Part shown: piece by piece, positions 1-32,000 of the stretch
Numbering within the stretch: the stretch's first letter is position 1
Layout of the letters: every line of letters starts with the position of its first letter
Assembly: GCA_016700375.1 (NCBI GenBank)
Contig: CP065016.1
Coordinates: forward strand, 120,001-152,000
Source of the DNA: Candidatus Saccharimonadota bacterium
GTDB lineage: Bacteria; Patescibacteriota; Saccharimonadia; Saccharimonadales; UBA4665
Direction of reading: 5' to 3'
Length of the DNA stretch: 32,000 bases
Program-made: the position numbers and the translations under genes
The notes under the pieces: model-generated
Told to the model about the DNA's origin: nothing
What the model saw: the letters and a program-made list of their open reading frames with translations, nothing else
Database searches by the model: none

Positions 1-2
1 AA

Positions 3-1178
3 GTCAAACTCGCGGGCTTCCGCAAAGGACACGCACCGGCTGCCATGGTCGAAAAGGTTGTTGACCAGCAGTTGTTGCAAAACAAGGTGATTGACCATGT
101 GGTGAATGAACTCTACACTGCCGGGTTGGAGCAGGAAAAACTGCGACCAGTTGCCCAACCCGAGGTAAGCCTGACGAAGTTTGTACCATTTACTACCTTA
201 GAGATGAACGCGACTGTTGAGGTAGTGGGTGAGGTGAAATTACCCGACTATAAGAAATTTAAGGTCGAGAAAAAGGTTGCAGCGGTAACGGACGCAGAAA
301 TAGAGGCCGTAGTCGATGACTTGTTGGCACGCAGTGCGACGAAAAATGAAGTAAAACGCGCAGCCGCAGACGGCGATGAAGTTACTATAGACTTTGCAGG
401 CGTGGATGCGAAATCTCAGGAAGAAATTGAGGGTGCCAAGGGCGAAGACTATCCGCTTGTGCTCGGGAGCAACACCTTTATACCGGGCTTTGAACCAGAG
501 CTGCTCGGTCTCAAGGCTGGTGATGCTAAAACATTTGACGTAACGTTTCCAAAAGATTACGGTGCAGCGCAGCTTCAAAATAAAAAAGTAACCTTTACTG
601 TCACCGTAAAACTCGTAAAAGAACGCGTTTTGCCCAAACTAGATGCGGCGTTTGCGGCAAGTGTCGGGCCATTTAAGAGTGTTGCCGAACTGCGAACCGA
701 TATTCGGAAGCAAATGGGTGCCGAAAAGGAACGAGAAGCGCAGGCGAAGCTCGAGAGCGATGTGCTTGAACAGCTTGGGCAAAAAGCCCAGATCGCTATG
801 CCAGATAGTCTTGTCGAACAAGAAATTGACCGAATGGATGAGGAAGAAAAGCGCAACCTCATGTACCGTGGCCAGACATGGCAAGAACACTTGAAGGCCG
901 AGGGTAAAACCGAAGAAGAACACCGTGAAAGCCACCGCGAACAAGCCGCACTGCGGGTAAAAACCGGCATTGCGCTCGGCGAAGTTGCCGAAAAGGAAGG
1001 TGTACGGGTAAGCCAAGAGGAGTTTGATGCCCGCCTGAGCGAGCTCAAAAAGCAATACACCGACCAGCAAATGCTCACCGAGCTTGAAAAACCCGAAAAC
1101 AAACGAGATATATTGAGCCGCATGCTCACCGAAAAAACCATCGCCACCCTTGTGAGCTACACGGTAAAGAAGAATTAA
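3..1178 (+). CDS. tig: Trigger factor (5' end cut by window edge)
   Basis: The frame is open from nt 3 (..FRKGHAPAAMVEK..), so the gene starts upstream of the window. It has an FKBP-type PPIase core (DGDEVTIDFAGV..FIPGFEPELLGLKAGD) and a long C-terminal helical arm. clpP lies downstream, a common arrangement. Confidence 0.9.
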   Translation, partial: VKLAGFRKGHAPAAMVEKVVDQQLLQNKVIDHVVNELYTAGLEQEKLRPVAQPEVSLTKFVPFTTLEMNATVEVVGEVKLPDYKKFKVEKKVAAVTDAEIEAVVDDLLARSATKNEVKRAAADGDEVTIDFAGVDAKSQEEIEGAKGEDYPLVLGSNTFIPGFEPELLGLKAGDAKTFDVTFPKDYGAAQLQNKKVTFTVTVKLVKERVLPKLDAAFAASVGPFKSVAELRTDIRKQMGAEKEREAQAKLESDVLEQLGQKAQIAMPDSLVEQEIDRMDEEEKRNLMYRGQTWQEHLKAEGKTEEEHRESHREQAALRVKTGIALGEVAEKEGVRVSQEEFDARLSELKKQYTDQQMLTELEKPENKRDILSRMLTEKTIATLVSYTVKKN

Positions 1179-1485
1179 CATTTCATTTCACGAACAGTTA
1201 CCCGTGCCACCCATAGATACAAGTCACGAGCTCATTCCAACGGCCATCAGGAAGGTAAGGGATTGTATTCGGGGATTTCCATGGATTAAGGGTCTATCTG
1301 GATTTGTGGATTACGGTAATGTCGCAGGTTTTGCCCCTGATACGACTAATCCATCTTCTGAAACTGTTCCCCAGTCTTAGACCTCATAACACAAGGGCAA
1401 TTGAAATTATGTATTGACTTATCCCCGCAGAAACCATGGGCATAAAGGTATGGACTAAAGAAAGCAAGTATGTTATAATCATAAT

Positions 1486-1674
1486 ATGGATATAGGCGTC
1501 GAAAAAAGTTTGAGTGGTATAGTCAGAACACATGATGTATTAAGGGGATTTGTAGGTAGTGTCTTAACTTCTATGCTCAAAGGTTACGAACTAAAATGGC
1601 CTGATTGCGTCCCCACAGGCGATAGTAATACGTACGGCTCTTTACCGGCTGAGTCCAGGGTAGAGATTACATAA
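1486..1674 (+). CDS. Hypothetical 62-aa protein, apparently leaderless
   Basis: An extended -10 TGtTATAAT (1471-1479) ends 6 nt before the ATG. The hairpin GCACTCT-N7-AGAGTGC (1686-1706) follows the stop. No family was recognised. Confidence 0.35.
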   Translation: MDIGVEKSLSGIVRTHDVLRGFVGSVLTSMLKGYELKWPDCVPTGDSNTYGSLPAESRVEIT

Positions 1675-1785
1675 ACGATAAGTTGGCACTCTTGACTTGA
1701 GAGTGCTAATTTGGCTATACTTAACAGGTAACGATTAATCCCAGGTGAAATTAATCTGGGGTCACAGTATGAAATGAGGTGAAAC

Positions 1786-2379
1786 ATGAGCGTGCTAGTC
1801 CCAACAGTTATTGAAAGTGAGGGCCGGTATGAGCGGGCTTACGATATATATAGCCGGCTACTGAAAGATAGAATTATATTCATTGGCAGCGAAATAAACG
1901 AAACGACGGCAAATCTGATTGTGGCGCAACTGCTTTTCCTACAAGCGGAAGATGCTAAGAAAGACATATTCCTCTACATAAACAGCCCGGGTGGCAGCGT
2001 GTATGACGCCCTAGCCATATACGACACTATGCACTACATAGCCAACGACGTGCAGACGTTTGGCATTGGTGTACAAGCTTCTGCGGCTGCGTTTCTTCTG
2101 AGCAGCGGTACAAAAGGCAAGCGTTTCTTGCTACCAAACGCCACTGTCATGATTCATCAGCCATCGAGCGGTACGCGCGGTAAGGTAACCGACCAAGAAA
2201 TTGACCTCCGCGAATCGCTCCGTGTGAAAAAACTACTTGAAGAGATAATGGCCAATAACACCGGCCAAAAGCTAGAAAAAATCCACGAAGACATGGAGCG
2301 CGACCGCTGGATGACCGCCAATGAAGCTGCCAAATACGGTCTGGTCGACACGGTTCTTGCGGTCATTCCAAAACAATAG
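1786..2379 (+). CDS. clpP: ATP-dependent Clp protease proteolytic subunit
   Basis: It has the typical ClpP sequence ([34 protein letters not shown]). The SD GAGGTG lies 5 nt upstream of the ATG. Confidence 0.95.
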
Positions 2380-2403
2380 CCACCAGAGAAATTACAACGT
2401 ATA

Positions 2404-3297
2404 ATGCTGGGCATGTGGTTTGCTTTGGCGCTCTTAGCGCTGTGCATGTTGGTCGTTCGGCGTTCGGTGGAAAAGGGGCTTACCAAGAACATCGATAGCT
2501 TGGCTCTGACGTGGATGCAGCAGGCTTTTGCGTTACCGTTTATTGCTGTAAGTCTTGTGCTCATGCCATTTTACTGGCCGCAGGAGCTTTCTGGGCATTT
2601 TTGGTTTTGGACTAGTCTATATGCGGTGTGCGGGGCGTTGGATTTATTTTTGTACTTTAAAGCGCTCAGCCTTGCCGATGTATCTCATGTTGCTCCGCTC
2701 ATTTCGCTGACCGGTATAGGCGTGATTGCTGGCTCGGTGGTTATACTGCACCAGCAGCCTACTATAGTCGGCATAACGGGCGCCGTGCTGATAGTTATTG
2801 GTGCGACGGTTGTTCATAGGGATAAACAAAAACATACCCAAGTTCGACGTCAAAATACCGTGGCATTGTGGCTCATACTGGGTGTGGTTGTCCTGCGAGC
2901 AATTTATGGCAATACAGAACTTTTCCCGCTTCGGGAGGCGAATGCGACGACGTTTAATCTGTATTCTTCGCTACTAACGGTACCGTTGCTGCTCATGCTC
3001 GCAGTACTATTGAAAGCCCGGACAGCAAAAACATACTGGAAGGCGACCTATAAAAATATTAAATTGTACCTCTGGCCGCTACTTTTTGTCGGACTAACCT
3101 ACACGGTGAACCTAACTGCAACGTACCAGGCAAAACTACTAGCTCCTACGGTAGGCTATGTTACTTCGGTAAAAAGCGCTCAGGTAGTACCAATGATGCT
3201 CATAGGCGCATGGCTATTCCGCGAAAAAGTCAGCCGTAAGCAGTGGTATGGGGTTGGACTCATCAGTGTCGGTTTGCCGCTACTGAGTTTTGGGTAA
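2404..3297 (+). CDS. EamA/DMT-family membrane transporter
   Basis: The 297-aa product is very hydrophobic with about 10 predicted helices in two EamA-like halves. The start is either 2404 or the in-frame ATG at 2413, which sits 7 nt after TATAAT (2400-2405). Confidence 0.7.
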   Translation: MLGMWFALALLALCMLVVRRSVEKGLTKNIDSLALTWMQQAFALPFIAVSLVLMPFYWPQELSGHFWFWTSLYAVCGALDLFLYFKALSLADVSHVAPLISLTGIGVIAGSVVILHQQPTIVGITGAVLIVIGATVVHRDKQKHTQVRRQNTVALWLILGVVVLRAIYGNTELFPLREANATTFNLYSSLLTVPLLLMLAVLLKARTAKTYWKATYKNIKLYLWPLLFVGLTYTVNLTATYQAKLLAPTVGYVTSVKSAQVVPMMLIGAWLFREKVSRKQWYGVGLISVGLPLLSFG

Positions 3298-3324
3298 TGG
3301 CTTGGTTGGAGTATAATTCAGTGT

Positions 3325-3703
3325 ATGAGCGAAGACGAATTCTCAAAACTATTTCGGTATGTTAGTGAACAATTTGAGACCGTCAATCGCAAGCTTGACG
3401 AGAAAGCATCGCAGCATAGTCTTGATTCACTCACAAATGCAATCGATAGTTTCATAAAACGTCTTGATAGCCATGACACAAATATGGCGGCGCGCGATAG
3501 TCAATTTGAGCGAACCTGAATCTCAAAACCCTTCCTGCTATACCGTGCTGTCATCCCAGCGCAGGCTGGGATCCAGAAATATATACTGGATTCCCGCCTT
3601 CGCGGGAATGACACTTTGGAGGTTTTGAGATTCAGTTGAGCGATTACTAGAATGGGCTCGCAAGGTTTCAGCAAAGACCGGTATCCCACTCGAAAATCTG
3701 TGA
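3325..3703 (+). pseudogene. Small coiled-coil protein gene (paralog of 19687 and 21630) interrupted by a palindromic insert
   Basis: The ORF 3325-3513 (..DSQFER) runs into the insert and stops at 3517-3519. Removing 3514-3643 joins it in frame to 3644-3703 (LLEWARKVSAKTGIPLENL*). That restored tail matches the C-termini of the paralogs (VDRLERWIQQVAQVTGVQLQY*, MEKWIFQIADKLDLKLNYE*). TATAAT (3312-3317) lies 7 nt before the ATG. Confidence 0.7.
3514..3635. mobile_element. MITE-like palindromic element (122 bp) with 8-bp target-site duplication
   Basis: It has perfect 15-bp terminal inverted repeats: CTGAATCTCAAAACC (3516-3530) and GGTTTTGAGATTCAG (3621-3635). The direct repeats TTGAGCGA at 3506-3513 and 3636-3643 flank it. 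The core carries two GC-rich hairpins (ATCCCAGC-gcag-GCTGGGAT and ATTCCCGC-cttc-GCGGGAAT) bounded by TGTCATCC..GGAATGACA. Confidence 0.65.
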
Positions 3704-4014
3704 GGTTTATCACTGCAAACTATTGACTCTAAGCGGACAACTCTGTACGCTATATGGTAAGAAGTAGTGTAAGATGGGCTGTGCTGGCTTAGGCGCCAAA
3801 CCAGTTAAGCACCAAAACCTCCCACTTAGGTAGCTTCACGAAAAGTAGTTGGTTGGTAGTAGTCAACAGGTAGGGCTGTGGACGGTAGTAGCCAATGAAA
3901 ACGTCGTATATGTGCGAAGTGACGTCGCACTGTTATTACTAATACTCGGAGTTGGCCACCCCTATAGCCAACTACGAGCCACTAACGACAACCCTTAAAG
4001 GAGCTCACGCGCGT

Positions 4015-7000
4015 ATGGCAAAAGCATTAACTGCTACCAAAACAACACGCGTCTACCTCACAGATGGCAGCCACGACACCGGTCTTTCGCTGCCAAACCT
4101 GGTAGACCACCAAAATAAATCATTTCAGTGGCTGGTAGACGAGGGGCTCGGTGAACTACTGGCCGAAATCAGCCCGGTTGATGACTATACTGGTACAAAG
4201 TTGAGCCTTGTTTTCAAGCAGTACCATTTTGAAGACCCAAAGCTAACGGAAGCCGAAGCCCGGGAAAACAACGTGAGCTACGAAGCTCCCCTGAAGGCCA
4301 CTGTGGAGCTAACAAACAAAGTCACCGGCGAAGTTAAAGAACAAGAAATTTACCTTGGTGACTACCCATGGATGACGCGCCGCGGAACGTTCATTATCAA
4401 CGGTGCAGAACGTGTTGTAGTGAGCCAGCTGATTCGCTCAGCTGGTGTTTTTTATACCGCTGAACTCCATGGTACACGCAGCCTGTACAGCGCAAAGGTT
4501 ATTCCTGGTCGTGGTGCATGGCTCGAATTTGAGACGGCAGCCAATGGTGCCCTGTACGTCAAAATTGACCGCAAGCGCAAAATTCCGGTTACCACGCTGC
4601 TACGTGCACTTGGTATGACCGAGGCCAGCATGAAAGAGGCATTCAAACACGTTGACCAAGCTAAGGACAGTTTCTTGCAGTCGACGCTCGACAAAGACCC
4701 AAGCAAAGGCCACGCTGAAGCACTCATAGAAGTGTATCGCCGTCTCCGACCGGGCGACCTCGCTACGGTAGATAACGCACGCAGTTTGCTCGAAAACATG
4801 TTCTACAACTTCAAGCGTTTTGACTTTTCGCGCGTTGGTCGCTACAAAATTAACCAGCGGCTCGGGCTTGATGTGGCAAACACGGCCGAGAACCGGATTA
4901 TGCGCCTCGAAGACCTCGTTGCCATAGTCGCGGAACTCATCCGCATGAATGTAACCCAAGAACCGGGTGATGACATAGACTCCCTTAGCAACCGCCGAAT
5001 AAAGATGGTAGGCGAGCTGGTGCAGCGCCAATTCCGCATTGGCCTTCTTCGTATGGTTCGCAACACCCAAGACCGCATGTCTATGAGCGAAATTGAAACC
5101 GTACAGCCGGGTCAGCTTATAAATGCACGGCCAGTAGTAGCCGCCGTACGCGAGTTCTTCGCAAGCTCACAGCTCAGTCAGTTTATGGACCAGATTAACC
5201 CGCTCAGTGAGCTGGCGCACAAACGACGCCTCAGTTCGATGGGTCCGGGTGGACTCAGCCGAGAGCGCGCTGGTTTTGAGGTGCGCGACGCACACGCAAC
5301 CCACTACGGGCGCATTTGTGCTGTAGAAACACCAGAAGGTGCCAACGTGGGCCTGGTGCTTAACCTCGCGAATTTTGCCCGTATAAACGACTATGGTTTC
5401 ATAGAAACTCCGTACCGCAAGGTGGTTAAGGGGAAAGTCACCGACGAAATTGTCTACCTGGACGCCGCAGCCGAAGAACATGCAGTTATTGCTGGCGCCG
5501 GTGTGCCAACCGATAAAAATGGCACATTTGTAGAAGCACGCGTCAGCGCTCGCGCTGGCCTGAAGTCAGCAACTGTCGACCGCAACGATGTCACTCACGT
5601 CGATGCCGCGCAGAACCAGATTATTGGCTCTAGTGCCGGGCTTATTCCATTCATAGAGAAAAACTACGTGTACCGGGCACTCATGGGTAGTAACCAACAG
5701 CGTCAGGCGGTACCACTAATTGCCCCGCAGAGCCCTGTTGTTGGAACGGGCGTTGAAGCAGCTGCTGCTGCAAACACAGGACAGCTCGTGGTCGCCGAGG
5801 CGGCCGGTGAAGTCGTGAAAGCAAATGCCGACCAAGTGGTTGTGAAATACAAGGACGGCAATGTCACCTACGACGCGCTTCACTTTGTTCGCAGCAACGA
5901 AGGCACCAGCATAAACCAACACGTGGTTGTTTCTACAGGAGACAAAGTAAAAGCCGGCGATGCACTCATAGAGGGCATGAGCATCCAGGGCGGCGAACTC
6001 GCGCTTGGCAAAGACCTGCTCGTCGCATTTATGCCATGGGCTGGCTACAACTTCGAAGACGCTATCATCATTAGCCGCAAACTGGTTGAAGACGACACGC
6101 TTACAAGCGTACACATCGTGGACTACATGATTGAAGTTCGTGAAACCAAGCTTGGTCCAGAGATTGTCACCCGTGATATTCCAAATGTTTCAGAAGATGC
6201 CCTTCGGCACCTCGACGATGACGGTATTGTGCGTATAGGCGCCGAGGTCCACCCGGGTGATATCCTCGTCGGTAAAATTACGCCAAAAGGCGAACAAGAG
6301 CTGAGCAGTGAAGAACGCCTACTACGGGCTATCTTCGGTGAAAAAGCCAAAGAAGTTCGCGATACGTCACAGCGCATGAGCAACGGAAAACACGGTAAGG
6401 TCGTGGGCGTGAAAGTGTTTAGCCGTGAAAACGGTCACGAGCTGAAGGCTGGTGTGCTGATGCAGATTCAAGTTTTTGTTGCCCAAATGCGTAAGATTAG
6501 CGTTGGCGACAAACTCGGAGGTCGGCACGGAAACAAGGGTGTAATTGCCCGTATTCTGCCCGTCGAAGACATGCCGTTCATGGAAGACGGAACGCCGGTA
6601 GATATTGTACTGAACCCGCTCGGTGTGCCGAGTCGTATGAACATTGGACAGCTGTTTGAAACACACCTTGGTATGGCTGCTCGTGCTCTTGGCATGAAAG
6701 TCGCTAGCCCAAGCTTTAACGGTGTGCCAATGAGTAAAATCCGAGACATGCTGAAAGAAGCTGGCTTCCCGGAAGATGGCAAGCAACAGCTGTATGATGG
6801 CCGCACCGGCGGCGCCTACAAAGAACGCACCACGGTCGGTAGCATGTACATGATTAAGCTCAATCATATGGTTGCAGATAAAATTCACGCTCGCTCGACC
6901 GGACCATACACTATGGTTACGCAGCAACCACTCGGTGGTAAGGCTCAGAATGGCGGTCAGCGCTTTGGCGAAATGGAGGTGTGGGCACTGGAGGCGTACG

Positions 7001-7437
7001 GCGCAGCCAATACACTGCAGGAAATGCTTACCATTAAGTCCGATGATGTCTATGGTCGTAGCAAAGCCTACGAAGCTATCATCAAAAAGACCGAGATTGT
7101 TGGGCCAAAGGTTCCAGAAAGCTTTAACGTGCTCGTGAAAGAGCTACAGGGTCTTGGTCTAAAGGTTGACCTCGTTGCTTCTGACCAAGTAATTGACGCC
7201 GAAGCGGTACTGGCTACAAACATCCACGAAGAAGCAACGCACCCCGCAAAGGTTGAGGCGCCGACATCACTCATATCTGACGTGGATGTCACCAGCGAAG
7301 AAGCTGCATCACAAGGCTTTGAGTTTGAAGATGGCGACGGCAATCCCATTGTGACCGACTTTGACGAGGAAAATACAAGCCTCGTTGCAGCCACGACAGA
7401 CGATGATATTACCGACGAAGAAGGGGAGGAGGCTTAG
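4015..7437 (+). CDS. rpoB: DNA-directed RNA polymerase subunit beta
   Basis: Homology is unambiguous along the whole length (..GPGGLSRERAGFEVRDAHATHYGRICAVETPEG.., ..GGRHGNKGVIARILP..). The start is placed at ATG 4015, 11 nt after AAAGGAG. An in-frame TTG at 3952 is the alternative. Confidence 0.93.
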   Translation: MAKALTATKTTRVYLTDGSHDTGLSLPNLVDHQNKSFQWLVDEGLGELLAEISPVDDYTGTKLSLVFKQYHFEDPKLTEAEARENNVSYEAPLKATVELTNKVTGEVKEQEIYLGDYPWMTRRGTFIINGAERVVVSQLIRSAGVFYTAELHGTRSLYSAKVIPGRGAWLEFETAANGALYVKIDRKRKIPVTTLLRALGMTEASMKEAFKHVDQAKDSFLQSTLDKDPSKGHAEALIEVYRRLRPGDLATVDNARSLLENMFYNFKRFDFSRVGRYKINQRLGLDVANTAENRIMRLEDLVAIVAELIRMNVTQEPGDDIDSLSNRRIKMVGELVQRQFRIGLLRMVRNTQDRMSMSEIETVQPGQLINARPVVAAVREFFASSQLSQFMDQINPLSELAHKRRLSSMGPGGLSRERAGFEVRDAHATHYGRICAVETPEGANVGLVLNLANFARINDYGFIETPYRKVVKGKVTDEIVYLDAAAEEHAVIAGAGVPTDKNGTFVEARVSARAGLKSATVDRNDVTHVDAAQNQIIGSSAGLIPFIEKNYVYRALMGSNQQRQAVPLIAPQSPVVGTGVEAAAAANTGQLVVAEAAGEVVKANADQVVVKYKDGNVTYDALHFVRSNEGTSINQHVVVSTGDKVKAGDALIEGMSIQGGELALGKDLLVAFMPWAGYNFEDAIIISRKLVEDDTLTSVHIVDYMIEVRETKLGPEIVTRDIPNVSEDALRHLDDDGIVRIGAEVHPGDILVGKITPKGEQELSSEERLLRAIFGEKAKEVRDTSQRMSNGKHGKVVGVKVFSRENGHELKAGVLMQIQVFVAQMRKISVGDKLGGRHGNKGVIARILPVEDMPFMEDGTPVDIVLNPLGVPSRMNIGQLFETHLGMAARALGMKVASPSFNGVPMSKIRDMLKEAGFPEDGKQQLYDGRTGGAYKERTTVGSMYMIKLNHMVADKIHARSTGPYTMVTQQPLGGKAQNGGQRFGEMEVWALEAYGAANTLQEMLTIKSDDVYGRSKAYEAIIKKTEIVGPKVPESFNVLVKELQGLGLKVDLVASDQVIDAEAVLATNIHEEATHPAKVEAPTSLISDVDVTSEEAASQGFEFEDGDGNPIVTDFDEENTSLVAATTDDDITDEEGEEA

Positions 7438-7442
7438 TCGCT

Positions 7443-7595
7443 ATGCTCCAATTACCAATTACCAATTACCAATTACCAATGAATTATCAATTTTCAGTTA
7501 CCAATGAAGCTGCAAATGCCACATCGCTACAAGCTAATGTATTGAAAATTGAAAATTGTAAACTGCAAATTGCAGCGACTGAAAGGAGTGTCTAA
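7443..7595 (+). CDS. Spacer-spanning mini-ORF A (50 aa) in the rpoB-rpoC heptamer-repeat spacer
   Basis: The product is MLQLPITNYQLPMNYQFSVTNEAANATSLQANVLKIENCKLQIAATERSV*. This is the only stop-free frame of the spacer. The ATG lies 5 nt after the rpoB TAG, with the SD GGGGAGGAGG inside the rpoB 3' end. The stop TAA overlaps the rpoC ATG (TAATG, 7593-7597). Repeat units are (CCAATTA)x4 at 7448-7475 and an ATTGAAA-type array at 7541-7575. Confidence 0.5.
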   Translation: MLQLPITNYQLPMNYQFSVTNEAANATSLQANVLKIENCKLQIAATERSV

Positions 7596-10500
7596 TGCGA
7601 CGCTATTCATACGGCACGAATATTGCAGATTTTGACGCAGTGCGTCTTGCTGTTGCCAGCAGCAAAGATATAGAAGATTGGAGCTACGGCGAGGTCCTGA
7701 AACCAGAGACCATAAACTACCGAACTCAAAAACCGGAACGCGACGGGCTGTTTTGCGAGCGTATATTTGGCCCAGTAAAAGACATAAACCCGCACGACGC
7801 GAAATACAAGGGAGTTCGCTCTCGCGAAGCTGCCGTTGATAAAAACGGTGAACTTGTTACGAGGAGCATCGTGCGCCGTGAACGCATGGGTCATATTAAC
7901 CTGGCCGTGCCGGTGGCTCACATTTGGTTCTTGCGGGGAACCCCAAGTGCCATGGGGCTGTTGCTCGGCATGACAGTAAAGAGTCTCGAGCGTGTCGCAT
8001 ATTTTGCCGCCTATGTCGTAAAAAGCGTTAATGTTGCTGCTCGTGACCAATATCGAGCCGACCAAGAAGCGCAGTGGCAAGCCGGACAGCAGGCAATCAA
8101 ACTTCGCTACGAGAAAGAAGCAGAAACCGAAGGCGCCGACGTGAAGGCGCTTGCTGAAGCCCAGACCAAAGAACTCGAACAGTTTGACAAAGAATGGGAA
8201 CTGCTTCGCAACCAGCTCGACAGCTTAGTCGCATTCAGTCTTATGAATGAGGGCGACTACCGTGCGCTACCCCGTGAGCTACGCGATATGATTACCGTTG
8301 GTATGGGCGGCGCCGCGCTGCGCGAGCTGCTTGAAGGTATTGACCTCGTGAAGCTGATAGCCGATTTGACCACTGAAGCCGAAGAAGCCAAGGGTCAGCG
8401 CAAGAAGAAGCTAATGAAACGACTCCGTTTGCTCGAAAGCATGGAGCGAGCAGGCATAAAGCCAGAAAGCACCTGCCTGTCGGTTCTACCGGTGATACCT
8501 CCGGACCTTCGTCCAATGGTACAGCTCACGGGTGGACGGTTTGCCACCAGTGACCTCAACGATTTGTACCGCCGTGTCATCAACCGCAACAATCGTTTGA
8601 AGAAACTTATTGAGTTGAATGCCCCAGAGGTTATTCGTCGCAACGAACAGCGAATGCTACAGGAAGCGGTCGATGCGCTCATAGACAACAACAATGCTCG
8701 CAGTGGCCGTGCTGTAGCAGCGACTGGTCAACGCCGTCGACTGAAGAGCCTAAGCGATATGCTGAAAGGCAAGCAGGGTCGTTTCCGCCAGAACCTACTT
8801 GGTAAACGCGTAGACTACTCTGGTCGTTCGGTTATTGTTGCCGGTCCAGAGCTTAAAATCAACCAGTGTGGTCTGCCAAAGATGATGGCCCTTGAGCTTT
8901 TCAAGCCCTTTGTTATTGGCGAACTCATTTTCCGAGAACAGGCACATAACATCCGGAGCGCCACGCGCATGATAGAAACTGGCGAGACAGAAGTATGGGA
9001 CGCACTTGACGAAGTCATTACTGGCAAATACGTCTTGCTTAACCGTGCCCCGTCACTGCACCGTCTGAGCATTCAGGCTTTCCAACCGGTACTGATTGAG
9101 GGTCGTGCTATTCAGCTTCACCCGCTTGTATGTAAAGGGTTTAACGCAGACTTCGACGGTGACCAAATGGCTGTCCACTTGCCGTTATCCGATGCGGCAC
9201 AGGCAGAAGCGCGTGACATCATGTCGGCAAACCGTAACCTCCTGAAGCCTGCCGACGGTTCTCCTATTTTGCACATTGAGCAAGATATTGTCCTTGGGTG
9301 TTACTACCTCACCTATGAACGCCCAGGTAAAGAAGTAGCTCCACGAGCATTTTCGAGCCTCAACGAAGCCTCTATGGCATTTGACGCTGGAGTCATAAAG
9401 CTCCAAAGCCGTGTCCTTGTTTCGTTCCGGGGTGAGATGCGCGTGACGACCCTAGGGCGCCTGTCTTTCAACGAAATTTTCCCCGAAGACTTTGCATTCC
9501 AAGATGAAGCCATGACGAAAAAGCGTTTGCAAAAAGTTATGGGCGCGGTTTACGCGCAGTATGGCCAGGAAAAAACGGCAGAAATTGCCGACAACCTCAA
9601 AGACCTTGGCTTCCGCTACGCAACCATGTCTGGCCTAAGCATGGGCATGGACGACTTCGAACCAATTACCGGGCTCGAAGACGTTTTGAAAGAAGGCGAA
9701 ACAAAGAGCGCTGGCATTTCAACCCAGTACGACCAAGGCTTCATTACCGACGATGAGCGACATCGTCTCACCGTAGAAAACTGGACCAAGATTGACACAC
9801 GTGTGCAAAACATGTTGTCAGAGCAGATGAAAGATCAAGACGGTTCTATGGCTATTGCTATTACTTCTGGTGCGCGCGGTAACGTTTCTCAGATGAAAAT
9901 GTCAGTCGGTATGCTTGGCGTGTTCCAAGATGCGGCTGGTAACGTCATTGAGCTTCCCGTGAAAGCCGGGTACATACAAGGCCTAACGCCGCTTGAGTAC
10001 TTTACCGGTACGCGTGGTACCCGTAAGGCGGTTATTGACATTGCCCTCAAGACTGCCGACGCTGGTTACCTAACTCGTCGCCTTGTCGACGTGTCCCAAG
10101 ATGTCTTTACCATAGACGACGACAGCGATGATGCGTCCGACCCAGGGTTTGCCTTGCTTCGCGCCGACGCTGCTGCCATAGGTGTTACCTACGCCTCACG
10201 GCTCGAAGGCCGTTTTGCCGCCGAAGACCTCAAGGGCTATGTCAAGGCCGGAGAGTTGTTTACGAAAGAAGTTGCCGAAGCTATCGACGCCGATGAAAAA
10301 CTCGACGGCGTCAAAATACGAAGCGCGCTGAGTGCCACATCGGTTCATGGCGTTCCGCAAAAGAGCTACGGAGTTGACCCAGCGACGGGCCATTTGGTTA
10401 CCAGCCATAACCCAATAGGTGTTATTGCTGCCCAGAGTATTGGCGAGCCGGGTACGCAGCTAAGCCTCGACAGTAAGCACCGTTCTGGTGCCGTCGTGGC

Positions 10501-11452
10501 CGATGACACCGCTCAAGGCTTGAGTCGTGTTGAGGAGCTTTTTGAAGCTCGCTCACCGAAGGGTCAGGCATATTTGGCTGATATCAATGGTGTCGTAAAC
10601 GCATGGGAAGAGGGTGAGCGCTACATTGTGCAAGTCACCGCAAATGACCGCGAAGTACTGGAAATAGTACTTGAAGGTCGCACGGCCAAGATTGCGAGCG
10701 GTAGTGATGTCGCCATTGGTGATGTTCTCGCCAGCCGTGAAGATGGCGCTGAGCCGCTTGTGTCGCCTATGGCGGGCAAGGCTGAACTGACCGATAAATC
10801 AGTCATCATCACCCCGACCAGCAAGAGTGTTGTTCGCTACGAAATCCCAGGCTTTAAACAGCTGCTTGTCCAAGACGGTGATGTCGTGGTGGCAGGCCAG
10901 CGTCTGACCAACGGTTCCATCAACCTGCACGACCTCATGCGTCTGCAAGGTGTTGAGCCGACGCAGCGTTACATCATGAACGAAATCCTCGGTATCTTTG
11001 CTGGGCAGGGGCAGAACATTAGTGACAAGCATCTTGAAATCATTGTGCGTCAAATGTTCAGCCGCGTTCAAATAGAAGATGCCGGCGATAGCGAATTTGT
11101 AACTGGTGACGTTGTGAGTAAGCTTGCTGTTGCCGAAGCCAACGAAGCACTTGTTTCGGCCGGTAAACAGCCCGCCAAGGTTAACCAGCTACTGCTCGGT
11201 ATTACCAAAGCATCACTTTCAACCGATTCGTTCCTGAGTGCTGCCAGCTTCCAGGACACTACTCGCGTCCTCATTGGTGCTGCCACCAGCGGTCGTATCG
11301 ACAAGCTGTTTGGCCTTAAAGAGAACGTCATCTTGGGTCGCAAGATTCCAGTTGGCACTGGCTATGGTGCAAGCAACGCACTCGATGAAGGTGATGACGT
11401 AGAGTTGGTTGAAGAATATCACAACGACCAAATCTTCCGCAACGAAGGGTAG
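7595..11452 (+). CDS. rpoC: DNA-directed RNA polymerase subunit beta'
   Basis: It has the NADFDGD catalytic motif (..GFNADFDGDQMAVHLPLS..) and full-length homology. The SD GAAAGGAG lies 8 nt upstream. Confidence 0.97.
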   Translation: MRRYSYGTNIADFDAVRLAVASSKDIEDWSYGEVLKPETINYRTQKPERDGLFCERIFGPVKDINPHDAKYKGVRSREAAVDKNGELVTRSIVRRERMGHINLAVPVAHIWFLRGTPSAMGLLLGMTVKSLERVAYFAAYVVKSVNVAARDQYRADQEAQWQAGQQAIKLRYEKEAETEGADVKALAEAQTKELEQFDKEWELLRNQLDSLVAFSLMNEGDYRALPRELRDMITVGMGGAALRELLEGIDLVKLIADLTTEAEEAKGQRKKKLMKRLRLLESMERAGIKPESTCLSVLPVIPPDLRPMVQLTGGRFATSDLNDLYRRVINRNNRLKKLIELNAPEVIRRNEQRMLQEAVDALIDNNNARSGRAVAATGQRRRLKSLSDMLKGKQGRFRQNLLGKRVDYSGRSVIVAGPELKINQCGLPKMMALELFKPFVIGELIFREQAHNIRSATRMIETGETEVWDALDEVITGKYVLLNRAPSLHRLSIQAFQPVLIEGRAIQLHPLVCKGFNADFDGDQMAVHLPLSDAAQAEARDIMSANRNLLKPADGSPILHIEQDIVLGCYYLTYERPGKEVAPRAFSSLNEASMAFDAGVIKLQSRVLVSFRGEMRVTTLGRLSFNEIFPEDFAFQDEAMTKKRLQKVMGAVYAQYGQEKTAEIADNLKDLGFRYATMSGLSMGMDDFEPITGLEDVLKEGETKSAGISTQYDQGFITDDERHRLTVENWTKIDTRVQNMLSEQMKDQDGSMAIAITSGARGNVSQMKMSVGMLGVFQDAAGNVIELPVKAGYIQGLTPLEYFTGTRGTRKAVIDIALKTADAGYLTRRLVDVSQDVFTIDDDSDDASDPGFALLRADAAAIGVTYASRLEGRFAAEDLKGYVKAGELFTKEVAEAIDADEKLDGVKIRSALSATSVHGVPQKSYGVDPATGHLVTSHNPIGVIAAQSIGEPGTQLSLDSKHRSGAVVADDTAQGLSRVEELFEARSPKGQAYLADINGVVNAWEEGERYIVQVTANDREVLEIVLEGRTAKIASGSDVAIGDVLASREDGAEPLVSPMAGKAELTDKSVIITPTSKSVVRYEIPGFKQLLVQDGDVVVAGQRLTNGSINLHDLMRLQGVEPTQRYIMNEILGIFAGQGQNISDKHLEIIVRQMFSRVQIEDAGDSEFVTGDVVSKLAVAEANEALVSAGKQPAKVNQLLLGITKASLSTDSFLSAASFQDTTRVLIGAATSGRIDKLFGLKENVILGRKIPVGTGYGASNALDEGDDVELVEEYHNDQIFRNEG

Positions 11453-11474
11453 TTGGTAGAGCAAAGTAAGTAGG

Positions 11475-11517
11475 GCAGAGGGCAGAGTTCGCTCGTTCTA
11501 GGGCGCCTCTGCTTTTT
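11475..11517 (+). terminator. Putative intrinsic terminator after rpoC
   Basis: GCAGAGG (11475-11481) pairs with CCTCTGC (11506-11512), followed by TTTTT. The loop is long, so the fold is uncertain. Confidence 0.4.
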
Positions 11518-11686
11518 GCTATAACGAGTATGTTGGGTAAACATTAGCTCTCTTACGCTATTTCGATTCACTCTCTCATTAAATGAGGTGAAGTGCTATC
11601 TGGGAAATCGTTGTCCCAAGTGAAATACCCCAAGAAAAGACGGGACATTGTATTGTGGCCTAGGTGTATCTATGGTGAACGTCATT

Positions 11687-13207
11687 CTACAGAGTAAGAA
11701 GGTCGATACTTCTAATAGATATACCCCGTCGAGATGCATGGTCTACCGCGATATATCCAATTGCATTGCGTAAATCAGGCAATGCATGCGAGTATGCTTC
11801 TTTCCTACTGCCCGCCGATTGTAAGCCGTGTTTTCGTGCGTAACGTTTCATCTGTGCTGGCAGCATGGCAAAGCTGTCGATTTGATCTCTTTCCTGGGCA
11901 AGGACCAGGTGCAGCAACTCTGTCGGTAAAATGAGTATCTGAGCAAGGACTTTATAGTCTTCACTTCTCATGTTGCGTAGATTAAGTAGACCTGACGAAT
12001 GAAGACTTATTGTTTTAGCACGGACGTTTTCAGGCGCAAGACCGAGTGCGGTAGGCATGATATTTACAATCCTGACGGGGTCTAACCCCAAAGCAGCCAT
12101 AAAAGCCATACGAGCCTTGAGACTCTCTGGACTAATACTAAGTATGGAGGGGCTAGAGTTGATAAGAGTAGCAGGTTCAAACCCTAAATCTCGGATTGTT
12201 TGAAACTTTAACTTAACATGTTCGGTCGAGTTGCCTAAGCTACGCGGATTTACAGTAAAAATTCGCCTAGCGTTTAACCCCAAGGCTGTTGCATTATCAA
12301 ATTTTGCTTGTATATTCTCAATCGACATGCCAAGCACTGAGGGAAGAAAATTGATTGTCTTGACAGGGTTAATCCCCAGTGAGATCAAGGCATTATACAT
12401 TTCACTGATAGCCCTAACAGACCTGCCAATGACAATAGGGTCTTTATGTATAAGTTTTAATGCATCAAATCCTAAATTAGTTAGATTCTCTACTTTATAC
12501 TTAACAGTGTCTACAGATAGGCAAATCGCAGTCGGATAGGTATTAATAATTGCTACAGCGTTGATGCCAAGTGCTGTCATGCTTTCAACCTTTGTTCTTA
12601 TGTTTTCGGTTGAATACCCTAGGGCTGTCGGCACTTTGGCGATAACCGTATGTGCATCTAGGCCTAGGGCTGAGATATTATCAAATTTTTTTTGTATCTC
12701 TTCCGGCGCTAAACCAAGTACAATGGGGTATTTATGTATAATTTCTCGTTCATCCATACCAAGGGAATGCAGATTTTCAATTTTTATTCTGATGTTTTTG
12801 CCTGAAAAGCCAAGCGCTGAAGGAAGGCCTTGAACGATACTCGTTACATCAAGCCCCGCAGCCGTCATCTCACGTAAAGCTTCTATAGTGGTGCCTGAGG
12901 GGAAAAGGGTCGGATAGCGGTCGAGTATCTTTATGTATGTGCTGTGCATGGGGTGGTCAGAGCAACTCCAGCCAAGACTCTCACCAAAAAAAATGCGGCG
13001 CGCTTCGACGGTCTTAGCGATGAGCGTTGGTTGGCTATGTGGATTCATAACGCACGATGCCTCTATGATTAAGGGGTTTAGAGCAGTGATCTCCTCTTCT
13101 ATAATAGCCCTATTTGCAAGCGCGCTAAACCAGACCGCATCATCTGGATGCAGCTGAACCGCAATGTCGTCACATTGCTCAACTAGTCTAACATTCAGCT
13201 CAGACAT
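11687..13207 (-). CDS. mTERF-like repeat protein (about 10 tandem 32-aa repeats)
   Basis: The 506-aa ORF has regular repeats, for example IIHKYPIVLGLAPEEIQKKFDNISALGLDAHT and VIAKVPTALGYSTENIRTKVESMTALGINAVA. Their consensus is I-x3-P-x2-L-x2-S-x-E-x-I-x2-K-x3-L-x2-LG-x5, which matches the mTERF motif as I recall it. TATAAT (13218-13223, minus strand) lies 10 nt before the ATG. The gene is convergent with rpoC. Confidence 0.6.
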   Translation of the reverse strand: MSELNVRLVEQCDDIAVQLHPDDAVWFSALANRAIIEEEITALNPLIIEASCVMNPHSQPTLIAKTVEARRIFFGESLGWSCSDHPMHSTYIKILDRYPTLFPSGTTIEALREMTAAGLDVTSIVQGLPSALGFSGKNIRIKIENLHSLGMDEREIIHKYPIVLGLAPEEIQKKFDNISALGLDAHTVIAKVPTALGYSTENIRTKVESMTALGINAVAIINTYPTAICLSVDTVKYKVENLTNLGFDALKLIHKDPIVIGRSVRAISEMYNALISLGINPVKTINFLPSVLGMSIENIQAKFDNATALGLNARRIFTVNPRSLGNSTEHVKLKFQTIRDLGFEPATLINSSPSILSISPESLKARMAFMAALGLDPVRIVNIMPTALGLAPENVRAKTISLHSSGLLNLRNMRSEDYKVLAQILILPTELLHLVLAQERDQIDSFAMLPAQMKRYARKHGLQSAGSRKEAYSHALPDLRNAIGYIAVDHASRRGISIRSIDLLTL

Positions 13208-13328
13208 AACTAATTACATTATAAAACTTAATGGCGCCAGTAGCAATATTGTATAGGAAGAGTTTTATGGAGCTCTGGGGTATATGAACTCCACATTAGG
13301 TGGGGCATTCTTAGTAATTAACGCACCG

Positions 13329-14636
13329 CTATCTACCGATGCCGCGGTAGTGGATGCCGGCTTTTTCTATAGCAGCTTTGTCTAACATGTTGCGACCGTC
13401 TAGTACGTAGCGAATATGGTGTTTTTTCAATAGCGCTGGTGTAAGTTGCTTTACAAAATCGCTGTGCGCGGTGGCGATGAAGATTGCATCTGAAGTGCGC
13501 AGGGCACTTTCGAGCGAGCGAGAGAGATGAAACGGTCGAGCTAGTTTTTCGTCCGATACATAGGGGTCATACGCAGTGACCGAACCAGCGTAGCGTAAGA
13601 GTACATAGCCAGCTTCTATGGCGGCAGATTTTCGCGTATCTGCTATGTCTGGTTTATAGGCGAGACCAAGTATGGCGACACGGAGGTCCCGCAGGTTTTC
13701 GCCGTGGTTTTTTATGAGTCCGCTCAGGCGTCGTACGGCGTACTTTGGCATCCGGTCGTTTAGCTCGGCGGCATCGTCTAAAAAGCGCGTGTCTATGCCG
13801 CTTTCACGGGCGCGCTTTATGACGTAGTGAATGTCCTCTGGTATACAGTGGCCACCGGGCCCTATTCCGGGTTGCGCCAGCCTGAGTCCAAACTGGTCTA
13901 CCTTGGACTGCAAACCTTCCATAACGCGACCAATATCCATCCCCACGCCGTCGCAGATAATCGCGGCGCTATTTGCCATGGCAATCATGACGTTCCGCTG
14001 GGTATTTTCCCACGACTTAACAAACTCTGCTTCTTCGGTAGAGCCAAGGGGAATAATTCGCGCATCGATAATGCTTTTATAAAACGCCACAGCTTTCTTG
14101 GTGCATTTTTCGGTAATCCCGCCGACTACACGGTTTAGGTTACCAACGTATAGCTTCGGGTTGCCGGGGTCAATTCTTTCAGGACAATGTGCCAGATAAA
14201 AATCTACCCCTGCTTTCATGCCAGATTGTCGCTCAAGTATTGGGAGTACTACGTCGCGGGTTACGCCTGGGTTTACGGTGCTTTCCAGCACTACGAGCTG
14301 GCCGGGACGCAGGTTTTTGGCGACGCTGCTGGTTGCGGCCTCAACAAGGCTCAAGTCTGGAATGTTGTGCTCAGTTGGAGTCGGCACGCATATGATGATA
14401 GTTTCTACGTCCTTCAGGGTTTGGTAGTCGGTCGATGTGTGCAGTTGCTTAGCTGGAACTTTTTTAATTGCTGCCTCAAACCGTGCATCATTTGCGTACG
14501 GAGAAGTCCGGCTGTCTATGAGCTTCAAGAGCCTGGTGTTAATATCTATACCAGTAACAGAATACCCTTTATTGGCTGCTTCAACCGCCAAGGGTAGCCC
14601 AACATACCCAAGACCCACTACAGCAAGTGTCTTCAT
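13329..14636 (-). CDS. Nucleotide-sugar dehydrogenase (UDP-glucose/GDP-mannose dehydrogenase family)
   Basis: It has an N-terminal Rossmann motif (VVGLGYVGLPLA), a catalytic-Cys region (GPGGHCIPEDIHY) and a C-terminal UDP-binding domain. The SD is AAGGAG. Confidence 0.85.
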   Translation of the reverse strand: MKTLAVVGLGYVGLPLAVEAANKGYSVTGIDINTRLLKLIDSRTSPYANDARFEAAIKKVPAKQLHTSTDYQTLKDVETIIICVPTPTEHNIPDLSLVEAATSSVAKNLRPGQLVVLESTVNPGVTRDVVLPILERQSGMKAGVDFYLAHCPERIDPGNPKLYVGNLNRVVGGITEKCTKKAVAFYKSIIDARIIPLGSTEEAEFVKSWENTQRNVMIAMANSAAIICDGVGMDIGRVMEGLQSKVDQFGLRLAQPGIGPGGHCIPEDIHYVIKRARESGIDTRFLDDAAELNDRMPKYAVRRLSGLIKNHGENLRDLRVAILGLAYKPDIADTRKSAAIEAGYVLLRYAGSVTAYDPYVSDEKLARPFHLSRSLESALRTSDAIFIATAHSDFVKQLTPALLKKHHIRYVLDGRNMLDKAAIEKAGIHYRGIGR

Positions 14637-14686
14637 GGAAACTCCTTAATAACCCAAGTGTAGCATAAAATCAGGGACAGTCGCAG

Positions 14687-15673
14687 CTATAGCTCTACCG
14701 TAGATTCGGTGCCTGCCTCATCGAGCAAGTAACATTTTTGCCCTAAATATGCTTTCTTGAGGTCTAGGGTATCAAACCTATTGCACGGTAGGACACTTTG
14801 CGTACCAGTGAAATAATGCCACACGCCATCGGGTGTTTGGTAGAAGAGTCCAACTGCGCCCGTTGGACTCGCCTCACCGTATATAGCGGCTTCGGCTGTT
14901 TTATACCCAGTAGATTGGCTAGATGTAATTTTCGGCAGTCCTAAGCGGCTATCTTCCGTCAAATATTGGCTATCTTTATTTGCTTGCCGGTAAACAGCAT
15001 ACAGCGGTTCGACCGCCTTCGCGGTTGGCTCATAGCTGGCTTTGAGTGCGCAGGTTAAGAAAACTGGCTTATTTGTATCTGCAGTGTCGAGGTAATAATT
15101 TATGCCACAGAGCGTGTCACTGCTCTCATATTTTACTAACGGGTAGTACCCCGCCTTGACCTGTTGTTCTGACTTTTTGAAATTATTTTCGTATAGAAAT
15201 GCCTCTAACTTAGCTGCGGCTGGCTTAATTTGTGCCTCCGGCAACGTATCCTCCCAGCTTGTTGACAGGTCGAGAACGCCTACTGCGTAAAAATCGTATC
15301 CCTTAACTTTATAATCAGGGGCAGCATACTCTGCAGCTGCATCACCCCCTCCCATATGCTTTTTTACGGATTGCATAAACGCTTTCAGGTCTGTGGAAGT
15401 GGTCTTTTTTTGCGAAGTTTTTTGCGAAGATTGCTTAGTATTCTGTGAGACCGTTGCCTGTGGTTTCTTTTCGGGCTTTGTAAACCAGTATGCGACCGTA
15501 CCGCCACCAATAAGGAACCCCGCTAACAAAACCCATAACAACCATGGGGAATGTCGGCTTGCTTGCGATACGACAATTTCAGAATGAGTATTTAGTGGAC
15601 TTTGAGCTGTGGCCGAGACATTTGGTTCCGAAGGCAATTCATGAGATTGCGTTTTATTGGTATCGTCTGACAT
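14687..15673 (-). CDS. Membrane-anchored hypothetical protein
   Basis: The 328-aa product has a single N-terminal TM helix (WLLWVLLAGFLIGGGTVAYWF), then a Q/S/T/K-rich linker and a globular domain with 4 Cys. The SD AGGAGG lies 6 nt upstream. Confidence 0.7.
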   Translation of the reverse strand: MSDDTNKTQSHELPSEPNVSATAQSPLNTHSEIVVSQASRHSPWLLWVLLAGFLIGGGTVAYWFTKPEKKPQATVSQNTKQSSQKTSQKKTTSTDLKAFMQSVKKHMGGGDAAAEYAAPDYKVKGYDFYAVGVLDLSTSWEDTLPEAQIKPAAAKLEAFLYENNFKKSEQQVKAGYYPLVKYESSDTLCGINYYLDTADTNKPVFLTCALKASYEPTAKAVEPLYAVYRQANKDSQYLTEDSRLGLPKITSSQSTGYKTAEAAIYGEASPTGAVGLFYQTPDGVWHYFTGTQSVLPCNRFDTLDLKKAYLGQKCYLLDEAGTESTVEL

Positions 15674-15762
15674 ATTGCTCCTCCTATGCTGATTGTGCTA
15701 AGTATACACCTGTTTATGTGCCGTATAGAGTTGAACTACCCGATCCACACGAACTTTTTGGG

Positions 15763-15884
15763 TGTCATCTTGAGCACCGAAATGAATTCAGTGTAAACTC
15801 CGTCGAAAGATCTCATCGTATTTACACCTAACGGAATCCCTCCACGTAATTTACCCCGTACTTGATACGGGGGTCGGGATGACA
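15763..15884. repeat. Second palindromic GTCATC-type element (about 122 bp)
   Basis: It is bounded by TGTCATC (15763-15769) and GATGACA (15878-15884). Inside is the hairpin CCCCGTA-cttga-TACGGGG (15854-15872). It has the same length and end motif as the core of the 3514-3635 element. Confidence 0.35.
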
Positions 15885-15911
15885 ATGAATAAAAAGTGTA
15901 CATGGGTCAGG

Positions 15912-15940
15912 TTGAATTACACGTTTCTATCTGTTACAAT
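15912..15940 (+). promoter_or_regulatory. Putative str-operon promoter
   Basis: TTGAAT (15912-15917), a 17-nt spacer, then TACAAT (15935-15940). It sits about 150 nt upstream of rpsL. Confidence 0.5.
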
Positions 15941-16089
15941 GCAAGAGTTATATCAAATTCGAGCCTCCGCTGTTCAAGCGGGTTTGGCGGGAGAGGAGAT
16001 ATGTTTTGCTTGGGCACAGGTTATCCCAGGTGAAACTCTCTTCGGTAATATATACATCCCAGGTGAAGTCCTGGAGAAAGGGGCATATT

Positions 16090-16503
16090 TTGCCTACCAT
16101 TAACCAACTGGTACGCAAGCCACGCGTAAAGGTGACAACCAAGACCAAGTCACCGGCGCTGCAGCGCGTTACCAACAACCTCAAAACGAAGAGTTATGAA
16201 AAAGCTGCGCCGTTCAAGCGCGGCGTGTGCGTAAAAGTTACCACCAAAACACCAAAGAAACCAAACTCAGCCCTCCGCAAGGTTGCCCGCGTGCGCCTTG
16301 GTAACGGCTACGAAGTGTGGGCCTACATTGGTGGTGAAGGCCACAACCTGCAAGAACACGCCGTCGTTATGATTCGTGGTGGTCGCGTGAAGGATCTTCC
16401 TGGTGTGCGCTACCACATTGTGCGCGGCACACTCGACCTTCAGGGCGTCCAAAACCGCAAACAAGGCCGCAGTAAGTACGGCGCGAAGAAGGAGAGCAAG
16501 TAG
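16090..16503 (+). CDS. rpsL: 30S ribosomal protein S12
   Basis: The sequence is (M)[47 protein letters not shown] start at 16090 gives the canonical N-terminus, with GAAAGGGG upstream. Confidence 0.92.
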
Positions 16504-16508
16504 TCGCT

Positions 16509-16658
16509 ATGCTCCAATTATCAATTAGCAATTTACAATTTTCAATGAATGATCAATTAGCAATTACCAATGAAAAGCAGAATCGCCAATCGCTAATCGC
16601 CATTCCATCGATAATCGATAATCGAAAATCGGTAATCACGACTGAAAGGAGCCTGTAG
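16509..16658 (+). CDS. Spacer-spanning mini-ORF B (49 aa) in the rpsL-rpsG heptamer-repeat spacer
   Basis: The product is MLQLSISNLQFSMNDQLAITNEKQNRQSLIAIPSIIDNRKSVITTERSL*. The first 20 nt after and including the upstream stop (TAGTCGCTATGCTCCAATTA) are identical to spacer A. The stop TAG overlaps the rpsG GTG (TAGTG, 16656-16660). Degenerate CAATTAN and AATCGNN 7-mers are present. Confidence 0.5.
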   Translation: MLQLSISNLQFSMNDQLAITNEKQNRQSLIAIPSIIDNRKSVITTERSL

Positions 16659-17137
16659 TGCCACGTAAAGTTACCGCCTCACTTGTTCGAGACATACCGG
16701 CTGACCGCATGTACGCTAGCGTACCGGTACAGCGACTCATAAACCGCGTTATGCGCGACGGCAAAAAGCAAGTTGCCGAACGCCTGGTGTACACCGGCAT
16801 GGAAACTGCTGCCAAGAAACTTACGGTAGATAACCCGCTCGAAGTTTTCGAGCAAGCCTTTGCTAATATCCGCCCCAATGTGGAGACTCGTTCTCGCCGC
16901 GTGGGTGGTGCCAACTACCAGATTCCGTTTGAAGTGAAAGGGCAGCGCCAAAACCACCTGACCACCATGTGGTTTGTACAAGCTGCCCGCGCTCGCAAAG
17001 GTATGAGCATGGCCGACCGTATTGCGGCCGAGCTTATGGATGCCTACAACAACCAAGGTGCCGCCGTAAAGAAGCGTGAAGATACGCACCGTATGGCCGA
17101 AGCTAACCGCGCATTCGCGCACTTCGCCCGCGGCTAA
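16658..17137 (+). CDS. rpsG: 30S ribosomal protein S7
   Basis: The sequence is MPRK..PVQRLINRVMRDGKK..VETRSRRVGGANYQIP.. The start is GTG, with the SD GAAAGGAG upstream. Confidence 0.95.
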   Translation: MPRKVTASLVRDIPADRMYASVPVQRLINRVMRDGKKQVAERLVYTGMETAAKKLTVDNPLEVFEQAFANIRPNVETRSRRVGGANYQIPFEVKGQRQNHLTTMWFVQAARARKGMSMADRIAAELMDAYNNQGAAVKKREDTHRMAEANRAFAHFARG

Positions 17138-17144
17138 ACAGCAA

Positions 17145-17175
17145 AAGAGATAAGGAGTAAGAGATAAGAGTTAAG
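17145..17175 (+). repeat. Left arm of heptamer-repeat stem flanking the four-helix-bundle gene
   Basis: The units are AAGAGAT AAGGAGT AAGAGAT AAGAGTT AAG. Bases 17146-17168 are complementary to 17547-17569 at 21 of 23 positions, by hand alignment. Confidence 0.6.
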
Positions 17176-17177
17176 AA

Positions 17178-17543
17178 ATGGCTGTCAATAATTTCAAAGA
17201 CTTAATTGCTTGGCAAAAATCTCATCTCCTGGTGCTAGAAATATATACAATAACAAGCACTTTTCCAAAGTCGGAGCAATTTGGCTTAACGAATCAACTT
17301 CGTAGAGCAGCGGTCTCGATTGTGTCAAATATTGCCGAAGGTTTTGGCCGTCGGACTGTAGCAGATAGAACGCACTTTTACGATATGGCACGAGCATCAT
17401 TGCATGAAGTTCAAGCTCAGCTTATGGTTGCGCGTGATGTTGGCTTCATGCAAGACACTGTACATGAGAAAATCGATACATTCAGCATAGAATGCCATAA
17501 AATATTGACAGGCTTAATTAATAAAACAAATGGTACGAAATAA
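17178..17543 (+). CDS. Four-helix-bundle protein (23S rRNA intervening-sequence protein family)
   Basis: It has the characteristic sequence FKDLIAWQKSHLLVLEIY..FPKSEQFGLTNQLRRAAVSIVSNIAEGFGR. The length is 121 aa. Confidence 0.85.
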   Translation: MAVNNFKDLIAWQKSHLLVLEIYTITSTFPKSEQFGLTNQLRRAAVSIVSNIAEGFGRRTVADRTHFYDMARASLHEVQAQLMVARDVGFMQDTVHEKIDTFSIECHKILTGLINKTNGTK

Positions 17544-17546
17544 GAT

Positions 17547-17569
17547 CTTATCTCTTACCTCTTAACTCT
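17547..17569 (+). repeat. Right arm of heptamer-repeat stem flanking the four-helix-bundle gene
   Basis: The sequence is CTTATCTCTTACCTCTTAACTCT (7-nt periodic CTCTTAN units), the reverse complement of the left arm. It runs directly into the fusA SD (TAAGGAG). Confidence 0.6.
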
Positions 17570-17580
17570 AAGGAGTTTAT

Positions 17581-19668
17581 ATGGCTGATAAAAAAGTTTT
17601 AATGAAAGACATCCGCAATATGGGCATTATTGCTCACATAGATGCGGGTAAAACTACTACGACCGAAGGTATTTTGTACCGCACTGGTCTCAAGCACAAA
17701 ATCGGTGCCGTTCATGAAGGTGAAACCACCACCGACTGGATGGCGCAAGAGCGCGAACGTGGCATTACCATTGTTTCCGCTGCGGTGACTTGTTTCTGGA
17801 AGGGCAAGCAAATCAACATTATCGATACGCCCGGTCACATCGACTTCACTGCCGAGGTGGAGCGTTCACTCCGCGTGCTCGACGGTGCGTGTGTGGTGTT
17901 CGACGGCAAAATGGGCGTGGAAAGCCAGAGTGAAACCGTGTGGCGCCAGGCCGACAAATATGGCGTACCGCGCATTTGCTTCATCAACAAAATCAACCAA
18001 ACCGGTGGCGACTTCTACAAGAGTCTCGATAGTATTCATCACCGCCTGAGTAAGCGTGCTTTTCCGGTACACCTGCCAATTGGGTTTGAGCAGAGCATTA
18101 ACGGTGTGGTCGACCTAGTGGCCATGAAGTCATATACCTACACCGAGTTTCATGACCACGAACTCACCGAGGGCGAAGTCCCAGCCGATATGCTCGACCA
18201 GGTAAAGAAATACCGCAGCCTGCTCATAGAAAACGCCGTGGCCGAAGACGAAGCCATGCTCGAAAAGTATTTCGAAGTGGGTGAAGACGGGCTAAGCGTT
18301 GAGGAAATCAAGCAAGCCATTCGTAGCGCCGTGTTAAGCGGTAAGTTCTACGCGGTGACCGGTGGTGATGGCCGCGGTGTTATTGTAGAAAAAGTGCTCG
18401 ACATGGTAAATGACTACCTGCCCGCACCAGACGACCGTAGCAATGCTTGGGGCGTTCACCCGAAGACGGGTGACGAAATCGAGCGCAAGCACGACACCAG
18501 CGAGCCGCTGGCTGGCCTCGCATTCAAAATTACGACCGATCCATTTGTGGGCAAGCTGGCGTACTTCCGTGTGTACTCGGGTACGTTGCAGGCTGGTTCG
18601 TATGTGCTAAATAGTTCAACCGGTGAAAAAGAGCGGGTTGGCCGTATTGTGCGTATGCAGGCAGACAAACGCGAAGACGTCACCGAAGTGGTAGCGGGTG
18701 ATATTGCCGCAATTGTTGGCCTGAAAGGCACAACCACTGGTAACACGTTGTGTGACCCAGCGCATCCCATCCAGCTCGAAAACATTACCTTCCCAGAACC
18801 GCCGGTGTCTATCGCTATCGAGCCAAAGACCAAGGCCGACCAAGAAAAAATGAGCCTAGCGCTCCAAAGACTGGCCGAAGAAGACCCAACCTTCCGTGTG
18901 CGGGTAGATGACGAAACGGGTCAGACCATCATCTCTGGTATGGGCGAGCTGCACCTCGAAATCTTGGTTGACCGCATGAAACGCGAGTTTAACGTCGAAG
19001 CAAACATCGGTCAACCTCAGGTTGCCTACCGTGAAACCATTCGTAAAGACGCGGTTGAAGCACAGGGCAAGTTTGTTCGCCAAAGTGGTGGCCGCGGTCA
19101 GTACGGTGACGTCTGGTTGCGTCTTAGCCAAAATGAACAAGGTGCCGGCTTTGAGTTCATCAACTCTATCAAGGGTGGTGTGGTTCCAAGCGAGTACATC
19201 CCCGCAGTCCGCAAGGGCATAGAAGAAGCCATGAGCAACGGCGTGATTGCCGGTTACCCAGTGGTAGACGTAAAAGTTGAGCTGTACGACGGCAGTTACC
19301 ACGAAGTTGACTCCAACGAAATGGCCTTTAGTATTGCCGGTTCCATGGGCTTCCAAGACGGCTTTAAAAAGGCCGGTCCGGTACTGCTCGAGCCTGTCAT
19401 GAAGGTTGTTGTCGTCACGCCCGAGGAATTCATGGGTGACGTCATAGGCGATCTAAACAGCAAGCGTGGTCGGATTGAGTCTATGGAAGACCTTTCGTCT
19501 GGGATTAAGGAAATAACAGCGTTCGTTCCACTTGGAGAGATGTTTGGCTATACCACAAACTTGCGTAGCATGAGCCAGGGCCGCGCTAGCAGTAGCATGG
19601 AACTCGACCATTACGCCGACGTTCCAAACAACGTCGCCGATGCTATCATCGCCAAGAACAGCAAATAG
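17581..19668 (+). CDS. fusA: Elongation factor G
   Basis: It has a GTPase G domain (AHIDAGKTTTTE, DTPGHIDF, NKID) and full-length EF-G homology. Confidence 0.97.
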   Translation: MADKKVLMKDIRNMGIIAHIDAGKTTTTEGILYRTGLKHKIGAVHEGETTTDWMAQERERGITIVSAAVTCFWKGKQINIIDTPGHIDFTAEVERSLRVLDGACVVFDGKMGVESQSETVWRQADKYGVPRICFINKINQTGGDFYKSLDSIHHRLSKRAFPVHLPIGFEQSINGVVDLVAMKSYTYTEFHDHELTEGEVPADMLDQVKKYRSLLIENAVAEDEAMLEKYFEVGEDGLSVEEIKQAIRSAVLSGKFYAVTGGDGRGVIVEKVLDMVNDYLPAPDDRSNAWGVHPKTGDEIERKHDTSEPLAGLAFKITTDPFVGKLAYFRVYSGTLQAGSYVLNSSTGEKERVGRIVRMQADKREDVTEVVAGDIAAIVGLKGTTTGNTLCDPAHPIQLENITFPEPPVSIAIEPKTKADQEKMSLALQRLAEEDPTFRVRVDDETGQTIISGMGELHLEILVDRMKREFNVEANIGQPQVAYRETIRKDAVEAQGKFVRQSGGRGQYGDVWLRLSQNEQGAGFEFINSIKGGVVPSEYIPAVRKGIEEAMSNGVIAGYPVVDVKVELYDGSYHEVDSNEMAFSIAGSMGFQDGFKKAGPVLLEPVMKVVVVTPEEFMGDVIGDLNSKRGRIESMEDLSSGIKEITAFVPLGEMFGYTTNLRSMSQGRASSSMELDHYADVPNNVADAIIAKNSK

Positions 19669-19686
19669 GTGTAAACTAAAGCTACG

Positions 19687-20103
19687 ATGAGTAAAAAACC
19701 GACTGATCTAGATGATGTGGTGAACGTTATCTCGGATTTGACCGAGTTGTTTTCGACGCGCTTCGATAAAATGGATCAGCGCTTCGACAAAATGGATGAA
19801 CGCTTCGACAAAATGGATCAGCGCTTCGACAAAATGGACGAGCGCTTCGACAAAATGGATGAACGCATCAACAGCATCGATATGCGCCTGTTTAGCGTTG
19901 AGCAGAAGCTACTGGAGCATGACGTACAATTCGCAAAAATCAATGAACGTATCGACCATCTCTACAGTGTGCTAGACAGTCACATGAAGCGGATTGAGGA
20001 TATCGTGGCTGACAATGTAGCCCGCGACGCGCAACAAGCGCGCATGGAAAAGTGGATTTTCCAAATTGCCGATAAACTTGACCTAAAACTGAATTACGAA
20101 TAG
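19687..20103 (+). CDS. Small coiled-coil protein with RFDKMD(Q/E) heptad repeats
   Basis: The 138-aa product has five perfect 7-aa repeats. Its C-terminus (ARMEKWIFQIADKLDLKLNYE) matches the paralogs at 3325 and 21630. Confidence 0.7.
   Translation: MSKKPTDLDDVVNVISDLTELFSTRFDKMDQRFDKMDERFDKMDQRFDKMDERFDKMDERINSIDMRLFSVEQKLLEHDVQFAKINERIDHLYSVLDSHMKRIEDIVADNVARDAQQARMEKWIFQIADKLDLKLNYE
19759..19863 (+). repeat. 21-bp tandem repeat x5 (coding)
   Basis: The unit is CGCTTCGA(T/C)AAAATGGA(T/C)(CAG/GAA/GAG), repeated head to tail. A sixth degenerate unit follows at 19864-19884. Confidence 0.9.
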
Positions 20104-20115
20104 GCATCGTTTTAC

Positions 20116-20145
20116 TTGATTTTAGCTCATAGTGTACGGTACAAT
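20116..20145 (+). promoter_or_regulatory. Putative tuf promoter
   Basis: TTGATT (20116-20121), an 18-nt spacer, then TACAAT (20140-20145). Confidence 0.45.
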
Positions 20146-20359
20146 TACAGAGTATCTCGCGTGAGGGCGTTGCTGTAGTACGTTACAGCAATATGGACCG
20201 CGTGAACACCTATCAATTTAATAACCTAATATAATAAAGAAAGGATTCGCTGGCTCCCCGATAAGGGAAAAAGAGCAGCCCGAGCAAAAATCACATTTTT
20301 TACCCGGAGCGATGAGAAAAAACCGTAGGTTTTGTCTCATTACAGCGAAGCGTCAATTT

Positions 20360-21544
20360 ATGGCAGGAGTATTTGACCGAACCAAGCCTCACGTCAACGT
20401 TGGTACTATGGGCCACGTCGACCACGGCAAAACAACCCTTACTGCAGCTATCACCATGGTGCTAGCCAAAAAACTTCCAAGCGATGTCAACAAGCCAGTC
20501 GCTTATGACCAAATCGACAACGCACCAGAAGAAAAAGCTCGTGGTATAACCATTGCTACTTCTCACCAAGAGTACGAGAGCGAAAAGCGTCACTACGCGC
20601 ACGTCGACATGCCAGGTCACGCCGACTACGTTAAGAACATGATTACCGGTGCAGCTCAGGTTGACGGTGCTATCTTGGTGGTGTCTGCTGCCGACGGTCC
20701 TATGCCGCAAACTCGCGAGCACGTTCTACTTGCTCGTCAAGTGGGTGTACCAAAGATTCTTGTTTTCATGAACAAGATGGACCTCGCCGATGCCGACCTC
20801 GTCGAACTAGTCGAGGAAGAAATCCGCGAACTTCTCGAAAAGAACGGTTTCGACCGCGACTGTCCAATCATCAAGGGTTCTGCAGCCAAGGCTGTAGAGG
20901 GCGATGCCGCCAACGAAGATGCTGTCATGGAGCTTGTGAAGGCTATGGACGACTACTTGCCAGAGCCAGTTCGCGACCTCGACAAGCCATTCATCATGCC
21001 TATTGAAGACGTATTCTCCATTAAGGGTCGTGGTACTGTTGCAACCGGTCGCGTTGAACAGGGTATTGTCAAAATCAACGACGAAGTTGAAATTGTCGGT
21101 ATTCGTGCAACCCAGAAGAGCGTTGTAACTGGTATTGAGGCATTCAAAAAGAGCCTAGACCAAGGTCAGGCTGGCGACAACGCTGGTGTGCTACTTCGCG
21201 GTATCGAACGCGACGACATCGAGCGTGGTCAGGTGCTTGCAAAGCCAGGTACTATTACCCCTCACACCGAGTTTGACGCCGAAGTCTACATCCTCAGCAA
21301 AGAAGAGGGTGGCCGACACACACCATTCTTCAAGGGCTACAAGCCACAGTTCTACTTCCGTACCACGGACGTAACTGGTGAGGTTGAGCTACCAGCAGAA
21401 AAAGAAATGGTTATGCCTGGTGACACTGTAACCTTCAAGGTAAAACTGCTTGCACCTATTGCTATGGAGCAGGGTCTGCGCTTCGCTATTCGCGAAGGCG
21501 GCCGCACCGTTGGTGCCGGCGTGGTAACCAAGATTACCAAGTAA
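20360..21544 (+). CDS. tuf: Elongation factor Tu
   Basis: The sequence is [27 protein letters not shown].. with full-length EF-Tu homology. ATG 20360 gives the canonical N-terminus but has no obvious SD. The in-frame ATG at 20312 (GGAG 3 nt upstream) is the alternative. Confidence 0.93.
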
Positions 21545-21572
21545 TTTCACCTGGGATTACTTGCCCAACAGA

Positions 21573-21599
21573 GAAGCGCTCCACTTGGGGCGCTTTTCT
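21573..21599 (+). terminator. Intrinsic terminator after tuf
   Basis: AGCGCTCC (21575-21582), loop ACTT, GGGGCGCT (21587-21594), then TTTCT. Confidence 0.75.
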
Positions 21600-21629
21600 C
21601 GTGCTTCTTTATCGTGCTACAATACTGCT

Positions 21630-21867
21630 ATGAGTCAAGACGAGTTTAAAAAGCTGTTTCAGTATATCGAAGGGTTTCGAACGGAAGTCAGTCAACAGTT
21701 TGAGGCAAATACTCGTAAGCAAGATGAAACCATTGCTGCTGTAGCTGAGCTTGGTGGACATCTGCGGGATTATCGCAGAACTACTGGCGTTGAGCAGCAA
21801 AGTAGACCGATTGGAGAGATGGATTCAACAGGTTGCTCAAGTAACAGGGGTCCAGCTGCAGTATTAG
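21630..21867 (+). pseudogene. Small coiled-coil protein paralog with a +1 frame change
   Basis: The N-terminus (MSQDEFKKLFQYIEGF..) is in the frame of 21630. The family C-terminus (ELLALSSKVDRLERWIQQVAQVTGVQLQY*) is in the +1 frame, open from 21745 to the TAG at 21865-21867. TGcTACAAT (21615-21623) ends 6 nt before the ATG. Confidence 0.55.
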
Positions 21868-21893
21868 AGGCAGAAAGTATCTTTTGATCACAT

Positions 21894-21919
21894 GGCGCTC
21901 CACCTGGGGCGCTTTTCTT
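21894..21919 (+). terminator. Intrinsic terminator (near-copy of 21573-21599)
   Basis: GGCGCTCC, loop ACCT, GGGGCGCT, then TTTCTT. It differs from the tuf terminator at only a few positions. Confidence 0.7.
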
Positions 21920-21955
21920 GTATACAAAAACTTTCGGTATACTGTGTAGCACGCT

Positions 21956-22369
21956 ATGACGCACGAAACTAGCAAAGCATTTGTCGACTATTACCAGCTG
22001 CTTGGTGTTCAACCAGATGCAATGAACGAAGATATACGTACTGCGTTTGTTCGGCTTGCCAAGCTGCAACACCCTGACACTGGCGGTTCCCTTGAAGATA
22101 TGCAGCAGCTCAACCTCGCCTACATGACGCTTAAAAATCCTCAAACGCGGCGAGCATACGACATGATGCATAGCTTTCAAACAGGTACAAGCGAATTGCA
22201 TTATAGAGATATGCCAATGAGCGGCCACGCCGCAAAACCAAACGCCGAAGACGATGAAATAGACGATTTTATTAACGAAATCTTTGCCGAATACGCCGCA
22301 AAACCGTCGAAAAAACCCTTTCATAAAAAGGCCGCCTCCGCTCTCCGCTTCTACCGCAGAAAAACCTAA
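21956..22369 (+). CDS. J-domain protein
   Basis: The sequence DYYQLLGVQPDAMNEDIRTAFVRLAKLQHPDTGG..AYMTLKNPQTRRAYD carries the HPD motif. The product is 137 aa with no DnaJ zinc-finger region. Confidence 0.8.
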   Translation: MTHETSKAFVDYYQLLGVQPDAMNEDIRTAFVRLAKLQHPDTGGSLEDMQQLNLAYMTLKNPQTRRAYDMMHSFQTGTSELHYRDMPMSGHAAKPNAEDDEIDDFINEIFAEYAAKPSKKPFHKKAASALRFYRRKT

Positions 22370-22444
22370 GCCCGACACAACTTATCTGTGACAGGCTGTA
22401 AGGTATCTTACTGTCATTACCTGCTGGTGACCTATACTGCTGAT

Positions 22445-22957
22445 ATGCCAGAAATAATTGGGGATAATCCGGGTGGCCCGGATGAGGTTTGGGGAGGAAA
22501 ACAATTACATTTTGGCCCGTTGCTAGATGTGTTTGTGGGCGAAGAAATTATGGGAACTAGCGAGCGGCAGGAGCGTGTTTTTGCCGCATTTTTACACAGA
22601 CCGGGTGAGGTAGTCGAAAACGAAACCCTGCAAAAGTTACTAGAACCAGATTCCAATGTCCCCGAAGGTCTAGTTGGAGTGCTTGGTCTTTTGCGACTCG
22701 TACAGGGCATGAGCGGGCACCCAAAGGGAACGCTTGAATTTTCGAGCGGCGGAAAGCACGTAAGTTTTGCGCTACCGCCTACTCGGCCGTTTAATATCAC
22801 TAGTCTCGAGCAAAGCAAATCAGTAGTCAAAACTGCGCTCGAATCACCAAAAGCCAGAATCATAGGCGGATCTCTCATAGTTGGCGCAGCCGCAACAGCG
22901 GCATTTACGCGTCTAAAACAGGTACGCCAACAGCGAAAACATAGCGAACCGTCATAA
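22445..22957 (+). CDS. Hypothetical protein with C-terminal TM helix, apparently leaderless
   Basis: TATACT (22433-22438) lies 6 nt before the ATG at 22445. The C-terminal hydrophobic segment is IIGGSLIVGAAATAAF. The track start at 22388 (GTG) is less likely. Confidence 0.5.
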   Translation: MPEIIGDNPGGPDEVWGGKQLHFGPLLDVFVGEEIMGTSERQERVFAAFLHRPGEVVENETLQKLLEPDSNVPEGLVGVLGLLRLVQGMSGHPKGTLEFSSGGKHVSFALPPTRPFNITSLEQSKSVVKTALESPKARIIGGSLIVGAAATAAFTRLKQVRQQRKHSEPS

Positions 22958-22970
22958 CAAAGAACGCTGC

Positions 22971-22999
22971 TTGGCACAAATGCGCATACATGGTATGAT
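22971..22999 (+). promoter_or_regulatory. Putative rpsJ promoter
   Basis: TTGGCA (22971-22976), a 17-nt spacer, then TATGAT (22994-22999). It sits about 180 nt upstream of rpsJ. Confidence 0.5.
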
Positions 23000-23110
23000 T
23001 TAGCGGTAAACTAACAGCTTTGACTAAAAGCCGTGCGCGTTCCCAGGTGAATTCGTAAGGTGTTACAAGGCCAAACCGGGTGAAGCCGGCGGTTTGCAGC
23101 AAGGAATGTA

Positions 23111-23176
23111 GTGTGGATTTTCCTTACTACTCACACCTTACTACTTACTACTAACCTAAAATCCGGAGGATTTTAA
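23111..23176 (+). CDS. Possible mini-ORF J (21 aa) in the rpsJ leader
   Basis: From GTG the product is (M)[20 protein letters not shown], and the stop lies 2 nt before the rpsJ ATG. It is built on CTTACTA 7-mers like spacer H and its peptide resembles mini-ORF H (..TLTTYYLLLTT..). The weak start makes this tentative. Confidence 0.25.
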
Positions 23177-23178
23177 CC

Positions 23179-23511
23179 ATGGCAGAAGCCAAACAACCAG
23201 TACCGGGCAAGCAGCGAATTCGTATTCGCCTGAAGGCCTACGACCACAAAATCATTGACCAAGCCGCTAAGCAAATTGTAGATACGGCGCTTCGCACCGG
23301 CGCGAGCCTGGCTGGGCCAATCCCACTGCCAACGCGCAAGAGCACGTTTACAGTGGTAAAGAGCCCTCACGTGTACAAAAAAGGACGCGAACAGTTTGAA
23401 ATGCGTGTACATAAGCGCCTGATAGACGTCTTCGAACCGACCCCAAAGACTATCGATAGCCTCATGAACCTCTCTCTCCCCGCTGGCTGCGACGTCGAAA
23501 TCAAGATGTAA
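23179..23511 (+). CDS. rpsJ: 30S ribosomal protein S10
   Basis: The sequence is [60 protein letters not shown]. Confidence 0.96.
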
Positions 23512-23520
23512 CTTATTGGT

Positions 23521-24363
23521 CTAGCCAGCCTGTTTAATTGCTGCAATGTAATTTGGAAGCTGAAAAGTAAGCTCTATTTGACGAGGAGAGTCTGGCGATG
23601 CGCCATTAACTGCCCGCGTACATACTGTAGAATAATTAGGGTCGCTCACCAAGCGGTTATAAAAATCCATTCGTATGGAAGATAAGGTGTCTTCGTCCAA
23701 TGTTCTGTTGCCGACCCGATAGGGTGGCATAAAAGAGCCGCCAAGTTTAGAAGATAAACGAAGTGCGCTCTCACAAAAGCCATGATACTCTTCATCAAAC
23801 ACAGAGCCTGACAGTATCACCCCGCCAACCGCAAGGACACGCTTCATTTCATCTGCTAAAGCCAGAGCCTCATCCTGCGAAGGTGTCCAGTAAGATGCGT
23901 ATGAATCGTGTATGACATGAGCAGTTGCGTCTTTAAGTGTTCGAAGACCATCTAAGGCCAGTCCAGCTATAACGTCGTTTCCTGCGCTAGCTTGATACTG
24001 TGCGTTTAAGTCATCTTGTTCAAGGGCTATTCTACGGCTATTTCTGAACCAAGATAAAAAATCGGATCTTCCTGCGCCAATGTCGATAACTGTTTTGCCT
24101 TCGGCGAAGTTTGTTAGTGCTGCTAGGGAAATTCCGTGAGCACGAGCTAATTGCGAGCCGGTTCGGTCGGTACGTACTCGATCACTCGCTATACCTGAGT
24201 TCTTACGGTATGTAGTGAGCCGTGCGGTACATGCATTGACGGCAAGGGGTATTGCCGAATGTCCATCTATAACCGTACGCAGATTCTGTAAGTAAATGCT
24301 GGACGGTTCTGTGTCTACACGGTATCTAAATACATCTTGAGCCGTCCCAGTATGTCTCTGCAT
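23521..24363 (-). CDS. Class I SAM-dependent methyltransferase (putative), leaderless
   Basis: Motif I is [10 protein letters not shown], with a downstream [10 protein letters not shown] strand. ATG 24363 lies 7 nt after TGaTATACT on the minus strand (-10 at 24371-24376). The track start at 24393 is a TTG. Confidence 0.6.
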
Positions 24364-24422
24364 AGTATATAGTATATCATAAAATATAGACAAAGTAAAT
24401 AATATGTGCTATAATAGGAAGC
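24364..24422. promoter_or_regulatory. AT-rich divergent promoter region for two leaderless genes
   Basis: On the + strand, TGcTATAAT (24407-24415) ends 7 nt before ATG 24423. On the - strand, TATACT (24371-24376) lies 7 nt before ATG 24363. Confidence 0.55.
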
Positions 24423-26024
24423 ATGACGGTTGCTCCTAAGGTCGAGACAGCTGCAATGATGGAGGGTGCTGAAAAACCCTTTGAGGGCTTTGGTGCTGAA
24501 CTAGATGCAGCTAACTTTTACTTTAAGCACACGCACGCTATAGACCCGCAGCGCGTGGAGCGAGTAGTTACCTTATTAGAAGATTTTTCTGGTCCCAGAA
24601 TGAATTCGGCAGCAAAAAGCGCAGTTTTCTTAAGGGATATTTGCTCCGGCGTCGAAGATTCCTTGCTGGCACGTAATGCCACCTGGGCGCTGAATACGTA
24701 CCGCACTAATACCTTTGATACTGAAGAAACCCAAACGTATAAGCTGGCGATTGCTCGAGACGTTAAGCGAATTGACGATTTTAGTCGCGAGATGTTCGAA
24801 CAGGAGGCACGGACCTGTTCTGTTGCTGGTATGGTCTTTAGCGGTATTACACGAGTACTGAGCAAAAAAGAGCGCCGGGCGCACCAAGACCAACGGTGGT
24901 TGCGCGATTCTAACGCAAATGCTGGCGAGCTCCAAGAGCTTCTCGATACCAATAAACGGGCCATAAACCTTGAAGCAATGGTACACTACAGCGCCGAGGT
25001 GCTGGATGATCTCATGGTCGCTACCGGAGCGGTAGACGGCGTAAGGATGCCCGATGACGAAGTTCTCATGCGCAGAATCAGAGATGTAGATGTCATTTTG
25101 GGGCCGTTCCTGGAGATTATTGGGCATGATGGCATGGCAATGGCGCTCAGAAGCCATGCGAATATAGTTCGTCTACAAAAAACCGGGAACGTAGCCTTTG
25201 TCGACAGGGCAAAGAACATGCTCGAGCAATATACCGATAGAGAATATATTGCCGGCCAAATCGAAAAACTTTACGGGGAGCTTTTTGGAGGCGACAGCGT
25301 TGTAGAGCATGTTATTAGCAACAAAACCCAACACGGTATAGCCGTAGGTGAATCTGCATTTCGCTGGAGTGAATGTTATGCGAATGCTCGTGCGGTGTGG
25401 CGCGTAAAATCAGTTGGCTCGCTTGCAATGAAATTGTATCGGTACAGTAAAGAAGGGAAATCAACTGCGACGCCGCAAGATGTTATCGGTGTAACGCTCA
25501 TCACTGACGACCCTGAACAGCTGAATAGCCTTTATCCCATGCTAGTTTTGAGCGTAGAATCATCACAAGCCATTAAGACGACTGTCGCCCCAAGCAAGAA
25601 GAGCGCCTATCATGTTCGGGGTGACGAGTTGTATGTGGAATTGATTTCTAAAGTGGTAAGCGAGCAATTCACTGAGGATGCCTGTACATTGCTTAGTCTC
25701 AGCCCGGTAGAAATAGATACCAAGAACGACGAAAATAACCTTCATCAAACCGCAAAAGCGACATTTACGTTTCATGCTTTGCCGCTTGAAGTGCAGTGCC
25801 AGACAGAATGGGCACGTGAGCGTTCTCGTATTGGAGCGGGCGCACATGGTTTTCATAAAAGCGGCGTCAGAGAGTTAAACCAGCATTTTATAACACAACT
25901 CCATAGTAGAAGGGCTGAATTAGGCACCATGGAGCTCACGAAGGCAAGTGCCGATAGTACCAGAAGATTTATGTCAAGCGCCGCTCAGAGAGGCATACCA
26001 CCGGTAAACTACGGCATTGTTTAA
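24423..26024 (+). CDS. RelA/SpoT-domain nucleotidyltransferase-like protein with unknown N-terminal region of about 300 aa
   Basis: The C-terminal half carries the ordered synthetase-type motifs WRVKSVGSLAMKL, DVIGVTLI, KKSAYHVRG and PLEVQCQTEWARERSRIGAGAHGFHK. These correspond to RxKS..S..K, D..G.R.I, Y.S.H and EvQIRT..h.wAe..H..YK. No HD hydrolase motif was recognised. Confidence 0.6.
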   Translation: MTVAPKVETAAMMEGAEKPFEGFGAELDAANFYFKHTHAIDPQRVERVVTLLEDFSGPRMNSAAKSAVFLRDICSGVEDSLLARNATWALNTYRTNTFDTEETQTYKLAIARDVKRIDDFSREMFEQEARTCSVAGMVFSGITRVLSKKERRAHQDQRWLRDSNANAGELQELLDTNKRAINLEAMVHYSAEVLDDLMVATGAVDGVRMPDDEVLMRRIRDVDVILGPFLEIIGHDGMAMALRSHANIVRLQKTGNVAFVDRAKNMLEQYTDREYIAGQIEKLYGELFGGDSVVEHVISNKTQHGIAVGESAFRWSECYANARAVWRVKSVGSLAMKLYRYSKEGKSTATPQDVIGVTLITDDPEQLNSLYPMLVLSVESSQAIKTTVAPSKKSAYHVRGDELYVELISKVVSEQFTEDACTLLSLSPVEIDTKNDENNLHQTAKATFTFHALPLEVQCQTEWARERSRIGAGAHGFHKSGVRELNQHFITQLHSRRAELGTMELTKASADSTRRFMSSAAQRGIPPVNYGIV

Positions 26025-26280
26025 AGGTTTACCAAAAATCACTCGTAGTATTATGTGCAACGGGTTGACAGGGGTTTGGGTTTTGTGATACCCTGTTGGG
26101 TACATACAAACATTTCCGCATGGTGATGTGAGGTAGGCCCCGCCAGAGGCGAGGAACCCCCGACCGCCATTTTCTTAATGTCACTGTACAAGACATTAAC
26201 CGCGGATGGGTGAGTATCAATATCAATAACTCTTATAAAAAAGGAGCGTGTGGGTTCATGTGAACCTACGCAACATAACT

Positions 26281-26901
26281 ATGAAGGCACTCATAACGAG
26301 AAAGGTTGGCATGACCAGTACCATCGCTGAAGATGGTACGACTCAGGCTGTAACCCTGCTTTCCGCTAGTCCCTGTGTGATTACACAGGTGAAAACCGAT
26401 GAAACAGACGGGTATACCGCTGTACAAATCGGCTGCGAGGAAGTCAAAGAACACAAAGTAGCAAAACCACAGGCCGGTCATCTCAAGCCAGCCAAACAAA
26501 TTGTGCGTATTATGCGCGAGTTCCGTGTAGCGGAAGTCACCGAAGACCTCAAAGTTGGAGAAACACTCAACGCCGAGGTCTTTTCAGTTGGTGACACGGT
26601 GCATGTAACTGGCACGAGCAAGGGTAAGGGTTGGGCTGGTACTATTCGCCGCCACAACTTCCACCGCGGCCGCAAGACGCATGGTGGCCGTAGCTACCGC
26701 CGCGTTGGTTCTATAGGTTCTATGTACCCTCAACACATTTTGCCCGGCAAAAAGATGGCCGGACACCTCGGTCACGACCAAGTCACTGTACGCAATCTCA
26801 AAATTGCACTTGTCGACGCTGAAAAGGGGTATATCGGTGTTGTGGGAGCTGTACCTGGTCCGCGCAAAGGTATTGTTATAATTCGCGGAGACGAATTATG
26901 A
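26281..26901 (+). CDS. rplC: 50S ribosomal protein L3
   Basis: MKALITRKVGMTSTIAEDGTTQAVTLL.. gives the canonical L3 N-terminus from ATG 26281. In-frame GTGs at 26248 and 26260 lie nearer the SD AAGGAG (26241-26246) and are alternatives. Confidence 0.9.
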   Translation: MKALITRKVGMTSTIAEDGTTQAVTLLSASPCVITQVKTDETDGYTAVQIGCEEVKEHKVAKPQAGHLKPAKQIVRIMREFRVAEVTEDLKVGETLNAEVFSVGDTVHVTGTSKGKGWAGTIRRHNFHRGRKTHGGRSYRRVGSIGSMYPQHILPGKKMAGHLGHDQVTVRNLKIALVDAEKGYIGVVGAVPGPRKGIVIIRGDEL

Positions 26902-27041
26902 AAATGAATAGATTACCCATTACCCTGTCACCTGTCACCTTGGATTATCCTGTAGCCTGTCACCATGGTTATACGTCACAGGTTACACCTACGTCACACG
27001 TCACACGTGACACGCTAATCAGCGATGAAAGGAGCTTCTAA
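26898..27041 (+). CDS. Spacer-spanning mini-ORF C (47 aa) in the rplC-rplD spacer
   Basis: The product is [47 protein letters not shown]. The start overlaps the rplC stop (ATGA, 26898-26901) and the stop overlaps the rplD ATG (TAATG, 27039-27043). The 7-mers are ATTACCCx2, TGTCACCx2, GTCACACx2 and GTGACAC. Confidence 0.5.
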   Translation: MKMNRLPITLSPVTLDYPVACHHGYTSQVTPTSHVTRDTLISDERSF

Positions 27042-27700
27042 TGGCCGTACCAACCTATACTGGTGCTGGCGTAAAAGCCACAACTCCCGCAAAACTCAGT
27101 AAAGAAATCTTTGCAGTGGAAGTAAAAAACCACCAATTACTGAAGCAAGCGTATGAGGCATATCTCGCAAATGGCCGAGACAACCTAGCCGTCACGAAAA
27201 CTCGGGGACTCGTGAGTGGTGGTGGTCGCAAGCCATGGAAACAGAAGGGTACCGGCCGAGCTCGTTTTGGTAGCTCTCGCAACCCAATTTGGCGCGGCGG
27301 TGGCATTGTCTTTGGCCCTACTGGCGAAGAAAACTATACCAAGAAAATTTCTACGACCAGCAAGCGCGTTGCACTGCGGCAGGCCTTAAGCCTTGCAAAT
27401 GCTGGCGGGAAGCTCATTGTTCTTGAAAAGCTTGCCAGCCGTGAAGGCAAAACAGCCGAAATGGCGAAATTACTCACAAAAGTCGGTGTTACTAGAAGCG
27501 CACTCGTTGTTGTTGCTAGTAAGAATGCCGAGCTCGTGAACGCTACCGCGAACTTACAGAATGTCATGCTGGTAAGCGCAAAGTACCTCAATGTGTTCGA
27601 CATTATGAATGCCGACCATATCGTTATGACGAGCGACGCCCTCAAGGTCGTCGAAGAATGGCTGAAGCCAGTTGCTAAGACCGCGAAGGAGGCCAAATAA
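27041..27700 (+). CDS. rplD: 50S ribosomal protein L4
   Basis: The sequence is GGGRKPWKQKGTGRARFGSSRNPIWRGGGIVFGP. Confidence 0.96.
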   Translation: MAVPTYTGAGVKATTPAKLSKEIFAVEVKNHQLLKQAYEAYLANGRDNLAVTKTRGLVSGGGRKPWKQKGTGRARFGSSRNPIWRGGGIVFGPTGEENYTKKISTTSKRVALRQALSLANAGGKLIVLEKLASREGKTAEMAKLLTKVGVTRSALVVVASKNAELVNATANLQNVMLVSAKYLNVFDIMNADHIVMTSDALKVVEEWLKPVAKTAKEAK

Positions 27701-28113
27701 TGCACGTTTTAAAACCACGTTTGAGTGAAAAGGCATTTGGTCTTAGCCAGACAACGAACACGTTTGCTATTGATGTTCCAAGCGAGCTCAACAAGTACGA
27801 AGTTGCCGCTGTTGTTAAGAAGCAATTTGATGTAGAGATTAAGTCTGTTCGACTGGTGAACCGCAAGGGTAAAGTCAAGCGTGTTATGAACACGACTGGC
27901 AAGCGTAGTAGTAACCGAAAGGGTGTTCAGGGCGATGTAAAGAAGGCGTATGTCACGCTCAAAGCGGGCAGTCACCTGCCATTCTTTGCCGCTGCCGAAG
28001 AAGAAATTGCGAAGGCTGCAGCCGATAAAGCCAAAGCCGCTAAAAAAGACGCTGCTCCTGCTAAGAAAGCCGGCGGCCTTAAGAAGCTTGTCGGCAAGAA
28101 GGAGGCAAAGTAA
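27700..28113 (+). CDS. rplW: 50S ribosomal protein L23 (with Lys/Ala-rich C-terminal tail)
   Basis: It has an L23 core (KPRLSEKA..NKYEVAAVVKKQFDVEIKSVRLVN). The start overlaps the rplD stop (TAATG). Confidence 0.93.
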   Translation: MHVLKPRLSEKAFGLSQTTNTFAIDVPSELNKYEVAAVVKKQFDVEIKSVRLVNRKGKVKRVMNTTGKRSSNRKGVQGDVKKAYVTLKAGSHLPFFAAAEEEIAKAAADKAKAAKKDAAPAKKAGGLKKLVGKKEAK

Positions 28114-28114
28114 T

Positions 28115-28228
28115 ATGAATCATGAATCACGAATCATGAATCTAGCATGGGAAGTTATCGGCCGCAAGGCGGCAGGCATGATTCATACTACATACTTCAT
28201 GCTTCCGCGACTGAAAGGAGCTGCATAA
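28115..28228 (+). CDS. Spacer-spanning mini-ORF D (37 aa) in the rplW-rplB spacer
   Basis: The product is MNHESRIMNLAWEVIGRKAAGMIHTTYFMLPRLKGAA*. The ATG lies 1 nt after the rplW TAA, with AAGGAGG in the rplW 3' end. The stop overlaps the rplB ATG (TAATG, 28226-28230). It is a paralog of mini-ORF E. Confidence 0.55.
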   Translation: MNHESRIMNLAWEVIGRKAAGMIHTTYFMLPRLKGAA

Positions 28229-29058
28229 TGGCAATTAAACAATACAATCCGACGACGCCTGGTCGTCGCGGTATGTCTAGCCAAGACTTTGACGCGGTGA
28301 CTACACGTAAGCCACTTCGCTCACTGGTTGTTACCAAGCGCCGAGGCAATGGCCGCAATAACCAAGGTCGCATAACGACTCGTCATCAGGGCGGCGGCGC
28401 ACGCAAGCACTATCGCTTGGTAAACTTTGACTTCAAGGGTGAAGGTGTTGTTGAGCACATAGAGTACGACCCAAACCGGAGCGCACGAATTGCACGTATT
28501 AAAGACGCCAAAGGTGCATACCACTATGTACTCGCTGCGAGCGGTATGAAGCAAGGCCAGAAACTGAGCGCCGATGCCGAAGCAGCTATAGAAATGGGCA
28601 ATCGGTTGCCGCTAGCAAACATTCCGGTTGGTACCACAATTCATGCTTTAGAAATGAAGCCAGGGCGCGGCGCACAAGCAGTTCGCAGTGCTGGCAACAG
28701 CGCTATGCTCATGGCCAAAGAAGGCGATTATGCACAGGTTCGTATGCCAAGTGGTGAGGTTCGCAAGTTCCTCCTCGTATGTACTGCCAGCATTGGTGTG
28801 GTCGGTAACGAACAACACCAGAATGTAAAAATCGGCAAAGCTGGCCGTAGTCGTCACCTTGGCAAGCGCCCAAGTGTCCGTGGCGTTGTGATGAACGCTG
28901 TTGACCACCCGCACGGTGGTGGTGACGGTGGTCGTCACCGTATGGCGAAGGCGCCTCGTACGCCATGGGGTCAAAAGACACTTGGCTACAAAACTCGCCG
29001 CCGTAAAGATACTAGCAATATGATCGTAAGAAGCCGCCACGCGGCCAAGAGGAAATAA
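28228..29058 (+). CDS. rplB: 50S ribosomal protein L2
   Basis: MAIKQYNPTTPGRRGMS.. gives the canonical N-terminus at 28228. The motif ..VMNAVDHPHGGGDG.. is present. Confidence 0.96.
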   Translation: MAIKQYNPTTPGRRGMSSQDFDAVTTRKPLRSLVVTKRRGNGRNNQGRITTRHQGGGARKHYRLVNFDFKGEGVVEHIEYDPNRSARIARIKDAKGAYHYVLAASGMKQGQKLSADAEAAIEMGNRLPLANIPVGTTIHALEMKPGRGAQAVRSAGNSAMLMAKEGDYAQVRMPSGEVRKFLLVCTASIGVVGNEQHQNVKIGKAGRSRHLGKRPSVRGVVMNAVDHPHGGGDGGRHRMAKAPRTPWGQKTLGYKTRRRKDTSNMIVRSRHAAKRK

Positions 29059-29061
29059 GCG

Positions 29062-29406
29062 ATGGCAAGTCCTAACCCCAATAAAACATGTGGAACCTGT
29101 GCTCTCGGCGAACCACAAATCGATACTTTTTTCACATGCGGCAATTACAAACGTGTTCCACAATTTGATTCAACGGACGCTATAAATTGTAACGTTGACA
29201 ACACAAACATCATTAGTTTGGGATGGAGTGTCCCTGGTCTAGAAGGGGTATGGCTAGATAGATACCCAAAGAACGCTAGCTGCGGACCATGCGCTGGTCT
29301 ACTAGCCGCGACGCGCTCTCAGGTTGTATGTCACTTAACAAACATTGCTCTTCGGAAAGAGAACAGTGACTGGTGCGGTCAATGGCAGCCAGAAGGGAGT
29401 TTTTAA
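29062..29406 (+). CDS. Cys-rich 114-aa protein inserted between rplB and rpsS
   Basis: The ATG lies 3 nt after the rplB stop, and the stop TAA abuts the rpsS ATG. There are 8 Cys in two similar modules (C10-x2-C13-x12-C26-x16-C43 and C74-x2-C77-x12-C90-x14-C105). The 3' end carries the rpsS SD (GAAGGGAG). Confidence 0.6.
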   Translation: MASPNPNKTCGTCALGEPQIDTFFTCGNYKRVPQFDSTDAINCNVDNTNIISLGWSVPGLEGVWLDRYPKNASCGPCAGLLAATRSQVVCHLTNIALRKENSDWCGQWQPEGSF

Positions 29407-29679
29407 ATGAGTCGTTCATTAAAGAAGGGGCCGTTTATCGATCCGAAGCTCGCGAAAAAAGTCGTGGCGCTTGGCCCAGAGGATCGCACCATTATCAAAA
29501 CATGGGCCCGTGCTAGCACAATTGCCCCAGAGTTTGTTGGTAAAACATTTGCCGTACACAATGGCAAAGTCCACGTACCGGTTTTTGTTACCGAAAATAT
29601 GGTTGGCCACAAGCTCGGTGAATTTAGCCCAACGAGAAAGTTTAGGTCTCATGGCGGAAAGCTAGCCAAAGGTAAATAG
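29407..29679 (+). CDS. rpsS: 30S ribosomal protein S19
   Basis: The sequence is [39 protein letters not shown]. Confidence 0.96.
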
Positions 29680-29680
29680 G

Positions 29681-29797
29681 ATGAATAAAGAATCAAGAAT
29701 CATGAATCATGTTAAGGAAATTATCAGCAGCGAAGCTGCTGGCATGATTCATACTTCATACTTCATGATTCAGAAGCCGGAGGATATATGTCTGTAA
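29681..29797 (+). CDS. Spacer-spanning mini-ORF E (38 aa) in the rpsS-rplV spacer
   Basis: The product is MNKESRIMNHVKEIISSEAAGMIHTSYFMIQKPEDICL*. The ATG lies 1 nt after the rpsS TAG. The stop at 29795-29797 lies 7 nt past the rplV ATG at 29788. Confidence 0.5.
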   Translation: MNKESRIMNHVKEIISSEAAGMIHTSYFMIQKPEDICL

Positions 29798-30168
29798 AAG
29801 CAGAATCTAAAGGCGTACGCTTGAGCCCTCGTAAGGTTGCCGCTGTTGCGACGCTTGTACGAGGTCGCACTGTAGCCGATGCTATTGTCATTCTTGAACA
29901 TACACCCCGCCGGGCAGCTCTTTCTGTGCTTAAGACAATCAAGAGTGCTCAAGCAAATGCCGCCCACAACCACAACTACAAAGCCGATACCCTAGTCATT
30001 ACTGAAATTACGGTCAATCATGGCCCACGTATGAAACGATTTCGACCTGCTGCCATGGGGCGCGCGCTGCCATACATGAAGCGGAGCAGCCACATACGAG
30101 TTCTCGTCGATGGTGAACAACGTCCAACCAAAGCTGTTAAACCTGTAGCGAAGGAGACTAAGTCATGA
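29788..30168 (+). CDS. rplV: 50S ribosomal protein L22
   Basis: The sequence is RLSPRKVAAVATLVRGRTVADAIVILEHTPRRAA..ANAAHNH.. Confidence 0.95.
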   Translation: MSVKAESKGVRLSPRKVAAVATLVRGRTVADAIVILEHTPRRAALSVLKTIKSAQANAAHNHNYKADTLVITEITVNHGPRMKRFRPAAMGRALPYMKRSSHIRVLVDGEQRPTKAVKPVAKETKS

Positions 30169-30305
30169 AAATCCTAAGCACTAAGCACGAAATTCTAAAC
30201 AAATTCAAATATTCTAATGTTTCAAATTTTCAAATTTTGGAACTTGTTCATTGTTTAGCATTTAGAAATTCGAATTTTGGATTTACTCCAGAAAGGAGTG
30301 CATGA
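30165..30305 (+). CDS. Spacer-spanning mini-ORF F (46 aa) in the rplV-rpsC spacer
   Basis: The product is MKILSTKHEILNKFKYSNVSNFQILELVHCLAFRNSNFGFTPERSA*. The start overlaps the rplV stop (ATGA, 30165-30168). The stop overlaps the rpsC ATG (TGATG, 30303-30307). Confidence 0.5.
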   Translation: MKILSTKHEILNKFKYSNVSNFQILELVHCLAFRNSNFGFTPERSA

Positions 30306-30934
30306 TGGGTCAGAAAGTTAACCCCATTAGCATGCGCCTGCAAGCCAATAAAGATTGGCGGAGCAAATGGTTTGTCGGCAAACGACAATACGCCGATTAT
30401 CTTGCCCAGGATCTGCAGGTCCGCAAGCTCATTCAGGATAAGTTTGGCTCACGCGGTGCTATTAATAAAGTCGACATAGAGCGTTCGCCTAACCTCGTTA
30501 CCGTTACAATCGCCACAGCAAAAGCTGGCGTGGTCATTGGTCGTGGTGGTCAAGGCGCCCAAGAACTGAAGGCCGCCATAGAAAAGGTATATGGCGTACC
30601 GGCACGTGTAAATATTGAGGAAGTAAAAAAACCTGACCTGTACGCGAAGCTAGTTGCCGAGAACATTGCACATCAGCTAGAGCGACGTATGAGCTTCCGC
30701 CGCGCTATTAAAAGCGCGAGTGCCGCCAGTATGCGTGCCGGAGCAAAAGGTGTCCGAATAGAAGTTGCCGGCCGCCTGAACGGTGCTGAAATGAGCCGCC
30801 GCGAAAAAGAAGCTGTTGGTTCAGTGCCACTACATACCATCCGTGCAGATATTGACTTTGCCTCTGCCCGAGCAAACTGGCCCGGCGCAGGCATTATTGG
30901 TATCAAAGTTTGGATATACAAGGGGGACAAATAA
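30305..30934 (+). CDS. rpsC: 30S ribosomal protein S3
   Basis: MGQKVNPISMRL.. gives the canonical N-terminus from ATG 30305. The ATG at 30302 would add one Met. Confidence 0.95.
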   Translation: MGQKVNPISMRLQANKDWRSKWFVGKRQYADYLAQDLQVRKLIQDKFGSRGAINKVDIERSPNLVTVTIATAKAGVVIGRGGQGAQELKAAIEKVYGVPARVNIEEVKKPDLYAKLVAENIAHQLERRMSFRRAIKSASAASMRAGAKGVRIEVAGRLNGAEMSRREKEAVGSVPLHTIRADIDFASARANWPGAGIIGIKVWIYKGDK

Positions 30935-30935
30935 A

Positions 30936-31082
30936 ATGATTTCATCATTTCAATTATCCTTTGGCCTGTCACCTGTCACATTGGATTATCCTGTCGCAAT
31001 TACCAATTGTTACATGTCACATGTCACGCCAATGTCACAGGTTACAGGTGACATGTTAATCGCGACTGAAAGGAGCTTTTAA
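30936..31082 (+). CDS. Spacer-spanning mini-ORF G (48 aa) in the rpsC-rplP spacer
   Basis: The product is [48 protein letters not shown]. The ATG lies 1 nt after the rpsC TAA, and the stop overlaps the rplP ATG (TAATG, 31080-31084). It is a paralog of mini-ORF C. Arms 30965-30984 and 31029-31048 are complementary at 18 of 20 positions. Confidence 0.55.
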
Positions 31083-31495
31083 TGTTGCTCCCAAAAAGAA
31101 CTAAATTCCGCAAAGTCCGCAAGGGCAAGATTCGCGGTGTTGCCACAGCTGGCAATTACATTGCCTACGGCGAATACGCTTTGCAAGCACAAGGTCACGA
31201 ACGTATAACGAGCCGACAAATTGAGGCCAGCCGTCAGGCGATGACAAGGTACATTAAGCGCGGTGGAAAAATCTGGATTCGCATTTTCCCGCATACGCCC
31301 GTTACCCGCAAGCCACTGGACGTCAAAATGGGTAGTGGCAAGGGTTCGCCTGAGTTTTTTGTTGCCAAAGTTCGCCCGGGCACCATTATGTTTGAAATGC
31401 AGGGTGTCAGTGAGGAAACTGCAAGAGAAGCTATGCGCCTCGCTGGTCACAAGCTGCCAGTCAAGACAAAATTTGTCGTGAAGGAGGGCGTGTAA
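31082..31495 (+). CDS. rplP: 50S ribosomal protein L16
   Basis: The sequence is [44 protein letters not shown]. Confidence 0.96.
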
Positions 31496-31608
31496 TGAGG
31501 TATAAGCATTCAGCGGAAAGGGGTAAGGGGTTTTCGTCTAGAACCCTTACTACTTACTACTTACTACTTACTACTTCTGAAGTGATGCCCGAAGGGAGGA
31601 ACGTATGA
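31495..31608 (+). CDS. Spacer-spanning mini-ORF H (37 aa) in the rplP-rpmC spacer
   Basis: The product is [37 protein letters not shown]. The start overlaps the rplP stop (TAATG, 31493-31497), and the stop overlaps the rpmC ATG (ATGA, 31605-31608). A (CTTACTA)n array runs about 31546-31576. The hairpin is GTAAGGGGTT..GAACCCTTAC. Confidence 0.5.
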   Translation: MRYKHSAERGKGFSSRTLTTYYLLLTTSEVMPEGRNV

Positions 31609-31805
31609 AAATAGCCGATATTCGTAAGCTTACTACGGCAGAATTGACCAAAGAAACAGTAAAGCTAAAAGATGAAATTGCCGAACTGCGTCGTCATATA
31701 TACATGGGTGATAACCAAAACGTACGAGATGTACGTAACAAGCGCAAAGACCTTGCTCGTATGCTCACCGTTTTAAGCGAAAATTTAGTTAAGGAGACGA
31801 AATAA
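31605..31805 (+). CDS. rpmC: 50S ribosomal protein L29
   Basis: The sequence MKIADIRKLTTAELTKETVKLKDEIAELR.. is L29-like in length and position. Confidence 0.9.
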   Translation: MKIADIRKLTTAELTKETVKLKDEIAELRRHIYMGDNQNVRDVRNKRKDLARMLTVLSENLVKETK

Positions 31806-31927
31806 TGGAAAATCCAAATTCCAAATTCCAAACTCCAAACAAATTCCAGCACTCAAATTCCAACGAAGCTCATTTGGAACTTGGAACTTGGAACTTGGAG
31901 CTTACAGCTCCTGAAAGGAGTCTGTAG
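31805..31927 (+). CDS. Spacer-spanning mini-ORF I (40 aa) in the rpmC-rpsQ spacer
   Basis: The product is MENPNSKFQTPNKFQHSNSNEAHLELGTWNLELTAPERSL*. The start overlaps the rpmC stop (TAATG, 31803-31807). The stop TAG lies 2 nt before the rpsQ ATG. The CCAAATT-type array faces a complementary GAACTTG x3 array. Confidence 0.5.
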   Translation: MENPNSKFQTPNKFQHSNSNEAHLELGTWNLELTAPERSL

Positions 31928-31929
31928 TT

Positions 31930-32000
31930 ATGGCCAAAACTATTACTGGTGTCGTCACGAGCAATAAGGCCGACAAGACCATTGTCGTCACTGTGCGAGA
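31930..32000 (+). CDS. rpsQ: 30S ribosomal protein S17 (3' end cut by window edge)
   Basis: MAKTITGVVTSNKADKTIVVTVR.. is a typical S17 N-terminus in the expected operon position. Confidence 0.85.
   Translation, partial: MAKTITGVVTSNKADKTIVVTVR

Follow-up and report, generated by a model that had tools for sequence, protein, structure and literature searches.

What separates the genes of the translation-apparatus operons in a Candidatus Saccharibacteria (TM7) bacterium with a 1.26-Mb CPR genome, and why is each of these separations crossed by a single open reading frame? In the window (the whole stretch of 32 000 nucleotides that was analysed), nine spacers of 108–157 nt fill nearly all junctions between r-protein and RNA-polymerase genes, sites at which most Saccharibacteria, including strains with 92–98% nucleotide identity in the flanking genes, show only −4 to +11 nt between neighbours. 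All nine are present as reported in the first-pass annotation, and the start and stop geometry it described (ATGA, TAATG, TAGTG, TGATG, or gaps of 1–5 nt) is correct. The spacers with the ORF that links both neighbours (relay ORF), a related leader element and one uninterrupted junction are:

7438–7594, + strand: spacer A, rpoB–rpoC, 157 nt; relay ORF 7443–7595 (50 aa), ending in TAATG; arms CCAATTA (4.7 copies) and ATTGAAA (4.6 copies), with the 3′ module GCGACTGAAAGGAG preceding the TAATG.
16504–16657, + strand: spacer B, rpsL–rpsG, 154 nt, family of A; relay ORF 16509–16658 (49 aa), ending in TAGTG.
23101–23178, + strand: CTTACTA heptamer element of the rpsJ 5′ leader, serving as internal control; none of its three frames is free of stops.
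26902–27040, + strand: spacer C, rplC–rplD, 139 nt, CCTGTCA/ACGTCAC family; relay ORF 26898–27041 (47 aa), with an ATGA overlap at its start and TAATG at its stop.
27698–27702, + strand: rplD/rplW junction, an uninterrupted TAATG taken as the ancestral state.
28114–28227, + strand: spacer D, rplW–rplB, 114 nt, ATGAATC/TTCATAC family; relay ORF 28115–28228 (37 aa).
29680–29787, + strand: spacer E, rpsS–rplV, 108 nt, family of D; relay ORF 29681–29797 (38 aa).
30169–30304, + strand: spacer F, rplV–rpsC, 136 nt, CTAAGCA...GGATTTAC family; relay ORF 30165–30305 (46 aa).
30935–31081, + strand: spacer G, rpsC–rplP, 147 nt, family of C; relay ORF 30936–31082 (48 aa).
31496–31604, + strand: spacer H, rplP–rpmC, 109 nt, a CTTACTA array (4.4 copies) facing a GGGGTAAGGGG arm; relay ORF 31495–31608 (37 aa).
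31806–31929, + strand: spacer I, rpmC–rpsQ, 124 nt, arms AAATTCC and TTGGAAC; relay ORF 31805–31927 (40 aa).

Tandem Repeats Finder detects period-7 arrays (2–8.6 copies) in all nine spacers and in the rpsJ leader stretch; 23 of its 36 rows for the window have period 7, nearly all of them within these elements. The heptamer units (CCAATTA, ATTGAAA, ATCGATA, CCTGTCA, ACGTCAC, ATGAATC, CTAAGCA, CTTACTA, AAATTCC and TTGGAAC) build, as imperfect tandem arrays, two mutually complementary arms in each spacer. Neither the loop nor the terminal modules with the ATG and the SD are repetitive, thus the earlier description of the spacers as tandem heptamers holds for the arms only. The nine spacers fall into about six families. 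The apex of spacer D is a GC stem closed by a short loop, and in spacer F the inverted termini (~45 nt) are conserved around a variable centre. No intrinsic-terminator-like site was found on the + strand within any spacer.

Exactly one ORF per spacer links both neighbours (9/9), ending on or near the downstream start as had been proposed; its end in spacer E is corrected to a 10-nt overlap with rplV. The other two forward frames, for which stops had been confirmed only in spacers A and D, contain two to five stops each in eight spacers and only 0 and 1 in spacer I, and on the reverse complement all three frames contain stops in every spacer. When the interiors were shuffled with the ATG and 3′ end kept, a linking ORF appeared in 3–16% of trials per spacer (product ~1e-10), and a (2/3)^T frame test gives 7e-10, figures that bear out the claim that such a frame is unlikely by chance; both assume independent spacers, and since the spacers belong to about six families there are effectively fewer independent cases than nine. 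Five arrays have a stop triplet in their consensus heptamer. All five retain this triplet wherever a copy lies in phase +1 or +2, and precisely the copy in the ORF frame has lost it through substitution (7557 TGT, 16626 AAA, 28130 CGA, 29696 AGA and 30189 GAA).

The confinement of altered stop-bearing heptamers to the ORF phase makes it very improbable that the spacers are local replication-slippage products, arisen independently at each junction and open through heptamer composition rather than as copied elements. Such an origin is suggested by several window heptamers that are stop-free in all phases and by the general abundance of these repeats, heptanucleotides being, in many prokaryotes, more frequent than any other class of long SSR, with polymerase slippage proposed as their source (Mrazek 2007, as cited in PMC4679880). 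However, stops abound in the other two frames and on the reverse strand, the arms are complementary and not merely tandem, and copies share non-repetitive termini and loops from one junction, and one species, to another.

A survey of ~100 related loci (~1.3 Mb centred on translation-apparatus operons) extends the pattern. At junctions of the natively coupled type there are 134 distinct expanded spacers, of which 121 are crossed by a doubly coupled ORF (4.5 expected from shuffles); among heptamer-type spacers, 54 of 59 are (2.0 expected). Over these 54 heptamer elements the +1 and +2 frames contain 190 and 145 stops versus 2 in the ORF frame, both of the latter being terminal stops that fall within the counting range. 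Like the nine spacers, the elements lie between co-directional operon genes with the frame open on the sense strand only. Frame maintenance follows the native junction: linking is roughly 100% at junction types that natively overlap or are separated by no more than about 9 nt, drops to 7 of 14 (heptamer-type 2 of 7) at rpsH–rplF, where the genes natively lie a median of 14 nt apart, and is 0 of 24 at fusA–tuf, tuf–rpsJ and rpsJ–rplC. Homologous spacers with a broken frame, which the first-pass annotation had named as counter-evidence, are thus restricted among heptamer-type elements to a natively uncoupled junction, all five exceptions lying at rpsH–rplF, which has no native overlap. The rpsJ leader element lies downstream of a promoter-like site (22971–22999) with no upstream gene for coupling, and the equivalent leader elements in two other loci (L040 and L041) are likewise without an open frame. 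These comparisons support selection on the linking frame, apparently dependent on native coupling.

Chance is excluded by the shuffle and frame statistics, in the window and in the related loci. Repeats do break short-read assemblies, and one spacer (rpsL–rpsG in L040) contains a run of N, but the same spacers were recovered from independent samples with different assemblers (that of spacer A in a separate sample, L086). They are thus real DNA, and an explanation by chance or misassembly retains a negligible probability.

Among the 54 heptamer elements the mini-ORF starts lie −3 to +7 from the upstream stop; 52 use ATG as start codon, 16 have AAA as second codon and 37 are preceded by an SD. 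In 37 elements the stop codon shares nucleotides with the downstream start, and in the remainder it is at most 9 nt away; the SD core for the downstream gene lies inside the mini-ORF, 3–10 nt (mode 6–7) upstream of that gene's start, in all 54. Such good starts would also be expected if the r-protein junctions encoded a family of functional micro-peptides, which is the alternative offered in the first-pass annotation; peptides are alike within a family, and some mini-ORFs have been annotated by gene callers. Yet peptide similarity tracks that of the nucleotide repeats, the sequences are a low-complexity read-out of heptamers, and only two database proteins resemble the peptide of spacer G. One and the same junction is occupied by different families in close strains, elements of this kind in leaders and at rpsH–rplF occur without an ORF, and the 16 substitutions between the window and a related locus (L099) are mostly non-synonymous (~10 versus ~5 synonymous, hand count from alignments). 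Strain-variable at the same junction and not conserved, the peptides are most unlikely to be what is selected.

The elements are dispersed and their occupancy changes between strains. The 18 distinct copies of one family are spread over 12 junction types in seven loci, and other families have nine copies at five junction types, nine at six and six at four; all are linking. Strains with 92–98% nucleotide identity in the flanking genes differ both in the presence of spacers and in the family that occupies a site. The rplC–rplD site of spacer C is empty in L087 and L091–L098 and holds another family in L004 and L076, the rplW–rplB site (D) is empty in L004, L076 and L087, the rpsS–rplV site (E) in L093, the rpsC–rplP site (G) in L004 and L076 (as TAAATG), and the rplP–rpmC site (H) in L087 and L076; in L093 five consecutive junctions are without elements. 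A sister copy of spacer I lies at rpsQ–rplN in L099. Four junctions with spacers in the window have none in the outgroup L076; these insertions are therefore derived, and the −4 to +11-nt gaps of most Saccharibacteria and of close strains agree with the earlier view of a TAATG-type junction as ancestral. The alignment of related operons suggested in the first-pass annotation thus finds junctions empty, filled or swapped with the linking frame mostly kept; what had been missed is that the elements form dispersed, swapping families, each element carrying modules for the ATG, the SD and the stop within itself.

Between the window and L099 the spacers are 95–100% identical without indels and the flanking genes 89–98% identical. 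Conservation of this kind could reflect a nucleotide-level constraint (host function), in which case the spacers would not be neutral passengers. The spacers might be host-beneficial RNA elements, whose hairpins tune mRNA stability, processing (e.g. by RNase III, cf. rRNA intervening sequences) or relative r-protein translation, with the ORF only averting polarity. Several features point the same way: conservation exceeds that of the neighbouring genes, the apical GC stems of family 3 with GNRA/UUCG-like loops resemble RNA features, the elements are concentrated in highly expressed operons, and the SD is predicted to be paired (P > 0.9) with an anti-SD in spacers B (with codons 2–3, CUCC), F and I (within a local CUCC-UGAAA-GGAG hairpin). 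We nevertheless consider this reading unlikely. No junction keeps its element from species to species, close strains are empty at five consecutive junctions or have a different family at the same site, and the elements match no Rfam family. Sense-strand folding is weak (z-scores mostly −1 to −2), the antisense strand folding more stably in 41 of 54 elements. Of the original proposal, bridge ORFs that couple ribosomes across inserted structured RNA, the bridging part is supported by frame selection (121/134), whereas the ‘structured RNA’ part is weak.

Empty and filled pairs of sites leave 3–4-nt ambiguities and allow TAAT, AATG or nothing as a target-site duplication, long junction duplications were seen only for a second, non-heptamer element, and no transposase was found within the window. 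Since there is neither a consistent target-site duplication nor a transposase, ‘mobile’ could here mean recombination or gene conversion between junctions. In the ~1.3-Mb survey the elements occur almost only in translation-apparatus operons, and the looser intergenic regions of the window are free of them. This restriction hints at targeting or function, as random insertion followed by a selection filter would not predict it.

Only one longer relative was found, and the gene within it encodes a four-helix bundle instead of a transposase:

17138–17580, + strand: candidate full-length spacer relative; TIGR02436/PF05635 gene at 17178–17543 between complementary heptamer arms.
17145–17176 and 17546–17569, + strand: arms of this element, AAGAGAT-type and TCTTAAC-type respectively, followed by a CTCTAAGGAG SD ahead of fusA.

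TIGR02436/PF05635 proteins are Avd-like four-helix bundles, known as ‘23S rRNA intervening-sequence proteins’ (PMC10053308). The nine mini-ORF spacers are without this gene, and its flanks are colinear with the family-3 mini elements, indicating homology. Complementary heptamer arms surround the gene in six Saccharibacteria lineages (the window and five others), and heptamer arrays adjoin it in seven of eight inspected plasmid homologues, clearly complementary in ~4; these plasmids are cyanobacterial and from Riemerella. The three regions that were checked contain only 4–8 period-7 arrays per 20–40 kb, two of which flank the gene each time. Tentatively, and with less than even confidence, the heptamer palindromes may be the cis-acting ends of an unrecognised, widespread class of insertion element, of which full-length members carry the PF05635 gene and the spacers are miniatures adapted to coupled junctions. 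The 17138–17580 element resembles the 23S rRNA intervening sequences in being a long stem in a highly expressed, conserved transcript with a PF05635/TIGR02436 ORF in its loop, and differs from them in lying in an mRNA operon rather than in rRNA.

We regard it as likely that the spacers represent several related families of small palindromic insertion elements (~60–190 nt) with a selected relay ORF at operon junctions. This reading, of mobile palindromic cassettes, follows from the dispersed families, each copy's own ATG, SD and stop, the variability between strains and the lack of peptide conservation. The elements would repeatedly colonise stop/start junctions of Saccharibacteria translation-apparatus operons. 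Each copy supplies an ATG (often ATGAAA) on the upstream stop or 1–6 nt past it, where it can be served by the SD that formerly served the downstream gene, a single stop-free frame across both arms, and a 3′ module with a new SD (typically GCGACTGAAAGGAGC) 6–7 nt ahead of the downstream start and a stop overlapping that start. A ribosome finishing the first gene may then re-initiate on the mini-ORF, melt the hairpin (and in several copies the anti-SD/SD pairing) as it translates, terminate at the start of the second gene and re-initiate there, so that coupling would be relayed over the insert. The peptide would be a by-product, and only variants that keep the relay would persist where coupling matters.

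The closest known systems share parts of this arrangement. MIRUs of Mycobacterium are 40–100-bp units in direct tandem arrays (VNTR), not heptamer-built palindromes. They are mobile-looking short repeats between operon genes, oriented with transcription, and have an ORF that overlaps the flanking gene and is thought to minimise the effect on expression (PMC12548453, citing Supply 1997). The spacers likewise lie between co-transcribed genes in the direction of transcription with an ORF abutting or overlapping the flanking stop and start; the statement that no description of such ORFs was known was therefore wrong in principle and its claim of novelty too strong, the relay principle being known from MIRUs as reported in PMC12548453. 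As described, the two are set apart by the 7-nt unit, the single palindromic cassette per junction and the Saccharibacteria host of the spacers, by several coexisting families that saturate r-protein operons, and by at least one family whose sequence is colinear with the regions flanking the gene of a longer, protein-encoding relative.

Tandem 7-nt units, an intergenic operon position and a sporadic distribution are shared with long SSRs and STRRs. The STRRs are the heptanucleotide tandem repeats of cyanobacteria and have canonical consensus units, from which the spacer units differ, as does the host; some heptamers of related loci do resemble cyanobacterial ones (TTGGTCA-like in L009). TAACTGA repeats of Beggiatoaceae, Cyanobacteria and Bacteroidetes are sporadically distributed and intergenic, including in r-protein operons (PMC4679880). 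Their unit contains two stop triplets, and they are described as direct arrays just upstream of starts without coupled ORFs (PMC4679880), whereas the spacer arrays are complementary arm pairs crossed by a selected frame.

With MITEs, REPs and RPEs the spacers share small size (50–500-bp class), inverted repeats, many dispersed copies and no capacity to encode a transposase. The RPEs of Rickettsia persist by remaining in frame. Unlike these elements, the spacers sit between genes and bring a start, an SD and a stop of their own, instead of being inserted in frame inside a gene, their arms are heptamer-periodic, and there is no consistent target-site duplication or, in the window, partner transposase. 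In synthetic bicistronic designs and natural uORF ‘ribosome delivery’ a short leader ORF similarly holds the downstream SD and stops at the downstream start; this ORF has an RBS of its own, and with such an arrangement local structure does not affect initiation on the downstream gene (PMC12548453); the spacers differ in being natural, coupled upstream as well, present at ~20 consecutive junctions and carried by a repeat element.

The spacers amount to a natural experiment, in which more than 100 independent insertions into r-protein operons survive almost only if they can relay ribosomes from stop to start, a property lost where the native junction is uncoupled. As comparative evidence from sequence this argues strongly that coupling in r-protein operons is under intense selection. 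Nor are streamlined genomes exempt from selfish repeats: an ultra-small CPR genome tolerates kilobases of repeats in its most highly expressed operons. In practice, the mini-ORFs are a source of confusion for gene callers and small-protein surveys, and the repeats fragment short-read assemblies of the Saccharibacteria that carry them. The association of heptamers with PF05635 bears on the nature of bacterial heptanucleotide repeats and on the role of non-DGR Avd-like or ‘23S IVS’ proteins. If the tentative link between gene and repeat is true, it would explain at least part of the STRR-like heptamer arrays of cyanobacteria and Bacteroidota, and the PF05635 protein would be a candidate for binding or mobilising such arrays.

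The ORF listing and the NCBIfam/Pfam scans give this gene order in the window:
Trigger factor, clpP and an EamA transporter gene.
rpoB and rpoC.
Three minus-strand genes: an mTERF-domain protein, a nucleotide-sugar dehydrogenase and an unknown gene.
rpsL, rpsG, a four-helix-bundle gene (TIGR02436/PF05635), fusA, a coiled-coil ORF and tuf.
Three small genes, rpsJ and a 533-aa unknown gene.
rplC-rplD-rplW-rplB, a 114-aa ORF and rpsS-rplV-rpsC-rplP-rpmC-rpsQ.

The named sources among the best 120 homologues listed for the window's RplD are Saccharibacteria, Saccharimonadales or Patescibacteria. The mTERF-repeat protein (11687-13207, minus strand, 506 aa; Pfam PF02536, E = 2e-25) is convergent with rpoC; the mTERF family is one of nucleic-acid-binding helical-repeat proteins and is mainly organellar, and this member was considered as a possible binder of the heptamer repeats. 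fusA and tuf are separated by an inserted coiled-coil-like ORF of 138 aa (19687-20103), which contains a 21-nt (3 x 7) tandem repeat (19758-19860, 4.9 copies, 90% match) that codes for a repeated RFDKMDQ-type heptad.

Nine junctions in these operons hold the long spacers reported in the first-pass annotation, which are confirmed with the following lengths:
A, rpoB>rpoC, 157 nt.
B, rpsL>rpsG, 154 nt.
C, rplC>rplD, 139 nt.
D, rplW>rplB, 114 nt.
E, rpsS>rplV, 108 nt.
F, rplV>rpsC, 136 nt.
G, rpsC>rplP, 147 nt.
H, rplP>rpmC, 109 nt.
I, rpmC>rpsQ, 124 nt.

The 7-nt periodicity claimed for them is borne out, with TRF period-7 arrays in all nine (23/36 TRF rows of the window have period 7), as is the presence of one linking ORF per spacer, a short frame joining the upstream stop to the downstream start. 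The start of this mini-ORF falls in the interval from -3 to +6 nt relative to the final base of the upstream stop. At the other end, six spacers have a mini-ORF stop that overlaps the downstream start, and in the remaining three the two are no more than 10 nt apart. The remaining two forward frames have 2-5 stops each (spacer I excepted), and the reverse-complement frames all contain stops in every spacer. When the interior is shuffled with the ATG and the 3' end fixed, 3-16% of the trials for each spacer produce a linking ORF (product ~1e-10), and a frame-assignment test gives 7e-10; these products overstate independence because the nine spacers fall into about six families. Selection on the frame shows most directly in the loss of stop triplets in that frame only. 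Heptamer copies rotate through the phases, 7 not being divisible by 3. Five arrays have TGA or TAA in the consensus heptamer; all five keep the stop in both off-frame phases, and in all five the in-frame copy of the same heptamer is precisely substituted (7557, 16626, 28130, 29696 and 30189).

Species-representative genomes were scanned with RplC, giving 80 Saccharibacteria loci, and close strains were added via RplD relatives. Ribosomal genes were placed by tblastn and junction lengths tabulated, gene boundaries in the related loci following a simple tblastn-plus-extension rule; the survey spans about 1.3 Mb centred on translation-apparatus operons. Among 1,305 coupled-type junctions, 1,129 are at ≤ 20 nt, typically -1 or -4 (TAATG or ATGA), and 163 are at 50-400 nt. 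A doubly coupled ORF is present in 121 of the 134 distinct expanded spacers (4.5 expected by shuffles), and the strongly 7-nt-periodic spacers have one in 54/59 (2.0 expected). The +1 and +2 frames of these 54 linking heptamer spacers hold 190 and 145 stops.

Table. Linking ORFs in expanded spacers according to native spacing of the junction.
Junctions natively overlapped or within ~9 nt (native spacing -4 to +9 nt): essentially all expanded spacers.
rpsH>rplF (native median 14 nt): 7/14 expanded spacers; heptamer-type 2/7.
fusA>tuf, tuf>rpsJ and rpsJ>rplC (natively not coupled): 0/24 expanded spacers.

All five heptamer-type exceptions sit at rpsH>rplF. The first-pass annotation had named in-frame stops or frame-breaking indels in homologous spacers as one of two observations that would count against its bridging frames; the frames withstand this comparison, the failures tracking absent native coupling. 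Heptamer palindromes in the rpsJ 5' leader (23101-23178 in the window, and in the related loci L040 and L041) have stops in every frame, and therefore the heptamer hairpin by itself requires no frame. A promoter-like site lies upstream of the window copy at 22971-22999. Across the loci compared, the linking frame thus appears to be retained where ribosomes must be handed on, and its presence tracks native coupling. Conserved blocks precede the leader element (window 22990-23060, L040:7760-7840, L041:7330-7400), with examples such as ...GTGGTGA(T/C)TAAAAGTCG... and GATGTTACACCAC in L040 and L041; they may be part of the S10-operon leader or promoter region.

The arms of the spacers are complementary, and the first-pass annotation described the inserts as structured RNA. 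We do not take this as the central explanation: sense-strand MFE z-scores against dinucleotide shuffles range from -0.1 to -2.8, mostly -1 to -2, with spacer I at -4.9. The antisense strand would fold more stably than the sense strand in 41/54 elements (Wilcoxon p = 6e-5); the mismatches of the mRNA strand are therefore A·C, not G·U. These predictions fit a palindromic symmetry that is DNA-level or ancestral, with the sense strand shaped by the need to be stop-free and translatable, and fit a selected mRNA structure less well. For spacers B, F and I, pairing is predicted between the downstream SD and a CUCC within the mini-ORF. Masking of an SD by pairing inside the preceding ORF is the classical arrangement, in which the next start is opened by the ribosome that translates this ORF. 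No spacer has a terminator-like site on its plus strand, the few promoter-like matches within spacers are on the minus strand only and within chance expectation, and Rfam at the gathering threshold returns nothing credible for the window and five related loci.

The alternative that the mini-ORFs are a family of micro-peptides was weighed against L099, the close strain that shares all of the window's spacers. The spacers of the two are 95.4-100% identical with zero indels, and conservation equals or exceeds that of neighbouring genes, which points to either recent spread or nucleotide-level constraint. Counted by hand from the alignments, most of the 16 substitutions are non-synonymous with respect to the mini-ORF, and at one junction unrelated families substitute for each other in different strains; a conserved micro-peptide function is therefore rejected. 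A protein homology search with mini-ORF G returned 2 matches only, a weak route as small ORFs are rarely called. From the sequence we infer that the mini-ORFs are translated and serve termination-reinitiation.

Clustering of the spacers of the window and related loci defines families that recur at different junctions; every copy of the four below has a linking ORF.

Table. Spacer families represented in the window.
CAATTAC/AATCGC-type: 18 distinct copies, 12 junction types, 7 loci; window spacers A and B.
CCTGTCAC/GTCACAC-type: 9 distinct copies, 5 junction types, 5 loci; window spacers C and G.
ATGAATC or GAGACAA-type: 9 distinct copies, 6 junction types, 5 loci; window spacers D and E.
CTAAGCA...GGATTTAC-type: 6 distinct copies, 4 junction types, 3 loci; window spacer F.

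Among strains with 92-98% identity to the window in the flanking genes, spacer content varies widely. L099 has further spacers at nearly every junction as far as rplO; L093 has five consecutive junctions without spacers; L087 is empty at rplC>rplD and has a 258-nt ORF at rplD>rplW; and other families occupy rplC>rplD in L004 and L076. L076, which is more distant, lacks spacers at rplW>rplB, rpsC>rplP, rplP>rpmC and rpmC>rpsQ, so the window insertions there are derived. Filled/empty pairs show that ATG, SD and stop all come with the inserted segment, which in some cases also changes the upstream gene's final codons so that ATGA is formed, for example at rplC. In all 54 heptamer elements an SD core precedes the downstream start by 3-10 nt (mode 6-7); the mini-ORF starts with ATG in 52 of the 54, and its second codon is AAA in 16 of the 54. 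Filled/empty comparisons of heptamer elements give no fixed or consistent rule for target-site duplication, and no transposase is found nearby. A metagenome pattern scan with the family-1 termini TCGCTATGCT...CGACTGAAAGGAG recovered the same rpoB>rpoC locus and two chance matches only. From the dispersal and turnover of these sequences we infer that the elements are mobile.

Complementary heptamer arms (17145-17176 and 17546-17569) also enclose the four-helix-bundle gene that lies between rpsG and fusA. Its L087 orthologue has different heptamers, again complementary, as is also the case in L105, L107 and L111/L112. In L114 (2001-2434) a paralogue is inserted between atpG and atpD; it starts on the atpG stop (ATGA), and for this reason has no 5' arm; its 3' heptamer arm and an SD precede atpD. 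This locus shows the insertion style of the ribosomal operons outside them as well. The family-3 mini element has an apical GC stem capped by a short loop. Both its arms and its 3' SD module align colinearly with the gene flanks in L107 and L111 (5' flank, 18-19 of 19-21 positions; 3' flank, 41/53 in L111, including AGCGAC-AAAAGGAGC). This mini element therefore looks like a gene-carrying form in which a short capped stem has taken the place of the gene.

A tblastn search for plasmids with the four-helix-bundle gene gave 32 records. Cyanobacteria, chiefly Nostocales, and Riemerella account for almost all of them. Period-7 arrays adjoin the gene in 7/8 inspected plasmid homologues, on both sides in four; they are complementary in about four and direct in one. 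The three regions checked, of 20-40 kb, contain only 4-8 period-7 arrays each, two of which in each case flank the gene within 45 nt. Heptamer arrays lie beside PF05635/TIGR02436 genes in three phyla, often complementary on both sides (L105-L117; plasmids L118-L128). On the plasmids of Anabaena sp. 90 and Pseudanabaena, the gene has cas6 on one side and cas4 on the other; in Pseudanabaena the arrays that flank it are direct (AGCTAAA x10 and AGCCAAA x10). PF05635 has been described as Avd-like and as '23S rRNA intervening-sequence protein' (PMC10053308); a literature search of incomplete coverage found nothing tying such genes to heptamers. The link between gene and heptamers is one of association, not mechanism.

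Other inserts occupy the same kinds of junction. A second, non-heptamer element of ~100-115 nt, GGGAAAAGAGCAGCC...CGCGATGAGAAAAACCG-loop-AGGTTTGTCTCAT, is found at r-protein junctions (L087:14854-14967; also L009, L012, L020, L021, L029, L030, L052, L055, L056 and L062). A doubly coupled ORF is present in every one of its 15 distinct copies (8 junction types, 11 loci). The RNAalifold consensus has 22 pairs, of which 7 show compensatory double changes, as well as a 12-bp stem that is invariant; Rfam (E ≤ 1) has no credible match, and junction duplications of 16-21 nt flank the copies in L020 and L029. A third small element of 61 nt (TGCAAGGCCAA...GCATGCCACTGGCATGCTCCGGAG) occurs twice in L021, at rplC>rplD and rplW>rplB. 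Close strains differ at rplB>rpsS, a hypervariable junction that holds unrelated 108-124-aa ORFs, a heptamer element or nothing (TAA-GCG-ATG) (window 29062-29406; L099:12034-12360; L087:12190-12564; L076; L004). Each occupant begins at the former GCGATG and has at its end a new SD adjoining rpsS. Similar unrelated cargo ORFs are present at rplD>rplW and rplE>rpsN, and Pfam and NCBIfam assign no families to the ORFs inserted at these three junctions.

The first-pass annotation knew of no description of such bridging ORFs. This holds for the Saccharibacteria elements themselves, for which a literature search of incomplete coverage found no paper, but not for the principle: mycobacterial MIRUs have been described as mobile intergenic repeats with an internal ORF coupled to the neighbouring gene, by which insertion is tolerated (PMC12548453). 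Heptanucleotide repeats within operons, including ribosomal-protein operons, have been described in Beggiatoaceae, cyanobacteria and Bacteroidetes, without coupled ORFs (PMC4679880). The Saccharibacteria elements unite the MIRU-like coupled ORF and the heptamer repeats, and differ from both systems in their heptamer-palindrome architecture, host, density across consecutive junctions and gene-carrying relative; we therefore set them beside the known systems as a variant.

Follow-up and report, generated by a model that had tools for sequence, protein, structure and literature searches.

The window analysed here, a 32,000-nucleotide stretch of a Candidatus Saccharibacteria chromosome, carries an intact ORF whose 506-aa product has both the fold and the homology of mTERF proteins, as shown by profile searches and by a predicted structure. 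We favour, with a probability of about 0.6, the reading that this product is a strain-specific, accessory, sequence-specific DNA-binding mTERF-like protein of Saccharibacteria and not a partner of rpoC. The protein is a new, divergent representative of an already published type, since prokaryotic mTERF-like proteins (pTERFs) were described in 2024 as dsDNA binders.

Repeat architecture and fold of the 506-aa protein

The gene, listed with its features in Table 1, presumably corresponds to GenBank QQS69640.1, an accession deduced from the numbering of its neighbours. These were matched by exact sequence: RpoC is QQS69639.1, the NDP-sugar dehydrogenase is QQS69641.1 and a membrane protein is QQS69642.1 (locus tag IPP75_00635). 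The protein was absent from a collection of 15 billion proteins with each of its four possible start codons.

Table 1. Positions of the mTERF-like gene, its parts and the surrounding elements in the window.
Feature	Position	Strand	Details
mTERF-like (pTERF-type) tandem-repeat protein gene	11687..13207	(-)	506 aa
N-terminal helical domain	12860..13207	(-)	aa 1-116, acidic, pI 4.8
Nine tandem 32-aa mTERF units	11996..12859	(-)	aa 117-404
C-terminal helical domain and stop codon	11687..11995	(-)	aa 405-506, pI 9.8
Strain-variable cassette with the mTERF gene	11513..13335		1,823 bp, GC 0.43
Sigma-70-like promoter candidate of the mTERF gene, TTGCTA-17-TATAAT	13218..13246	(-)	ends 10 nt before ATG
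Intrinsic-terminator-like hairpin and U-tract of rpoC	11474..11518	(+)	within sequence conserved in strains without the mTERF gene

The repeat period is sharply defined. Autocorrelation of residues 91-420 with BLOSUM62 scores peaks only at lags of 32, 64 and 96 (1.12-1.29), compared with a best value of -0.29 among 200 shuffles. Nine clean 32-aa units could be delimited and degenerate units flank them at both ends, so that the "about ten" repeats of the original prediction were a fair count; its consensus, I-x3-P-x2-L-x2-S-x-E-x-I-x2-K-x3-L-x2-LG, fits the units exactly. The repeats are old and diverged, given that the mean pairwise identity between units is only about 27-32% at the protein level and 43% at the DNA level. 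Pro13 is present in 9/9 units and position 26 is Lys or Arg in 8/9. The residues at unit positions 12/14/17/18, which are putative specificity residues (see below), are LSGF, YIGL, VTGY, YTCL and DIGR in units 1 to 5, and LSGM, NRGN, SSSI and MTGL in units 6 to 9. The N-terminal domain contains the motif LGW-x-x-x-HP-x-H. The pI of the whole protein, 7.7, is near neutral, and the median for its family (described below) is 6.6.

The Pfam mTERF model (PF02536) matched the protein in three stretches with E=2e-25 and 89.8 bits, for a gathering cut-off of 23.1 bits, and also matched 40/40 aligned family members. None of the NCBIfam models matched. Against the sequences of the PDB, the single-sequence query gave a weak match to MTERF1 as its sole match. 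The profile built from the 40 family sequences retrieved MTERF1 (E=1e-12), MTERF4 (2e-10) and MTERF3 (4e-9); other families of helical repeats were absent from its matches. An AlphaFold model calculated with the same 40-sequence alignment has a mean pLDDT of 94 and a pTM of 0.84, and is helical over residues 21-493. According to DSSP, each 32-aa unit of the model forms three helices of 7, 5 and 13 residues. The mTERF repeat motif of ~30 aa, namely two α-helices and a short, 3-10-like helix starting at the conserved Pro, is therefore present in the model. The predicted structure shows that the N-terminal domain, the nine three-helix units and the C-terminal domain form one continuous helical-repeat protein.

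Foldseek comparison of the model with solved structures returned mTERF proteins as 12/12 top matches. The target-normalised TM-score was 0.60-0.61 for MTERF1 (5crk/5cky) and 0.64 for MTERF3, with an rmsd of 3.2 Å, and an earlier low-depth AlphaFold model gave the same Foldseek outcome. HEAT, TPR and PPR proteins were found neither among the Pfam matches at E<=1 nor among the Foldseek matches to solved structures. The mTERF assignment made in the original prediction stands, because neither another helical-repeat family nor an incompatible fold emerged: the HMM search, the family profile and the fold all agree, and the model superposes on MTERF1, MTERF3 and MTERF4.

A strain-variable slot beside rpoC

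The mTERF gene is convergent with rpoC (7595-11452, plus strand) and belongs to a minus-strand block of 3,987 bp and three genes between rpoC and rpsL, in agreement with the predicted block of about 4 kb. It does not head this block, as had been supposed. In the order of transcription, a 328-aa membrane protein comes first, followed by the NDP-sugar dehydrogenase, and the mTERF gene is the last. It is also AT-richer than its neighbours, as had been noticed by eye: its GC content is 0.440 and its GC3 0.406, versus 0.525/0.540 for rpoC and 0.511/0.523 for the dehydrogenase gene. This GC3 does not decide for or against horizontal transfer, because other non-core genes of the window are equally low (0.336 for the gene of an IVS-type protein, 0.368 for orf23521).

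Contigs of closely related strains show what varies. At the DNA level rpoC is 97% identical to that of the window, and the dehydrogenase and membrane-protein genes, which are kept in place across these strains, are 93-94% identical. In three of the contigs (L013, L014 and L015) the dehydrogenase gene is followed by about 160-210 bp and then by the convergent rpoC, without an mTERF gene; 159 bp stand where the window has the cassette. Two further contigs (L016 and L017) carry in the mTERF slot an unrelated cargo of 1,813 bp, which encodes an ArsR-type HTH protein of 105 aa and a 447-aa protein. Homology between the window and the related strains ends at 11512/11513 on one side and at 13335/13336 on the other. 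Insertion of the whole 4-kb block as a single event is ruled out, since only 11513-13335 differs between strains. A horizontal or accessory status, the former judged plausible in the original prediction, is supported for a stretch narrower than the block, a cassette of 1.82 kb (11513-13335); the other two genes are conserved in place. Of the hallmarks of a mobile element, neither a target-site duplication nor a transposase nor terminal repeats in common were found at the ends of the cassette, and there is only a weakly conserved motif to the right of the slot. A gene for a four-helix protein of the 23S-rRNA-IVS type lies 4 kb from the mTERF gene.

No Shine-Dalgarno sequence is visible upstream of the mTERF gene. 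With a promoter-like site of its own, a variable slot and a separate rpoC terminator, the gene constitutes a self-contained accessory unit. Its own promoter-like site and the absence or replacement of the 1.8-kb cassette in related strains point to an accessory, strain-specific factor. The convergence with rpoC is a consequence of the location of the slot and carries no functional link. In these reduced genomes, the region flanking rpoC on its 3′ side is a slot for the exchange of accessory genes.

Variable repeat positions in a large metagenomic family

When a profile was run against 1.84 billion representative proteins, there were 1,709 matches at E<=1e-3, 686 at E<=1e-10 and 156 at E<=1e-30, the last being clusters at 50% identity. 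The original prediction had described mTERF proteins as rare in bacteria, a view overtaken both by the size of this family in metagenomes and by the publication of pTERFs (PMC11417379). Among 157 family sequences compared, 126 share a ~105-aa N-terminal domain and 102 a ~85-aa C-terminal domain. The architecture of the family is accordingly an N-terminal domain, 3-9 detected 32-aa units and a C-terminal domain. A few matches of the family search have a period of 36 aa and look eukaryotic. A metagenome scan with a first alignment (A1) found one locus, and a word-index search with a second alignment (A2) returned the same six proteins as the first word-index search. None of the entries in the annotation tables of Southlakia epibionticum is an mTERF.

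Six family members lie in six different gene contexts, and no conserved gene neighbourhood was found across the loci L001-L003, L004, L008, L009-L010 and L011. IS1595 or rve transposase genes adjoin some family members. There were no tandem paralogues in the loci examined, each of which has one mTERF gene. An origin from a phage or plasmid was rejected, as no copies of the family were found in phage, plasmid and IMG/VR collections. The 506-aa protein matched none of the defence-system families (PADLOC) or phage families (PHROGs). PHROGs matches of one relative (P0007) and a weak Cas6 match of another (P0002) were set aside: they are short, fail the per-stretch threshold in most cases, and look as if the repeated sequence had produced them. 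Pfam matches of family members to ENCP4 and UBA were likewise dismissed as short helical similarities multiplied by the repeats. One branch (P0002-P0006) comes from another Candidatus Saccharibacteria MAG. Its alleles, of 334, 366, 398 and 430 aa, have flanks that are 99% identical and vary in length by entire 32-aa units; these differences in unit number could also arise if repeats had collapsed in the assembly of short-read MAGs.

In many family members the units within one protein are near-identical (for example 87% in P0007 and 82% in P0002). These relatives reveal a pattern of variable positions for which the repeats of the 506-aa protein are themselves too diverged (about 27-32% identity). 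In 26 family members whose units are nearly alike, the differences between units of one protein are highest at positions 12, 14, 17 and 18 (0.70, 0.59, 0.53 and 0.55 respectively), compared with 0.05-0.30 at the other positions among 1-24. At positions 25-32 the values range from 0.11 to 0.52, in part because terminal units are degenerate. Codons 12, 14, 17 and 18 of P0007 and P0003 taken together show 91 non-synonymous and 12 synonymous pairwise differences, versus 14 non-synonymous and 89 synonymous for the remaining codons among 1-24, counted over pairs that are not independent; the difference between the two sets is nonetheless extreme. Judging from these counts, the repeat scaffold is under purifying selection or homogenisation, while positions 12, 14, 17 and 18 diversify.

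We then compared these positions with human MTERF1, in which direct base contacts are made by R162, R202, R251, R350 and R387 (PMC4705650). HMMER alignment to the MTERF1 chains, with the numbering fixed by the F243A substitution in 5CRK, places R202, F243 and R350 at unit position 14, directly behind the conserved Pro; R162 and R251 fall at positions 11 and 22, respectively. Of 483 family units, 92% have Lys or Arg at position 26 and 74% have a basic residue at position 7. The variable positions therefore map to the base-reading face of MTERF1, with a periodic basic stripe beside them. The putative specificity residues of the 506-aa protein are mostly hydrophobic or small polar, whereas MTERF1 uses arginines. 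The Lys26 stripe and the positional match to the MTERF1 contacts suggest that the 506-aa protein binds nucleic acid.

Possible functions and comparison with known systems

By homology with MTERF1 and pTERF, sequence-specific binding of double-stranded DNA is the most likely activity of the 506-aa protein. In such a mechanism the periodic basic stripe, formed by Lys or Arg at unit position 26 and often also at positions 24 and 7, would hold the DNA backbone, and the residues around the short helix (positions 12, 14, 17 and 18) would set the sequence specificity. The gene would be transcribed from its own promoter within the cassette. Its product would probably be a transcriptional regulator or a roadblock at sites elsewhere, not at rpoC, and as such may play a strain-specific role.

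The original prediction had offered two roles tied to this locus. As a roadblock at the 3′ end of rpoC, the protein would protect or terminate transcription there, a role that would suit the convergent arrangement, and MTERF1 is described as a polar roadblock (PMC13646843, PMC4705650). This role is already largely refuted and highly improbable: rpoC has its own hairpin and U-tract, strains that lack the mTERF gene retain both this terminator and the convergent arrangement, and the contexts of six other family members are unrelated. Just as improbable is a reader of the heptamer tandem repeats in the intergenic spacers of the region, despite the ten period-7 arrays of the 32-kb window. The heptamer sequence changes from spacer to spacer, the related strain represented by L016 has the rpoB-rpoC heptamer spacer with other cargo in place of the mTERF gene, and no heptamer arrays were found in about 80 kb around four family members (L001, L008, L009 and L011). 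A helical-repeat scaffold for protein-protein interaction, without a nucleic-acid ligand, would account for the near-neutral overall pI, the acidic N-terminal domain and the largely hydrophobic or aromatic variable residues. We consider it very unlikely, since Lys26 is conserved in almost every unit and the variable positions coincide with the base-contacting position of MTERF1; moreover, characterised eukaryotic mTERFs and pTERFs are described as nucleic-acid-binding (PMC11417379).

Two further alternatives concern RNA binding and effector or anti-mobile-element functions. Intervening sequences and introns are frequent in Patescibacteria (CPR), the phylum of Saccharibacteria, and the protein could bind RNA in the manner of plant mTERF4 or human MTERF4 and act on rRNA, intervening sequences or introns. 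Eukaryotic mTERFs bind RNA as well; MTERF4 on mitoribosome assembly intermediates is among the Foldseek matches, and the IVS-type gene is only 4 kb away. Nevertheless we regard this function as unlikely. A housekeeping role in RNA maturation is hard to reconcile with a gene that comes and goes among strains with 97% identical rpoC, DNA-bound MTERF1 gives the best matches by structure and by profile, and the published prokaryotic relatives bind dsDNA (PMC11417379). The protein could instead be an effector delivered by the epibiont into the host bacterium to reprogramme its transcription in the manner of a TALE, or a sequence-specific factor directed against mobile elements. The diversification of four repeat positions on a conserved scaffold, the strain-variable gene, the alleles that differ by whole units between 99% identical flanks and the transposase or integrase genes next to some homologues all speak for such a role, and Saccharibacteria are described as epibionts on host bacteria. 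It is nonetheless quite improbable: by eye the sequence has no signal peptide or known secretion signal, PADLOC and PHROGs gave no match, phage and plasmid copies were not found, and the differences in repeat number could reflect assembly collapse in short-read MAGs.

A broader reading of the family can be formulated, which we hold possible but doubtful as a whole. The Saccharibacterial 32-aa mTERF family would be a natural system of modular DNA recognition, in which positions 12, 14, 17 and 18 are under diversifying selection on a scaffold in concerted evolution, whole repeats are gained or lost between strains, genes are swapped among chromosomal slots, and the system serves epibiont-host or anti-mobile-element conflict. 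To our knowledge no recognition code of mTERF repeats is known; if this modular reading were true, the family would provide the first readable "mTERF code". In any case it is a natural starting point for the question of how mTERF repeats choose their targets.

The strain-specific DNA-binding protein that we favour has its closest published counterparts among the pTERFs (Nucleic Acids Res 2024;52:10464, PMC11417379), the subject of the one paper found on prokaryotic homologues. These are nanomolar, sequence-specific dsDNA binders with 3-11 units, and the family comprises about 46 homologues, mostly from Bacillota (PMC11417379). pTERF1 (MBQ3414883.1), a protein with a 35-aa period from a rumen Clostridia MAG, binds ACTNNNAGTC with a Kd of 1.87 nM, as established by EMSA, BLI and reporter activation, and pTERF2 recognises a different motif (PMC11417379). 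A candidate with a period of 32 aa, PKP57946.1, came out negative in the 2024 screen (PMC11417379). The main text of that study names neither Saccharibacteria nor Patescibacteria, and Saccharibacteria are also absent from those of its supplements that were searched. Our literature search found no paper joining mTERF with Saccharibacteria, Patescibacteria or CPR, and according to a 2026 paper on plant mTERFs bacterial genomes still lack the family (PMC12977773). Neither the 32-aa branch of Saccharibacteria nor the variability of its four positions appears to have been described. Saccharibacteria and related metagenomic lineages contain, as the window gene shows, a second, much larger mTERF-like branch with its own architecture, a finding that bears on the origin of mTERF proteins.

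The link of the 506-aa protein to pTERF1 would run through a proxy, L005, a 35-aa-period protein from a Bacillota MAG (BLASTP E=2e-27, 26% identity). We infer that L005 and a second Bacillota locus, L007, are of pTERF type. Their 35-aa units have the consensus LGYSHEDVIKMTKxLPSLYxYSIENIKQKIEDLIS and vary in the same places relative to Pro as those of the 32-aa family, that is, at residues clustered about this Pro and the short helix. The window protein shares with pTERFs a bacterial MAG origin and head-to-tail, three-helix mTERF-like units, of which its nine fall within the published range of 3-11. It differs in the length of the unit (32 aa versus 35 aa, a 3-residue difference located after the LG turn in every unit), in its N- and C-terminal domains and in its phylum, Saccharibacteria as opposed to mostly Bacillota. 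Finally, its match to the canonical Pfam mTERF signature is strong and includes the conserved Pro, which is missing from pTERF1 according to the pTERF study (PMC11417379).

Human MTERF1 (PDB 3MVA, 3N6S, 5CRK) has the same repeat fold as the window protein (target-normalised TM-score of 0.60), and a profile detects its homology to the bacterial family (E=1e-12). In both, the short helix begins with a conserved Pro. The residue that follows it, occupied by R202, F243 and R350 and base-contacting in MTERF1, is hypervariable in the bacterial family. The two proteins are otherwise distant: they are 15-18% identical, the arginine readout residues of MTERF1 are not conserved, and its motifs are about eight, irregular and interspersed, as compared with nine strictly periodic tandem units. 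MTERF1 is encoded in the nucleus and imported into mitochondria, whereas the window gene is part of a bacterial chromosome, that of a Candidatus Saccharibacteria member, in the interval from rpoC to rpsL.

TALE and TALE-like proteins (AvrBs3, Bat/BurrH, MOrTL, STAR) resemble the family in another way, through near-identical repeats of ~32-35 aa that differ at a few repeat-variable residues. The relatives of the window protein also share with them a repeat number that varies between alleles. The folds are unrelated, with a two-helix unit in TALE and a three-helix unit in mTERF, and the 506-aa protein has no Pfam, PDB-sequence or fold match to TALE. We therefore view the resemblance as an analogy of design and not as family membership, the four variable positions of the mTERF repeat being the counterpart of the repeat-variable di-residue at positions 12-13 of the 33-35-aa TALE repeat.

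Variable intervals around rpoB and rpoC

In closely related strains (contigs L016 and L017), the slot between the dehydrogenase gene and rpoC, which in the window holds the cassette with the mTERF-like gene (11513-13335), carries a different cargo: a 105-aa ArsR/Csa3-like winged-helix protein and a 447-aa protein without any match in Pfam, PADLOC or PHROGs. Therefore the 3′ flank of rpoC is a site at which accessory genes are exchanged. The 157-bp spacer separating rpoB from rpoC also varies between strains. It is found in the window and in L016 and is missing from L013, a related contig lacking the cassette, where the rpoB stop codon TAA is followed by a single G and then by the rpoC ATG. The ends of this spacer are inverted (GTCGCT...AGCGAC). 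It provides the GGAG ribosome-binding site and behaves like a small insertion element.

Intruding genes and repeats in the str and S10 operons

Several genes, unannotated or unusual at this place, break up the stretch from tuf to the L3/L4 genes, and rpsJ is surrounded by them. Upstream, the gene for a four-helix-bundle protein of the 23S-rRNA-intervening-sequence type is inserted between rpsG and fusA, and its GC3 of 0.336 is the window minimum. The coiled-coil ORF has no exact-sequence match in the protein collection; its 21-bp tandem repeat (4.9 copies) encodes (E/Q)RFDKMD heptads. The rpsL start codon is preceded by GGAGAAAGGGG, and the GenBank accession of this gene, QQS70133.1, breaks the number series of its neighbours.

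Ten tandem-repeat arrays of period 7 were observed in the window, each with about 3.4-4.7 copies of a heptamer that differs between arrays. The arrays that were checked fall within short gaps between genes of the rpoBC, str and S10 operons.

Coordinates of features in the window and of the alternative cargo in related strains
Feature	Position	Strand	Remark
rpsL	16090-16503	+	TTG start at 16090
Four-helix-bundle protein gene	17178-17543	+	PF05635, E = 4e-35
Coiled-coil ORF, 138 aa	19687-20103	+	fusA-tuf interval
21-bp tandem repeat	19758-19860		in coiled-coil ORF
tuf to L3/L4 stretch	21561-26024		
DnaJ-domain protein	21956-22369		intruder, tuf-L3/L4
rpsJ	23179-23511		
108-aa ORF			intruder, tuf-L3/L4
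189-aa ORF			intruder, tuf-L3/L4
290-aa ORF		-	intruder, tuf-L3/L4
533-aa hypothetical protein			QQS69653.1, tuf-L3/L4
Period-7 arrays	7438-7594 (rpoB-rpoC spacer); 16607-16637; 17145-17176; 26991-27014; 28115-28142; 29681-29711; 31546-31576; 31809-31839; 31874-31903		
Alternative cargo	L016:2482-4155; L017:2438-4093		

Domain matches and eukaryote-like relatives of the mTERF-like family

Seemingly strong E-values were obtained for Pfam ENCP4 (PF08967) in 9 of the 40 family members of alignment A2, and for UBA-type domains in the Bacillota proteins with 35-aa units (loci L005 and L007). Rather than real domains, both appear to reflect short stretches of helical similarity that the near-identical repeats multiply.

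Three mTERF proteins from the profile search (P0116, P0125 and P0140; 498-872 aa) are built of near-identical 36-aa units (...FPSVLGYSIEANLKPTVEW...). Their scores against the bacterial mTERF profile (E of about 1e-36 to 1e-40) matter for working out the donor lineage of the family, and the proteins themselves look like eukaryotic mTERFs of algal or plant type.

Follow-up and report, generated by a model that had tools for sequence, protein, structure and literature searches.

Genes of the PF05635 family were discovered in IVSs (intervening sequences) of 23S rRNA and, to our knowledge, no function has been assigned since then to members outside diversity-generating retroelements. The 32,000-nucleotide stretch of a Candidatus Saccharimonadota genome analysed here (the window) holds such a gene in a quite different place, between the ribosomal protein gene rpsG and the elongation factor gene fusA, where it is bracketed by short tandem repeats. 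The locus thereby raises the question of whether an IVS-like hairpin can reside in an operon spacer and, if so, what its repeated arms and its protein are for.

All parts of this cassette lie on the plus strand. Its upstream neighbour, rpsG (16658-17137; PF00177, E 9.5e-54), encodes ribosomal protein S7, and a protein identical to it is on record in a Candidatus Saccharibacteria contig. The left (5') arm, at 17145-17176, comprises about 4.6 tandem heptamers, AAGAGAT AAGGAGT AAGAGAT AAGAGTT AAGA, the entire left spacer (17138-17177) being these same units with a final AAGAA. This arm is purine-rich and without C, its paired part begins 8 nt past the rpsG stop codon, and, as in the IVS of Coxiella, its heptamer units run almost to the start codon of the enclosed gene, stopping 1 nt short of the ATG. 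The only Shine-Dalgarno-like stretches upstream of that ATG are within the arm itself. The gene (17178-17543; 121 aa) encodes a four-helix-bundle protein, and 2 nt past its stop the right (3') arm begins, a pyrimidine-rich run of 3.4 tandem heptamers at 17546-17569 (TCTTATC TCTTACC TCTTAAC TCT) that is complementary to the left arm. Read in the frame of the right spacer (17544-17580), these letters are (GAT)CTTATCT CTTACCT CTTAACT CT, and then AAGGAG, which by reading of the sequence is the Shine-Dalgarno sequence of fusA (17570-17575). It follows the right arm directly on the 3' side and is not part of the stem, and the region around it, CTCTAAGGAGTTTATATGGC, is kept even where the cassette allele differs. 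The downstream gene, fusA (17581-19668; Pfam EF-G domains), starts with an ATG at 17581. A consensus scan, which is weak evidence only, produced no promoter-like or terminator-like site on the plus strand between rpsG and fusA. The original prediction of 7-nt-periodic arms around a 121-aa gene thus describes the sequence as it is, with TRF reporting period 7 on both sides.

That the two arms can pair with one another was evident by several routes. An inverted-repeat search matched 17146-17169 with 17546-17569 (24 nt, 88% complementary), and a score as high was reached in none of 5000 shuffles of both spacers. Read by eye, 17146-17168 against 17547-17569 gives 20 Watson-Crick pairs and 1 G·U among 23 positions, so the 21 of 23 claimed previously holds if G·U is counted and falls to 20 by Watson-Crick pairing alone. 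In RNAduplex the arms form 22 bp at -27.9 kcal/mol (shuffle mean -12.1; z = -5.8), and folding of 17130-17590 gives the long-range stem, with the four-helix-bundle gene as its loop, in the MFE and centroid structures alike. A stem of 22-24 bp hence encloses the insert, as a terminal stem encloses an IVS.

The assignment of the protein to the IVS family was borne out by both of its models, with PF05635 matching over profile positions 1-106 of 106 (E 3.7e-35; 120.8 bits vs a cut-off of 33.8) and TIGR02436 likewise well above threshold (E 4.6e-34; 116.9 bits vs 24). Its closest solved structure is XCC0516 (PDB 2GSC, E 4.3e-20), and the sequence QLRRAAVSIVSNIAEGFGR within it fits R-x3-S-x3-N-x2-E, the RxxxSxxxNxxE motif that is conserved in XCC0516 homologues (PMC3936711). 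The family is a large one, with 22,317 clusters at 50% identity matching the window protein at E <= 1e-3. The accessory protein Avd (bAvd) of diversity-generating retroelements belongs to the same four-helix-bundle superfamily, but an Avd identity was rejected because the Avd models scored under their cut-offs (PF22296 bAvd-like, E 6.6e-07, 30.2 vs 40; NF033474, 25.3 bits vs 80) and no reverse transcriptase was present among the window ORFs scanned. PADLOC defence models gave 0 families at E <= 0.01, and an IMG/VR scan with the 121-aa protein gave no viral relatives. Among orthologues the ORF has a dN/dS of 0.04-0.17, indicative of purifying selection.

Comparison of the same site in other genomes provided evidence that the arms, like the protein, are under purifying selection. 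Relatives in which the gene occupies the site with no complementary flanks had been put forward as evidence against the IVS-like reading; they were sought, and 13 of 13 rpsG-fusA cassettes in Saccharimonadales relatives have complementary flanks, with stems of 22-42 bp, dG of -28 to -60 kcal/mol and z of -4.4 to -10.6, the stem of the window being the weakest among them. In an outer-anchored alignment of 24 bp (9 distinct sequences), 92% of cells pair, vs 31-58% after the partner column was slid, and 7 of the 24 pairs show two-sided compensatory changes; the observed covariation score was reached in 0 of 500 shuffles. Some of this change is wholesale, as where AAGAG/CTCTT has become ATGAG/CTCAT across all units of both arms. 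The arms of the window and of one relative (L170) are identical despite a synonymous divergence (dS) of 0.71 in the ORF, while L170 and L008 each have one extra right-arm unit relative to the window, and arm copy number can differ even between cassettes that are 98% identical. The heptamer arrays homogenise internally, with the complementarity between arms restored afterwards.

The site itself is highly variable in what it holds. In rpsG, two relatives (L011 and L089) match the window about as well as L008 does (four-fold-site identity 0.81 vs 0.83), yet their cassette protein is only 65% identical to that of the window and its four-fold sites are saturated (0.34). Contigs with an identical S7 protein have one cassette type, a second cassette type, or an unrelated ORF that is arm-less, and at the rpsG-fusA site of some relatives there is a 175-180-aa ORF without arms, an empty 5-nt spacer (TAA-TCGGT-ATG), or a remnant that retains no more than the 3' third of the ORF, together with a right arm that has degenerated. 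Comparison of empty, filled and remnant sites showed no visible target-site duplication. The window has a single copy of the cassette, with inverted arms, and heptamer spacers that lack an ORF are present in it as paralogous pairs, the members of a pair lying in different spacers; in the relative L073 three tandem copies of the cassette are joined arm to arm. The arms and the gene evolve and are exchanged as one unit, and the earlier suggestion that the gene rides on its arms was strengthened accordingly, as arms and ORF are replaced together, other cargo at the site is arm-less, and inverted arms accompany the family in many phyla.

This last point derives from a survey of relatives of the window gene at about 150 loci in many phyla, with 460 control genes, in which inverted arms were called where the flanks reached an inverted-repeat score of 12 or more. 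Such arms were found at 102 of 152 family loci (67%) vs 9 of the 460 controls (2%), and where they were clearly periodic the period was 7 in 85 loci, 8 in 7 and 6 in 4. Among 130 non-redundant loci, 90 had complementary, inverted flanks and 2 had direct arrays on both sides. The family genes are co-directional with both neighbours across short gaps in operons as unrelated as hemF-hemB, metH-metF, HlyD-AcrB, T2SS and Suf, with the left arm starting a median of 2 nt past the upstream stop codon and the right arm ending a median of 11 nt ahead of the downstream start. The strand polarity of the arms is also consistent, with G outnumbering C in the 5' arm of 79 loci and C outnumbering G in that of 10 (p = 2e-14). 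Searches with universal 16S/23S motifs gave no credible matches, 0 of 160 related loci being in an rRNA gene. About 30% of family members are without detectable arms, and in a few the arrays are direct, not inverted, as at the cas6-4HB-cas4 locus of a Pseudanabaena plasmid. The copies on cyanobacterial plasmids are mixed (one with a downstream array only, one with no arrays, one with direct arrays). Inverted heptamer arms around family genes are thus a strong tendency, not an invariant feature. No paper stating this rule of gene plus inverted heptamer arms was found in open-access text, and it may have been described earlier elsewhere.

Heptamers are by no means confined to the cassette, since the window contains 15 period-7 arrays vs 0-1 of each other period from 5 to 11. 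The original prediction that other spacers share the periodicity was correct, with the qualification that their units are unlike those of the cassette arms and that none pairs with these arms. Its statement that the arms enclose the gene "instead of a mini-ORF" carries no meaning, as each small ORF in the remaining spacers is what a repeat array yields on translation. Unit sequences are wholly different between lineages and between spacers of one genome, and single-base changes have spread through all units of an array, including those of an ORF-less array that lost its pairing (ATTGAAA -> ATCGATA). Period 7 is also the commonest in family loci elsewhere (73 vs 37 of period 8, and fewer for others), and taxa for which heptamer repeats were described independently, i.e., Nostoc/Calothrix, Xanthomonas, Flavobacteria and Coxiella, also carry the family. 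A scan of the whole window against Rfam at gathering thresholds gave no matches.

The explanation that we favour, by a modest degree, is that the element is an IVS-type hairpin cassette residing in an operon spacer, whose stem would loop the insert out of the mRNA and be processed by RNase III. The cassette would be transcribed as part of the str operon and, once the 3' arm had been made, the arms would pair into a helix of 22-35 bp closing just outside the ORF. Judged from the complementarity, this helix probably loops an insert of about 370 nt out of the mRNA, which would bring the rpsG stop codon to within about 20 nt of the fusA ribosome-binding site, near to the spacing of the insert-free 5-nt site. 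Effects of the stem on translation may follow from the same geometry, as the helix would bury the ribosome-binding region of the cassette's own gene, and the four-helix-bundle protein would be made mainly in the interval before the 3' arm is transcribed. By analogy with the 23S IVS, the helix is a probable substrate of RNase III, and cassette RNA would probably be cut from the operon mRNA. This explanation does leave the heptamer arrangement of the arms unaccounted for, as RNase III needs no 7-nt periodicity.

Three other explanations must be weighed against it. On the first of these, the arms would be unrelated to the gene, simple-sequence repeats that arose in an AT-rich spacer by chance or neutrally. 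Such a reading might be entertained because heptamer arrays are common in the spacers of the window anyway, but the comparative data have already refuted it and we regard it as extremely improbable: shuffling never matched the observed complementarity, 0 of the 15 other arrays pair with these arms, the 13 orthologous sites all keep their stem with compensatory changes, and complementary arms are more frequent at family loci than at control genes (67% vs 2%). A more substantial rival, though one that we consider unlikely, is that the arms act as DNA and mark the ends of an element that moves or recombines, whether as terminal inverted repeats or as a substrate that forms a cruciform or folds back. 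Their complementarity would be maintained by strand-symmetric processes such as template switching or quasi-palindrome correction and slippage, and not through selection for a helix in RNA, any stem in the RNA being a by-product. Selection for an RNA helix usually favours G·U, yet on the sense strand the transition-type mismatches of the arms comprise 103 G·U vs 95 A·C. With no excess of G·U, the DNA itself could be where complementarity is maintained, and selection acting on an RNA stem receives no independent support from the mismatches. The swapping of whole cassettes between near-identical backgrounds, the existence of an empty site, copy-number change between 98%-identical cassettes, the spread of single-base changes through whole arrays (in one case with pairing lost), the paralogous pairs of ORF-less spacers in the window and the three tandem cassettes of L073 are all in keeping with such an element. 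Against it, there is no transposase or recombinase, nor a target-site duplication in empty vs filled sites, and the swaps would be accounted for by homologous recombination within rpsG and fusA, the highly conserved flanks, with no need for mobility encoded by the element. Moreover, the arms keep a fixed strand polarity with respect to the ORF and to transcription (79 vs 10 loci), and they are positioned with nucleotide precision relative to the neighbouring stop and start codons, a placement that a purely DNA-level element would not need.

The remaining alternative gives the leading role to the protein, with the heptamer arrays being its binding sites and the stem secondary, such that the protein would autoregulate the cassette that encodes it or, in trans, act on the genome's many heptamer hairpins that lack an ORF. 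We would hold this to be improbable, even though it would account for the 7-nt periodicity, unlike the RNase III model. The protein's relatives bAvd and XCC0516 form pentamers, and what would be recognised is heptamer-phased nucleic acid. At the rpsG-fusA site arrays accompany this gene and no other cargo, the arrays of the Pseudanabaena locus flank the gene in direct orientation, and the protein is under strong purifying selection. Heptamers are also the dominant short tandem repeat of the window and the commonest period in family loci elsewhere, and the taxa in which they were independently noted carry the family. The complete divergence of unit sequences poses a difficulty, in that the protein would have to read periodicity or else co-evolve with each array, and the excess of inverted over direct arrangements (90 to 2) points to pairing as the property that is selected.

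The locus and the survey together tie the PF05635 "IVS protein" family to the heptamer tandem repeats that have long been noted, and have gone unexplained, in several bacterial groups. The typical form of the family is a cassette that is fitted to the nucleotide between co-transcribed genes and whose inverted arms match one another, mostly with a period of 7 nt. IVS elements appear to be one instance of a general kind of element that occupies operon spacers. A bolder proposal, which we offer as speculation with the odds well against it in its entirety, is that a very widespread class of hairpin elements has gone unrecognised, one that colonises rRNA genes and the spacers of highly transcribed operons and of which PF05635 genes with inverted heptamer arms represent the form that carries a gene. 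Its non-coding relatives would be the ORF-less heptamer hairpins and, more generally, the unexplained excess of heptamers among the tandem repeats of bacterial genomes (STRR, GGGAATC, TAACTGA), and the protein would maintain, process or spread these elements by acting on nucleic acid with heptamer phasing. The cassette is a tractable experimental handle on these matters, via arm mutations, RNase III assays and protein-RNA binding.

Of the known systems, the 23S IVS is the closest in design, with a long terminal stem, about 25-30 bp, closing a loop that holds a member of the same protein family. The IVSs of Leptospira 23S rRNA also carry an S23p/PF05635 ORF. In Coxiella burnetii the IVS has a 28-bp terminal stem that RNase III cuts mid-stem in vitro, and tandem heptamers (GACAGAT x3) that are directly upstream of the S23p ATG and vary in copy number between strains (PMC4990558), so the architectural link to IVSs drawn in the original prediction was upheld. 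The differences are of location and of condition: the Coxiella IVS is in helix 45 of 23S rRNA, whereas the cassette lies in an mRNA operon spacer between protein genes and not in a 23S rRNA gene (at helix 25 or 45), and the Coxiella ORF is reported to be decaying and not translated (PMC4990558), in contrast to the purifying selection on the ORF of the window. For the rRNA of Saccharibacteria only short, ORF-less insertions have been reported (PMC11270868).

The arms themselves are reminiscent of the cyanobacterial STRR repeats and of the intergenic heptamer arrays GGGAATC of Xanthomonas (70-75 convergent pairs; PMC4692102) and TAACTGA of Beggiatoaceae (PMC4679880), which likewise consist of tandem 7-nt units located in spacers, for the most part where the flanking genes are co-directional, vary in length among close relatives and, as convergent pairs, can form stem-loops. 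The cassette shares with them its tandem 7-nt units, its co-directional spacer and a copy number that varies among relatives. Those reports describe one dominant unit per genome and make no connection to PF05635, whereas in the window the units vary by spacer and the cassette arrays are a matched inverted pair around a gene. Correia repeat-enclosed elements and similar MITEs (PMC2649163) are also inverted-repeat-bounded insertions in operon spacers that are co-transcribed with their neighbours, and RNase III binds their transcribed hairpins, which it may cleave or protect, with changes in the expression of neighbouring genes. Correia elements are non-coding, have one conserved sequence and create a target duplication, while the cassette carries a gene, has lineage-specific tandem-heptamer arms and shows no target duplication. 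Lastly, 23S_rRNA_IVP genes have been reported in cas operons, e.g., between cmr3 and cmr2, and read as a functional association with CRISPR-Cas (PMC3936711). These genes resemble the cassette in being members of the same family wedged between co-directional operon genes and, because the same wedging occurs in many unrelated operons, the association of the family is more likely with operon spacers in general than with CRISPR-Cas, which gives the reported cas-operon association a simpler explanation.

Between rpsG (ribosomal protein S7; 16658-17137, + strand, protein-coding) and fusA (EF-G; 17581-19668, +, protein-coding) lies a 121-aa ORF (17178-17543, +), which is a full-length match to PF05635, the family of 23S rRNA-intervening sequence proteins (120.8 bits, cut-off 33.8), and a full-length member of TIGR02436, the four helix bundle (4HB) proteins. 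The nearest solved structure is that of Xanthomonas XCC0516 (PDB 2GSC), and purifying selection acts on the protein (dN/dS 0.04-0.17). Its closest homologues, and an S7 100% identical to that of the window, are labelled Candidatus Saccharibacteria or Saccharimonadales in the sources that hold them. An identity as Avd of diversity-generating retroelements was rejected, since the protein scored under the cut-offs of both Avd models; no reverse transcriptase turned up among the window ORFs scanned.

The original prediction was that this gene occupies the loop of a stem, as do ORFs of its family in 23S rRNA intervening sequences (IVSs), and that arrangement was borne out. Upstream of the ORF, a 40-nt spacer holds a left arm of about 4.6 tandem heptamers (AAGAGAT AAGGAGT AAGAGAT AAGAGTT AAGA), and the 37-nt spacer downstream opens with a right arm of 3.4 complementary heptamers (TCTTATC TCTTACC TCTTAAC TCT), after which comes AAGGAG, the fusA Shine-Dalgarno sequence. 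Complementarity between 17146-17169 and 17546-17569 is 88% across 24 nt, the predicted 21 of 23 complementary positions holding once one G·U pair is counted, and the arm score was matched by none of 5000 shuffles. RNAduplex gave a stem of 22 bp (-27.9 kcal/mol, z = -5.8). MFE and centroid folds of the 461-nt region both contained the long-range helix, and neither arm paired with any of the 15 other heptamer arrays of the window.

This cassette of gene and arms is real and conserved. A check for relatives having the gene at this site without complementary flanks found complementary arms in all 13 cassettes sampled from the rpsG-fusA spacer of related Saccharimonadales (22-42 bp, -28 to -60 kcal/mol, z -4.4 to -10.6), the weakest of these stems being that of the window. 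Arms at the site fall into three types: one has units resembling AAGAGAT/AGAGTTA, a second has units resembling GAGTCAT/ATGAGAC, and the third is an 8-mer type, CAAGGAGT. Between the first and second types, base 2 of each left-arm unit is altered (AAGAG to ATGAG), and so is the matching base of each right-arm unit (CTCTT to CTCAT). In an alignment of 9 distinct sequences over their outer 24 bp, manually anchored at the conserved base of the stem, 92% of cells paired, versus 31-58% with the partner column slid; both-sided changes were found in 7 of the 24 pairs, and the covariation score was reached by 0 of 500 shuffles. The arms of the window and of the related locus L170 are identical while synonymous divergence of the ORF is 0.71; the arms, too, are therefore constrained.

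Comparison of related loci showed that the arms and the 4HB gene are one unit. By rpsG four-fold sites, L011 and L089 (0.81) are as close to the window as L008 (0.83); the cassette protein is 98% identical in L008 and 65% identical in L011 and L089, with four-fold sites saturated, and the similarity of the window to the latter two falls right past the rpsG stop and resumes at ...ACTCTAAGGAGTTTATATG. Among contigs with identical S7, some have a cassette of type A, some one of type B, and some an unrelated ORF of 73 aa without heptamer arms, and other relatives have a conserved 175-180-aa cysteine-rich ORF, also armless (these other cargoes lie at L168 2981-3358, L172 2987-3529, L173 1684-2211 and L175 2987-3520, with no Pfam match on record for either ORF). 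Elsewhere the site is empty, a 5-nt spacer (TAA-TCGGT-ATG), or holds a decayed cassette (L180 2981-3144) consisting of the last ~150 nt of type A, i.e., the 3' third of the 4HB ORF, with a degenerate right arm and the left arm lost. Because its cargo varies so among relatives, the rpsG-fusA site is a hotspot for small cargo, and at this site heptamer arms accompany only the 4HB gene.

The window also contains ORF-less heptamer spacers, which form paralogous pairs across different operon spacers: 7438-7594 and 16504-16657 (120/157 identical positions), 26902-27040 and 30935-31081 (112/139), and 28105-28222 and 29675-29787 (88/113), with common ends such as TCGCTATGCTCCAATTA... and ...GCGACTGAAAGGAG. 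The second copy of the first pair, 16504-16657, has lost any folding advantage over shuffles. It is the rpsL-rpsG spacer, which varies among relatives as much as the rpsG-fusA spacer does: it is absent in L002, L004, L088 and L172 (the genes overlap as TAATG in some relatives), an ORF-less hairpin of differing heptamer units in L010, L011, L012 and L170, and home to unrelated small ORFs in L008, L009, L168, L169 and L175. The fusA-tuf spacer holds a 138-aa coiled-coil ORF (19687-20103), in which a 21-nt unit (7 aa, DERFDKM-like) repeats in tandem; the ORF has no heptamer arms and gets no more than weak coiled-coil-type matches in Pfam, NCBIfam and PADLOC. Relatives have different cargo in this spacer, e.g., a GIY-YIG ORF in L004. 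In the region 28147-28215, an ORF start called mechanically at 28147 falls within a heptamer hairpin that has a GC mini-hairpin in its loop. After it, at about 28205-28220, comes GCGACTGAA(AGGAG), a motif that stands ahead of other ribosomal protein genes, and the true start is probably downstream. The long spacer upstream of rpoB has a perfect inverted repeat of 15 nt (CTGAATCTCAAAACC at 3516-3530, GGTTTTGAGATTCAG at 3621-3635, 90 nt apart), which seems to break up a small coiled-coil-like reading frame and has the look of a small insertion. A 506-aa protein at 11687-13207 (- strand) matches the domain mTERF (PF02536, E 2e-25), a family named for mitochondrial transcription termination factors.

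The design proved more general than originally predicted. We surveyed 160 further loci from GTDB genomes and JGI metagenomes encoding 4HB relatives (37-98% identity), from Patescibacteria, Bdellovibrionales, Gammaproteobacteria, Acidobacteriota, Bacteroidota, Chloroflexota, Verrucomicrobiota, Planctomycetota and Gemmatimonadota, among others; none lay in an rRNA gene. A flank inverted-repeat score of at least 12 was reached by 102 of 152 evaluable 4HB genes but, among the other genes of these loci, by 9 of 460. Where the arms were clearly periodic, the period was 7 in 85 loci, 8 in 7 loci and 6 in 4 loci, with lineage-specific units (GTATCAG, GGCATTC, AGTTTGA, GTCCAAA, CGTTTAAC and others). 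Among 130 non-redundant loci, 90 had inverted flanks and 2 had direct arrays on both sides. Both neighbours were almost always co-directional with the 4HB gene, at gaps of 20-100 nt, and were unrelated housekeeping pairs (S7/EF-G, coproporphyrinogen oxidase/ALAD, MetH/MTHFR, HlyD/AcrB, T2SS-F/pseudopilin, SufBD). Median arm length was 30 nt, with a median of 2 nt from upstream stop to left arm and 11 nt from right arm to downstream start. The 5' arm was G-rich and C-poor in 79 loci versus 10 of opposite sign (p = 2e-14), and thus the polarity of the cassette is fixed relative to transcription. In a Flavobacteriaceae MAG (L073 3940-5180), a hemF-like and a hemB-like gene enclose three near-identical tandem cassettes (398-nt period), with a right arm joined to a left arm at each junction; this could be a real amplification or an assembly artefact. 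Two different 4HB genes lie within 1-3 kb in L107, L121-L125, L028, L041 and L084.

This geometry points to an insert built for tolerance inside an operon. We infer that the paired arms would loop out the ~370-nt cassette, placing the rpsG stop codon within ~20 nt of the ribosome-binding site of fusA, near the empty-site arrangement, and that the helix would also cover the 4HB gene's own ribosome-binding region. Helices of 22-35 bp resemble those of IVS elements of the same design and of co-transcribed Correia hairpins, which RNase III cuts, and so, by analogy, the operon mRNA is most likely processed at the stem.

Several observations count against such an RNA-level role. Arm mismatches have no G·U excess (103 G·U versus 95 A·C), and cleavage by RNase III leaves the 7-nt periodicity unexplained. 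Detectable arms are absent in about 30% of 4HB relatives, and on a Pseudanabaena galeata plasmid (NZ_CP112875.1; L179 1370-1990), in the order cas6-4HB-cas4, the arrays are direct rather than inverted (AAAAGCT x14 upstream, AAAAGCC x10 downstream). Array units can also all change one base together even where pairing is lost, as between 7438-7594 and 16504-16657, which have the same one-base difference in every 3'-array unit (ATTGAAA versus ATCGATA), and array homogenisation therefore seems to be mutational; selection is indicated only by the matched change in the two cassette arms. Because of these points, arms that function at the DNA level and a 4HB protein that recognises heptamer-phased nucleic acid are both live explanations. 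Processing of the RNA stem is compatible with either, and neither excludes it.

The literature holds pieces of this pattern. The 23S IVS of Coxiella has a terminal stem of 28 bp, cleaved mid-stem by RNase III in vitro, and three tandem heptamers (GACAGAT), varying in copy number by strain, just 5' of the S23p start codon, a pattern its authors left ungeneralised (PMC4990558). Heptamer arrays of Xanthomonas, including 70-75 convergent pairs (PMC4692102), and of Beggiatoaceae (PMC4679880) were described with no reference to the PF05635 family, and 23S_rRNA_IVP genes wedged between cas genes were interpreted as a CRISPR association (PMC3936711). CPR rRNA insertions encode the 4HB family in some cases, and the insertions in Saccharibacteria rRNA genes are nearly all short, with neither introns nor homing-endonuclease genes (PMC11270868). 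No statement of a general rule joining 4HB genes and inverted heptamer arms was found in the open-access literature. The cassette is best filed as a known kind, the IVS-type stem-plus-ORF element, new in its residence in mRNA operon spacers, and its heptamer-periodic arms as a trait of the whole 4HB family.

Follow-up and report, generated by a model that had tools for sequence, protein, structure and literature searches.

Gene organization of the rpsJ-rplC interval

In the 32,000-nucleotide window of a Candidatus Saccharibacteria genome, which is the whole stretch of DNA analysed here, the genes rpsJ and rplC are separated by 2,769 bp (23512-26280). The interval contains a minus-strand gene of 280 aa, a plus-strand gene of 533 aa (hereafter the RSH-like gene) and a conserved promoter and leader of rplC. 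The initial annotation had described about 2.7 kb between the two ribosomal-protein genes, and all of its coordinates hold. The features are as follows, in coordinates of the window.

23179..23511, plus strand: rpsJ (ribosomal protein S10), left border of the slot; Pfam Ribosomal_S10 E 2.7e-35, NCBIfam rpsJ_bact E 1e-42
23521..24363, minus strand: gene of 280 aa with a probable class I SAM-methyltransferase fold; weak HMM matches, hypothetical at NCBI
24364..24422, between the two strands: AT-rich divergent promoter region of 59 bp; ATG-to-ATG spacer, promoter scan
24423..26024, plus strand: 533-aa divergent RelA/SpoT homologue, QQS69653.1; profile, Pfam, AlphaFold/Foldseek
24492..25292, plus strand: predicted all-helical N-terminal region of this protein, about aa 24-290; Foldseek, profile, Pfam in relatives
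25296..25862, plus strand: predicted SYNTH (RelA_SpoT nucleotidyltransferase) domain, about aa 292-480; conserved columns, RelSeq alignment, Pfam
25623..25730, plus strand: hypervariable patch, aa 401-436; differences to the L108 orthologue
26056..26280, plus strand: rplC promoter and structured 5' leader, right border of the slot; nucleotide similarity, RNAalifold, covariance model
26281..26901, plus strand: rplC (ribosomal protein L3); NCBIfam L3_bact, TIGR03625, E 1.8e-69

Both borders of the slot are conserved. S10 is 92-95% identical across the Saccharibacteria compared, and on the other side the nucleotide sequence becomes similar to that of L001, L010, L011 and L018 again exactly at 26056. 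The rplC promoter has TTGACA at 26065-26070 and an extended -10 around 26086-26094, and is followed by a 5' leader of about 190 nt which ends in AAGGAGCGTGTG. RNAalifold on the leader alignment (A6) gave eight pairs with compensatory changes, and the covariance model R1 matched 26121-26200 as well as the same position upstream of rplC in eight other loci; no match to the leader was found in Rfam.

The slot between rpsJ and the rplC promoter and leader is hypervariable, with different cargo in almost every Saccharibacteria genome. It had been assumed that rplC normally follows rpsJ directly, which is not the rule in this group, where the gap is shorter than 300 bp in just 2 of 64 genomes and its median is 1.6 kb. 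The ORFs of the slot fall into 119 clusters, 101 of them singletons, and the RSH-like gene is present at only two of the 64 species-representative rpsJ-rplC loci. Other tenants are often nucleotide enzymes (NUDIX, adenosine deaminase, PfkB, HAD). Even close relatives differ in the presence of the RSH-like gene at this site: L010, a relative about 95% identical, lacks it there and carries a different cassette of 78 aa. The mosaic pattern of synonymous divergence suggests that cargo has been exchanged in the slot by recombination. Since the site is hypervariable and holds no housekeeping pair conserved throughout the clade, the accessory role proposed earlier for the two genes was not refuted by synteny.

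RelA/SpoT homology of the 533-aa protein

QQS69653.1 is annotated at NCBI as 'hypothetical protein IPP75_00695'. Judged from sequence profiles and the predicted structure, it is a true but remote RelA/SpoT homologue of the nucleotidyl (pyrophospho)transferase superfamily; a pseudo-HD domain is followed in it by SYNTH and by a short helical tail (about 55 aa). The membership in this superfamily claimed in the initial annotation was thus upheld by the profile, by Pfam matches in relatives, by the fold and by the catalytic residues that are kept. The window protein alone stayed below the cutoff of Pfam RelA_SpoT (PF04607; 15.5 bits against a cutoff of 27, E 0.021; E 0.0021 for the C-terminal half alone), as did ten of ten diverse members tested singly, but 56 of 92 relatives matched it at E 0.01 or better (best 1e-9). 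The profile of 131 relatives retrieved only RSH chains from the PDB (E 1.5e-7 to 1e-3), including RelSeq (1.5e-7), B. subtilis Rel (2.6e-7), FaRel2 (3e-7) and RelA (4.5e-6), and the match began at the end of the HD domain and continued colinearly through SYNTH. The AlphaFold model was confident (pLDDT 87.8, pTM 0.90). The best 14 Foldseek matches in the PDB were all N-terminal halves of long RSHs (Rel, RelA, SpoT; probability 0.97-1.00), with alignments spanning about 470-530 columns, and the sole SAS match stood at rank 31, far below the long RSHs.

The motifs from which the homology had been proposed, RVKSVGSLAMKL, DVIGVTLI, SAYH and EVQCQT..GAHGFHK, are all contained in the ORF. SAYH, although present, does not correspond to Syn3 of RSHs: when the profile is aligned to RelSeq, the equivalent of 'GYQSIHT' falls at H441-Q-T-A-K445-A-T447-F. 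The SYNTH domain has the motifs W-R327-x-K329-S-x-G-S-L-A-x-K337, P-x-D353-x-x-G-x-T358, H441-x-x-A-K445-x-T447 and E456-x-Q458-x-x-T...R465...R469-x-G...H475...K479. The family alignment (131 sequences) has a mean column identity of 16%, and R327, K329, D353, E456 and H475 are invariant in it; G332, K337 (98%), Q458 (92%), K445, T447, R465, R469, G471 and K479 are conserved to at least 90%. R327, K329, K337, D353, E456 and Q458 align with R241, K243, K251, D264, E323 and Q325 of RelSeq, and the alignment supports the view that the catalytic Asp/Glu and the ATP-binding Arg/Lys are kept. The position of Y308 also remains aromatic, with Y, F or H in 112 of 131 sequences (Y or F in most relatives, H441 in the window protein). 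R269 of RelSeq (DxxGxR) is replaced by T358 in 92% of the family and H312 (GYxSxH) by K445 in 98%, both being substrate-contact residues in characterised RSHs, and the conserved arginines R465 and R469 are new, in place of RelSeq H332 and E336; the enzyme may thus have another substrate or product than (p)ppGpp synthetases.

The SYNTH domain carries a family-specific insertion (about aa 362-436), and the hypervariable patch sits in it, immediately before the acceptor-binding loop. The L108 orthologue is 95% identical and differs at 25 amino acids, nine of which lie within aa 401-436, where pN/pS is about 1.06 as compared with about 0.1-0.3 elsewhere (small counts, against L108). The pLDDT of the model dips to 61-72 in this patch.

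The first 300 aa or so, previously called unrecognisable, were shown by profile and Foldseek to correspond to a degenerate HD (pseudo-hydrolase) domain followed by the central helices of long RSHs. In the predicted structure, Foldseek aligned this region with the N-terminal halves of RelSeq, RelA, B. subtilis Rel and SpoT. It includes the RSH-typical 'YAPL..G' helix, here ILGPFLEIIGHDG, and the family profile is colinear with RelSeq residues 134-188. Pfam HD matches five of 92 relatives (best E 9e-6), and HD_4 matches one of the 92 and also L093. The window protein has DP and LRD where HP and LHD are expected, and relatives have LHD; only 42 of 131 family sequences have H in the HD column, and the ED motif is not conserved. 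The sequence comparison thus showed the metal-binding His and the HD dyad to be lost from the window protein and from about two thirds of the family. The functional hydrolase site (His...His-Asp...Asp ligands and the ED motif), which is required in Rel and SpoT and not in RelA, is not found in the 533-aa protein. At the other end, no TGS or ACT match was found by Pfam in the window protein or in 92 relatives, and the ribosome-docking C-terminal TGS/helical/ZFD/RRM region was shown on this sequence evidence to be absent.

Comparison with known RSH systems

Long RSHs (RelA; RelSeq 1-385, PDB 1vj7) gave the best sequence-profile and structural matches of the 533-aa protein. They share with it an HD-type helical domain, the 'YAPL..G' central helix and SYNTH in the same order, as well as the conserved ATP- and Mg-binding catalytic residues, and RelA has a degenerate HD catalytic dyad as well. 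In contrast to long RSHs, the 533-aa protein has no TGS, helical, ZFD or RRM/ACT domain and ends about 55 aa after SYNTH, its N-terminal region exceeds theirs by about 100 aa, about 45-75 aa are inserted into SYNTH, R269 and H312 are changed to T and K with R465 and R469 added, and sequence conservation in its family is far lower.

The toxSAS enzymes (FaRel, FaRel2, PhRel, CapRel) and Tas1 have the RSH SYNTH fold in common with it, and FaRel2 is among the top profile matches of the family, on the N-terminal half of SYNTH; fast evolution and an accessory-like distribution are further points of likeness to toxSAS. However, toxSAS consist of a single domain, and their antitoxin is either encoded beside them in a conserved two-gene operon or fused to them as a C-terminal domain (PMC7229694). 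In the 533-aa protein SYNTH is preceded by a pseudo-HD domain, and neither a conserved partner nor a PADLOC match was found for it. The pseudo-HD domain argues for a long RSH that has been truncated and against a toxSAS-type small alarmone synthetase. RelP and RelQ resemble it in lacking ribosome-binding domains, their activity being governed by expression and allostery and not by the ribosome, but they are single-domain tetramers of about 200-250 aa, unlike this two-domain protein of 533 aa.

Distribution and evolution of the family

The family was previously unannotated and was seen in this analysis only in Saccharibacteria. It comprises at least 244 clusters at 50% identity, with intact full-length ORFs of 500-620 aa, and the two members with a source name are both annotated as hypothetical. 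Most Saccharibacteria have been reported with an annotated (p)ppGpp synthetase (PMC6031116), which may or may not be this family.

The order rpsJ-RSH-rplC on the same strand, without the methyltransferase-like gene, occurs in L003/4, L005, L011, L018 and L090; L091 has the RSH gene alone after rpsJ on a contig that ends before rplC, and in L090-L092 the gene stands in the rpsJ slot without the methyltransferase-like gene. Elsewhere it follows tmk or DUF2130 and precedes rplJ-rplL (L007, L008, L115), or it lies between tmk and rplJ-rplL on the strand opposite to both (L102-L106). The synteny of the tmk-rplJ clade is stable, and its divergence is roughly clock-like and in step with the neighbours. 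In many lineages same-strand RSH genes lie within ribosomal-protein operons with spacers of 60-220 nt. The neighbours vary by lineage (the methyltransferase-like gene, a small membrane protein, a 393-aa protein of unknown function, or none), the small membrane protein is also encoded where the RSH gene is absent, and no partner gene conserved across lineages was found.

The RSH-like protein is 28-50% identical where L3 is 63-90% identical, and its identity is incongruent with that of L3. Between the window and L001 the methyltransferase-like proteins are 86% identical and the RSH-like proteins 28%; between the window and L108, dS is 0.005 for the methyltransferase-like gene and 0.065 for the RSH-like gene. 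The cassette dS of 0.005-0.065 compares with 0.09-0.41 in the flanks, and overall dN/dS is 0.33 for the RSH-like gene as against 0.22 for L23. When the two genes and the two ORFs upstream were searched against known anti-phage defence models (PADLOC, including CapRel), no family matched at E 1 or better. No relatives were found in the viral contigs searched, and BFVD gave only weak structural matches.

The methyltransferase-like gene and the divergent promoters

The minus-strand gene converges on rpsJ with 9 nt between the two stops, as had been noted. NCBI annotates the 280-aa form with an ATG start; an alternative TTG start would give 290 aa (23521-24393). The sequence weakly supports a class I SAM methyltransferase. 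The earlier assignment holds for the motif order but every HMM match is below threshold. The likeness to these enzymes lies in a glycine-rich motif I (hh[DE]hGxGxG), an acidic post-I residue and motifs II/III in canonical order, which in this protein appear as a motif I-like stretch, RRIALEQD (acidic post-I, IALEQD), AHVIHDSYA and a motif III-like stretch. No Pfam match was obtained with the full-length protein. With the core region, the best five matches were all to methyltransferase families, all colinear and all below threshold (Methyltransf_31 E 0.029, Methyltransf_17 0.047, Methyltransf_11 0.11, Methyltransf_23 0.14, MetW 0.23), the one to Methyltransf_11 covering profile positions 2-94 of 95; the NCBIfam DVU_1556 methyltransferase matched at E 0.007 with 15.8 bits against a cutoff of 155. 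The protein thus differs from the Methyltransf_11/_31 type in staying below all curated cutoffs (E 0.03-0.2), and about 80 aa at either end are extensions without known relatives. Its AlphaFold model, built on an alignment of three sequences, reached a pLDDT of 32, and a sequence search of the PDB gave no match. Homologues were found only in L001/L002 and L108-L112, the closest relatives of the window.

A neutral scan of the 59-bp divergent region agreed with the earlier observation that both genes start 7 nt after a -10 box. On the plus strand, TAGACA (24387-24392) and TATAAT (24410-24415) are 17 nt apart, with an upstream TG and 11 of 12 matches, 7 nt before the ATG at 24423; on the minus strand, TTTACT (24399-24394) and TATACT (24376-24371), also 17 nt apart, end 7 nt before the ATG at 24363. 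The -35 regions of these back-to-back promoters overlap. The number of promoter-like sites in the region was not above that in shuffled sequences (5 versus 4.5), and it is the quality and placement of the two promoters that count, not the number of sites. Because each -10 box ends 7 nt before its ATG, the mRNAs of both genes are probably leaderless. Nucleotide identity to L001 in the divergent region is 87% and extends to 6 nt before the start codon of the RSH gene.

Discussion

With evenly balanced confidence, we favour the explanation that the 533-aa protein is an expression-controlled alarmone synthetase corresponding to the catalytic N-terminal half of a long RSH. Its rate of evolution, far faster than expected of a housekeeping long RSH, speaks against this, as do the systematic replacement of two substrate-contact residues, its absence from this site in a relative about 95% identical and its presence at only two of the 64 loci, and several other explanations have to be weighed. 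The protein could belong to a conflict system, as a self-inhibited RSH toxin in which the hypervariable pseudo-HD domain and the insertion serve as sensor or antitoxin, like fused CapRel or toxSAS, and in which a trigger such as phage or contact with a competitor would lead to toxic (p)ppApp or to pyrophosphorylation of tRNA 3' ends, and so to translation shutdown. Several observations fit such a system: the divergence of the protein is extreme compared with every neighbour and does not follow the L3 tree, the gene comes and goes among close relatives (with the 78-aa cassette in L010), substitutions cluster at pN/pS of about 1 in the insertion beside the acceptor site, substrate-contact residues are replaced and extra conserved arginines stand near the active site, the slot with its 101 singletons among 119 ORF clusters behaves like a variable island, and the cassette dS below that of the flanks suggests recent transfer. 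Yet the protein has two domains and derives from long RSHs, no antitoxin-like gene is conserved beside it, neither PADLOC nor the viral contigs and BFVD pointed to such a system, same-strand siting in ribosomal-protein operons and the stable synteny of the tmk-rplJ clade are against it, dN/dS is only modestly above that of L23, and the fast evolution could come simply from weak constraint on residues away from the active site. Nothing found here points specifically to toxicity or defence, and we regard the conflict system as unlikely, though not negligible. A catalytically dead RSH-fold scaffold, or a gene decaying under relaxed selection, appears improbable: the low column identity, the lost HD site, the replacement of RelSeq R269 and H312 and the failure of the window protein and ten of ten diverse members to reach the Pfam cutoff singly would be expected of it, but ORFs are intact in at least 244 clusters, the only invariant columns are exactly the ATP- and Mg-binding catalytic residues of SYNTH, dN/dS is below 1 and the AlphaFold model is confident.

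Two further explanations concern the whole insert. The methyltransferase-like gene might form one module with the RSH-like gene, as modifier, antidote or regulator co-regulated from the 59-bp divergent promoter, and the back-to-back promoters and the arrangement conserved in L001/L002 and L108-L112 are in its favour. But other lineages have rpsJ-RSH-rplC without it, contrary to the functional pair proposed earlier, and it is absent from every other RSH context, including the tmk-rplJ and non-ribosomal ones; the histories of the two genes are discordant (86% versus 28% identity to L001, and dS of 0.005 versus 0.065 to L108), and the methyltransferase assignment itself is below threshold. We take the methyltransferase-like gene for a co-tenant of the slot, specific to this lineage, rather than for an obligate or functional partner of RSH, and the module, already weakened by this phylogenetic distribution, is distinctly improbable. 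The idea of a mobile genetic element (transposon or integrative) that landed as a 2.5-kb insert in the S10 operon is scarcely credible. The insert is replaced by another cassette in L010, and an IS481-family transposase adjoins the RSH gene in L002. However, the cassette has no integrase or transposase, no flanking direct or inverted repeats and no tRNA gene nearby, its GC content of 0.46-0.49 is like that of the flanks, and its breakpoints coincide with gene and promoter boundaries, so homologous exchange between conserved flanks fits better than transposition.

As an alarmone synthetase, the 533-aa enzyme would transfer the beta,gamma-pyrophosphate of ATP to the 3'-OH of an acceptor nucleotide, and its descent from long RSHs makes GDP or GTP the likeliest acceptor, with (p)ppGpp as the product. 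Rel and RelA bind to the ribosome and sense uncharged tRNA through the C-terminal region that is missing here, and C-terminally truncated E. coli RelA is a constitutive ppGpp synthetase. The classical signal of ribosome and uncharged tRNA would not be able to switch on the 533-aa enzyme, and its output would then be set mainly by the amount of protein made, with the pseudo-HD domain possibly acting as an internal brake. In the genome of the window the gene would be under its own strong, predicted leaderless promoter. Our results place an unannotated and very fast-evolving RelA/SpoT relative without a ribosome-sensing tail between two ribosomal-protein genes of a Saccharibacteria (CPR) genome, and an output set by expression would explain why such genes are sited in or next to strongly growth-regulated ribosomal-protein operons and nucleotide-salvage genes.

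Layout of the rpsJ-rplC interval

Both rpsJ and rplC are securely identified by Pfam and NCBIfam, and in the window they are separated by 2,769 bp that hold two divergent genes and a non-coding stretch. The two encoded proteins are identical to the NCBI 'hypothetical proteins' IPP75_00690 and IPP75_00695 (the latter QQS69653.1). The peptide motifs quoted in the initial annotation were all found in the sequence, as were the 9 nt between the facing stops of rpsJ and the minus-strand ORF and the divergent spacer of 59 bp, and a neutral promoter scan bore out the annotated -10 boxes 7 nt from both starts.

Features of the interval (window coordinates)
23179-23511, plus strand: rpsJ
23521-24363, minus strand: methyltransferase-like ORF, ATG start, 280 aa as in NCBI; a TTG lies upstream at 24393
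Minus strand: promoter of the methyltransferase-like gene, TTTACT-17-TATACT, -10 ending 7 nt before ATG 24363
Plus strand: promoter of the RSH (RelA/SpoT homologue) gene, TAGACA-17-TATAAT with upstream TG, 11/12 matches, -10 ending 7 nt before ATG 24423
24423-26024, plus strand: RSH ORF, 533 aa
256 bp: non-coding stretch before rplC
26056-26280, plus strand: rplC promoter and leader, conserved in relatives whatever is upstream
26065-26070, plus strand: rplC -35 box, TTGACA
26281-26901, plus strand: rplC

The promoter geometry at both divergent genes would fit leaderless transcripts, and the count of promoter-like sites in this divergent region is no higher than in shuffled sequence. The TTG at 24393 was rejected as the methyltransferase-like start, because it lies inside the promoter and ATG 24363 is used by NCBI and by the relatives.

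Identity of the 533-aa protein

As a single query, the 533-aa protein scored 15.5 bits against Pfam RelA_SpoT (cutoff 27, E 0.021) and gave no match in NCBIfam, PADLOC or the PDB sequences (PDB at E up to 10). A word-indexed homologue search returned just two sequences, 94% identical, and nothing further was gained when it was repeated with a 92-sequence profile. When 1.84 billion cluster representatives were scanned exhaustively with HMMER, 244 relatives emerged at E<=1e-3 and 168 at E<=1e-10, nearly all of them 480-630 aa long and 23-37% identical to the window protein. When a profile of 131 relatives was run against all PDB sequences, the matches were restricted to RSH proteins, namely the N-terminal half of RelSeq (the Rel N-terminal catalytic fragment, PDB 1vj7; E 1.5e-7), B. 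subtilis Rel (E 2.6e-7), FaRel2 (E 3e-7) and E. coli RelA (E 4.5e-6). These alignments are colinear: they start in the last helices of the hydrolase-type (HD) domain, with the 'YAPL..G' helix, take in Syn1 and Syn2, and reach the catalytic segment EIQIRT...AAHWxYK. Scanned singly, 56 of 92 relatives matched RelA_SpoT (best E 1e-9), five matched HD (best E 9e-6), one matched HD_4 and none matched TGS or ACT. The AlphaFold2 model built on the 92-sequence alignment has a mean pLDDT of 87.8 and a pTM of 0.90, and the 14 PDB structures that Foldseek ranks highest against it are without exception catalytic halves of long RSHs (RelSeq, RelA, B. subtilis Rel, SpoT), in alignments of about 470-530 columns that span the HD and nucleotidyltransferase (SYNTH) domains. 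The RelA/SpoT-like identity first proposed from motifs is thus upheld by the family profile, the Pfam matches of the relatives and the structural comparison. Because the Foldseek span covers both domains, the first 300 or so residues, previously described as unrecognisable, are in fact an HD-fold domain with central helices. The protein is the N-terminal half of a long RSH without the C-terminal regulatory region. Identity as a small alarmone synthetase was rejected on this architecture.

Mean column identity in the family alignment is 16%, and only R327, K329, D353, E456 and H475 are invariant; G332, K337, T358, G400, K445, T447, Q458, R465, R469, G471 and K479 are at least 90% conserved.

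Synthetase residues of the window protein and their RelSeq counterparts (HMMER alignment)
R327 / K329 / K337: RelSeq R241 / K243 / K251, ATP phosphates
D353: RelSeq D264, Mg2+
E456 / Q458: RelSeq E323 / Q325, catalytic strand
H475 / K479: RelSeq H342 / K346, AAHWxYK

At the position of RelSeq Y308, which stacks on the acceptor base, an aromatic residue is retained: H441 in the window and Y/F in 104/131 relatives. The family departs systematically from RelSeq at R269 of the DxxGxR motif (T358), at H312 (K445), and at H332 and E336, where it has the conserved arginines R465 and R469. Ahead of the acceptor loop it has about 45-75 inserted residues (roughly aa 362-436), and the 'SAYH' formerly read as an RSH motif (Syn3) falls within this insertion and is rejected as such. 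The hydrolase site is degenerate, with DP and LRD in the window protein versus HP and LHD in relatives; across the family the HD column holds H in 42/131 and D in 56/131, and the first His is present in 45/131. Since the hydrolase site is degenerate and the synthetase residues are conserved, the family resembles RelA, in that it appears to pair a pseudo-hydrolase with an intact synthetase.

The methyltransferase-like gene

No Pfam family matches the full-length methyltransferase-like protein, and the class assigned to it in the initial annotation holds up only weakly. Its core region has five best Pfam matches that are all class I methyltransferase families, colinear and below threshold (E 0.03-0.23), the motif series I, post-I, II, III is recognisable in that order, and NCBIfam gives a DVU_1556-family methyltransferase at E 0.007. 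The AlphaFold model has a pLDDT of 32, PDB sequence searches gave no informative match, and no relatives were found in metagenome contigs. A class I methyltransferase fold is probable from these sequence features. Between rpsJ and the RSH gene, this gene is found only in the window and its closest relatives (L001/L002 and L108-L112 among the related Saccharibacteria loci, labelled with L numbers, compared with the window).

Occurrence of the RSH family

Metagenome relatives of the RSH gene were sought with a five-sequence sub-alignment. Every family member that could be placed lies on a Saccharibacteria contig, in the following arrangements.

Genomic contexts of the RSH gene
Context (a): rpsJ, RSH gene, optional other ORFs, rplC, on one strand, 60-220 nt after rpsJ
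Context (b): tmk (L007, L115) or DUF2130 (L008), RSH gene, rplJ-rplL
Context (b), variant (L102-L106): RSH gene between tmk and rplJ-rplL, on the strand opposite to both
Context (c): non-ribosomal site (L093-L101), lysA-like gene, RSH gene, rnhA

The members of context (a) are L003/4, L005, L011 (the same as L092 and L113), L018 and L090, all of which lack the methyltransferase-like gene, and L091 matches this context as far as its contig end. L006 (RSH gene after tmk) and L009 (after DUF2130) fit context (b) upstream, and their contigs stop before any rplJ. The genes dcd, tmk, thyA and DHFR are found in the context (b) neighbourhood. No phage relatives of the RSH protein appeared in a viral contig scan, and a BFVD fold search gave weak generic RSH matches.

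In L002, an IS481-family transposase gene (HTH_32 and rve; 792-1724, minus strand) lies directly downstream of the RSH gene and replaces the rplC side, while the remaining shared genes are identical to those of L001. L027 (CP025011, 'Ca. Teamsevenus rhizospherense') is the genome reported to be unable to make (p)ppGpp (PMC6031116). Its 2.7-kb rpsJ-rplC gap holds other genes, including a NUDIX hydrolase, and no RSH-family member was found within the 14.6 kb examined.

Evolutionary tempo

Genomes that share context (a) show 92-95% identity in S10, 63-90% in L3 and only 28-50% in the RSH protein, and RSH identity does not track L3 identity.

Protein identity in three pairs of loci
Window and L011: L3 90%, RSH 29%
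L001 and L005: L3 64%, RSH 42%
L018 and L090: L3 82%, RSH 50%

The window and L001 share 86% identity in the methyltransferase-like protein and 28% in the RSH protein. At the nucleotide level the two are 87% similar across rpsJ, the methyltransferase-like gene and the promoter, as far as 6 nt ahead of the RSH start; the similarity is lost over the RSH ORF and is back at 26058. Substitution rates were computed for the window and L108, whose RSH proteins are 95% identical.

Synonymous divergence and dN/dS, window versus L108
rpsJ: dS 0.41, dN/dS 0.010
methyltransferase-like gene: dS 0.005, dN/dS 0.646
RSH gene: dS 0.065, dN/dS 0.335
rplC: dS 0.09, dN/dS 0.023
rplD: dS 0.17, dN/dS 0.123
rplB: dS 0.13, dN/dS 0.000

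Across the ribosomal-protein genes of this pair dN/dS ranges from 0 to 0.22. The lower dS in the cassette (the contents of the slot upstream of the rplC promoter) than in the flanks indicates that the cassette is younger than they are, and the mosaic dS pattern would be best explained by recombination. Residues 401-436 hold 9/25 of the RSH amino-acid differences, with a pN/pS of about 1.06 from small counts. In the tmk-rplJ clade the RSH gene is stably syntenic yet fast, with an RSH identity of 25-34% against 46-60% for Tmk, or of 62% for both. Rapid change is thus a feature of the family itself; either diversifying selection or a weak constraint on the protein away from its active site may underlie it.

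A hypervariable slot between rpsJ and rplC

The slot was surveyed with L3 as anchor and one genome per species, which gave 80 Saccharibacteria loci, 64 of them with both rpsJ and rplC. The distance between the two genes varies from 134 bp to 5.6 kb (median 1.6 kb) and is shorter than 300 bp in only 2/64; the 184 ORFs in these gaps form 119 clusters, 101 of which are singletons. The sole common tenant, at 35/64 loci, is a predicted small membrane protein of about 90-120 aa encoded immediately upstream of the rplC leader. Examples within the survey range L012-L089 and in L001 are L013 3089-3397 and L001 8102-8416; the protein has no Pfam family and is absent from the window and from L010. Other recurrent tenants are NUDIX hydrolases (two families, 10 and 5 loci), a HAD hydrolase, a PfkB kinase, adenosine deaminase and a beta-lactamase-like protein; in L010-L089 the recurrent tenants are mostly nucleotide-metabolism enzymes. 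Within this L3-anchored set, the RSH gene occupies the gap in L011 and L018 only.

L010 is about 92-99% identical to the window in nucleotide sequence over the aligned ribosomal-protein genes and the rplC leader. Window positions 23511-26055 correspond to 558 unrelated bp in L010, which hold a 78-aa ORF with its own promoter and terminator, and the two sequences become similar again right at the rplC promoter. A transposon origin of the cassette was rejected, since terminal repeats are absent, as was a compositional anomaly, since its GC content is the same as that of the flanks.

The rplB-rpsS junction is a second hypervariable cassette slot within the S10 operon. An unannotated ORF of 108-114 aa occupies it in the window (29062-29406) and in L108 (10649-10975), 24% identical between the two where the adjacent L2 is 100% identical, and L001 has a 127-aa ORF at this position. 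Between tuf and rpsJ, the window (21956-22957) encodes a J-domain-only protein (137 aa, DnaJ E 9e-15) and then a 189-aa ORF of no known kind, in place of which L108 (3533-4394) has a 143-aa HIT/DcpS_C-like protein; the J-domain proteins of the two are 64% identical (dS 1.2).

Promoter and leader of rplC

The S10 operon is really split in this lineage, as had been claimed, and rplC has its own conserved promoter and leader. The extended -10 box is TACCCT in the window and TAATCT in relatives, and further blocks are conserved. The structured leader is about 190 nt long; RNAalifold predicts 35 pairs, 8 with compensatory changes. A covariance model of its core finds nine loci, all upstream of rplC and all in the window's sub-clade (window match 26121-26200), and a looser TGGTGATGTG motif stands upstream of rplC in 35/75 loci. 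No Rfam family matched the window, and the leader drew none either at E up to 1. The leader ends in AAGGAG-N-GTGTG, 33 to more than 100 nt before the rplC ATG depending on the genome; on visual inspection, a short upstream ORF may begin at this element in L018 and L012. Given the conserved promoter and leader, rplC and the following genes are very likely a transcription unit of their own. The leader is possibly autoregulatory, and could be a ribosomal-protein leader of that kind replacing the classical S10 leader.

Other features of the window

Dispersed intergenic repeats of 50-150 nt, with pairs 72-79% identical, lie between rpoB and rpoC and between many ribosomal-protein genes.

Dispersed repeats (window coordinates)
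7435-7594
16501-16628
26912-27043
28108-28205
29674-29771
30153-30302
30953-31084
31874-31926

Some hold short ATGAATCA-type repeats and a GC hairpin; one type is also present in the rplC-rplD gap of L010, and others in L083. MITE- or REP-like elements are one possibility for these repeats, and RNA structures within the operons another. Between rpsG and fusA (17178-17543) lies a gene of the '23S rRNA intervening-sequence protein' family (four-helix bundle, PF05635, E 3.7e-35), which has the same position in L001. A 138-aa ORF between fusA and tuf (19687-20103) contains a 21-nt tandem repeat at 19737-19904, in six overlapping register copies, whose heptad-like translation RFDKMDE suggests a coiled coil. 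The 506-aa protein encoded at 11687-13207 (minus strand) has mTERF repeats (PF02536, E 2e-25), a domain typical of organellar transcription termination factors and unusual in bacteria. A tRNA gene search found none.

Discussion

We propose that the RSH protein would be active as a pyrophosphokinase, probably with a guanine nucleotide as acceptor. C-terminally truncated RelA is constitutively active, and by analogy the activity of the RSH protein would be set by its expression level. Such control would give a rationale for siting the gene in growth-regulated ribosomal-protein and nucleotide-salvage neighbourhoods. The slot tenants, together with the dcd/tmk/thyA/DHFR home of the RSH gene, hint that nucleotide salvage is connected with ribosomal-protein clusters in these auxotrophs.

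The main rival, a self-inhibited RSH toxin or defence protein, would agree with the evolutionary tempo, the presence/absence pattern and the altered substrate-contact residues, but several points make it unlikely: the architecture has two domains, no conserved partner gene and no connection to PADLOC models or phages was found, and the gene sits inside operons and in stably syntenic surroundings. The same altered contacts could mark a pseudoenzyme, which is less likely beside the invariant synthetase residues. The divergent pair might also be an obligate methyltransferase-RSH module; this is less likely, because the restricted distribution and the discordant history of the methyltransferase-like gene speak against an obligate partnership. 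The replaceable cassette is less likely to be a mobile element, and no terminal repeats, integrase or tRNA gene flank it.

A bolder view, which we hold to be improbable, is that the diversified pool of self-contained RSH enzymes is a conflict or host-interaction system of recombination-swapped alleles with a triggerable translation shut-off. In each enzyme the pseudo-HD domain may then be the sensor and SYNTH the synthetase, and the ultra-conserved ribosomal-protein genes and rplC leader may serve as homology arms for swaps between species. If this were true, the ribosomal-protein operons of naturally competent episymbionts would double as exchange platforms for accessory cassettes, and shut-off would proceed by ppApp synthesis or tRNA pyrophosphorylation, the RSH protein then being no stringent-response enzyme.

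The RSH catalogue lists 30 SAS, 11 SAH and 13 long-RSH subfamilies (PMC7229694), and most Saccharibacteria have an annotated (p)ppGpp synthetase, one soil genome being without (PMC6031116). In the literature searched, no RSH or stringent-response description for Saccharibacteria or the wider CPR was found beyond the remark in PMC6031116. Returning to the RSH protein as a synthetase, its family is derived from the long RSHs, lacks the C-terminal region and has a pseudo-HD domain. What is new, on the evidence here, is an unusually fast, largely unannotated RSH variant in a hypervariable S10-cluster slot. The two family members with a named source carry the label 'hypothetical protein', and each of the 11 members run singly fell below the Pfam cutoff; this RSH enzyme is missed by standard annotation in many Saccharibacteria.

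CPR bacteria have tiny genomes and an obligate episymbiotic lifestyle, and alarmone-based growth control in them is an essentially unaddressed question. The rpsJ-rplC junction is a hypervariable cargo slot in this group, as other str/S10 junctions apparently are, which is relevant to interpreting 'conserved' marker-gene neighbourhoods in metagenome bins. The separate rplC promoter and leader matter for the organisation and regulation of ribosomal-protein operons in CPR bacteria. The family offers a concrete gene for studies of (p)ppGpp/(p)ppApp synthesis in organisms whose genetics have newly become possible, and with its dead hydrolase and no ribosome-sensing tail it is a natural experiment in which RSH regulation would be reduced to expression control.

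What the first reader, a model, noticed from the sequence alone, without database searches (positions are those of the whole stretch)
28114..29787. Spacers D and E are paralogs that keep a long hairpin through compensatory changes in the apical stem
The two spacers align unit for unit over about 100 nt.
- Outer stem: in E, ATGAATCATG (29702-29711) pairs perfectly with CATGATTCAT (29743-29752). D has the equivalent 3' segment at 28177-28186.
- Apical stem: the sequence differs but still pairs. D has GCCGC-aag-GCGGC (28161-28173). E has CAGCAGC-gaa-GCTGCTG (29725-29741).

Co-variation of this kind argues for a conserved RNA structure, in addition to the open reading frame (peptides MNHESRIMN..AAGMIHTTYFM and MNKESRIMN..AAGMIHTSYFM). 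A structure that must be read through by ribosomes, and that sits next to the downstream SD, could time or gate translation of rplB and rplV. It could also be an RNase III-type processing site. Both functions are inference.
Basis: partly seen in the sequence, partly recalled or inferred. Interest (0 to 1): 0.75.

Follow-up and report, generated by a model that had tools for sequence, protein, structure and literature searches.

The report
Translated palindromic inserts between ribosomal genes
The two look-alike spacers are copies of a repeated, hairpin-forming insert that has colonised gene-to-gene junctions in one group of Saccharibacteria, and each copy carries a bridging mini reading frame and its own ribosome-binding site, apparently so that the next gene is still translated.

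Summary
Spacers D (28114-28227) and E (29680-29787) are paralogs (79% over 98 nt). Both can form the stated hairpin and both carry the stated ORFs.

The two copies alone show one compensatory pair and one broken pair. Fourteen distinct family copies show real covariation in the apical stem.

- D and E are not rplB- or rplV-specific regulators. The closest relatives have a bare TAATG overlap at these junctions.
- The same family sits at seven different junctions.
- At least eight sister families share one architecture: a start next to the upstream stop, a 5' heptamer array, a GC-rich apical stem, a roughly complementary 3' array, a Shine-Dalgarno site, and a stop on the downstream ATG.
- 58 of 63 spacers carry such a bridging ORF; 7.6 are expected by chance.
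- The reading frame differs between family members, and substitutions show no codon periodicity.
- Hairpins fold better on the antisense strand.

Best reading: a MITE/RPE-like intercistronic insert, tolerated because it relays translational coupling. RNA-level roles are untested. I found no description of it.

The parts
28114..28227 (+). Spacer/element D between rplW (27700-28113) and rplB (28228-29058)
   Evidence: best covariance-model hit in the window, 112.6 bits
28116..28228 (+). D bridging mini-ORF (37 aa, MNHESRIMN...RLKGAA). ATG lies 2 nt after the rplW stop; its TAA overlaps the rplB ATG (TAATG).
28115..28142 (+). D 5' arm: ATGAATC x4. The third unit is ACGAATC, which removes the in-frame TGA that a perfect array would give.
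   Evidence: (TRF), read
28161..28173 (+). D apical stem-loop GCCGC-aag-GCGGC. The aligned 7-bp stem has one G.A mismatch.
28177..28205 (+). D 3' arm: CATGATTCAT followed by degenerate TTCATAC heptamers
28217..28220 (+). Element-borne Shine-Dalgarno core (GGAG within GACTGAAAGGAG) for rplB
   Evidence: (repeat family D4)
29680..29787 (+). Spacer/element E between rpsS (29407-29679) and rplV (29788-30168)
   Evidence: 96.3 bits
29681..29797 (+). E bridging mini-ORF (38 aa). ATG lies 2 nt after the rpsS stop; it ends 10 nt inside rplV.
29681..29711 (+). E 5' arm: ATGAATC-type heptamers x4.4. The units ATAAAGA and TCAAGAA avoid in-frame TGA.
29725..29741 (+). E apical stem-loop CAGCAGC-gaa-GCTGCTG (7 perfect pairs)
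29743..29772 (+). E 3' arm (CATGATTCAT ACTTCAT ACTTCAT GATTCA)
   Evidence: (I3)
29779..29783 (+). Shine-Dalgarno (GGAGG) for rplV
26902..27040 (+). Sister element A (rplC>rplD), CCTGTCA/ACGTCAC heptamers; bridging ORF 26898-27041
   Evidence: (D2)
30169..30301 (+). Sister element F (rplV>rpsC); bridging ORF 30165-30305
30935..31081 (+). Sister element G (rpsC>rplP), paralog of A (77%)
   Evidence: (D2)
31496..31604 (+). Sister element H (rplP>rpmC), CTTACTA heptamers; bridging ORF 31495-31608
31806..31929 (+). Sister element I (rpmC>rpsQ), AAATTCC / TTGGAAC arrays; bridging ORF 31805-31927
7438..7594 (+). Sister element rpoB>rpoC (CCAATTA / ATTGAAA arrays)
   Evidence: (D3)
16504..16657 (+). 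Sister element rpsL>rpsG, paralog of the rpoB>rpoC element (74%)
   Evidence: (D3)

Best explanation
D and E are two copies of a lineage-restricted repeat family. It is one of at least eight families of 95-165-nt palindromic 'bridge' elements that occupy the stop/start junctions of co-translated genes in one Saccharibacteria clade.

Anatomy (shown):
- an ATG that overlaps or abuts the upstream stop codon
- a 5' array of tandem heptamers
- a short GC-rich apical stem-loop
- a 3' array of roughly complementary heptamers
- the element's own Shine-Dalgarno site (often GACTGAAAGGAG)
- a stop codon that overlaps the downstream ATG (TAATG or ATGA)

Dynamics (shown): elements are gained, lost and swapped as whole units or blocks between very close genomes, and they duplicate to new junctions within a genome.

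Mechanism (inferred): the element is an insertional, largely selfish repeat. It is tolerated in essential operons because it rebuilds the junction it interrupts.
1. The old SD and start position now launches a mini-ORF.
2. Ribosomes translating the mini-ORF melt the hairpin.
3. They terminate on top of the next start codon, whose SD the element supplies.
4. Translational coupling is thereby relayed across the insert.

On this reading the hairpin, including its self-complementary apical stem, is a property of the inverted-repeat architecture. It is not a regulator designed for rplB or rplV. It may still affect mRNA processing or stability.
For: Presence/absence and mobility:
- In 80 Saccharibacteria loci the ancestral junctions are -4 to +10 nt. 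Spacers of 60-165 nt are sporadic.
- Filled and empty sites differ by a clean insertion at the TAATG/TAAATG overlap.
- 14 distinct D/E copies lie at 7 junctions in 7 genomes. The covariance model separates them (77-118 bits) from everything else (47 bits or less), and none is found in L011-L080.
- L004 has two copies differing by 1 of 113 nt.
- L111 has its own burst family at 5 junctions.
- A-family copies occur at der>pth and purC>purB.
- Block replacement: the arms of F are identical in the window and L001, but the central ~45 nt is unrelated. In L002, G is identical to the window copy for its first 60 nt and then A-like.

Bridging ORF:
- 58 of 63 spacers carry an ATG-ORF that starts -4..+12 from the upstream stop and ends -6..+15 around the downstream ATG. 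Shuffles predict 7.6.
- 60 of 63 have an open forward frame, against 17 of 63 on the reverse strand (Fisher 3e-16).
- Deviant heptamers fall where a perfect array would give an in-frame TGA.

Openness matters, not the peptide:
- The SD region is read as RLKGA in D and as ATERS in L007.
- Window-versus-L104 substitutions in the mini-ORFs are 5, 5 and 6 at codon positions 1, 2 and 3.

Hairpin not selected on the mRNA: sense A.C 147 against G.T 95, and antisense folds are more stable.

SD masking consistent with coupling: P(unpaired SD) is 0.04 (I), 0.18 (rpsL>rpsG), 0.24 (F) and 0.25 (G). F and I carry CTCC-NGAAA-GGAG hairpins that lie inside the mini-ORF.

No known RNA family, promoter or terminator signal.
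Against: - No transposase, fixed-length target duplication or other mobilisation signature was found. The element ends share only 2-4 nt with the target (TAAT, AA).
- All copies have one orientation relative to transcription. This could reflect selection or a directional mechanism.
- The spacers are not neutral. Window-versus-L104 divergence is 1.8% (16 of 884), against 3.9-5.3% at third codon positions in the quiet parts of neighbouring genes. No array differs in length. Some constraint beyond an open frame is therefore acting.
- The SD is only half-masked in D (0.48) and E (0.61).
- The excess of A.C over G.T on the sense strand is unexplained.
- There is no transcript, ribosome-profiling or proteomic evidence that the mini-ORFs are translated.
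Confidence: 0.6

Rival explanations
1. Selected cis-acting RNA structure. The hairpin in the polycistronic mRNA is maintained because it acts as an RNase III or other processing site, an mRNA stabiliser, or a gate that sets the translation rate of the downstream cistron.
For: - Family-wide pairing with double changes in the apical stem.
- Spacers are 2-3 times less diverged than quiet third codon positions, with no array length changes.
- The SD is partly sequestered in several families.
- In the same window, a 23S-rRNA-IVS-protein gene (PF05635) is bracketed by inverted heptamer arrays (24 nt, 88% complementary). Known rRNA IVS stems are cut by RNase III (PMC4990558).
- Correia elements are a precedent for RNase III cleavage of repeat hairpins in mRNAs (PMC2649163, PMC10969869).
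Against: - The elements are absent or replaced at the same junctions in genomes as close as L104.
- The same family sits upstream of seven unrelated genes.
- The hairpin is weaker on the sense strand than on the antisense strand, with A.C rather than G.U mismatches.
- Fold z-scores are modest (D -1.1).
- Two family members lack the apical stem, and the D orthologs each carry a broken apical pair.
- A ribosome-traversed ORF would keep the stem melted on translated mRNA.
Confidence: 0.2
2. DNA-level element. The palindromes act as folded single-stranded or cruciform DNA, for example as recombination sites analogous to integron attC or REP/RAYT substrates, or as binding arrays for a repeat-reading protein. 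The RNA hairpin and the ORF are constraints imposed by where the element sits.
For: - The antisense strand forms the better hairpin in at least five families. Sense versus antisense energies are -26.5 versus -51.0 for rpsL>rpsG, -37.7 versus -52.9 for rpmC>rpsQ, and -25.5 versus -47.8 for L005 rplV>rpsC.
- Whole-block and apical-cassette replacement with identical arms.
- Dense clusters of synonymous differences abut the elements.
- An mTERF-repeat protein is encoded nearby.
Against: - No recombinase or RAYT was identified.
- Heptamer sequences differ between families, so a single sequence-specific binder is unlikely.
- The strand asymmetry rests on a few independent family-level events that were then amplified within arrays.
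Confidence: 0.1
3. Genuine small-protein genes: D and E encode functional 37-38-aa peptides.
For: - The ORFs are open, start with ATG and are preceded by the old SD.
- Public gene callers annotate many of them.
- Peptide motifs such as AAGMIH are shared.
Against: - The reading frame differs between members of the same nucleotide family.
- Substitutions show no third-position excess (5, 5, 6).
- The peptides are translations of heptamer arrays.
- The A-family profile finds only 18 proteins in 5.8 billion, all unnamed or 'hypothetical protein'.
- Presence and absence vary between near-identical genomes.
Confidence: 0.05
4. Local simple-sequence expansion: heptamer arrays grew in place by replication slippage at each junction, without any transfer between junctions.
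For: - Heptanucleotide repeats are the commonest long SSR class in many prokaryotes (Mrazek 2007, as summarised in PMC4679880).
- The D/E unit ATGAATC contains the ATGA stop/start overlap.
Against: - Non-repetitive parts (apical region, SD tail) are shared between copies at different junctions. Near-identical copies (1 of 113 nt different) lie at two junctions in L004.
- Paired inverted arrays are not expected from slippage alone.
- No array length differences between the window and L104.
Confidence: 0.05

Closest known systems
Rickettsia palindromic elements (RPEs)
   Same: Palindromic repeats of about 100-150 bp in a reduced genome. They are tolerated because they keep a reading frame open and are translated (PMC10969869).
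   Different: RPEs insert in frame inside genes and become part of the host protein. The elements here sit exactly between genes, have their own start and stop overlapping the neighbours' stop and start, carry an SD, and have arms made of tandem heptamers. Sequence similarity to RPEs was not tested.
Correia repeat-enclosed elements (Neisseria) and ERIC elements: MITE-like repeats co-transcribed with genes
   Same: Dispersed, insertion-polymorphic inverted-repeat elements in transcribed regions. Their RNA hairpins can be cut by RNase III or alter mRNA decay (PMC2649163, PMC10969869).
   Different: Here there is no defined TIR plus TA duplication and no promoter-like ends. The orientation is strictly single, an ORF bridges the element, an SD is built in, and the arms are heptamer arrays. 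RNase III cleavage is untested.
REP/BIME intercistronic palindromes
   Same: Extragenic palindromes inside operons, able to act on mRNA segments.
   Different: REPs are 20-40 nt, untranslated and linked to RAYT transposases. The elements here are 95-165 nt, traversed by an ORF, and replace the junction's translation signals.
Heptanucleotide tandem repeats (cyanobacterial STRR; TAACTGA repeats of Beggiatoaceae)
   Same: Tandem 7-mers in intergenic regions, including just upstream of start codons inside ribosomal-protein operons (PMC4679880).
   Different: Those are single direct arrays of one heptamer. TAACTGA contains stop triplets (TAA, TGA), and the arrays are often found without an SD. Here two inverted arrays form a hairpin, the heptamer differs per family, the frame used is stop-free, and a strong SD follows.
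rRNA intervening sequences (IVS) with S23p/PF05635 ORFs
   Same: Selfish inserts bounded by inverted repeats that form a long stem. In this window a PF05635 gene (17178-17543) is bracketed by inverted heptamer arrays (PMC4990558).
   Different: IVSs lie in rRNA helices and are excised by RNase III. D and E lie in mRNA junctions, carry no cargo gene, and are translated through.
Ribosomal-protein autoregulatory leaders (for example the S10/L4 leader)
   Same: Structured RNA within r-protein operons next to a ribosome-binding site.
   Different: No Rfam match. Not conserved in position even between sister genomes. The same element is found upstream of unrelated genes.

Membership tests
MITE (miniature inverted-repeat transposable element) | Terminal/long inverted repeats in a short non-autonomous element | tested here: met
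   Arms pair in 63-80% of cells across 14 copies. Palindrome alignment gives 19-24 Watson-Crick pairs in D and E.
MITE (miniature inverted-repeat transposable element) | Multiple dispersed copies with insertion polymorphism between close genomes | tested here: met
   7 junctions and 7 genomes for the D/E family. Empty sites in L001, L002, L003 and L007. Two copies differing by 1 of 113 nt in L004.
MITE (miniature inverted-repeat transposable element) | Target-site duplication of fixed length | tested here: inconclusive
   Only 2-4 nt shared between the ends (TAAT at rplW>rplB, AA at rpsC>rplP). The SD+TAATG is repeated imperfectly.
MITE (miniature inverted-repeat transposable element) | Cognate autonomous IS/transposase with matching ends | not testable with these tools
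   Whole genomes of the clade could not be scanned. None was seen in the 32-kb window.
Rickettsia palindromic elements | Inserted in frame inside protein-coding genes and translated as part of the host protein | tested here: not met
   The elements lie between stop and start codons and have their own ATG and stop.
Rickettsia palindromic elements | Reading frame kept open through a palindromic repeat | tested here: met
   58 of 63 bridging ORFs, against 7.6 expected.
Correia/CREE | RNase III cleavage of the transcript hairpin | not testable with these tools
   No transcript data. The hairpin exists in silico.
Correia/CREE | Promoter-generating ends / IHF site | tested here: not met
   Promoter-like sites in 26000-32000: 5 found against 6.9 expected, none at D or E.
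REP/BIME | 20-40-nt imperfect palindrome units, untranslated | tested here: not met
   Elements are 95-165 nt, have heptamer-array arms and are traversed by ORFs.
Known structured RNA families (Rfam), including r-protein leaders | Match to a curated covariance model | tested here: not met
   0 hits at gathering thresholds. At E<=1, only sub-threshold miRNA-precursor look-alikes, on the minus strand of element I and the plus strand of element F.
Conserved cis-regulatory element of rplB/rplV | Conserved position in orthologous operons | tested here: not met
   rplW>rplB is empty in most of the 80 loci, including L001 and L002. rpsS>rplV is filled by other families or is empty.
Heptanucleotide SSR / STRR | Tandem heptamer arrays in intergenic DNA | tested here: met
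   TRF period-7 arrays in every spacer.
Heptanucleotide SSR / STRR | Copy-number (length) polymorphism by slippage | tested here: not met
   No length difference in 7 shared spacers between the window and L104.
Intrinsic terminator | GC-rich stem followed by a T-run | tested here: not met
   No terminator-like site at D or E.

The most novel reading that the evidence does not exclude
These are a previously undescribed class of self-propagating 'translational relay' cassettes. They specifically target Shine-Dalgarno/stop-start overlaps of coupled genes, and the host has come to depend on or exploit them. Hairpin strength, SD masking and mini-ORF translation would set the relative output of successive ribosomal-protein cistrons. 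The heptamer arrays would give frame-independent openness, and possibly a platform for a repeat-reading factor such as the neighbouring mTERF-like protein. The nucleotide-level constraint and the antisense-biased pairing would then reflect a dual life: translated mRNA on one strand, and a folded recombination or propagation substrate on the other.
Probability: 0.15. Interest if true: 0.9.

Novelty: new variant of a known kind. Interest (0 to 1): 0.66.

Why it matters
Ribosomal-protein and RNA-polymerase operons of streamlined ~1-Mb genomes are among the most compact and conserved stretches of bacterial DNA. Here, up to about twenty junctions in a row carry 100-165-nt palindromic inserts. These turn over between genomes that differ by roughly 10% at third codon positions, yet almost every insert keeps a start-to-stop bridging frame and brings its own ribosome-binding site.

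This provides a natural experiment on two questions:
- how strongly downstream genes depend on translational coupling
- how selfish repeats can neutralise their own cost

It also has a practical consequence for annotation of these Saccharibacteria (CPR) genomes. Dozens of 35-55-aa 'hypothetical proteins' in these operons are probably element-borne bridging frames, not genes. Covariation in such palindromes should not be read as evidence for a regulatory RNA.

Tried and rejected
- Rfam at gathering and at E<=1: nothing meaningful.
- Promoter/terminator scan: no excess.
- DNA-pattern scan for D/E in viral contigs: 0 hits.
- The same scan in metagenome contigs: 23 hits, none a true D/E copy. Several were analogous heptamer-arm hairpins in other organisms.
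I searched the A-family profile instead.
- Exact-protein look-up of the IVS-protein gene: only one 936-nt contig, so no context.
- Strong purifying selection: I first read the 1.8% spacer divergence against 10.5-13.9% at third/four-fold sites this way. I then found that the genic differences are clustered in tracts (variance/mean 2.9), so the fair comparison is 3.9-5.3%. The constraint is real but only 2-3 fold.
- Homing-like co-conversion: rejected. Third-position divergence is not reduced next to the elements (11.7% at 0-30 nt, 17.1% at 30-60 nt).
- Literature searches: no description of these elements in Saccharibacteria or Patescibacteria.
Full report
**Context.** The window is a Saccharibacteria (TM7) chromosome segment.
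- Gene order: rpoB-rpoC, rpsL-rpsG-fusA-tuf, rpsJ and the S10 operon.
- Its L2 protein is 100% identical to those of two 'Candidatus Saccharimonadales' MAGs.
- The window is 96-97% identical in nucleotides to contig ERZ27268724 k119_145503 (L104).
- Spacer D (28114-28227) separates rplW from rplB. Spacer E (29680-29787) separates rpsS from rplV.

**Checking the observation.**
- D and E are 79% identical over 98 nt.
- Both fold into a hairpin with a GC-rich apical stem.
- Both contain the stated ORFs.

In detail, the claimed 'compensatory changes' between D and E come to one C-G/A-T exchange plus one pair that is broken in D. Fold z-scores are modest (-1.1 and -2.7). The antisense strands fold as well or better.

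The arms are tandem heptamers: ATGAATC x4 on the 5' side and its complement, decaying to ACTTCAT, on the 3' side. Several pairing registers are therefore possible.

**The thing is a class, not a pair.** Almost every intergenic spacer of the transcription/translation operons in the window has the same construction with a different heptamer.
- rpoB>rpoC and rpsL>rpsG are paralogs of each other.
- rplC>rplD and rpsC>rplP are paralogs of each other.
- rplV>rpsC, rplP>rpmC and rpmC>rpsQ follow the same plan.
- In L104 the pattern continues through rpsQ>rplN ... rpsK>rpsD.

The shared parts are:
- an ATG overlapping or next to the upstream stop
- a 5' heptamer array
- a central segment, often a short GC-rich stem with a 3-nt loop
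- a 3' array roughly complementary to the first
- an SD (commonly GACTGAAAGGAG)
- a stop overlapping the next ATG

**Comparative evidence.** In 80 Saccharibacteria loci around rplB, the normal state of all eight junctions is -4 to +10 nt. Long spacers are sporadic.

L001 and L002 are as close to the window as L104 is. Their third-position divergences are 12.4% and 8.9%, against 10.5% for L104. Yet they differ from the window at most junctions:
- rplW>rplB is the bare overlap AAGGAGGCTAAATAATG.
- rpsS>rplV holds unrelated families.
- rpsC>rplP is empty in L001.

Filled sites look like clean insertions at the stop/start overlap.

The D/E family itself has 14 distinct copies at seven junctions. 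The junctions are rplW>rplB, rpsS>rplV, rplV>rpsC, rpsQ>rplN, rplE>rpsN, rpsE>rplO and rpsM>rpsK. The copies come from seven genomes and fall into two subfamilies, ATGAATC/GATTCAT and GAGACAA/GACTCAT.
- L004 holds two copies that differ at 1 of 113 positions.
- A covariance model built from the family scores these copies at 77-118 bits and everything else at 47 bits or less. There are no hits in the more distant loci L011-L080.
- Other genomes have their own burst families, for example ACTACAA arrays at five junctions in L111.
- A-family copies also sit at non-ribosomal junctions: der>pth in L113 and purC>purB in L114.

Elements also evolve by block exchange. The arms of F are identical in the window and L001 while the central ~45 nt is unrelated. 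G in L002 is identical to the window's G for 60 nt and then resembles A.

**Structure and covariation.** On the 14-copy alignment:
- 71% of cells pair, against 29-48% for slid partners.
- The covariation score exceeds all 500 shuffles.
- In the apical helix, 4 of 7 pairs change on both sides. Three different perfect 7-bp stems occur (CAGCAGC, CAGCTGC, CAGTCGC).
- A heptamer-periodic AU/GC exchange distinguishes the two subfamilies in both arms.

So the hairpin is maintained. Against that, two copies have no apical stem. The orthologous D copies of the window and L104 each carry a different broken apical pair, and 3 of their 5 differences fall in that stem.

- In strand-symmetric arm alignments, sense-strand A.C mismatches (147) outnumber G.T (95).
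- Antisense folds are on average 4 kcal/mol more stable (Wilcoxon p = 0.0013). The gap is dramatic in several families.
- For D and E there is no sense-strand advantage.
- These counts are inflated by amplification within arrays. I therefore treat the direction as informative, not the p-value.

**The ORF.**
- 60 of 63 spacers of 60-200 nt have an open forward frame, against 17 of 63 on the reverse strand and 18.7 expected from shuffles.
- 58 of 63 have an ATG-initiated frame that starts within -4..+12 of the upstream stop and ends within -6..+15 of the downstream ATG, against 7.6 expected. At the left end there are 18 ATGA and 15 TAATG overlaps. At the right end there are 31 TAATG and 15 ATGA overlaps.
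- Imperfect heptamers in D and E (ACGAATC, TCAAGAA) fall exactly where a perfect ATGAATC array would create an in-frame TGA.

The peptide itself does not seem to matter.
- Members of the same nucleotide family are read in different frames. The SD region is read as RLKGA in D and as ATERS in L007.
- The 16 window-versus-L104 substitutions split 5/5/6 over codon positions.
- An A-family peptide profile finds only 18 proteins in 5.8 billion, all unnamed or 'hypothetical'.

**Constraint.** Spacers differ from L104 at 1.8% of sites, with no length changes. Raw third-position divergence is 10.5%, but that figure is inflated by dense tracts of differences, several of which abut elements (variance/mean 2.9). 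Against the quiet parts of genes (3.9-5.3%) the spacers are still 2-3 fold less diverged (p = 2e-5). The elements are therefore not free-drifting junk. An open frame, a fixed length (a 7-nt slip shifts the frame), the SD and some pairing could together account for this, but I cannot apportion it.

**Mechanism proposed.**
- Shown: architecture, turnover, multi-junction copies, bridging frames, built-in SD.
- Inferred: the insert is tolerated because it relays translational coupling. The former SD/start drives the mini-ORF. Translating ribosomes open the hairpin and, in several families, a CTCC...GGAG stem that masks the new SD. P(unpaired SD) is 0.04-0.25 in I, F, G and rpsL>rpsG, and 0.48 and 0.61 in D and E. 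Termination then occurs on the next start codon.
- Unknown: how copies spread. No transposase or fixed target duplication was seen.

**Comparison with known systems.** The closest are:
- Rickettsia palindromic elements: translated palindromes, but located inside genes.
- Correia and ERIC MITEs: co-transcribed hairpins, with RNase III or RNase E effects (PMC10969869, PMC2649163).
- REP/BIMEs.
- Heptanucleotide repeats such as STRR and TAACTGA arrays, which also occur inside r-protein operons (PMC4679880).
- rRNA intervening sequences (PMC4990558).

None of these combines inverted heptamer arrays, exact stop/start targeting, a bridging ORF and a portable SD. Literature searches found no description in Saccharibacteria or Patescibacteria.

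**Verdict.** The compensatory-change argument is weak for the pair but holds for the family. The regulatory interpretation is not supported as stated. The underlying phenomenon is a new variant of palindromic intergenic repeats, of above-average interest.

Noticed in passing
window 17138-17580: A gene for a 23S-rRNA-intervening-sequence protein (PF05635, also bAvd-like; 17178-17543) sits between rpsG and fusA. It is bracketed by inverted heptamer arrays (AAGAGAT x4.6 at 17145-17176; TCTTAAC x3.4 at 17546-17569; 24-nt arms, 88% complementary). It looks like a cargo-carrying version of the same kind of element, or an IVS-like insert in an mRNA.
   Followed up: partly
window 11687-13207 (- strand): A 506-aa protein with mTERF repeats (PF02536, E = 2e-25), a helical-repeat nucleic-acid-binding fold that is unusual in bacteria. 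It is encoded between rpoC and rpsL. Whether its presence tracks the heptamer elements was not tested.
   Followed up: no
window 29062-29406: A Cys-rich 114-aa ORF with no Pfam match is inserted between rplB and rpsS. That junction holds 124-585 nt in about two dozen of the 80 related loci and only 2-13 nt in the rest.
   Followed up: partly
window 23521-26024: Two ORFs without Pfam matches lie between rpsJ and rplC. The minus-strand one (23521-24393, with a VIDIGAG motif like SAM-dependent methyltransferases) differs from L104 at only 5 of 873 sites. The other (24423-26024) shows 19/9/21 differences at codon positions 1/2/3, which suggests relaxed constraint.
   Followed up: partly
window 27041-27100, 28010-28113, 31082-31160, 30100-30164: Window-versus-L104 synonymous differences are not spread evenly. 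They form dense tracts at gene ends that abut elements: the rplD 5' end, rplW 3' end, rplP 5' end and rplV 3' end. The variance/mean ratio is 2.9, against 0.9 in shuffles. This may reflect recombination tracts that end at the heterologous inserts.
   Followed up: partly
window 16504-16657, 31806-31929, 7438-7594; L005 7594-7738: In several families the two arms are complementary only if G.U pairs are allowed on the antisense strand, which means one A.C mismatch per heptamer on the mRNA strand. Antisense folds are then 10-25 kcal/mol more stable than sense folds. Unexplained.
   Followed up: partly
window 30280-30300 and 31905-31925: Short anti-SD/SD hairpins (ACTCC-AGAAA-GGAGT, GCTCC-TGAAA-GGAGT) lie inside the bridging ORFs of elements F and I. 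In the rpoB>rpoC and rpsL>rpsG elements, the 5' end (GTCGCTATGCTCC) pairs with the 3' SD/start region.
   Followed up: partly
L025 5886-6000, L045 4886-5012, L057 5501-5609; window ~20230-20300: A different, non-heptamer spacer family (…AAGGGAAAAGAGCAGCCAGAGC…CCCTGCGCGATGAGAAAAACCGCCAGGTTTGTCT…) occupies r-protein junctions in more distant Saccharibacteria. A similar GGGAAAAAGAGCAGCC motif lies upstream of tuf in the window. It is not in Rfam at gathering threshold.
   Followed up: no
L099 94-198, L084 3880-3959, L089 2249-2347, L086, L092, L095, L098: Hairpins with heptamer-array arms ((ATGAATT/ATGAGTT)n ... (AATTCAT/AACTCAT)n) occur between genes in unrelated metagenome contigs, for example atpD>atpC, upstream of tig, and between a Clp-like gene and a mraY-like gene. 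Heptamer-armed palindromes may therefore be much more widespread than this clade. In L099 they do not carry a bridging ORF.
   Followed up: partly
window 19758-19860: A 21-nt tandem repeat (x4.9, 90% matches) lies inside a 138-aa coiled-coil ORF (19687-20103) inserted between fusA and tuf.
   Followed up: no

Follow-up and report, generated by a model that had tools for sequence, protein, structure and literature searches.

The 32,000-nt stretch of DNA analysed here (the window) holds the rpoBC/str/S10 region of a Candidatus Saccharimonadales. Gene junctions in Saccharibacteria usually measure −1 to +3 nt, and the ancestral junctions of these operons mostly read TAATG or ATGA without a gap. 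Nine junctions of the window hold a long spacer, and all nine spacers carry an ATG-initiated ORF of 36 to 49 sense codons which begins on or beside the stop of the upstream gene and finishes on the downstream start (bridging ORFs A to I, Table 1). A cassette with a gene of the PF05635 family lies between rpsG and fusA. No tRNA, tmRNA or rRNA was detected within the window, and an Rfam scan of it gave no match at the gathering threshold.

Table 1. Spacer elements, bridging ORFs and the PF05635 cassette of the window
Feature	Position	Strand	Details
Bridging ORF A, rpoB-rpoC	7443..7595	+	50 codons; CCAATTA and ATTGAAA arrays; in-frame TGA -> TGT (7557-7559)
Bridging ORF B, rpsL-rpsG	16509..16658	+	49 codons; family of A; ATCGATA array with in-frame junction AAA
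PF05635 (23S rRNA IVS protein) cassette, inserted rpsG-fusA	17145..17569	+	inverted-repeat z=7.8
Cassette arm, AAGAGAT-type array	17145-17177
PF05635 gene of the cassette	17178-17543		Pfam E=3.7e-35
Cassette arm, complement	17546-17569
Bridging ORF C, rplC-rplD	26898..27041	+	47 codons; CCTGTCA/ACGTCAC family
Spacer D, rplW-rplB, inserted hairpin element	28114..28227	+	ATGAATC/GATTCAT family (cluster 0)
Bridging ORF D	28115..28228	+	37 codons (MNHESRIMNLAWEVIGRKAAGMIHTTYFMLPRLKGAA); stops by frame 0/4/1
D 5' array	28115..28142	+	ATGAATC x4, third copy ACGAATC; in-frame TGA -> CGA (28130-28132)
D central stem-loop	28161..28173	+	GCCGC-AAG-GCGGC; compensatory changes
D 3' array	28178..28205	+	ATGATTC ATACTAC ATACTTC ATGCTTC; in-frame copy TAC (28193-28195)
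Shine-Dalgarno for rplB, supplied by the D element	28213..28220	+	GAAAGGAG, inside the conserved 3' motif CGACTGAAAGGAGC
Spacer E, rpsS-rplV, second copy of D's family	29680..29787	+	aligned with D
Bridging ORF E	29681..29797	+	38 codons (MNKESRIMNHVKEIISSEAAGMIHTSYFMIQKPEDICL); stops by frame 0/3/2
E 5' array	29681..29708	+	ATGAATA AAGAATC AAGAATC ATGAATC; in-frame copy AGA (29696-29698)
E central stem-loop	29725..29741	+	CAGCAGC-GAA-GCTGCTG
E 3' array	29744..29771	+	ATGATTC ATACTTC ATACTTC ATGATTC; in-frame copy TAC (29759-29761)
Bridging ORF F, rplV-rpsC	30165..30305	+	46 codons
Bridging ORF G, rpsC-rplP	30936..31082	+	48 codons; family of C
Bridging ORF H, rplP-rpmC	31495..31608	+	37 codons; CTTACTA array
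Bridging ORF I, rpmC-rpsQ	31805..31927	+	40 codons; AAATTCC and TTGGAAC arrays

The ORFs dock closely to their neighbours. ORF D opens 1 nt past the rplW TAA and its own TAA overlaps the rplB ATG (TAATG), while ORF E opens 1 nt past the rpsS TAG and its TAA ends 10 nt into rplV. ORF C overlaps the rplC stop as ATGA and meets rplD as TAATG, ORF F has an ATGA overlap at its start and a TGA overlapping the rpsC start codons, and ORF H starts with TAATG and ends with ATGA. The bridging frame is open in all nine spacers, the remaining two frames contain 1 to 10 stops per spacer, and the product of the dinucleotide-shuffle probabilities over the window spacers is 10^-9.1.

The comparison set consisted of 81 related sequences with 91 long spacers; L161, a close relative, stood in for the extension of the window's contig. 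Seventy-nine of the 91 spacers have a bridging ORF. The three sense frames of these 79 spacers contain 0, 206 and 197 stops. The non-bridging frames average about 2.5 stops per spacer, and only 6 of 158 of them are open (4 and 2 of 79); stops are also abundant on the antisense strand. All but one of the ORFs start with ATG (78/79), the start offsets being mostly −3 (27 of 79), 0 (27) or +2 (13), and their stops lie mainly at offsets 0 (49 of 79) and +3 (14). Motifs resembling a Shine-Dalgarno (SD) sequence precede the downstream start in 74 of 79 and the bridging ATG in 50 of 79, compared with 6% of random positions. Junction-specific adaptors separate the start codon from the conserved core; they measure 12 or 15 nt, i.e., they differ by multiples of three.

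Insertion, dispersal and folding of the elements

Recent and patchy insertion of dispersed hairpin families accounts for the spacers. The distribution of these is patchy across genomes whose L2 proteins are 85–100% identical, and in near-identical genomes the same junction holds different families. In L001, L002 and L003, which share 96–100% L2 protein identity with the window, the site of spacer D is a bare TAATG; the spacer E junction has only 2–3 nt in L004, L006 and L009–L012, and that of ORF G is empty (TAAATG) in L001. Five families each occur at five to six different junctions, and copies within the same genome have near-identical cores. Members of the D/E family occupy five different junctions, and one family is also present at the non-ribosomal junctions der-pth and purC-purB, where it bridges as well.

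Presence/absence polymorphism combined with multiple dispersed copies is what is expected of MITEs, and in being short, dispersed, hairpin-forming and often intra-operonic the elements resemble REP/REPIN, ERIC, BOX and Correia repeats too. They differ from all of these in having no nearby RAYT or transposase and no clear target-site duplication, and in belonging to another phylum. No target-site duplication was consistent at the borders, where element ends are junction-specific, and candidates picked by eye (TAAT, AATG, ATGA) fail as a fixed duplication across junctions. Since the window ORFs scanned include no transposase either, we infer mobility only from the distribution. The sole gene-bearing relative of the elements carries PF05635, which to our knowledge is not a known transposase.

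The arms of the elements are inverted heptamer arrays, as in spacer D, where the 3' array approximates the reverse complement of the 5' array. Period 7 was found in 90 of 109 tandem arrays, and unit sequences vary from element to element. Cyanobacteria have heptamer arrays as well (STRR), and Elhai et al. reportedly described small dispersed repeats within tandem heptameric repeats there in 2008; the period-7 arrays are shared, but the present host belongs to the Saccharimonadales and STRR unit sequences are absent. We know of no REP/REPIN, ERIC, BOX, Correia, MITE or STRR element that acts as a coupling ORF.

Covariation backs both the central stem and the arms, and in the D/E family stem both sides are altered in four of seven pairs. 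On the sense strand RNAalifold returned the central stem only, and arm pairing was specified by hand. Mean fold z-scores are −2.2 for the sense and −3.5 for the antisense strand. The idea that the antisense strand folds better because stops are avoided through T to C changes on the sense strand found no support, as C to T changes would make an in-frame stop at 23/323 positions opposite A and at 119/1205 in G-C pairs (p=0.16).

Codon phase, stop loss and the encoded peptides

Seven is not a multiple of three, and any stop trinucleotide within a heptamer therefore enters the frame at every third copy; selection consequently removes the stop in exactly that copy or swaps in a stop-free heptamer. 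Five such codons had been named in the original prediction (CGA and TAC in D, AGA and TAC in E, and TGT in A). Their coordinates are all right, each lies in phase 0 of its spacer ORF, the unit consensus would place TGA at every one of them, and the in-phase copies of the five arrays are all variant (5/5). Out-of-phase copies in the same arrays are also variant in 6 of 16 cases (hypergeometric p about 0.02 against the 5/5). The five cases are not five independent events, because D and E are homologous copies and the 3' TAC at the in-frame copy is common to the entire D/E family. A sixth clean case, absent from the prediction, occurs in the ATCGATA array of spacer B, where the in-phase junction has changed from TAA to AAA and three out-of-phase TAA are retained.

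The tabulation of phase against unit variant that had been proposed as a check was run on the related sequences. Consensus stops falling in frame were kept in 0 and lost in 20 cases, and those out of frame were kept in 60 and lost in 8 (Fisher p=1e-13); with one representative for each of 13 families, the counts are 0/13 in frame versus 36/4 out of frame (p=3e-9). Not one in-frame consensus stop has been retained.

Bridging also depends on the junction. It occurs in 73 of 77 elements at ancestrally coupled junctions versus 6 of 14 at rpsH-rplF (p=1.3e-5), the sole ancestrally uncoupled junction, where the median length of the ancestral spacer is 18.5 nt. Where hairpins of the same arm type sit at rpsH-rplF or flank a PF05635 gene, TAA is kept in every copy. 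Four elements at coupled junctions have no bridging ORF (rpsQ-rplN and rplX-rplE in L003, rplW-rplB in L029 and rplC-rplD in L045), so the requirement for bridging is strong, not absolute.

Many heptamers are stop-free in every phase (CCAATTA, CCTGTCA, CTTACTA, AAATTCC and TTGGAAC), and units bearing a stop make up 26/73 on the sense and 45/73 on the antisense strand, as would be the case if the open frames were a by-product of stop-poor, low-complexity repeats. This explanation is hardly credible, given that the other two frames of the same spacers are rich in stops, that loss of the stop from stop-containing units is confined to in-phase copies, and that start and stop codons are positioned on the gene borders. 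Untranslated relatives do not share the stop-poor composition, as stop-containing units amount to 39/51 in untranslated PF05635 upstream arms versus 26/73 in the spacers (p=9e-6). The original prediction of selection on the open frame itself, as opposed to a mere consequence of low complexity, is borne out: stops are absent only from the bridging frame, are lost only in phase, and are tolerated again at rpsH-rplF. An alternative code in which TGA is a sense codon is out of the question, as rplC and rplV terminate in TGA, as do 22 bridging ORFs.

The peptide itself is not under selection. Substitutions in the spacer ORFs are spread evenly over the three codon positions (149/155/151), compared with 220/141/1327 in the flanking genes (13/8/79%). 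In two families, the reading phase differs at 70 of about 100 homologous columns, and an identical 3' motif is read either as ..TERS* or as ..RLKGA*. As homologous copies are read in different frames, only openness is selected, and selection appears to act on translation and not on the peptide. It is highly improbable that the spacer ORFs represent conventional genes for small proteins with functional peptides, even though they have ATG starts and SD sequences, are called hypothetical proteins in public sets and in certain families seem peptide-conserved (e.g., REKSSQS..LRDEKNR). The even substitution pattern and the use of different frames in homologous DNA contradict such a role, peptide likeness tracks nucleotide and hairpin conservation, and a profile search gave only 18 protein clusters among 5.8 billion. 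A leader peptide or attenuator was likewise rejected: promoter-like and terminator-like sites are not enriched, none lies inside the spacers, and no spacer matches an Rfam family.

Rickettsia palindromic elements (RPE), reportedly described by Ogata et al. in 2000, are said to be selfish palindromic repeats of about 100–150 nt that are stop-free in the frame used. The elements at the junctions are similar in that they too appear selfish, persist in translated sequence by staying stop-free and encode a peptide for which no separate function is evident. RPEs are inserted in frame within host proteins, of which they become a part, whereas the present elements lie between genes. Here the upstream gene terminates at a stop codon, and the element, built from heptamer arrays, makes up an independent cistron complete with start, SD and stop. 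They represent an unusually clean natural case of selection on the openness of an ORF and its docking to neighbours that is indifferent to the peptide, which bears on the annotation of small ORFs, de novo gene birth and selfish DNA inside essential operons.

Proposed translation across the junctions

It is likely that coupled junctions tolerate selfish heptamer hairpins only in the form of linker cistrons with their own SD. At the ancestral junctions, the TAATG or ATGA overlap and the location of the next gene's SD inside the end of the previous gene would allow termination-reinitiation coupling. Several families of dispersed hairpin repeats of about 75–170 nt with heptamer-array arms have entered such stop/start junctions in one Saccharimonadales clade, and an insert of 100–170 nt would break the coupling. 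Experiments have found that a spacing of about 20 nt nearly abolishes termination-reinitiation (PMC10666635), and coupling requires near-zero spacing (PMC10666635; see also PMC6728339). The copies that persist form a stop-free cistron, in which a new ATG, at or a few nucleotides from the upstream stop and usually behind the old SD, replaces the old junction, both heptamer arms are read through, a new SD lies close to the 3' end and termination falls on the downstream start codon. Since the cistron is stop-free and docked, ribosomes would remain on the mRNA across the insert and reach the next start. The ORFs are presumably translated in vivo, and the benefit would be translational coupling. 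Relaxation at rpsH-rplF gives indirect support to the proposal that translation of the downstream gene may depend on that of the linker.

A different need for translation is possible, although we regard it as doubtful: moving ribosomes might keep the long hairpin melted and thereby shield the polycistronic mRNA against double-strand-specific cleavage by RNase III, the enzyme that cuts 23S IVS hairpins, against further endonucleases, or against the Rho-dependent polarity that an untranslated gap can cause. The elements are indeed stable hairpins with covariation, their arms match those of PF05635/IVS-type cassettes, and RNase III cuts the Coxiella IVS hairpin at the first heptamer (PMC4990558). 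Moreover, with the good SD that each element brings along, ribosomes should be able to initiate de novo at the downstream gene without coupling; hand-over may then be dispensable, which counts against the linker cistron as we read it. mRNA shielding, however, explains neither the exact overlap with the flanking genes (starts at −3, 0 and +2, stops at 0 and +3) nor the relaxation at rpsH-rplF, where the same hairpins lie in the same mRNA.

Obligate structural coupling, in which the hairpin would hide the downstream SD and only a ribosome on the spacer ORF would expose it, is very unlikely. The minimum-energy folds of A and B do pair a 5' ATGCTCC with a 3' GGAG, and small ACTCC/GGAGT hairpins are present in F and I, but the pairing probability in 79 elements is 0.57, versus 0.60 with shuffled interiors and 0.58 at empty junctions (Wilcoxon p=0.45), which leaves sequestration unsupported as the reason for the ORF.

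The linker cistron has an engineered counterpart. In the bicistronic design reportedly introduced by Mutalik et al. in 2013, a short leader cistron is said to contain the SD of the target gene and to end in TAATG. The order of parts is the same, with SD1, a short ORF, SD2 within its 3' end and a stop that overlaps the following start codon, and in the elements the start lies at or a few nucleotides from the upstream stop, the stop lies on the downstream start and the SD is internal. The leader differs in being a natural mobile repeat between genes that were already coupled, with a function that is proposed from sequence. The elements may thus offer natural and diverse bicistronic junction parts. 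They also suggest that termination-reinitiation coupling matters so much in these reduced genomes that nearly all junctions of the S10/spc/alpha operons bear the translation of about 40 extra codons. Cultivation and genetic manipulation of Saccharibacteria have become feasible (e.g., PMC10633639), so that these predictions can be put to the test.

Relation to PF05635 cassettes and intervening sequences

PF05635 is a very common protein family without known function. Inverted heptamer arrays generally frame its genes: of 41 non-redundant PF05635 genes flanked on both sides by period-7 arrays, 37 have arrays that are reverse-complementary. The window cassette has the extended hairpin arms that flank an optional PF05635 ORF in IVS-type cassettes, and the arms of gene-less elements agree with those of cassettes in sequence and polarity, as in L005 rpsH-rplF compared with the cassettes of L081 and the window. 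PF05635 homologues were absent from 80 S10-operon loci.

Like the cassettes and 23S rRNA intervening sequences (IVS), the junction elements are extended hairpins inserted in highly expressed operons of the translation apparatus. They differ from IVS in lying in mRNA junctions between protein genes and not in rRNA helices such as helix 25 or 45 of the 23S rRNA, and in being kept translatable; most of them also differ from the cassettes by having no PF05635 gene. Full-text literature searches yielded no account of such elements, nor of PF05635 genes surrounded by heptamer arrays, except that in the Coxiella IVS tandem heptamers are noted upstream of the S23p ORF (PMC4990558).

We tentatively suggest that heptamer-array hairpins may form one widespread mobile class with three forms, recognised or even moved by the Avd-like four-helix-bundle protein of PF05635 which many copies carry in the loop, though this is rather unlikely to hold. 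The 23S rRNA IVS would be the rRNA form, the PF05635 cassettes the gene-bearing form, and the Saccharimonadales junction elements gene-less derivatives that colonised essential coupled operons by becoming neutral linker cistrons. If so, PF05635 and the so far unexplained excess of heptanucleotide repeats in bacteria would share a common explanation, and selection for pure translatability would be demonstrated, from which small ORFs could readily arise de novo. The framing of PF05635 genes by inverted heptamer arrays provides a concrete starting point for understanding this family and how rRNA intervening sequences arose.

Open reading frames across the long spacers

All nine long spacers (A to I) between co-directional rpoBC/str/S10 genes of the window hold a bridging ORF (9/9), an ATG minicistron of 36-49 sense codons that fills the spacer from the stop of the upstream gene to the start of the downstream gene. 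The other two sense frames contain 0-5 stops per frame, and the product of the open-frame probabilities from dinucleotide shuffles is 10^-9.1 for the nine spacers. TGA is an ordinary stop in this genome, because rplC and rplV end in it. The window encodes tig, clpP, rpoB and rpoC, then rpsL, rpsG, a PF05635 gene, fusA and tuf, followed by rpsJ, rplC, rplD, rplW, rplB, a Cys-rich ORF, rpsS, rplV, rpsC, rplP, rpmC and the start of rpsQ. Its L2 protein shares 100% identity with L2 of two Candidatus Saccharimonadales MAGs and 96% with L2 of the complete genome CP064992.1.

Nineteen ribosomal-protein genes were mapped across the window and 80 related S10-operon loci, and spacers of 55-200 nt were counted (n = 91). 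Seventy-nine of the 91 contained a bridging ORF, which began with ATG in 78 cases, mostly at an offset of -3 (ATGA), 0 (TAATG) or +2 from the upstream stop, and whose own stop lay mostly 0 or +3 from the downstream start. Stops summed by sense frame over these 79 spacers were 0/206/197; the non-bridging sense frames were open in just 4 and 2 spacers, and the antisense frames in 7, 17 and 5.

Most tandem arrays of the bridging ORFs have period 7 (90/109). The original prediction was that heptamer copies putting TGA in frame are mutated, the open frame being under selection. On re-check its coordinates were all correct, and the codons named in spacers A, D and E (CGA, AGA, TAC, TAC and TGT) are all in phase 0, each at the TGA position of the unit consensus. 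Variant copies account for 5/5 in-phase and 6/16 out-of-phase units of those arrays (p ~0.02 by our own arithmetic). As D and E represent one family in two copies, they do not count as independent cases, and the 3' TAC of their arrays is ancestral to that family. Spacer B (rpsL-rpsG), which had not been listed, has an ATCGATA array with AAA in place of the in-phase TAA and with TAA kept at three out-of-phase positions. Tabulation of phase against variant at every position where an array consensus has a stop trinucleotide favors the prediction: in-frame stops were kept in 0 and lost in 20 cases, out-of-frame stops kept in 60 and lost in 8 (Fisher p = 1e-13), and with a single representative per family the counts were 0/13 vs 36/4 (p = 3e-9).

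Features of the window, with coordinates
Feature	Position	Description
Bridging ORF A (rpoB-rpoC)	7443-7595	Ends as TAATG on rpoC
PF05635 gene	17178-17543	Pfam E = 3.7e-35; inverted heptamer arrays on both sides (cassette 17145-17569)
ORF in fusA-tuf interval	19687-20103	138 aa; tandem repeat at 19758-19860
(CTTACTA)n array, rpsJ leader	23122-23156	Flanked by GGATTTT/AAAATCC; in 221-nt region upstream of rpsJ
Bridging ORF D (rplW-rplB)	28115-28228	ATG one base past rplW TAA; ends as TAATG on rplB start
rplB-rpsS insert	29062-29406	Cys-rich protein, 114 aa, without Pfam match
Bridging ORF E (rpsS-rplV)	29681-29797	ATG one base past rpsS TAG; ends 10 nt into rplV
(CTTACTA)n array, rplP-rpmC element	31546-31576

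Peptide, frame and hairpin

The peptide of the bridging ORFs is not the target of selection. Substitutions in eight families are distributed 149/155/151 over the codon positions (chi-square p = 0.94); for the flanking rplB, rpsS, rplV, rpsC and rplP in these genomes the distribution is 13/8/79%. Copies of two families differ in reading phase at about 70% of homologous columns, and the conserved 3' motif GCGACTGAAAGGAGC translates as ..TERS* or ..RLKGA* depending on the copy.

In D and E, as judged by eye from alignments, the ATGAATC unit is retained and the in-phase copy alone is altered. In a subfamily of these elements (L004, L006 and the close relative's locus L161; e.g., L161 15920-16030), the 5' unit of GAGTCAT/ATGAATC type has become stop-free GAGACAA in all copies. 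By eye, the GAGACAA arm mispairs more with the 3' arm, and this replacement appears to be a second evolutionary route to the open frame, with A.A mismatches as its apparent cost.

The elements are hairpins. Both strands fold better than shuffles, with a mean z of -2.2 for the sense and -3.5 for the antisense strand. In the D/E family, 4/7 pairs of the central stem have compensatory changes, one pair of the arms does (6 G-C vs 5 A-U), and 76% of cells are paired vs ≤44% with the partner slid. The antisense strand is the better folder in 65/91 spacers of the window and L001-L080, including A, B, C and I (p = 3e-6), and the sense strand has many A.C mismatches, whose antisense counterparts would be G.U. 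Stop avoidance was tested as the cause of the stronger antisense fold and does not account for it; the arms of PF05635 cassettes did not show the antisense advantage.

Probable translational coupling

Three facts point to translational coupling as the function of the open frame. The bridging ORFs dock on both neighbors in the same modes as native junctions. The element carries the SD for the next gene in 74/79, and the old SD is placed to serve the new ATG in 50/79, vs 6% at random. Third, bridging is relaxed at rpsH-rplF, a junction with a median ancestral spacer of 18.5 nt: just 6/14 elements bridge there, vs 73/77 at ancestrally tight junctions (p = 1.3e-5). In reporter work in E. coli and Haloferax, a spacing of ~20 nt nearly abolished termination-reinitiation (PMC10666635), and therefore an untranslated insert of 100-170 nt should uncouple the genes. 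The main rival explanation is that translation through the element would hold the hairpin open and protect the mRNA. A structural cause in which the hairpin hides the downstream SD was tested and not supported.

Gene-less hairpins of AAGAGAT / AGAGTTA type at the uncoupled rpsH-rplF junction (L005, L009) have TAA in all four copies and lack an ORF. In L004, where a related element occupies the coupled rplB-rpsS junction, copies 1-2 read TAT and later copies TAA; read by eye, TAT is in the ORF frame in one of the two copies and the retained TAA is out of frame. The rpsH-rplF spacer of L161 (13776-13949) contains an ORF of 57 codons that ends 17 nt before rplF and encodes a strongly hydrophobic peptide, and other hydrophobic ORFs are located there in L043 and L056.

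Dispersed repeats and PF05635 cassettes

In most Saccharibacteria the corresponding junctions span -1 to +3 nt and usually read TAATG or ATGA, AAGGAGG lying within the final codons of the upstream gene. Long spacers are concentrated among the close relatives of the window, with a patchy distribution: at rplW-rplB the window has 114 nt, L001-L003 have -1, L004 and L006 have 106, and L005 has 136, from a different family. These long spacers are insertions of dispersed repeats. Clustering yields families that each occur at 5-6 distinct junctions, rpoB-rpoC and rpsL-rpsG among them, and same-genome copies have near-identical cores and junction-specific ends, their start-side adaptors of 12 vs 15 nt differing by a multiple of three. 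In L161 nearly all junctions from rplP through rpsD are filled, and all filled junctions bridge except rplO-secY (an operon break), secY-infA, infA-rpmJ and rpsH-rplF. A peptide profile of the CCTGTCA family matched only 18 protein clusters among 5.8 billion. Some of these clusters represent copies at the non-ribosomal co-directional junctions der-pth (L168-L170) and purC-purB (L171-L174, with ATGA at each end), which they also bridge, and therefore the phenomenon is not limited to ribosomal-protein operons. No transposase was found among the window ORFs scanned, and no consistent target duplication at the element borders.

The PF05635 gene was compared with 80 metagenomic relatives of 39-72% identity (L081-L160). 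Period-7 arrays lie upstream on 51/68 sides and downstream on 49/70; among 41 non-redundant genes with arrays on both sides, 37 pairs are reverse-complementary, and the flanking heptamers vary from gene to gene. Gene-less elements have arm sequence and polarity in common with these cassettes, and the L005 rpsH-rplF element amounts in essence to the cassette arms of L081 and of the window minus the gene. Untranslated PF05635 relatives keep stops, with a stop trinucleotide in 39/51 upstream units vs 26/73 bridging-element units (p = 9e-6). The cassettes of L081-L083 share the rpsG-fusA position of the window cassette, with arm sequences that differ among these loci.

The searchable literature yielded no description of inverted heptamer arrays around PF05635 (23S rRNA IVS protein, Avd-like) genes; the Coxiella 23S IVS resembles the cassettes in having tandem heptamers upstream of its S23p ORF (PMC4990558). 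Likewise, the bridging hairpin-element arrangement was not described in the full-text literature searched. Its ingredients are known, namely selfish hairpin repeats, in-frame tolerance and coupling minicistrons, and their combination is apparently undescribed; Rickettsia RPEs resemble the junction elements in that the repeat is tolerated in frame.

Other insertions were observed in the same operons. Unrelated ORFs have an insertion hot spot at rplB-rpsS, in spacers of ~290-390 nt (the window, L002, L007, L008, L010, L011 and others), each docked to its neighbors through short gaps or TAATG, and gene-sized inserts also occur at rplD-rplW, rplW-rplB and rplE-rpsN of some genomes. The rpsJ-leader array shares its heptamer with the rplP-rpmC element; the leader array contains TAA and lacks a bridging ORF, which fits the expectation for an operon leader. 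The ORF in the fusA-tuf interval carries a 21-nt repeat in 4.9 copies encoding RFDKMD(E/Q) heptads, and its Pfam matches are weak and of coiled-coil type.

Follow-up and report, generated by a model that had tools for sequence, protein, structure and literature searches.

The DNA that we analysed, a stretch of 32,000 nucleotides referred to here as the window, comes from a member of the Saccharimonadales (Saccharibacteria, Patescibacteria) and carries a small gene lodged between rplB and rpsS. The rplB gene, encoding uL2, occupies positions 28228..29058 of the forward strand in the ORF list, and Pfam places the Ribosomal_L2_N and Ribosomal_L2_C domains at the equivalent place in locus L001. 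Its stop codon (TAA, 29056-29058) is followed by GCG at 29059-29061. The small gene, here called orfX, spans 345 nt of the same strand (29062..29406) and encodes a 114-aa protein with eight cysteines; it is delimited by the sequence, the ORF list and homologues at the same junction. Its ATG begins at 29062, 3 nt past the rplB stop, and its TAA (29404-29406) directly precedes the ATG of rpsS at 29407. The rpsS gene, encoding uS19, runs from 29407..29679 on the forward strand, as given by the ORF list and by Pfam Ribosomal_S19 at the equivalent place in L001-L007. The coordinates of orfX, the 3-nt gap after rplB and the contact between its TAA and the rpsS ATG agree with a preliminary description of this DNA. 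The two ribosomal protein genes form the conserved left and right flanks of orfX, and they likely also act as its left and right homology arms.

Two Shine-Dalgarno (SD) signals connect the three genes. The first, AAGAGGA, lies within the final rplB codons (29047..29053, forward strand) and was identified from the sequence and by comparison with empty sites; it serves orfX in the window, and in relatives without an insert it serves rpsS directly. Such empty junctions read ...AAGAGGAAATAA-NNN-ATGAGTCGT, and ...AAGAGGAAATAANNNATGAGTCGT is found in L012, L013, L016, L019, L023 and others. Compared with this junction sequence in relatives, the window is an empty site to which exactly 345 nt have been added just 5' of the rpsS ATG. 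The second signal, AAGGGAG (29393..29399, forward strand), falls in the orfX codons for E-G-S, 7 nt 5' of the rpsS ATG, which bears out the earlier statement that the 3' end of orfX provides the SD of rpsS. All seven alleles of the family described below end with an (A/G)AAGG(G/A)(A/G) element.

The chance of a 114-codon open frame bridging the gap exactly is about 0.004 in one given frame, and the coding gene orfX is real and tightly coupled to its neighbours. The idea that the region is an RNA element and not a gene was dropped, since the orfX interior has no Rfam match and neither junction has a stable or otherwise unusual RNA structure. A transcription unit of its own was likewise dropped, since promoter-like and terminator-like sites are absent from its interior and edges. 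The composition of orfX (GC 0.46, GC3 0.39) is only slightly below that of the neighbouring genes, and a foreign origin by composition was dropped for this reason. The cassette is a single promoter-less ORF situated exactly before the rpsS ATG, with stop and start codons adjacent on both sides.

Insertions at this site are not confined to orfX. Among 78 related species having both genes, 16 carry an insert of at least 200 nt at the L2-S19 junction, and the seven neighbouring junctions, from L3-L4 to L16-L29, hold 0-2 such inserts each. The inserts of at least 190 nt (n = 17) are all filled by ORFs, one in each and two in L074. The first ORF starts only a few nucleotides from the rplB stop; at the other end, the last one reaches or overlaps the rpsS ATG, usually by 4 nt, and each insert carries its own SD for rpsS. 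These ORFs are unrelated to orfX and to each other, except for the N-termini of those in L014 and L047, and a Pfam scan of 10 of the 18 junction ORFs found no domain. Across the lineage, the rplB-rpsS junction is a hot spot at which unrelated coupled ORFs are found. The view that orfX shares its junction logic with the mini-ORF spacers also holds, the stop-to-start arrangement being the same.

A profile HMM search, proposed in the preliminary description as a way of checking the gene, recovered six distant homologues. In this exhaustive HMMER scan of 1.84 billion representatives, the homologues (P0002-P0007, 92-116 aa) had E-values of 3e-9 to 1.5e-5, and all six are encoded between rplB and rpsS with their stop adjoining the rpsS ATG. 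Pairwise identity within the family is 25-41% in all comparisons. A word-indexed protein search of 5.8 billion clusters returned the query as its sole match, a profile search found nothing beyond the six HMMER homologues, and the 90%-identity cluster of the orfX protein contains a single sequence. The whole family amounts to seven sequence clusters among about 15 billion proteins. It was not found in the JGI metagenome contigs or the viral contigs searched, and tblastn against phages and plasmids gave no family match. The closest species representatives do not have the gene: the family HMM matched none of the six-frame ORFs from the 80 closest species-representative loci (0/80). Two genomes whose L2 protein is 100% identical to that of the window differ from it at the junction, L008 having a 158-nt heptamer-repeat spacer and L009 an unrelated, orphan 124-aa ORF.

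Searches against curated collections gave no family assignment. Pfam, NCBIfam, PADLOC and PHROGs scans of orfX and all family members, as well as a PDB sequence search with orfX, yielded nothing above threshold, and with orfX the NCBIfam scan yielded no match at all. A weak TackOD1 match (E = 0.021) occurred in one family member only and was dropped. Searches of the literature on ribosomal-operon inserts in Saccharibacteria and on HiPIPs in Patescibacteria or the candidate phyla radiation yielded nothing relevant, and in them we came across no account of the orfX family or of L2-S19 junctions with variable ORF cassettes. orfX is an accessory gene of a rare, undescribed family that occurs only at the rplB-rpsS junction of Saccharimonadales.

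The cysteines of the orfX protein are at positions 10, 13, 26, 43, 74, 77, 90 and 105, in the pattern CGTC-x12-C-x16-C and CGPC-x12-C-x14-C recognised at the outset. In relatives sharing the insert, both the ORF and this pattern are conserved: all eight Cys positions are kept in five of the six homologues (6/7 members with orfX included), and P0005 retains only the outer four, equivalent to C10, C13, C90 and C105. Two motifs, SPNPxKTCxTC near the N-terminus and DWCGQWQPKGSF near the C-terminus, are present in all seven members. Because synonymous sites within these motifs differ from allele to allele, it is the protein, and not the DNA, on which conservation acts. The remainder of the family alignment combines conserved scaffold residues with loops that vary in sequence and length. 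In the window, the N-terminal motif covers aa 2-18 (ASPNPNKTCGTCALGEP; 29065..29115, forward strand) and resembles the segment of a high-potential iron-sulfur protein (HiPIP) up to and including the ligands Cys1 and Cys2. The C-terminal module covers aa 66-111 (PKNASCGPC...VVCHLT...DWCGQWQPE; 29257..29394, forward strand) and contains a HiPIP-like Cys4 site formed by C74, C77, C90 and C105. In the N-terminus, MASPNPNKTCGTC, neither a twin-arginine motif nor a hydrophobic stretch that could act as an export signal is present (Kyte-Doolittle maximum 1.02 over 15 residues). The family product is a cytoplasmic protein of about 100-116 aa that is HiPIP-like at both ends, and it almost certainly binds metal.

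HiPIPs are [4Fe-4S] electron carriers of 50-100 aa (PMC7462912). Their resemblance to the orfX family emerged from several comparisons. The best PDB match of the full-length family profile was 1hlq, the HiPIP of Rhodoferax fermentans (E = 0.075). When the halves were used separately, the only PDB match of the C half was again 1hlq (E = 0.26), and the only one of the N half was the HiPIP PioC (6xyv; E = 0.35). Each of these E-values is marginal alone; HiPIPs, however, make up only about a dozen of the 177,635 distinct PDB sequences. Because HiPIPs are this rare in PDB and both halves pick them independently, the two choices together constitute strong evidence for a probable relationship or close mimicry. 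The Pfam HIPIP model (PF01355) matched P0004 over model positions 7-65 of 66 (E = 0.0073, 17.0 bits), the best score of any member and below the gathering threshold of 22 bits; for the other six members no HIPIP match was reported, and E < 0.01 was reached in 1/7 only.

Direct profile alignment gave a more detailed picture. With hhalign, the C half aligned to a four-HiPIP profile with a probability of 79% (P = 1.7e-5), matching the four ligand Cys, the Leu that follows Cys3, two Trp residues (one before Cys4 and one three residues after it) and the end of the chain; its score was reached by none of 300 column shuffles (31.2 vs a mean of 9.7 and a maximum of 20.7). In the N half, SPNPNKTCGTC aligned with SPNGAKRCGTC of PioC at a probability of 83% (P = 8.7e-6), and again 0/300 column shuffles reached the score. 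The cysteines of C74-x2-C77-x12-C90-x14-C105 fall column for column on those of 1hlq and of the four-HiPIP profile, in the order typical of HiPIPs (CxxC, a loop, C, about 13 residues, C), and their spacing is conserved in six family members. The signature residues of HiPIPs are also found: C-[HQN]-[LV]-[TM] at Cys3, and W104-C105 and W108, which are invariant in the family. The HiPIP motifs C-x-L/V-F and GWCxxW align with the family, in which the Gly before Trp is replaced by D, N or S.

Both groups consist of small proteins organised around Cys arranged as CxxC...C...C, four of them in HiPIPs, and the C-terminal module of orfX shares with HiPIPs an aromatic residue three positions after Cys4 and aligns with them at the C-terminal end. 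There are also differences. orfX has eight Cys instead of four and about 60 extra residues between its HiPIP-like ends, its match is below the Pfam gathering score, and it is encoded in the ribosomal protein operon of a Saccharibacterium and not in a photosynthetic or respiratory context. Known HiPIPs are exported and work in the periplasm as electron carriers, whereas orfX is missing an export signal. AlphaFold2 models of orfX were too poor to be used (pLDDT 32-34, from a single sequence or from the seven-sequence alignment). The internal duplication suggested in the preliminary description may have occurred, both halves being similar to HiPIP segments, but a direct hhalign comparison of the two halves aligned the CxxC knuckle alone (P = 0.047). 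The protein may consist of two degenerate HiPIP-like modules in tandem. Alternatively, it may be one HiPIP that is split by an insert with a second Cys4 site. P0005 with its outer four Cys fits the nested arrangement as well as the tandem one and would slightly favour the former. As far as sequence comparison can tell, orfX encodes a distant HiPIP relative or mimic whose architecture is new.

The preliminary description had proposed two zinc-ribbon-like metal sites. The conserved eight-Cys pattern and the expectation of metal binding stand, and the likeness to zinc ribbons does not, no such family having been matched. A zinc ribbon requires two CxxC knuckles per site, and each module of orfX has one CxxC and two single Cys. 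Pfam matches up to E = 10 for all members included no zinc-ribbon family, the sole zinc-finger match being zf-P11 (E = 0.24) in one family member. The sole significant similarities of the orfX family are to HiPIP [4Fe-4S] proteins.

Comparison of alleles revealed a strong contrast between orfX and its surroundings. The hosts of P0002, P0003 and P0004 have S19 proteins that are 100% identical, S3 proteins that are 99-100% identical and L22 proteins that are 92-96% identical, and their loci share 91-94% DNA identity across the 900 nt downstream. The DNA of the ORFs themselves is only 45-55% identical, with indels, and protein identity is 39-41%; identity collapses about 40 nt past the ORF start and recovers about 40 nt short of the ORF end. 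Across the seven alleles, identity is flat at 25-41%, whether the S19 proteins of the hosts are 74% or 100% identical. The window allele shows the opposite situation. It is present on seven further contigs from different projects with 0/345 nt differences, and the look-up by which these contigs were found selected for an identical protein, which leaves the lack of synonymous differences unexplained. The same contigs differ from the window at 31/831 positions of rplB (3.7%) and 19/273 positions of rpsS (7%). A Poisson expectation of 13-24 differences in orfX compares with an observed 0. Mismatch maps delimit an unstranded tract at 29026..29464 that is free of mismatches to any other contig carrying orfX, the nearest flanking mismatches being those at 29025 and 29465, and with three flank haplotypes (L001 type, L007 and L004); this tract probably represents a recently exchanged segment. 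In principle, an identical allele in diverged flanks could reflect chimeric metagenome assembly, but five assemblies from separate projects show identical haplotype junctions, which argues against this.

Because divergent alleles lie in similar flanks and one allele lies in divergent flanks, the cassette appears to be exchanged by recombination. We infer that old, discrete alleles have been moved between strains by homologous recombination through the 3' end of rplB and the 5' end of rpsS. Other modes of diversification and transfer were considered. A diversity-generating retroelement target was rejected: the 32-kb window contains no second DNA copy, and the differences between alleles include indels and affect all four bases, not adenine specifically. 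Integron gene cassettes are also promoter-less single-ORF cassettes with upstream-driven expression and diverse, mostly orphan content. Unlike them, orfX has no attC-type hairpin at its 3' end (the fold of 29360-29430 is no better than that of shuffles, z = -0.27) and no integrase nearby, and exchange at rplB-rpsS appears to be based on homology via the flanking genes. Parallels are also offered by replacement (flexible) genomic islands, which occupy one chromosomal site between conserved genes and hold non-homologous content that differs by strain. The rplB-rpsS junction resembles them in having unrelated content at one site in close relatives, sharp identity breaks at the borders and alleles older than the strains that carry them. 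It differs in that its content is a single ORF of 190-590 nt and not kilobases, in its location within the S10 ribosomal protein operon, and in that any cassette has to supply both stop-to-start coupling and a fresh SD for the essential gene downstream. By this analogy, the locus resembles in its behaviour a replacement island in miniature, set within a core operon.

Taking these observations together, we propose that orfX is an exchangeable, HiPIP-like accessory cassette that is coupled within the S10 operon and encodes a strain-variable factor, not a structural ribosomal protein; we consider this account the probable one, with appreciable room for doubt. On insertion, orfX would take over the SD that normally serves rpsS and supply a replacement in its own final codons. 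Without a promoter of its own, it would be translated by coupling or termination-reinitiation within the S10 operon, a concept that has been reviewed (PMC6728339, PMC12548453). Such coupled translation would yield the orfX product at roughly the abundance of a ribosomal protein. The protein most likely binds a [4Fe-4S] cluster with four Cys as ligands, as HiPIPs do, and contains a second Cys4 metal site in addition. Homologous recombination would account for the spread of the cassette and for its replacement, the near-invariant 3' end of rplB and 5' end of rpsS providing the arms. Finally, the product would act as a strain-variable redox, iron or partner-binding factor. We rank a function of this metal-cluster type first, with binding of a partner in a biological conflict as a serious sub-option; a structural ribosomal protein, a pure bridging ORF and a selfish homing element all appear less likely.

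A bolder extension of this proposal concerns the site as a whole. The rplB-rpsS junction could be a dedicated slot for small proteins that are swapped by recombination at the near-invariant ends of ribosomal genes and made at ribosomal-protein levels, with the HiPIP-like eight-Cys family as one occupant whose hypervariability would stem from binding a fast-evolving partner. Examples of what such proteins might do are the strain-specific protection of the translation apparatus from toxins or phages, or service as a redox-sensing ribosome accessory. We regard this extension as speculative and give it a small chance of being correct.

It is also possible, with a slightly lower probability still, that the orfX protein is a conflict or immunity-type binder in which a metal-stabilised scaffold displays hypervariable loops for recognising a partner that evolves fast, such as a toxin, a phage or a host factor. 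As part of the same doubtful reading, its location in the operon would keep the protein constitutively abundant. The existence of discrete, anciently diverged alleles, whose identity stays at 25-41% regardless of host distance (S19 74-100%), is in line with this idea, as are the contrast between conserved scaffold and variable loops and the exchange of alleles between strains. However, no known defence or immunity family was matched, there is no neighbouring toxin or partner gene, all neighbours being ribosomal protein genes, and HiPIP-type proteins vary strongly even without conflict.

The preliminary description had favoured a ribosome-associated or ribosomal-protein-like factor, that is, a metal-binding mini-protein made together with L2 and S19 that joins or services the ribosome. 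Tight coupling on both sides within the S10 operon and the restriction of the family to this one location speak for such a role, and several bacterial ribosomal proteins are small Cys4 metal binders. The zinc-binding proteins bL31, bL32, bL33, bL36 and uS14 are, like orfX, small, Cys-rich and encoded among ribosomal protein genes, but they show no sequence match to it, and orfX is sporadic and strain-variable with Cys4 groups of one CxxC and two single Cys instead of two knuckles. Neither lineage-wide presence nor a match to curated models (Pfam above threshold, NCBIfam), those of ribosomal proteins included, was found. The absence of orfX from 80/80 of the closest species representatives, together with a repeat spacer or an unrelated ORF in sister genomes with identical L2, leaves the earlier suggestion unsupported, and 39-41% identity beside S19 and S3 proteins that are 99-100% identical is the opposite of how ribosome components evolve. 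orfX is not a core ribosomal protein, and a ribosome-associated or ribosomal-protein-like role of its product is, in our estimate, improbable.

Less probable again is that the frame is open solely for ribosomes passing from rplB to rpsS and that the peptide is functionless. This idea draws on the fact that all inserts at this junction, and the heptamer-repeat spacers elsewhere, are spanned stop-to-start by an ORF, and on the nature of the other junction ORFs, which are mutually unrelated orphans without a Pfam match. It is contradicted by the retention of eight Cys in 6/7 alleles and of two long motifs in 7/7 within otherwise near-random DNA, by the synonymous variation of these motifs, and by the significant similarity of both halves to a known metalloprotein family. 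The least probable of the alternatives, a selfish homing-type element that promotes its own copying into empty rplB-rpsS junctions, would accommodate the precise insertion, the presence or absence at one site and the identical copy in diverged backgrounds with an identity tract extending slightly into both flanks, but Pfam, PHROGs and PADLOC revealed no nuclease, recombinase or transposase signature in a protein with one His, terminal repeats and a hairpin are absent, phages and plasmids hold no copies, and ordinary homologous recombination between near-invariant flanks suffices.

Few gene arrangements in bacteria are as conserved as that of the S10 operon. Our results indicate that one of its junctions tolerates, and seems to favour, strain-variable single-ORF cassettes, with roughly one related species in five carrying one. 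Pipelines that use L2 and S19 as concatenated marker genes should be prepared for such inserts. The cassette in the window represents a new family with HiPIP-like metal-site motifs and no export signal, in a lineage that, to our knowledge, is not known for HiPIP-type electron transfer. If our inferences hold, core operons of bacteria with reduced genomes could serve as expression platforms that are open to recombination, a cytoplasmic offshoot of the HiPIP scaffold with an additional Cys4 site would exist, and the locus would provide a compact case of extreme allele divergence beside genes that barely change. Should the junction indeed be a dedicated slot for exchanged small proteins, it would reveal a new way for epibionts with reduced genomes to carry and exchange accessory functions within a core operon.

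Nearly all of the other junctions of the S10 operon in the window genome, beyond the rplB-rpsS junction where orfX (the 114-aa ORF with eight cysteines) is located, carry a spacer of about 100-150 nt (window 26902-27040, 28114-28227, 29680-29787, 30169-30301, 30935-31081, 31496-31604 and 31806-31930). Each spacer is composed of 7-nt repeats, first in direct orientation (such as ATGAATC) and then inverted (TTCATAC). Most spacers are bridged by a mini-ORF of 37-48 aa that extends from the stop codon of the preceding gene to the start codon of the next one. RNA folding of two of these spacers gave z scores of -2.7 and -1.2 relative to shuffled sequences, one of the two being more stable than the shuffles. 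The presence or absence of the spacers varies between close relatives, and in three related genomes (L008, L010 and L011) a heptamer-repeat spacer sits in the rplB-rpsS junction itself.

Longer inserts are also found. The largest at the rplB-rpsS junction spans 585 nt in the related contig L074 (1263-1847) and holds two coupled ORFs in succession, of about 98 aa each, instead of one. Among related species, a few long inserts occupy other S10 operon junctions too: L4-L23 in L009 (258 nt), L23-L2 in L017 (328 nt) and L020 (310 nt), and S19-L22 in L015 (298 nt). Two genomes with an orfX-family allele additionally carry an uncharacterised ORF between rpsH and rplF, encoding 79 aa in L095 (9638-9877) and 68 aa in L098 (9605-9811); neither had a Pfam match.

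Immediately upstream of rplC, about 2.5 kb (window 23517-26043) fails to align to the closest genomes, L008, L009 and L010. This stretch is a second strain-variable segment adjoining the ribosomal operon. It contains two ORFs, one of 290 aa (minus strand) and one of 533 aa (plus strand), both without a match in a Pfam scan.

L004, a contig that itself carries orfX, was compared with window 29013-31488. The two are 99.1% identical across rpsC-rplP and only about 96% identical across rpsS-rplV, and the rpsS-rplV spacer of the window is absent from L004. Such uneven identity, together with the missing spacer, suggests that the operon has undergone mosaic recombination in this population.
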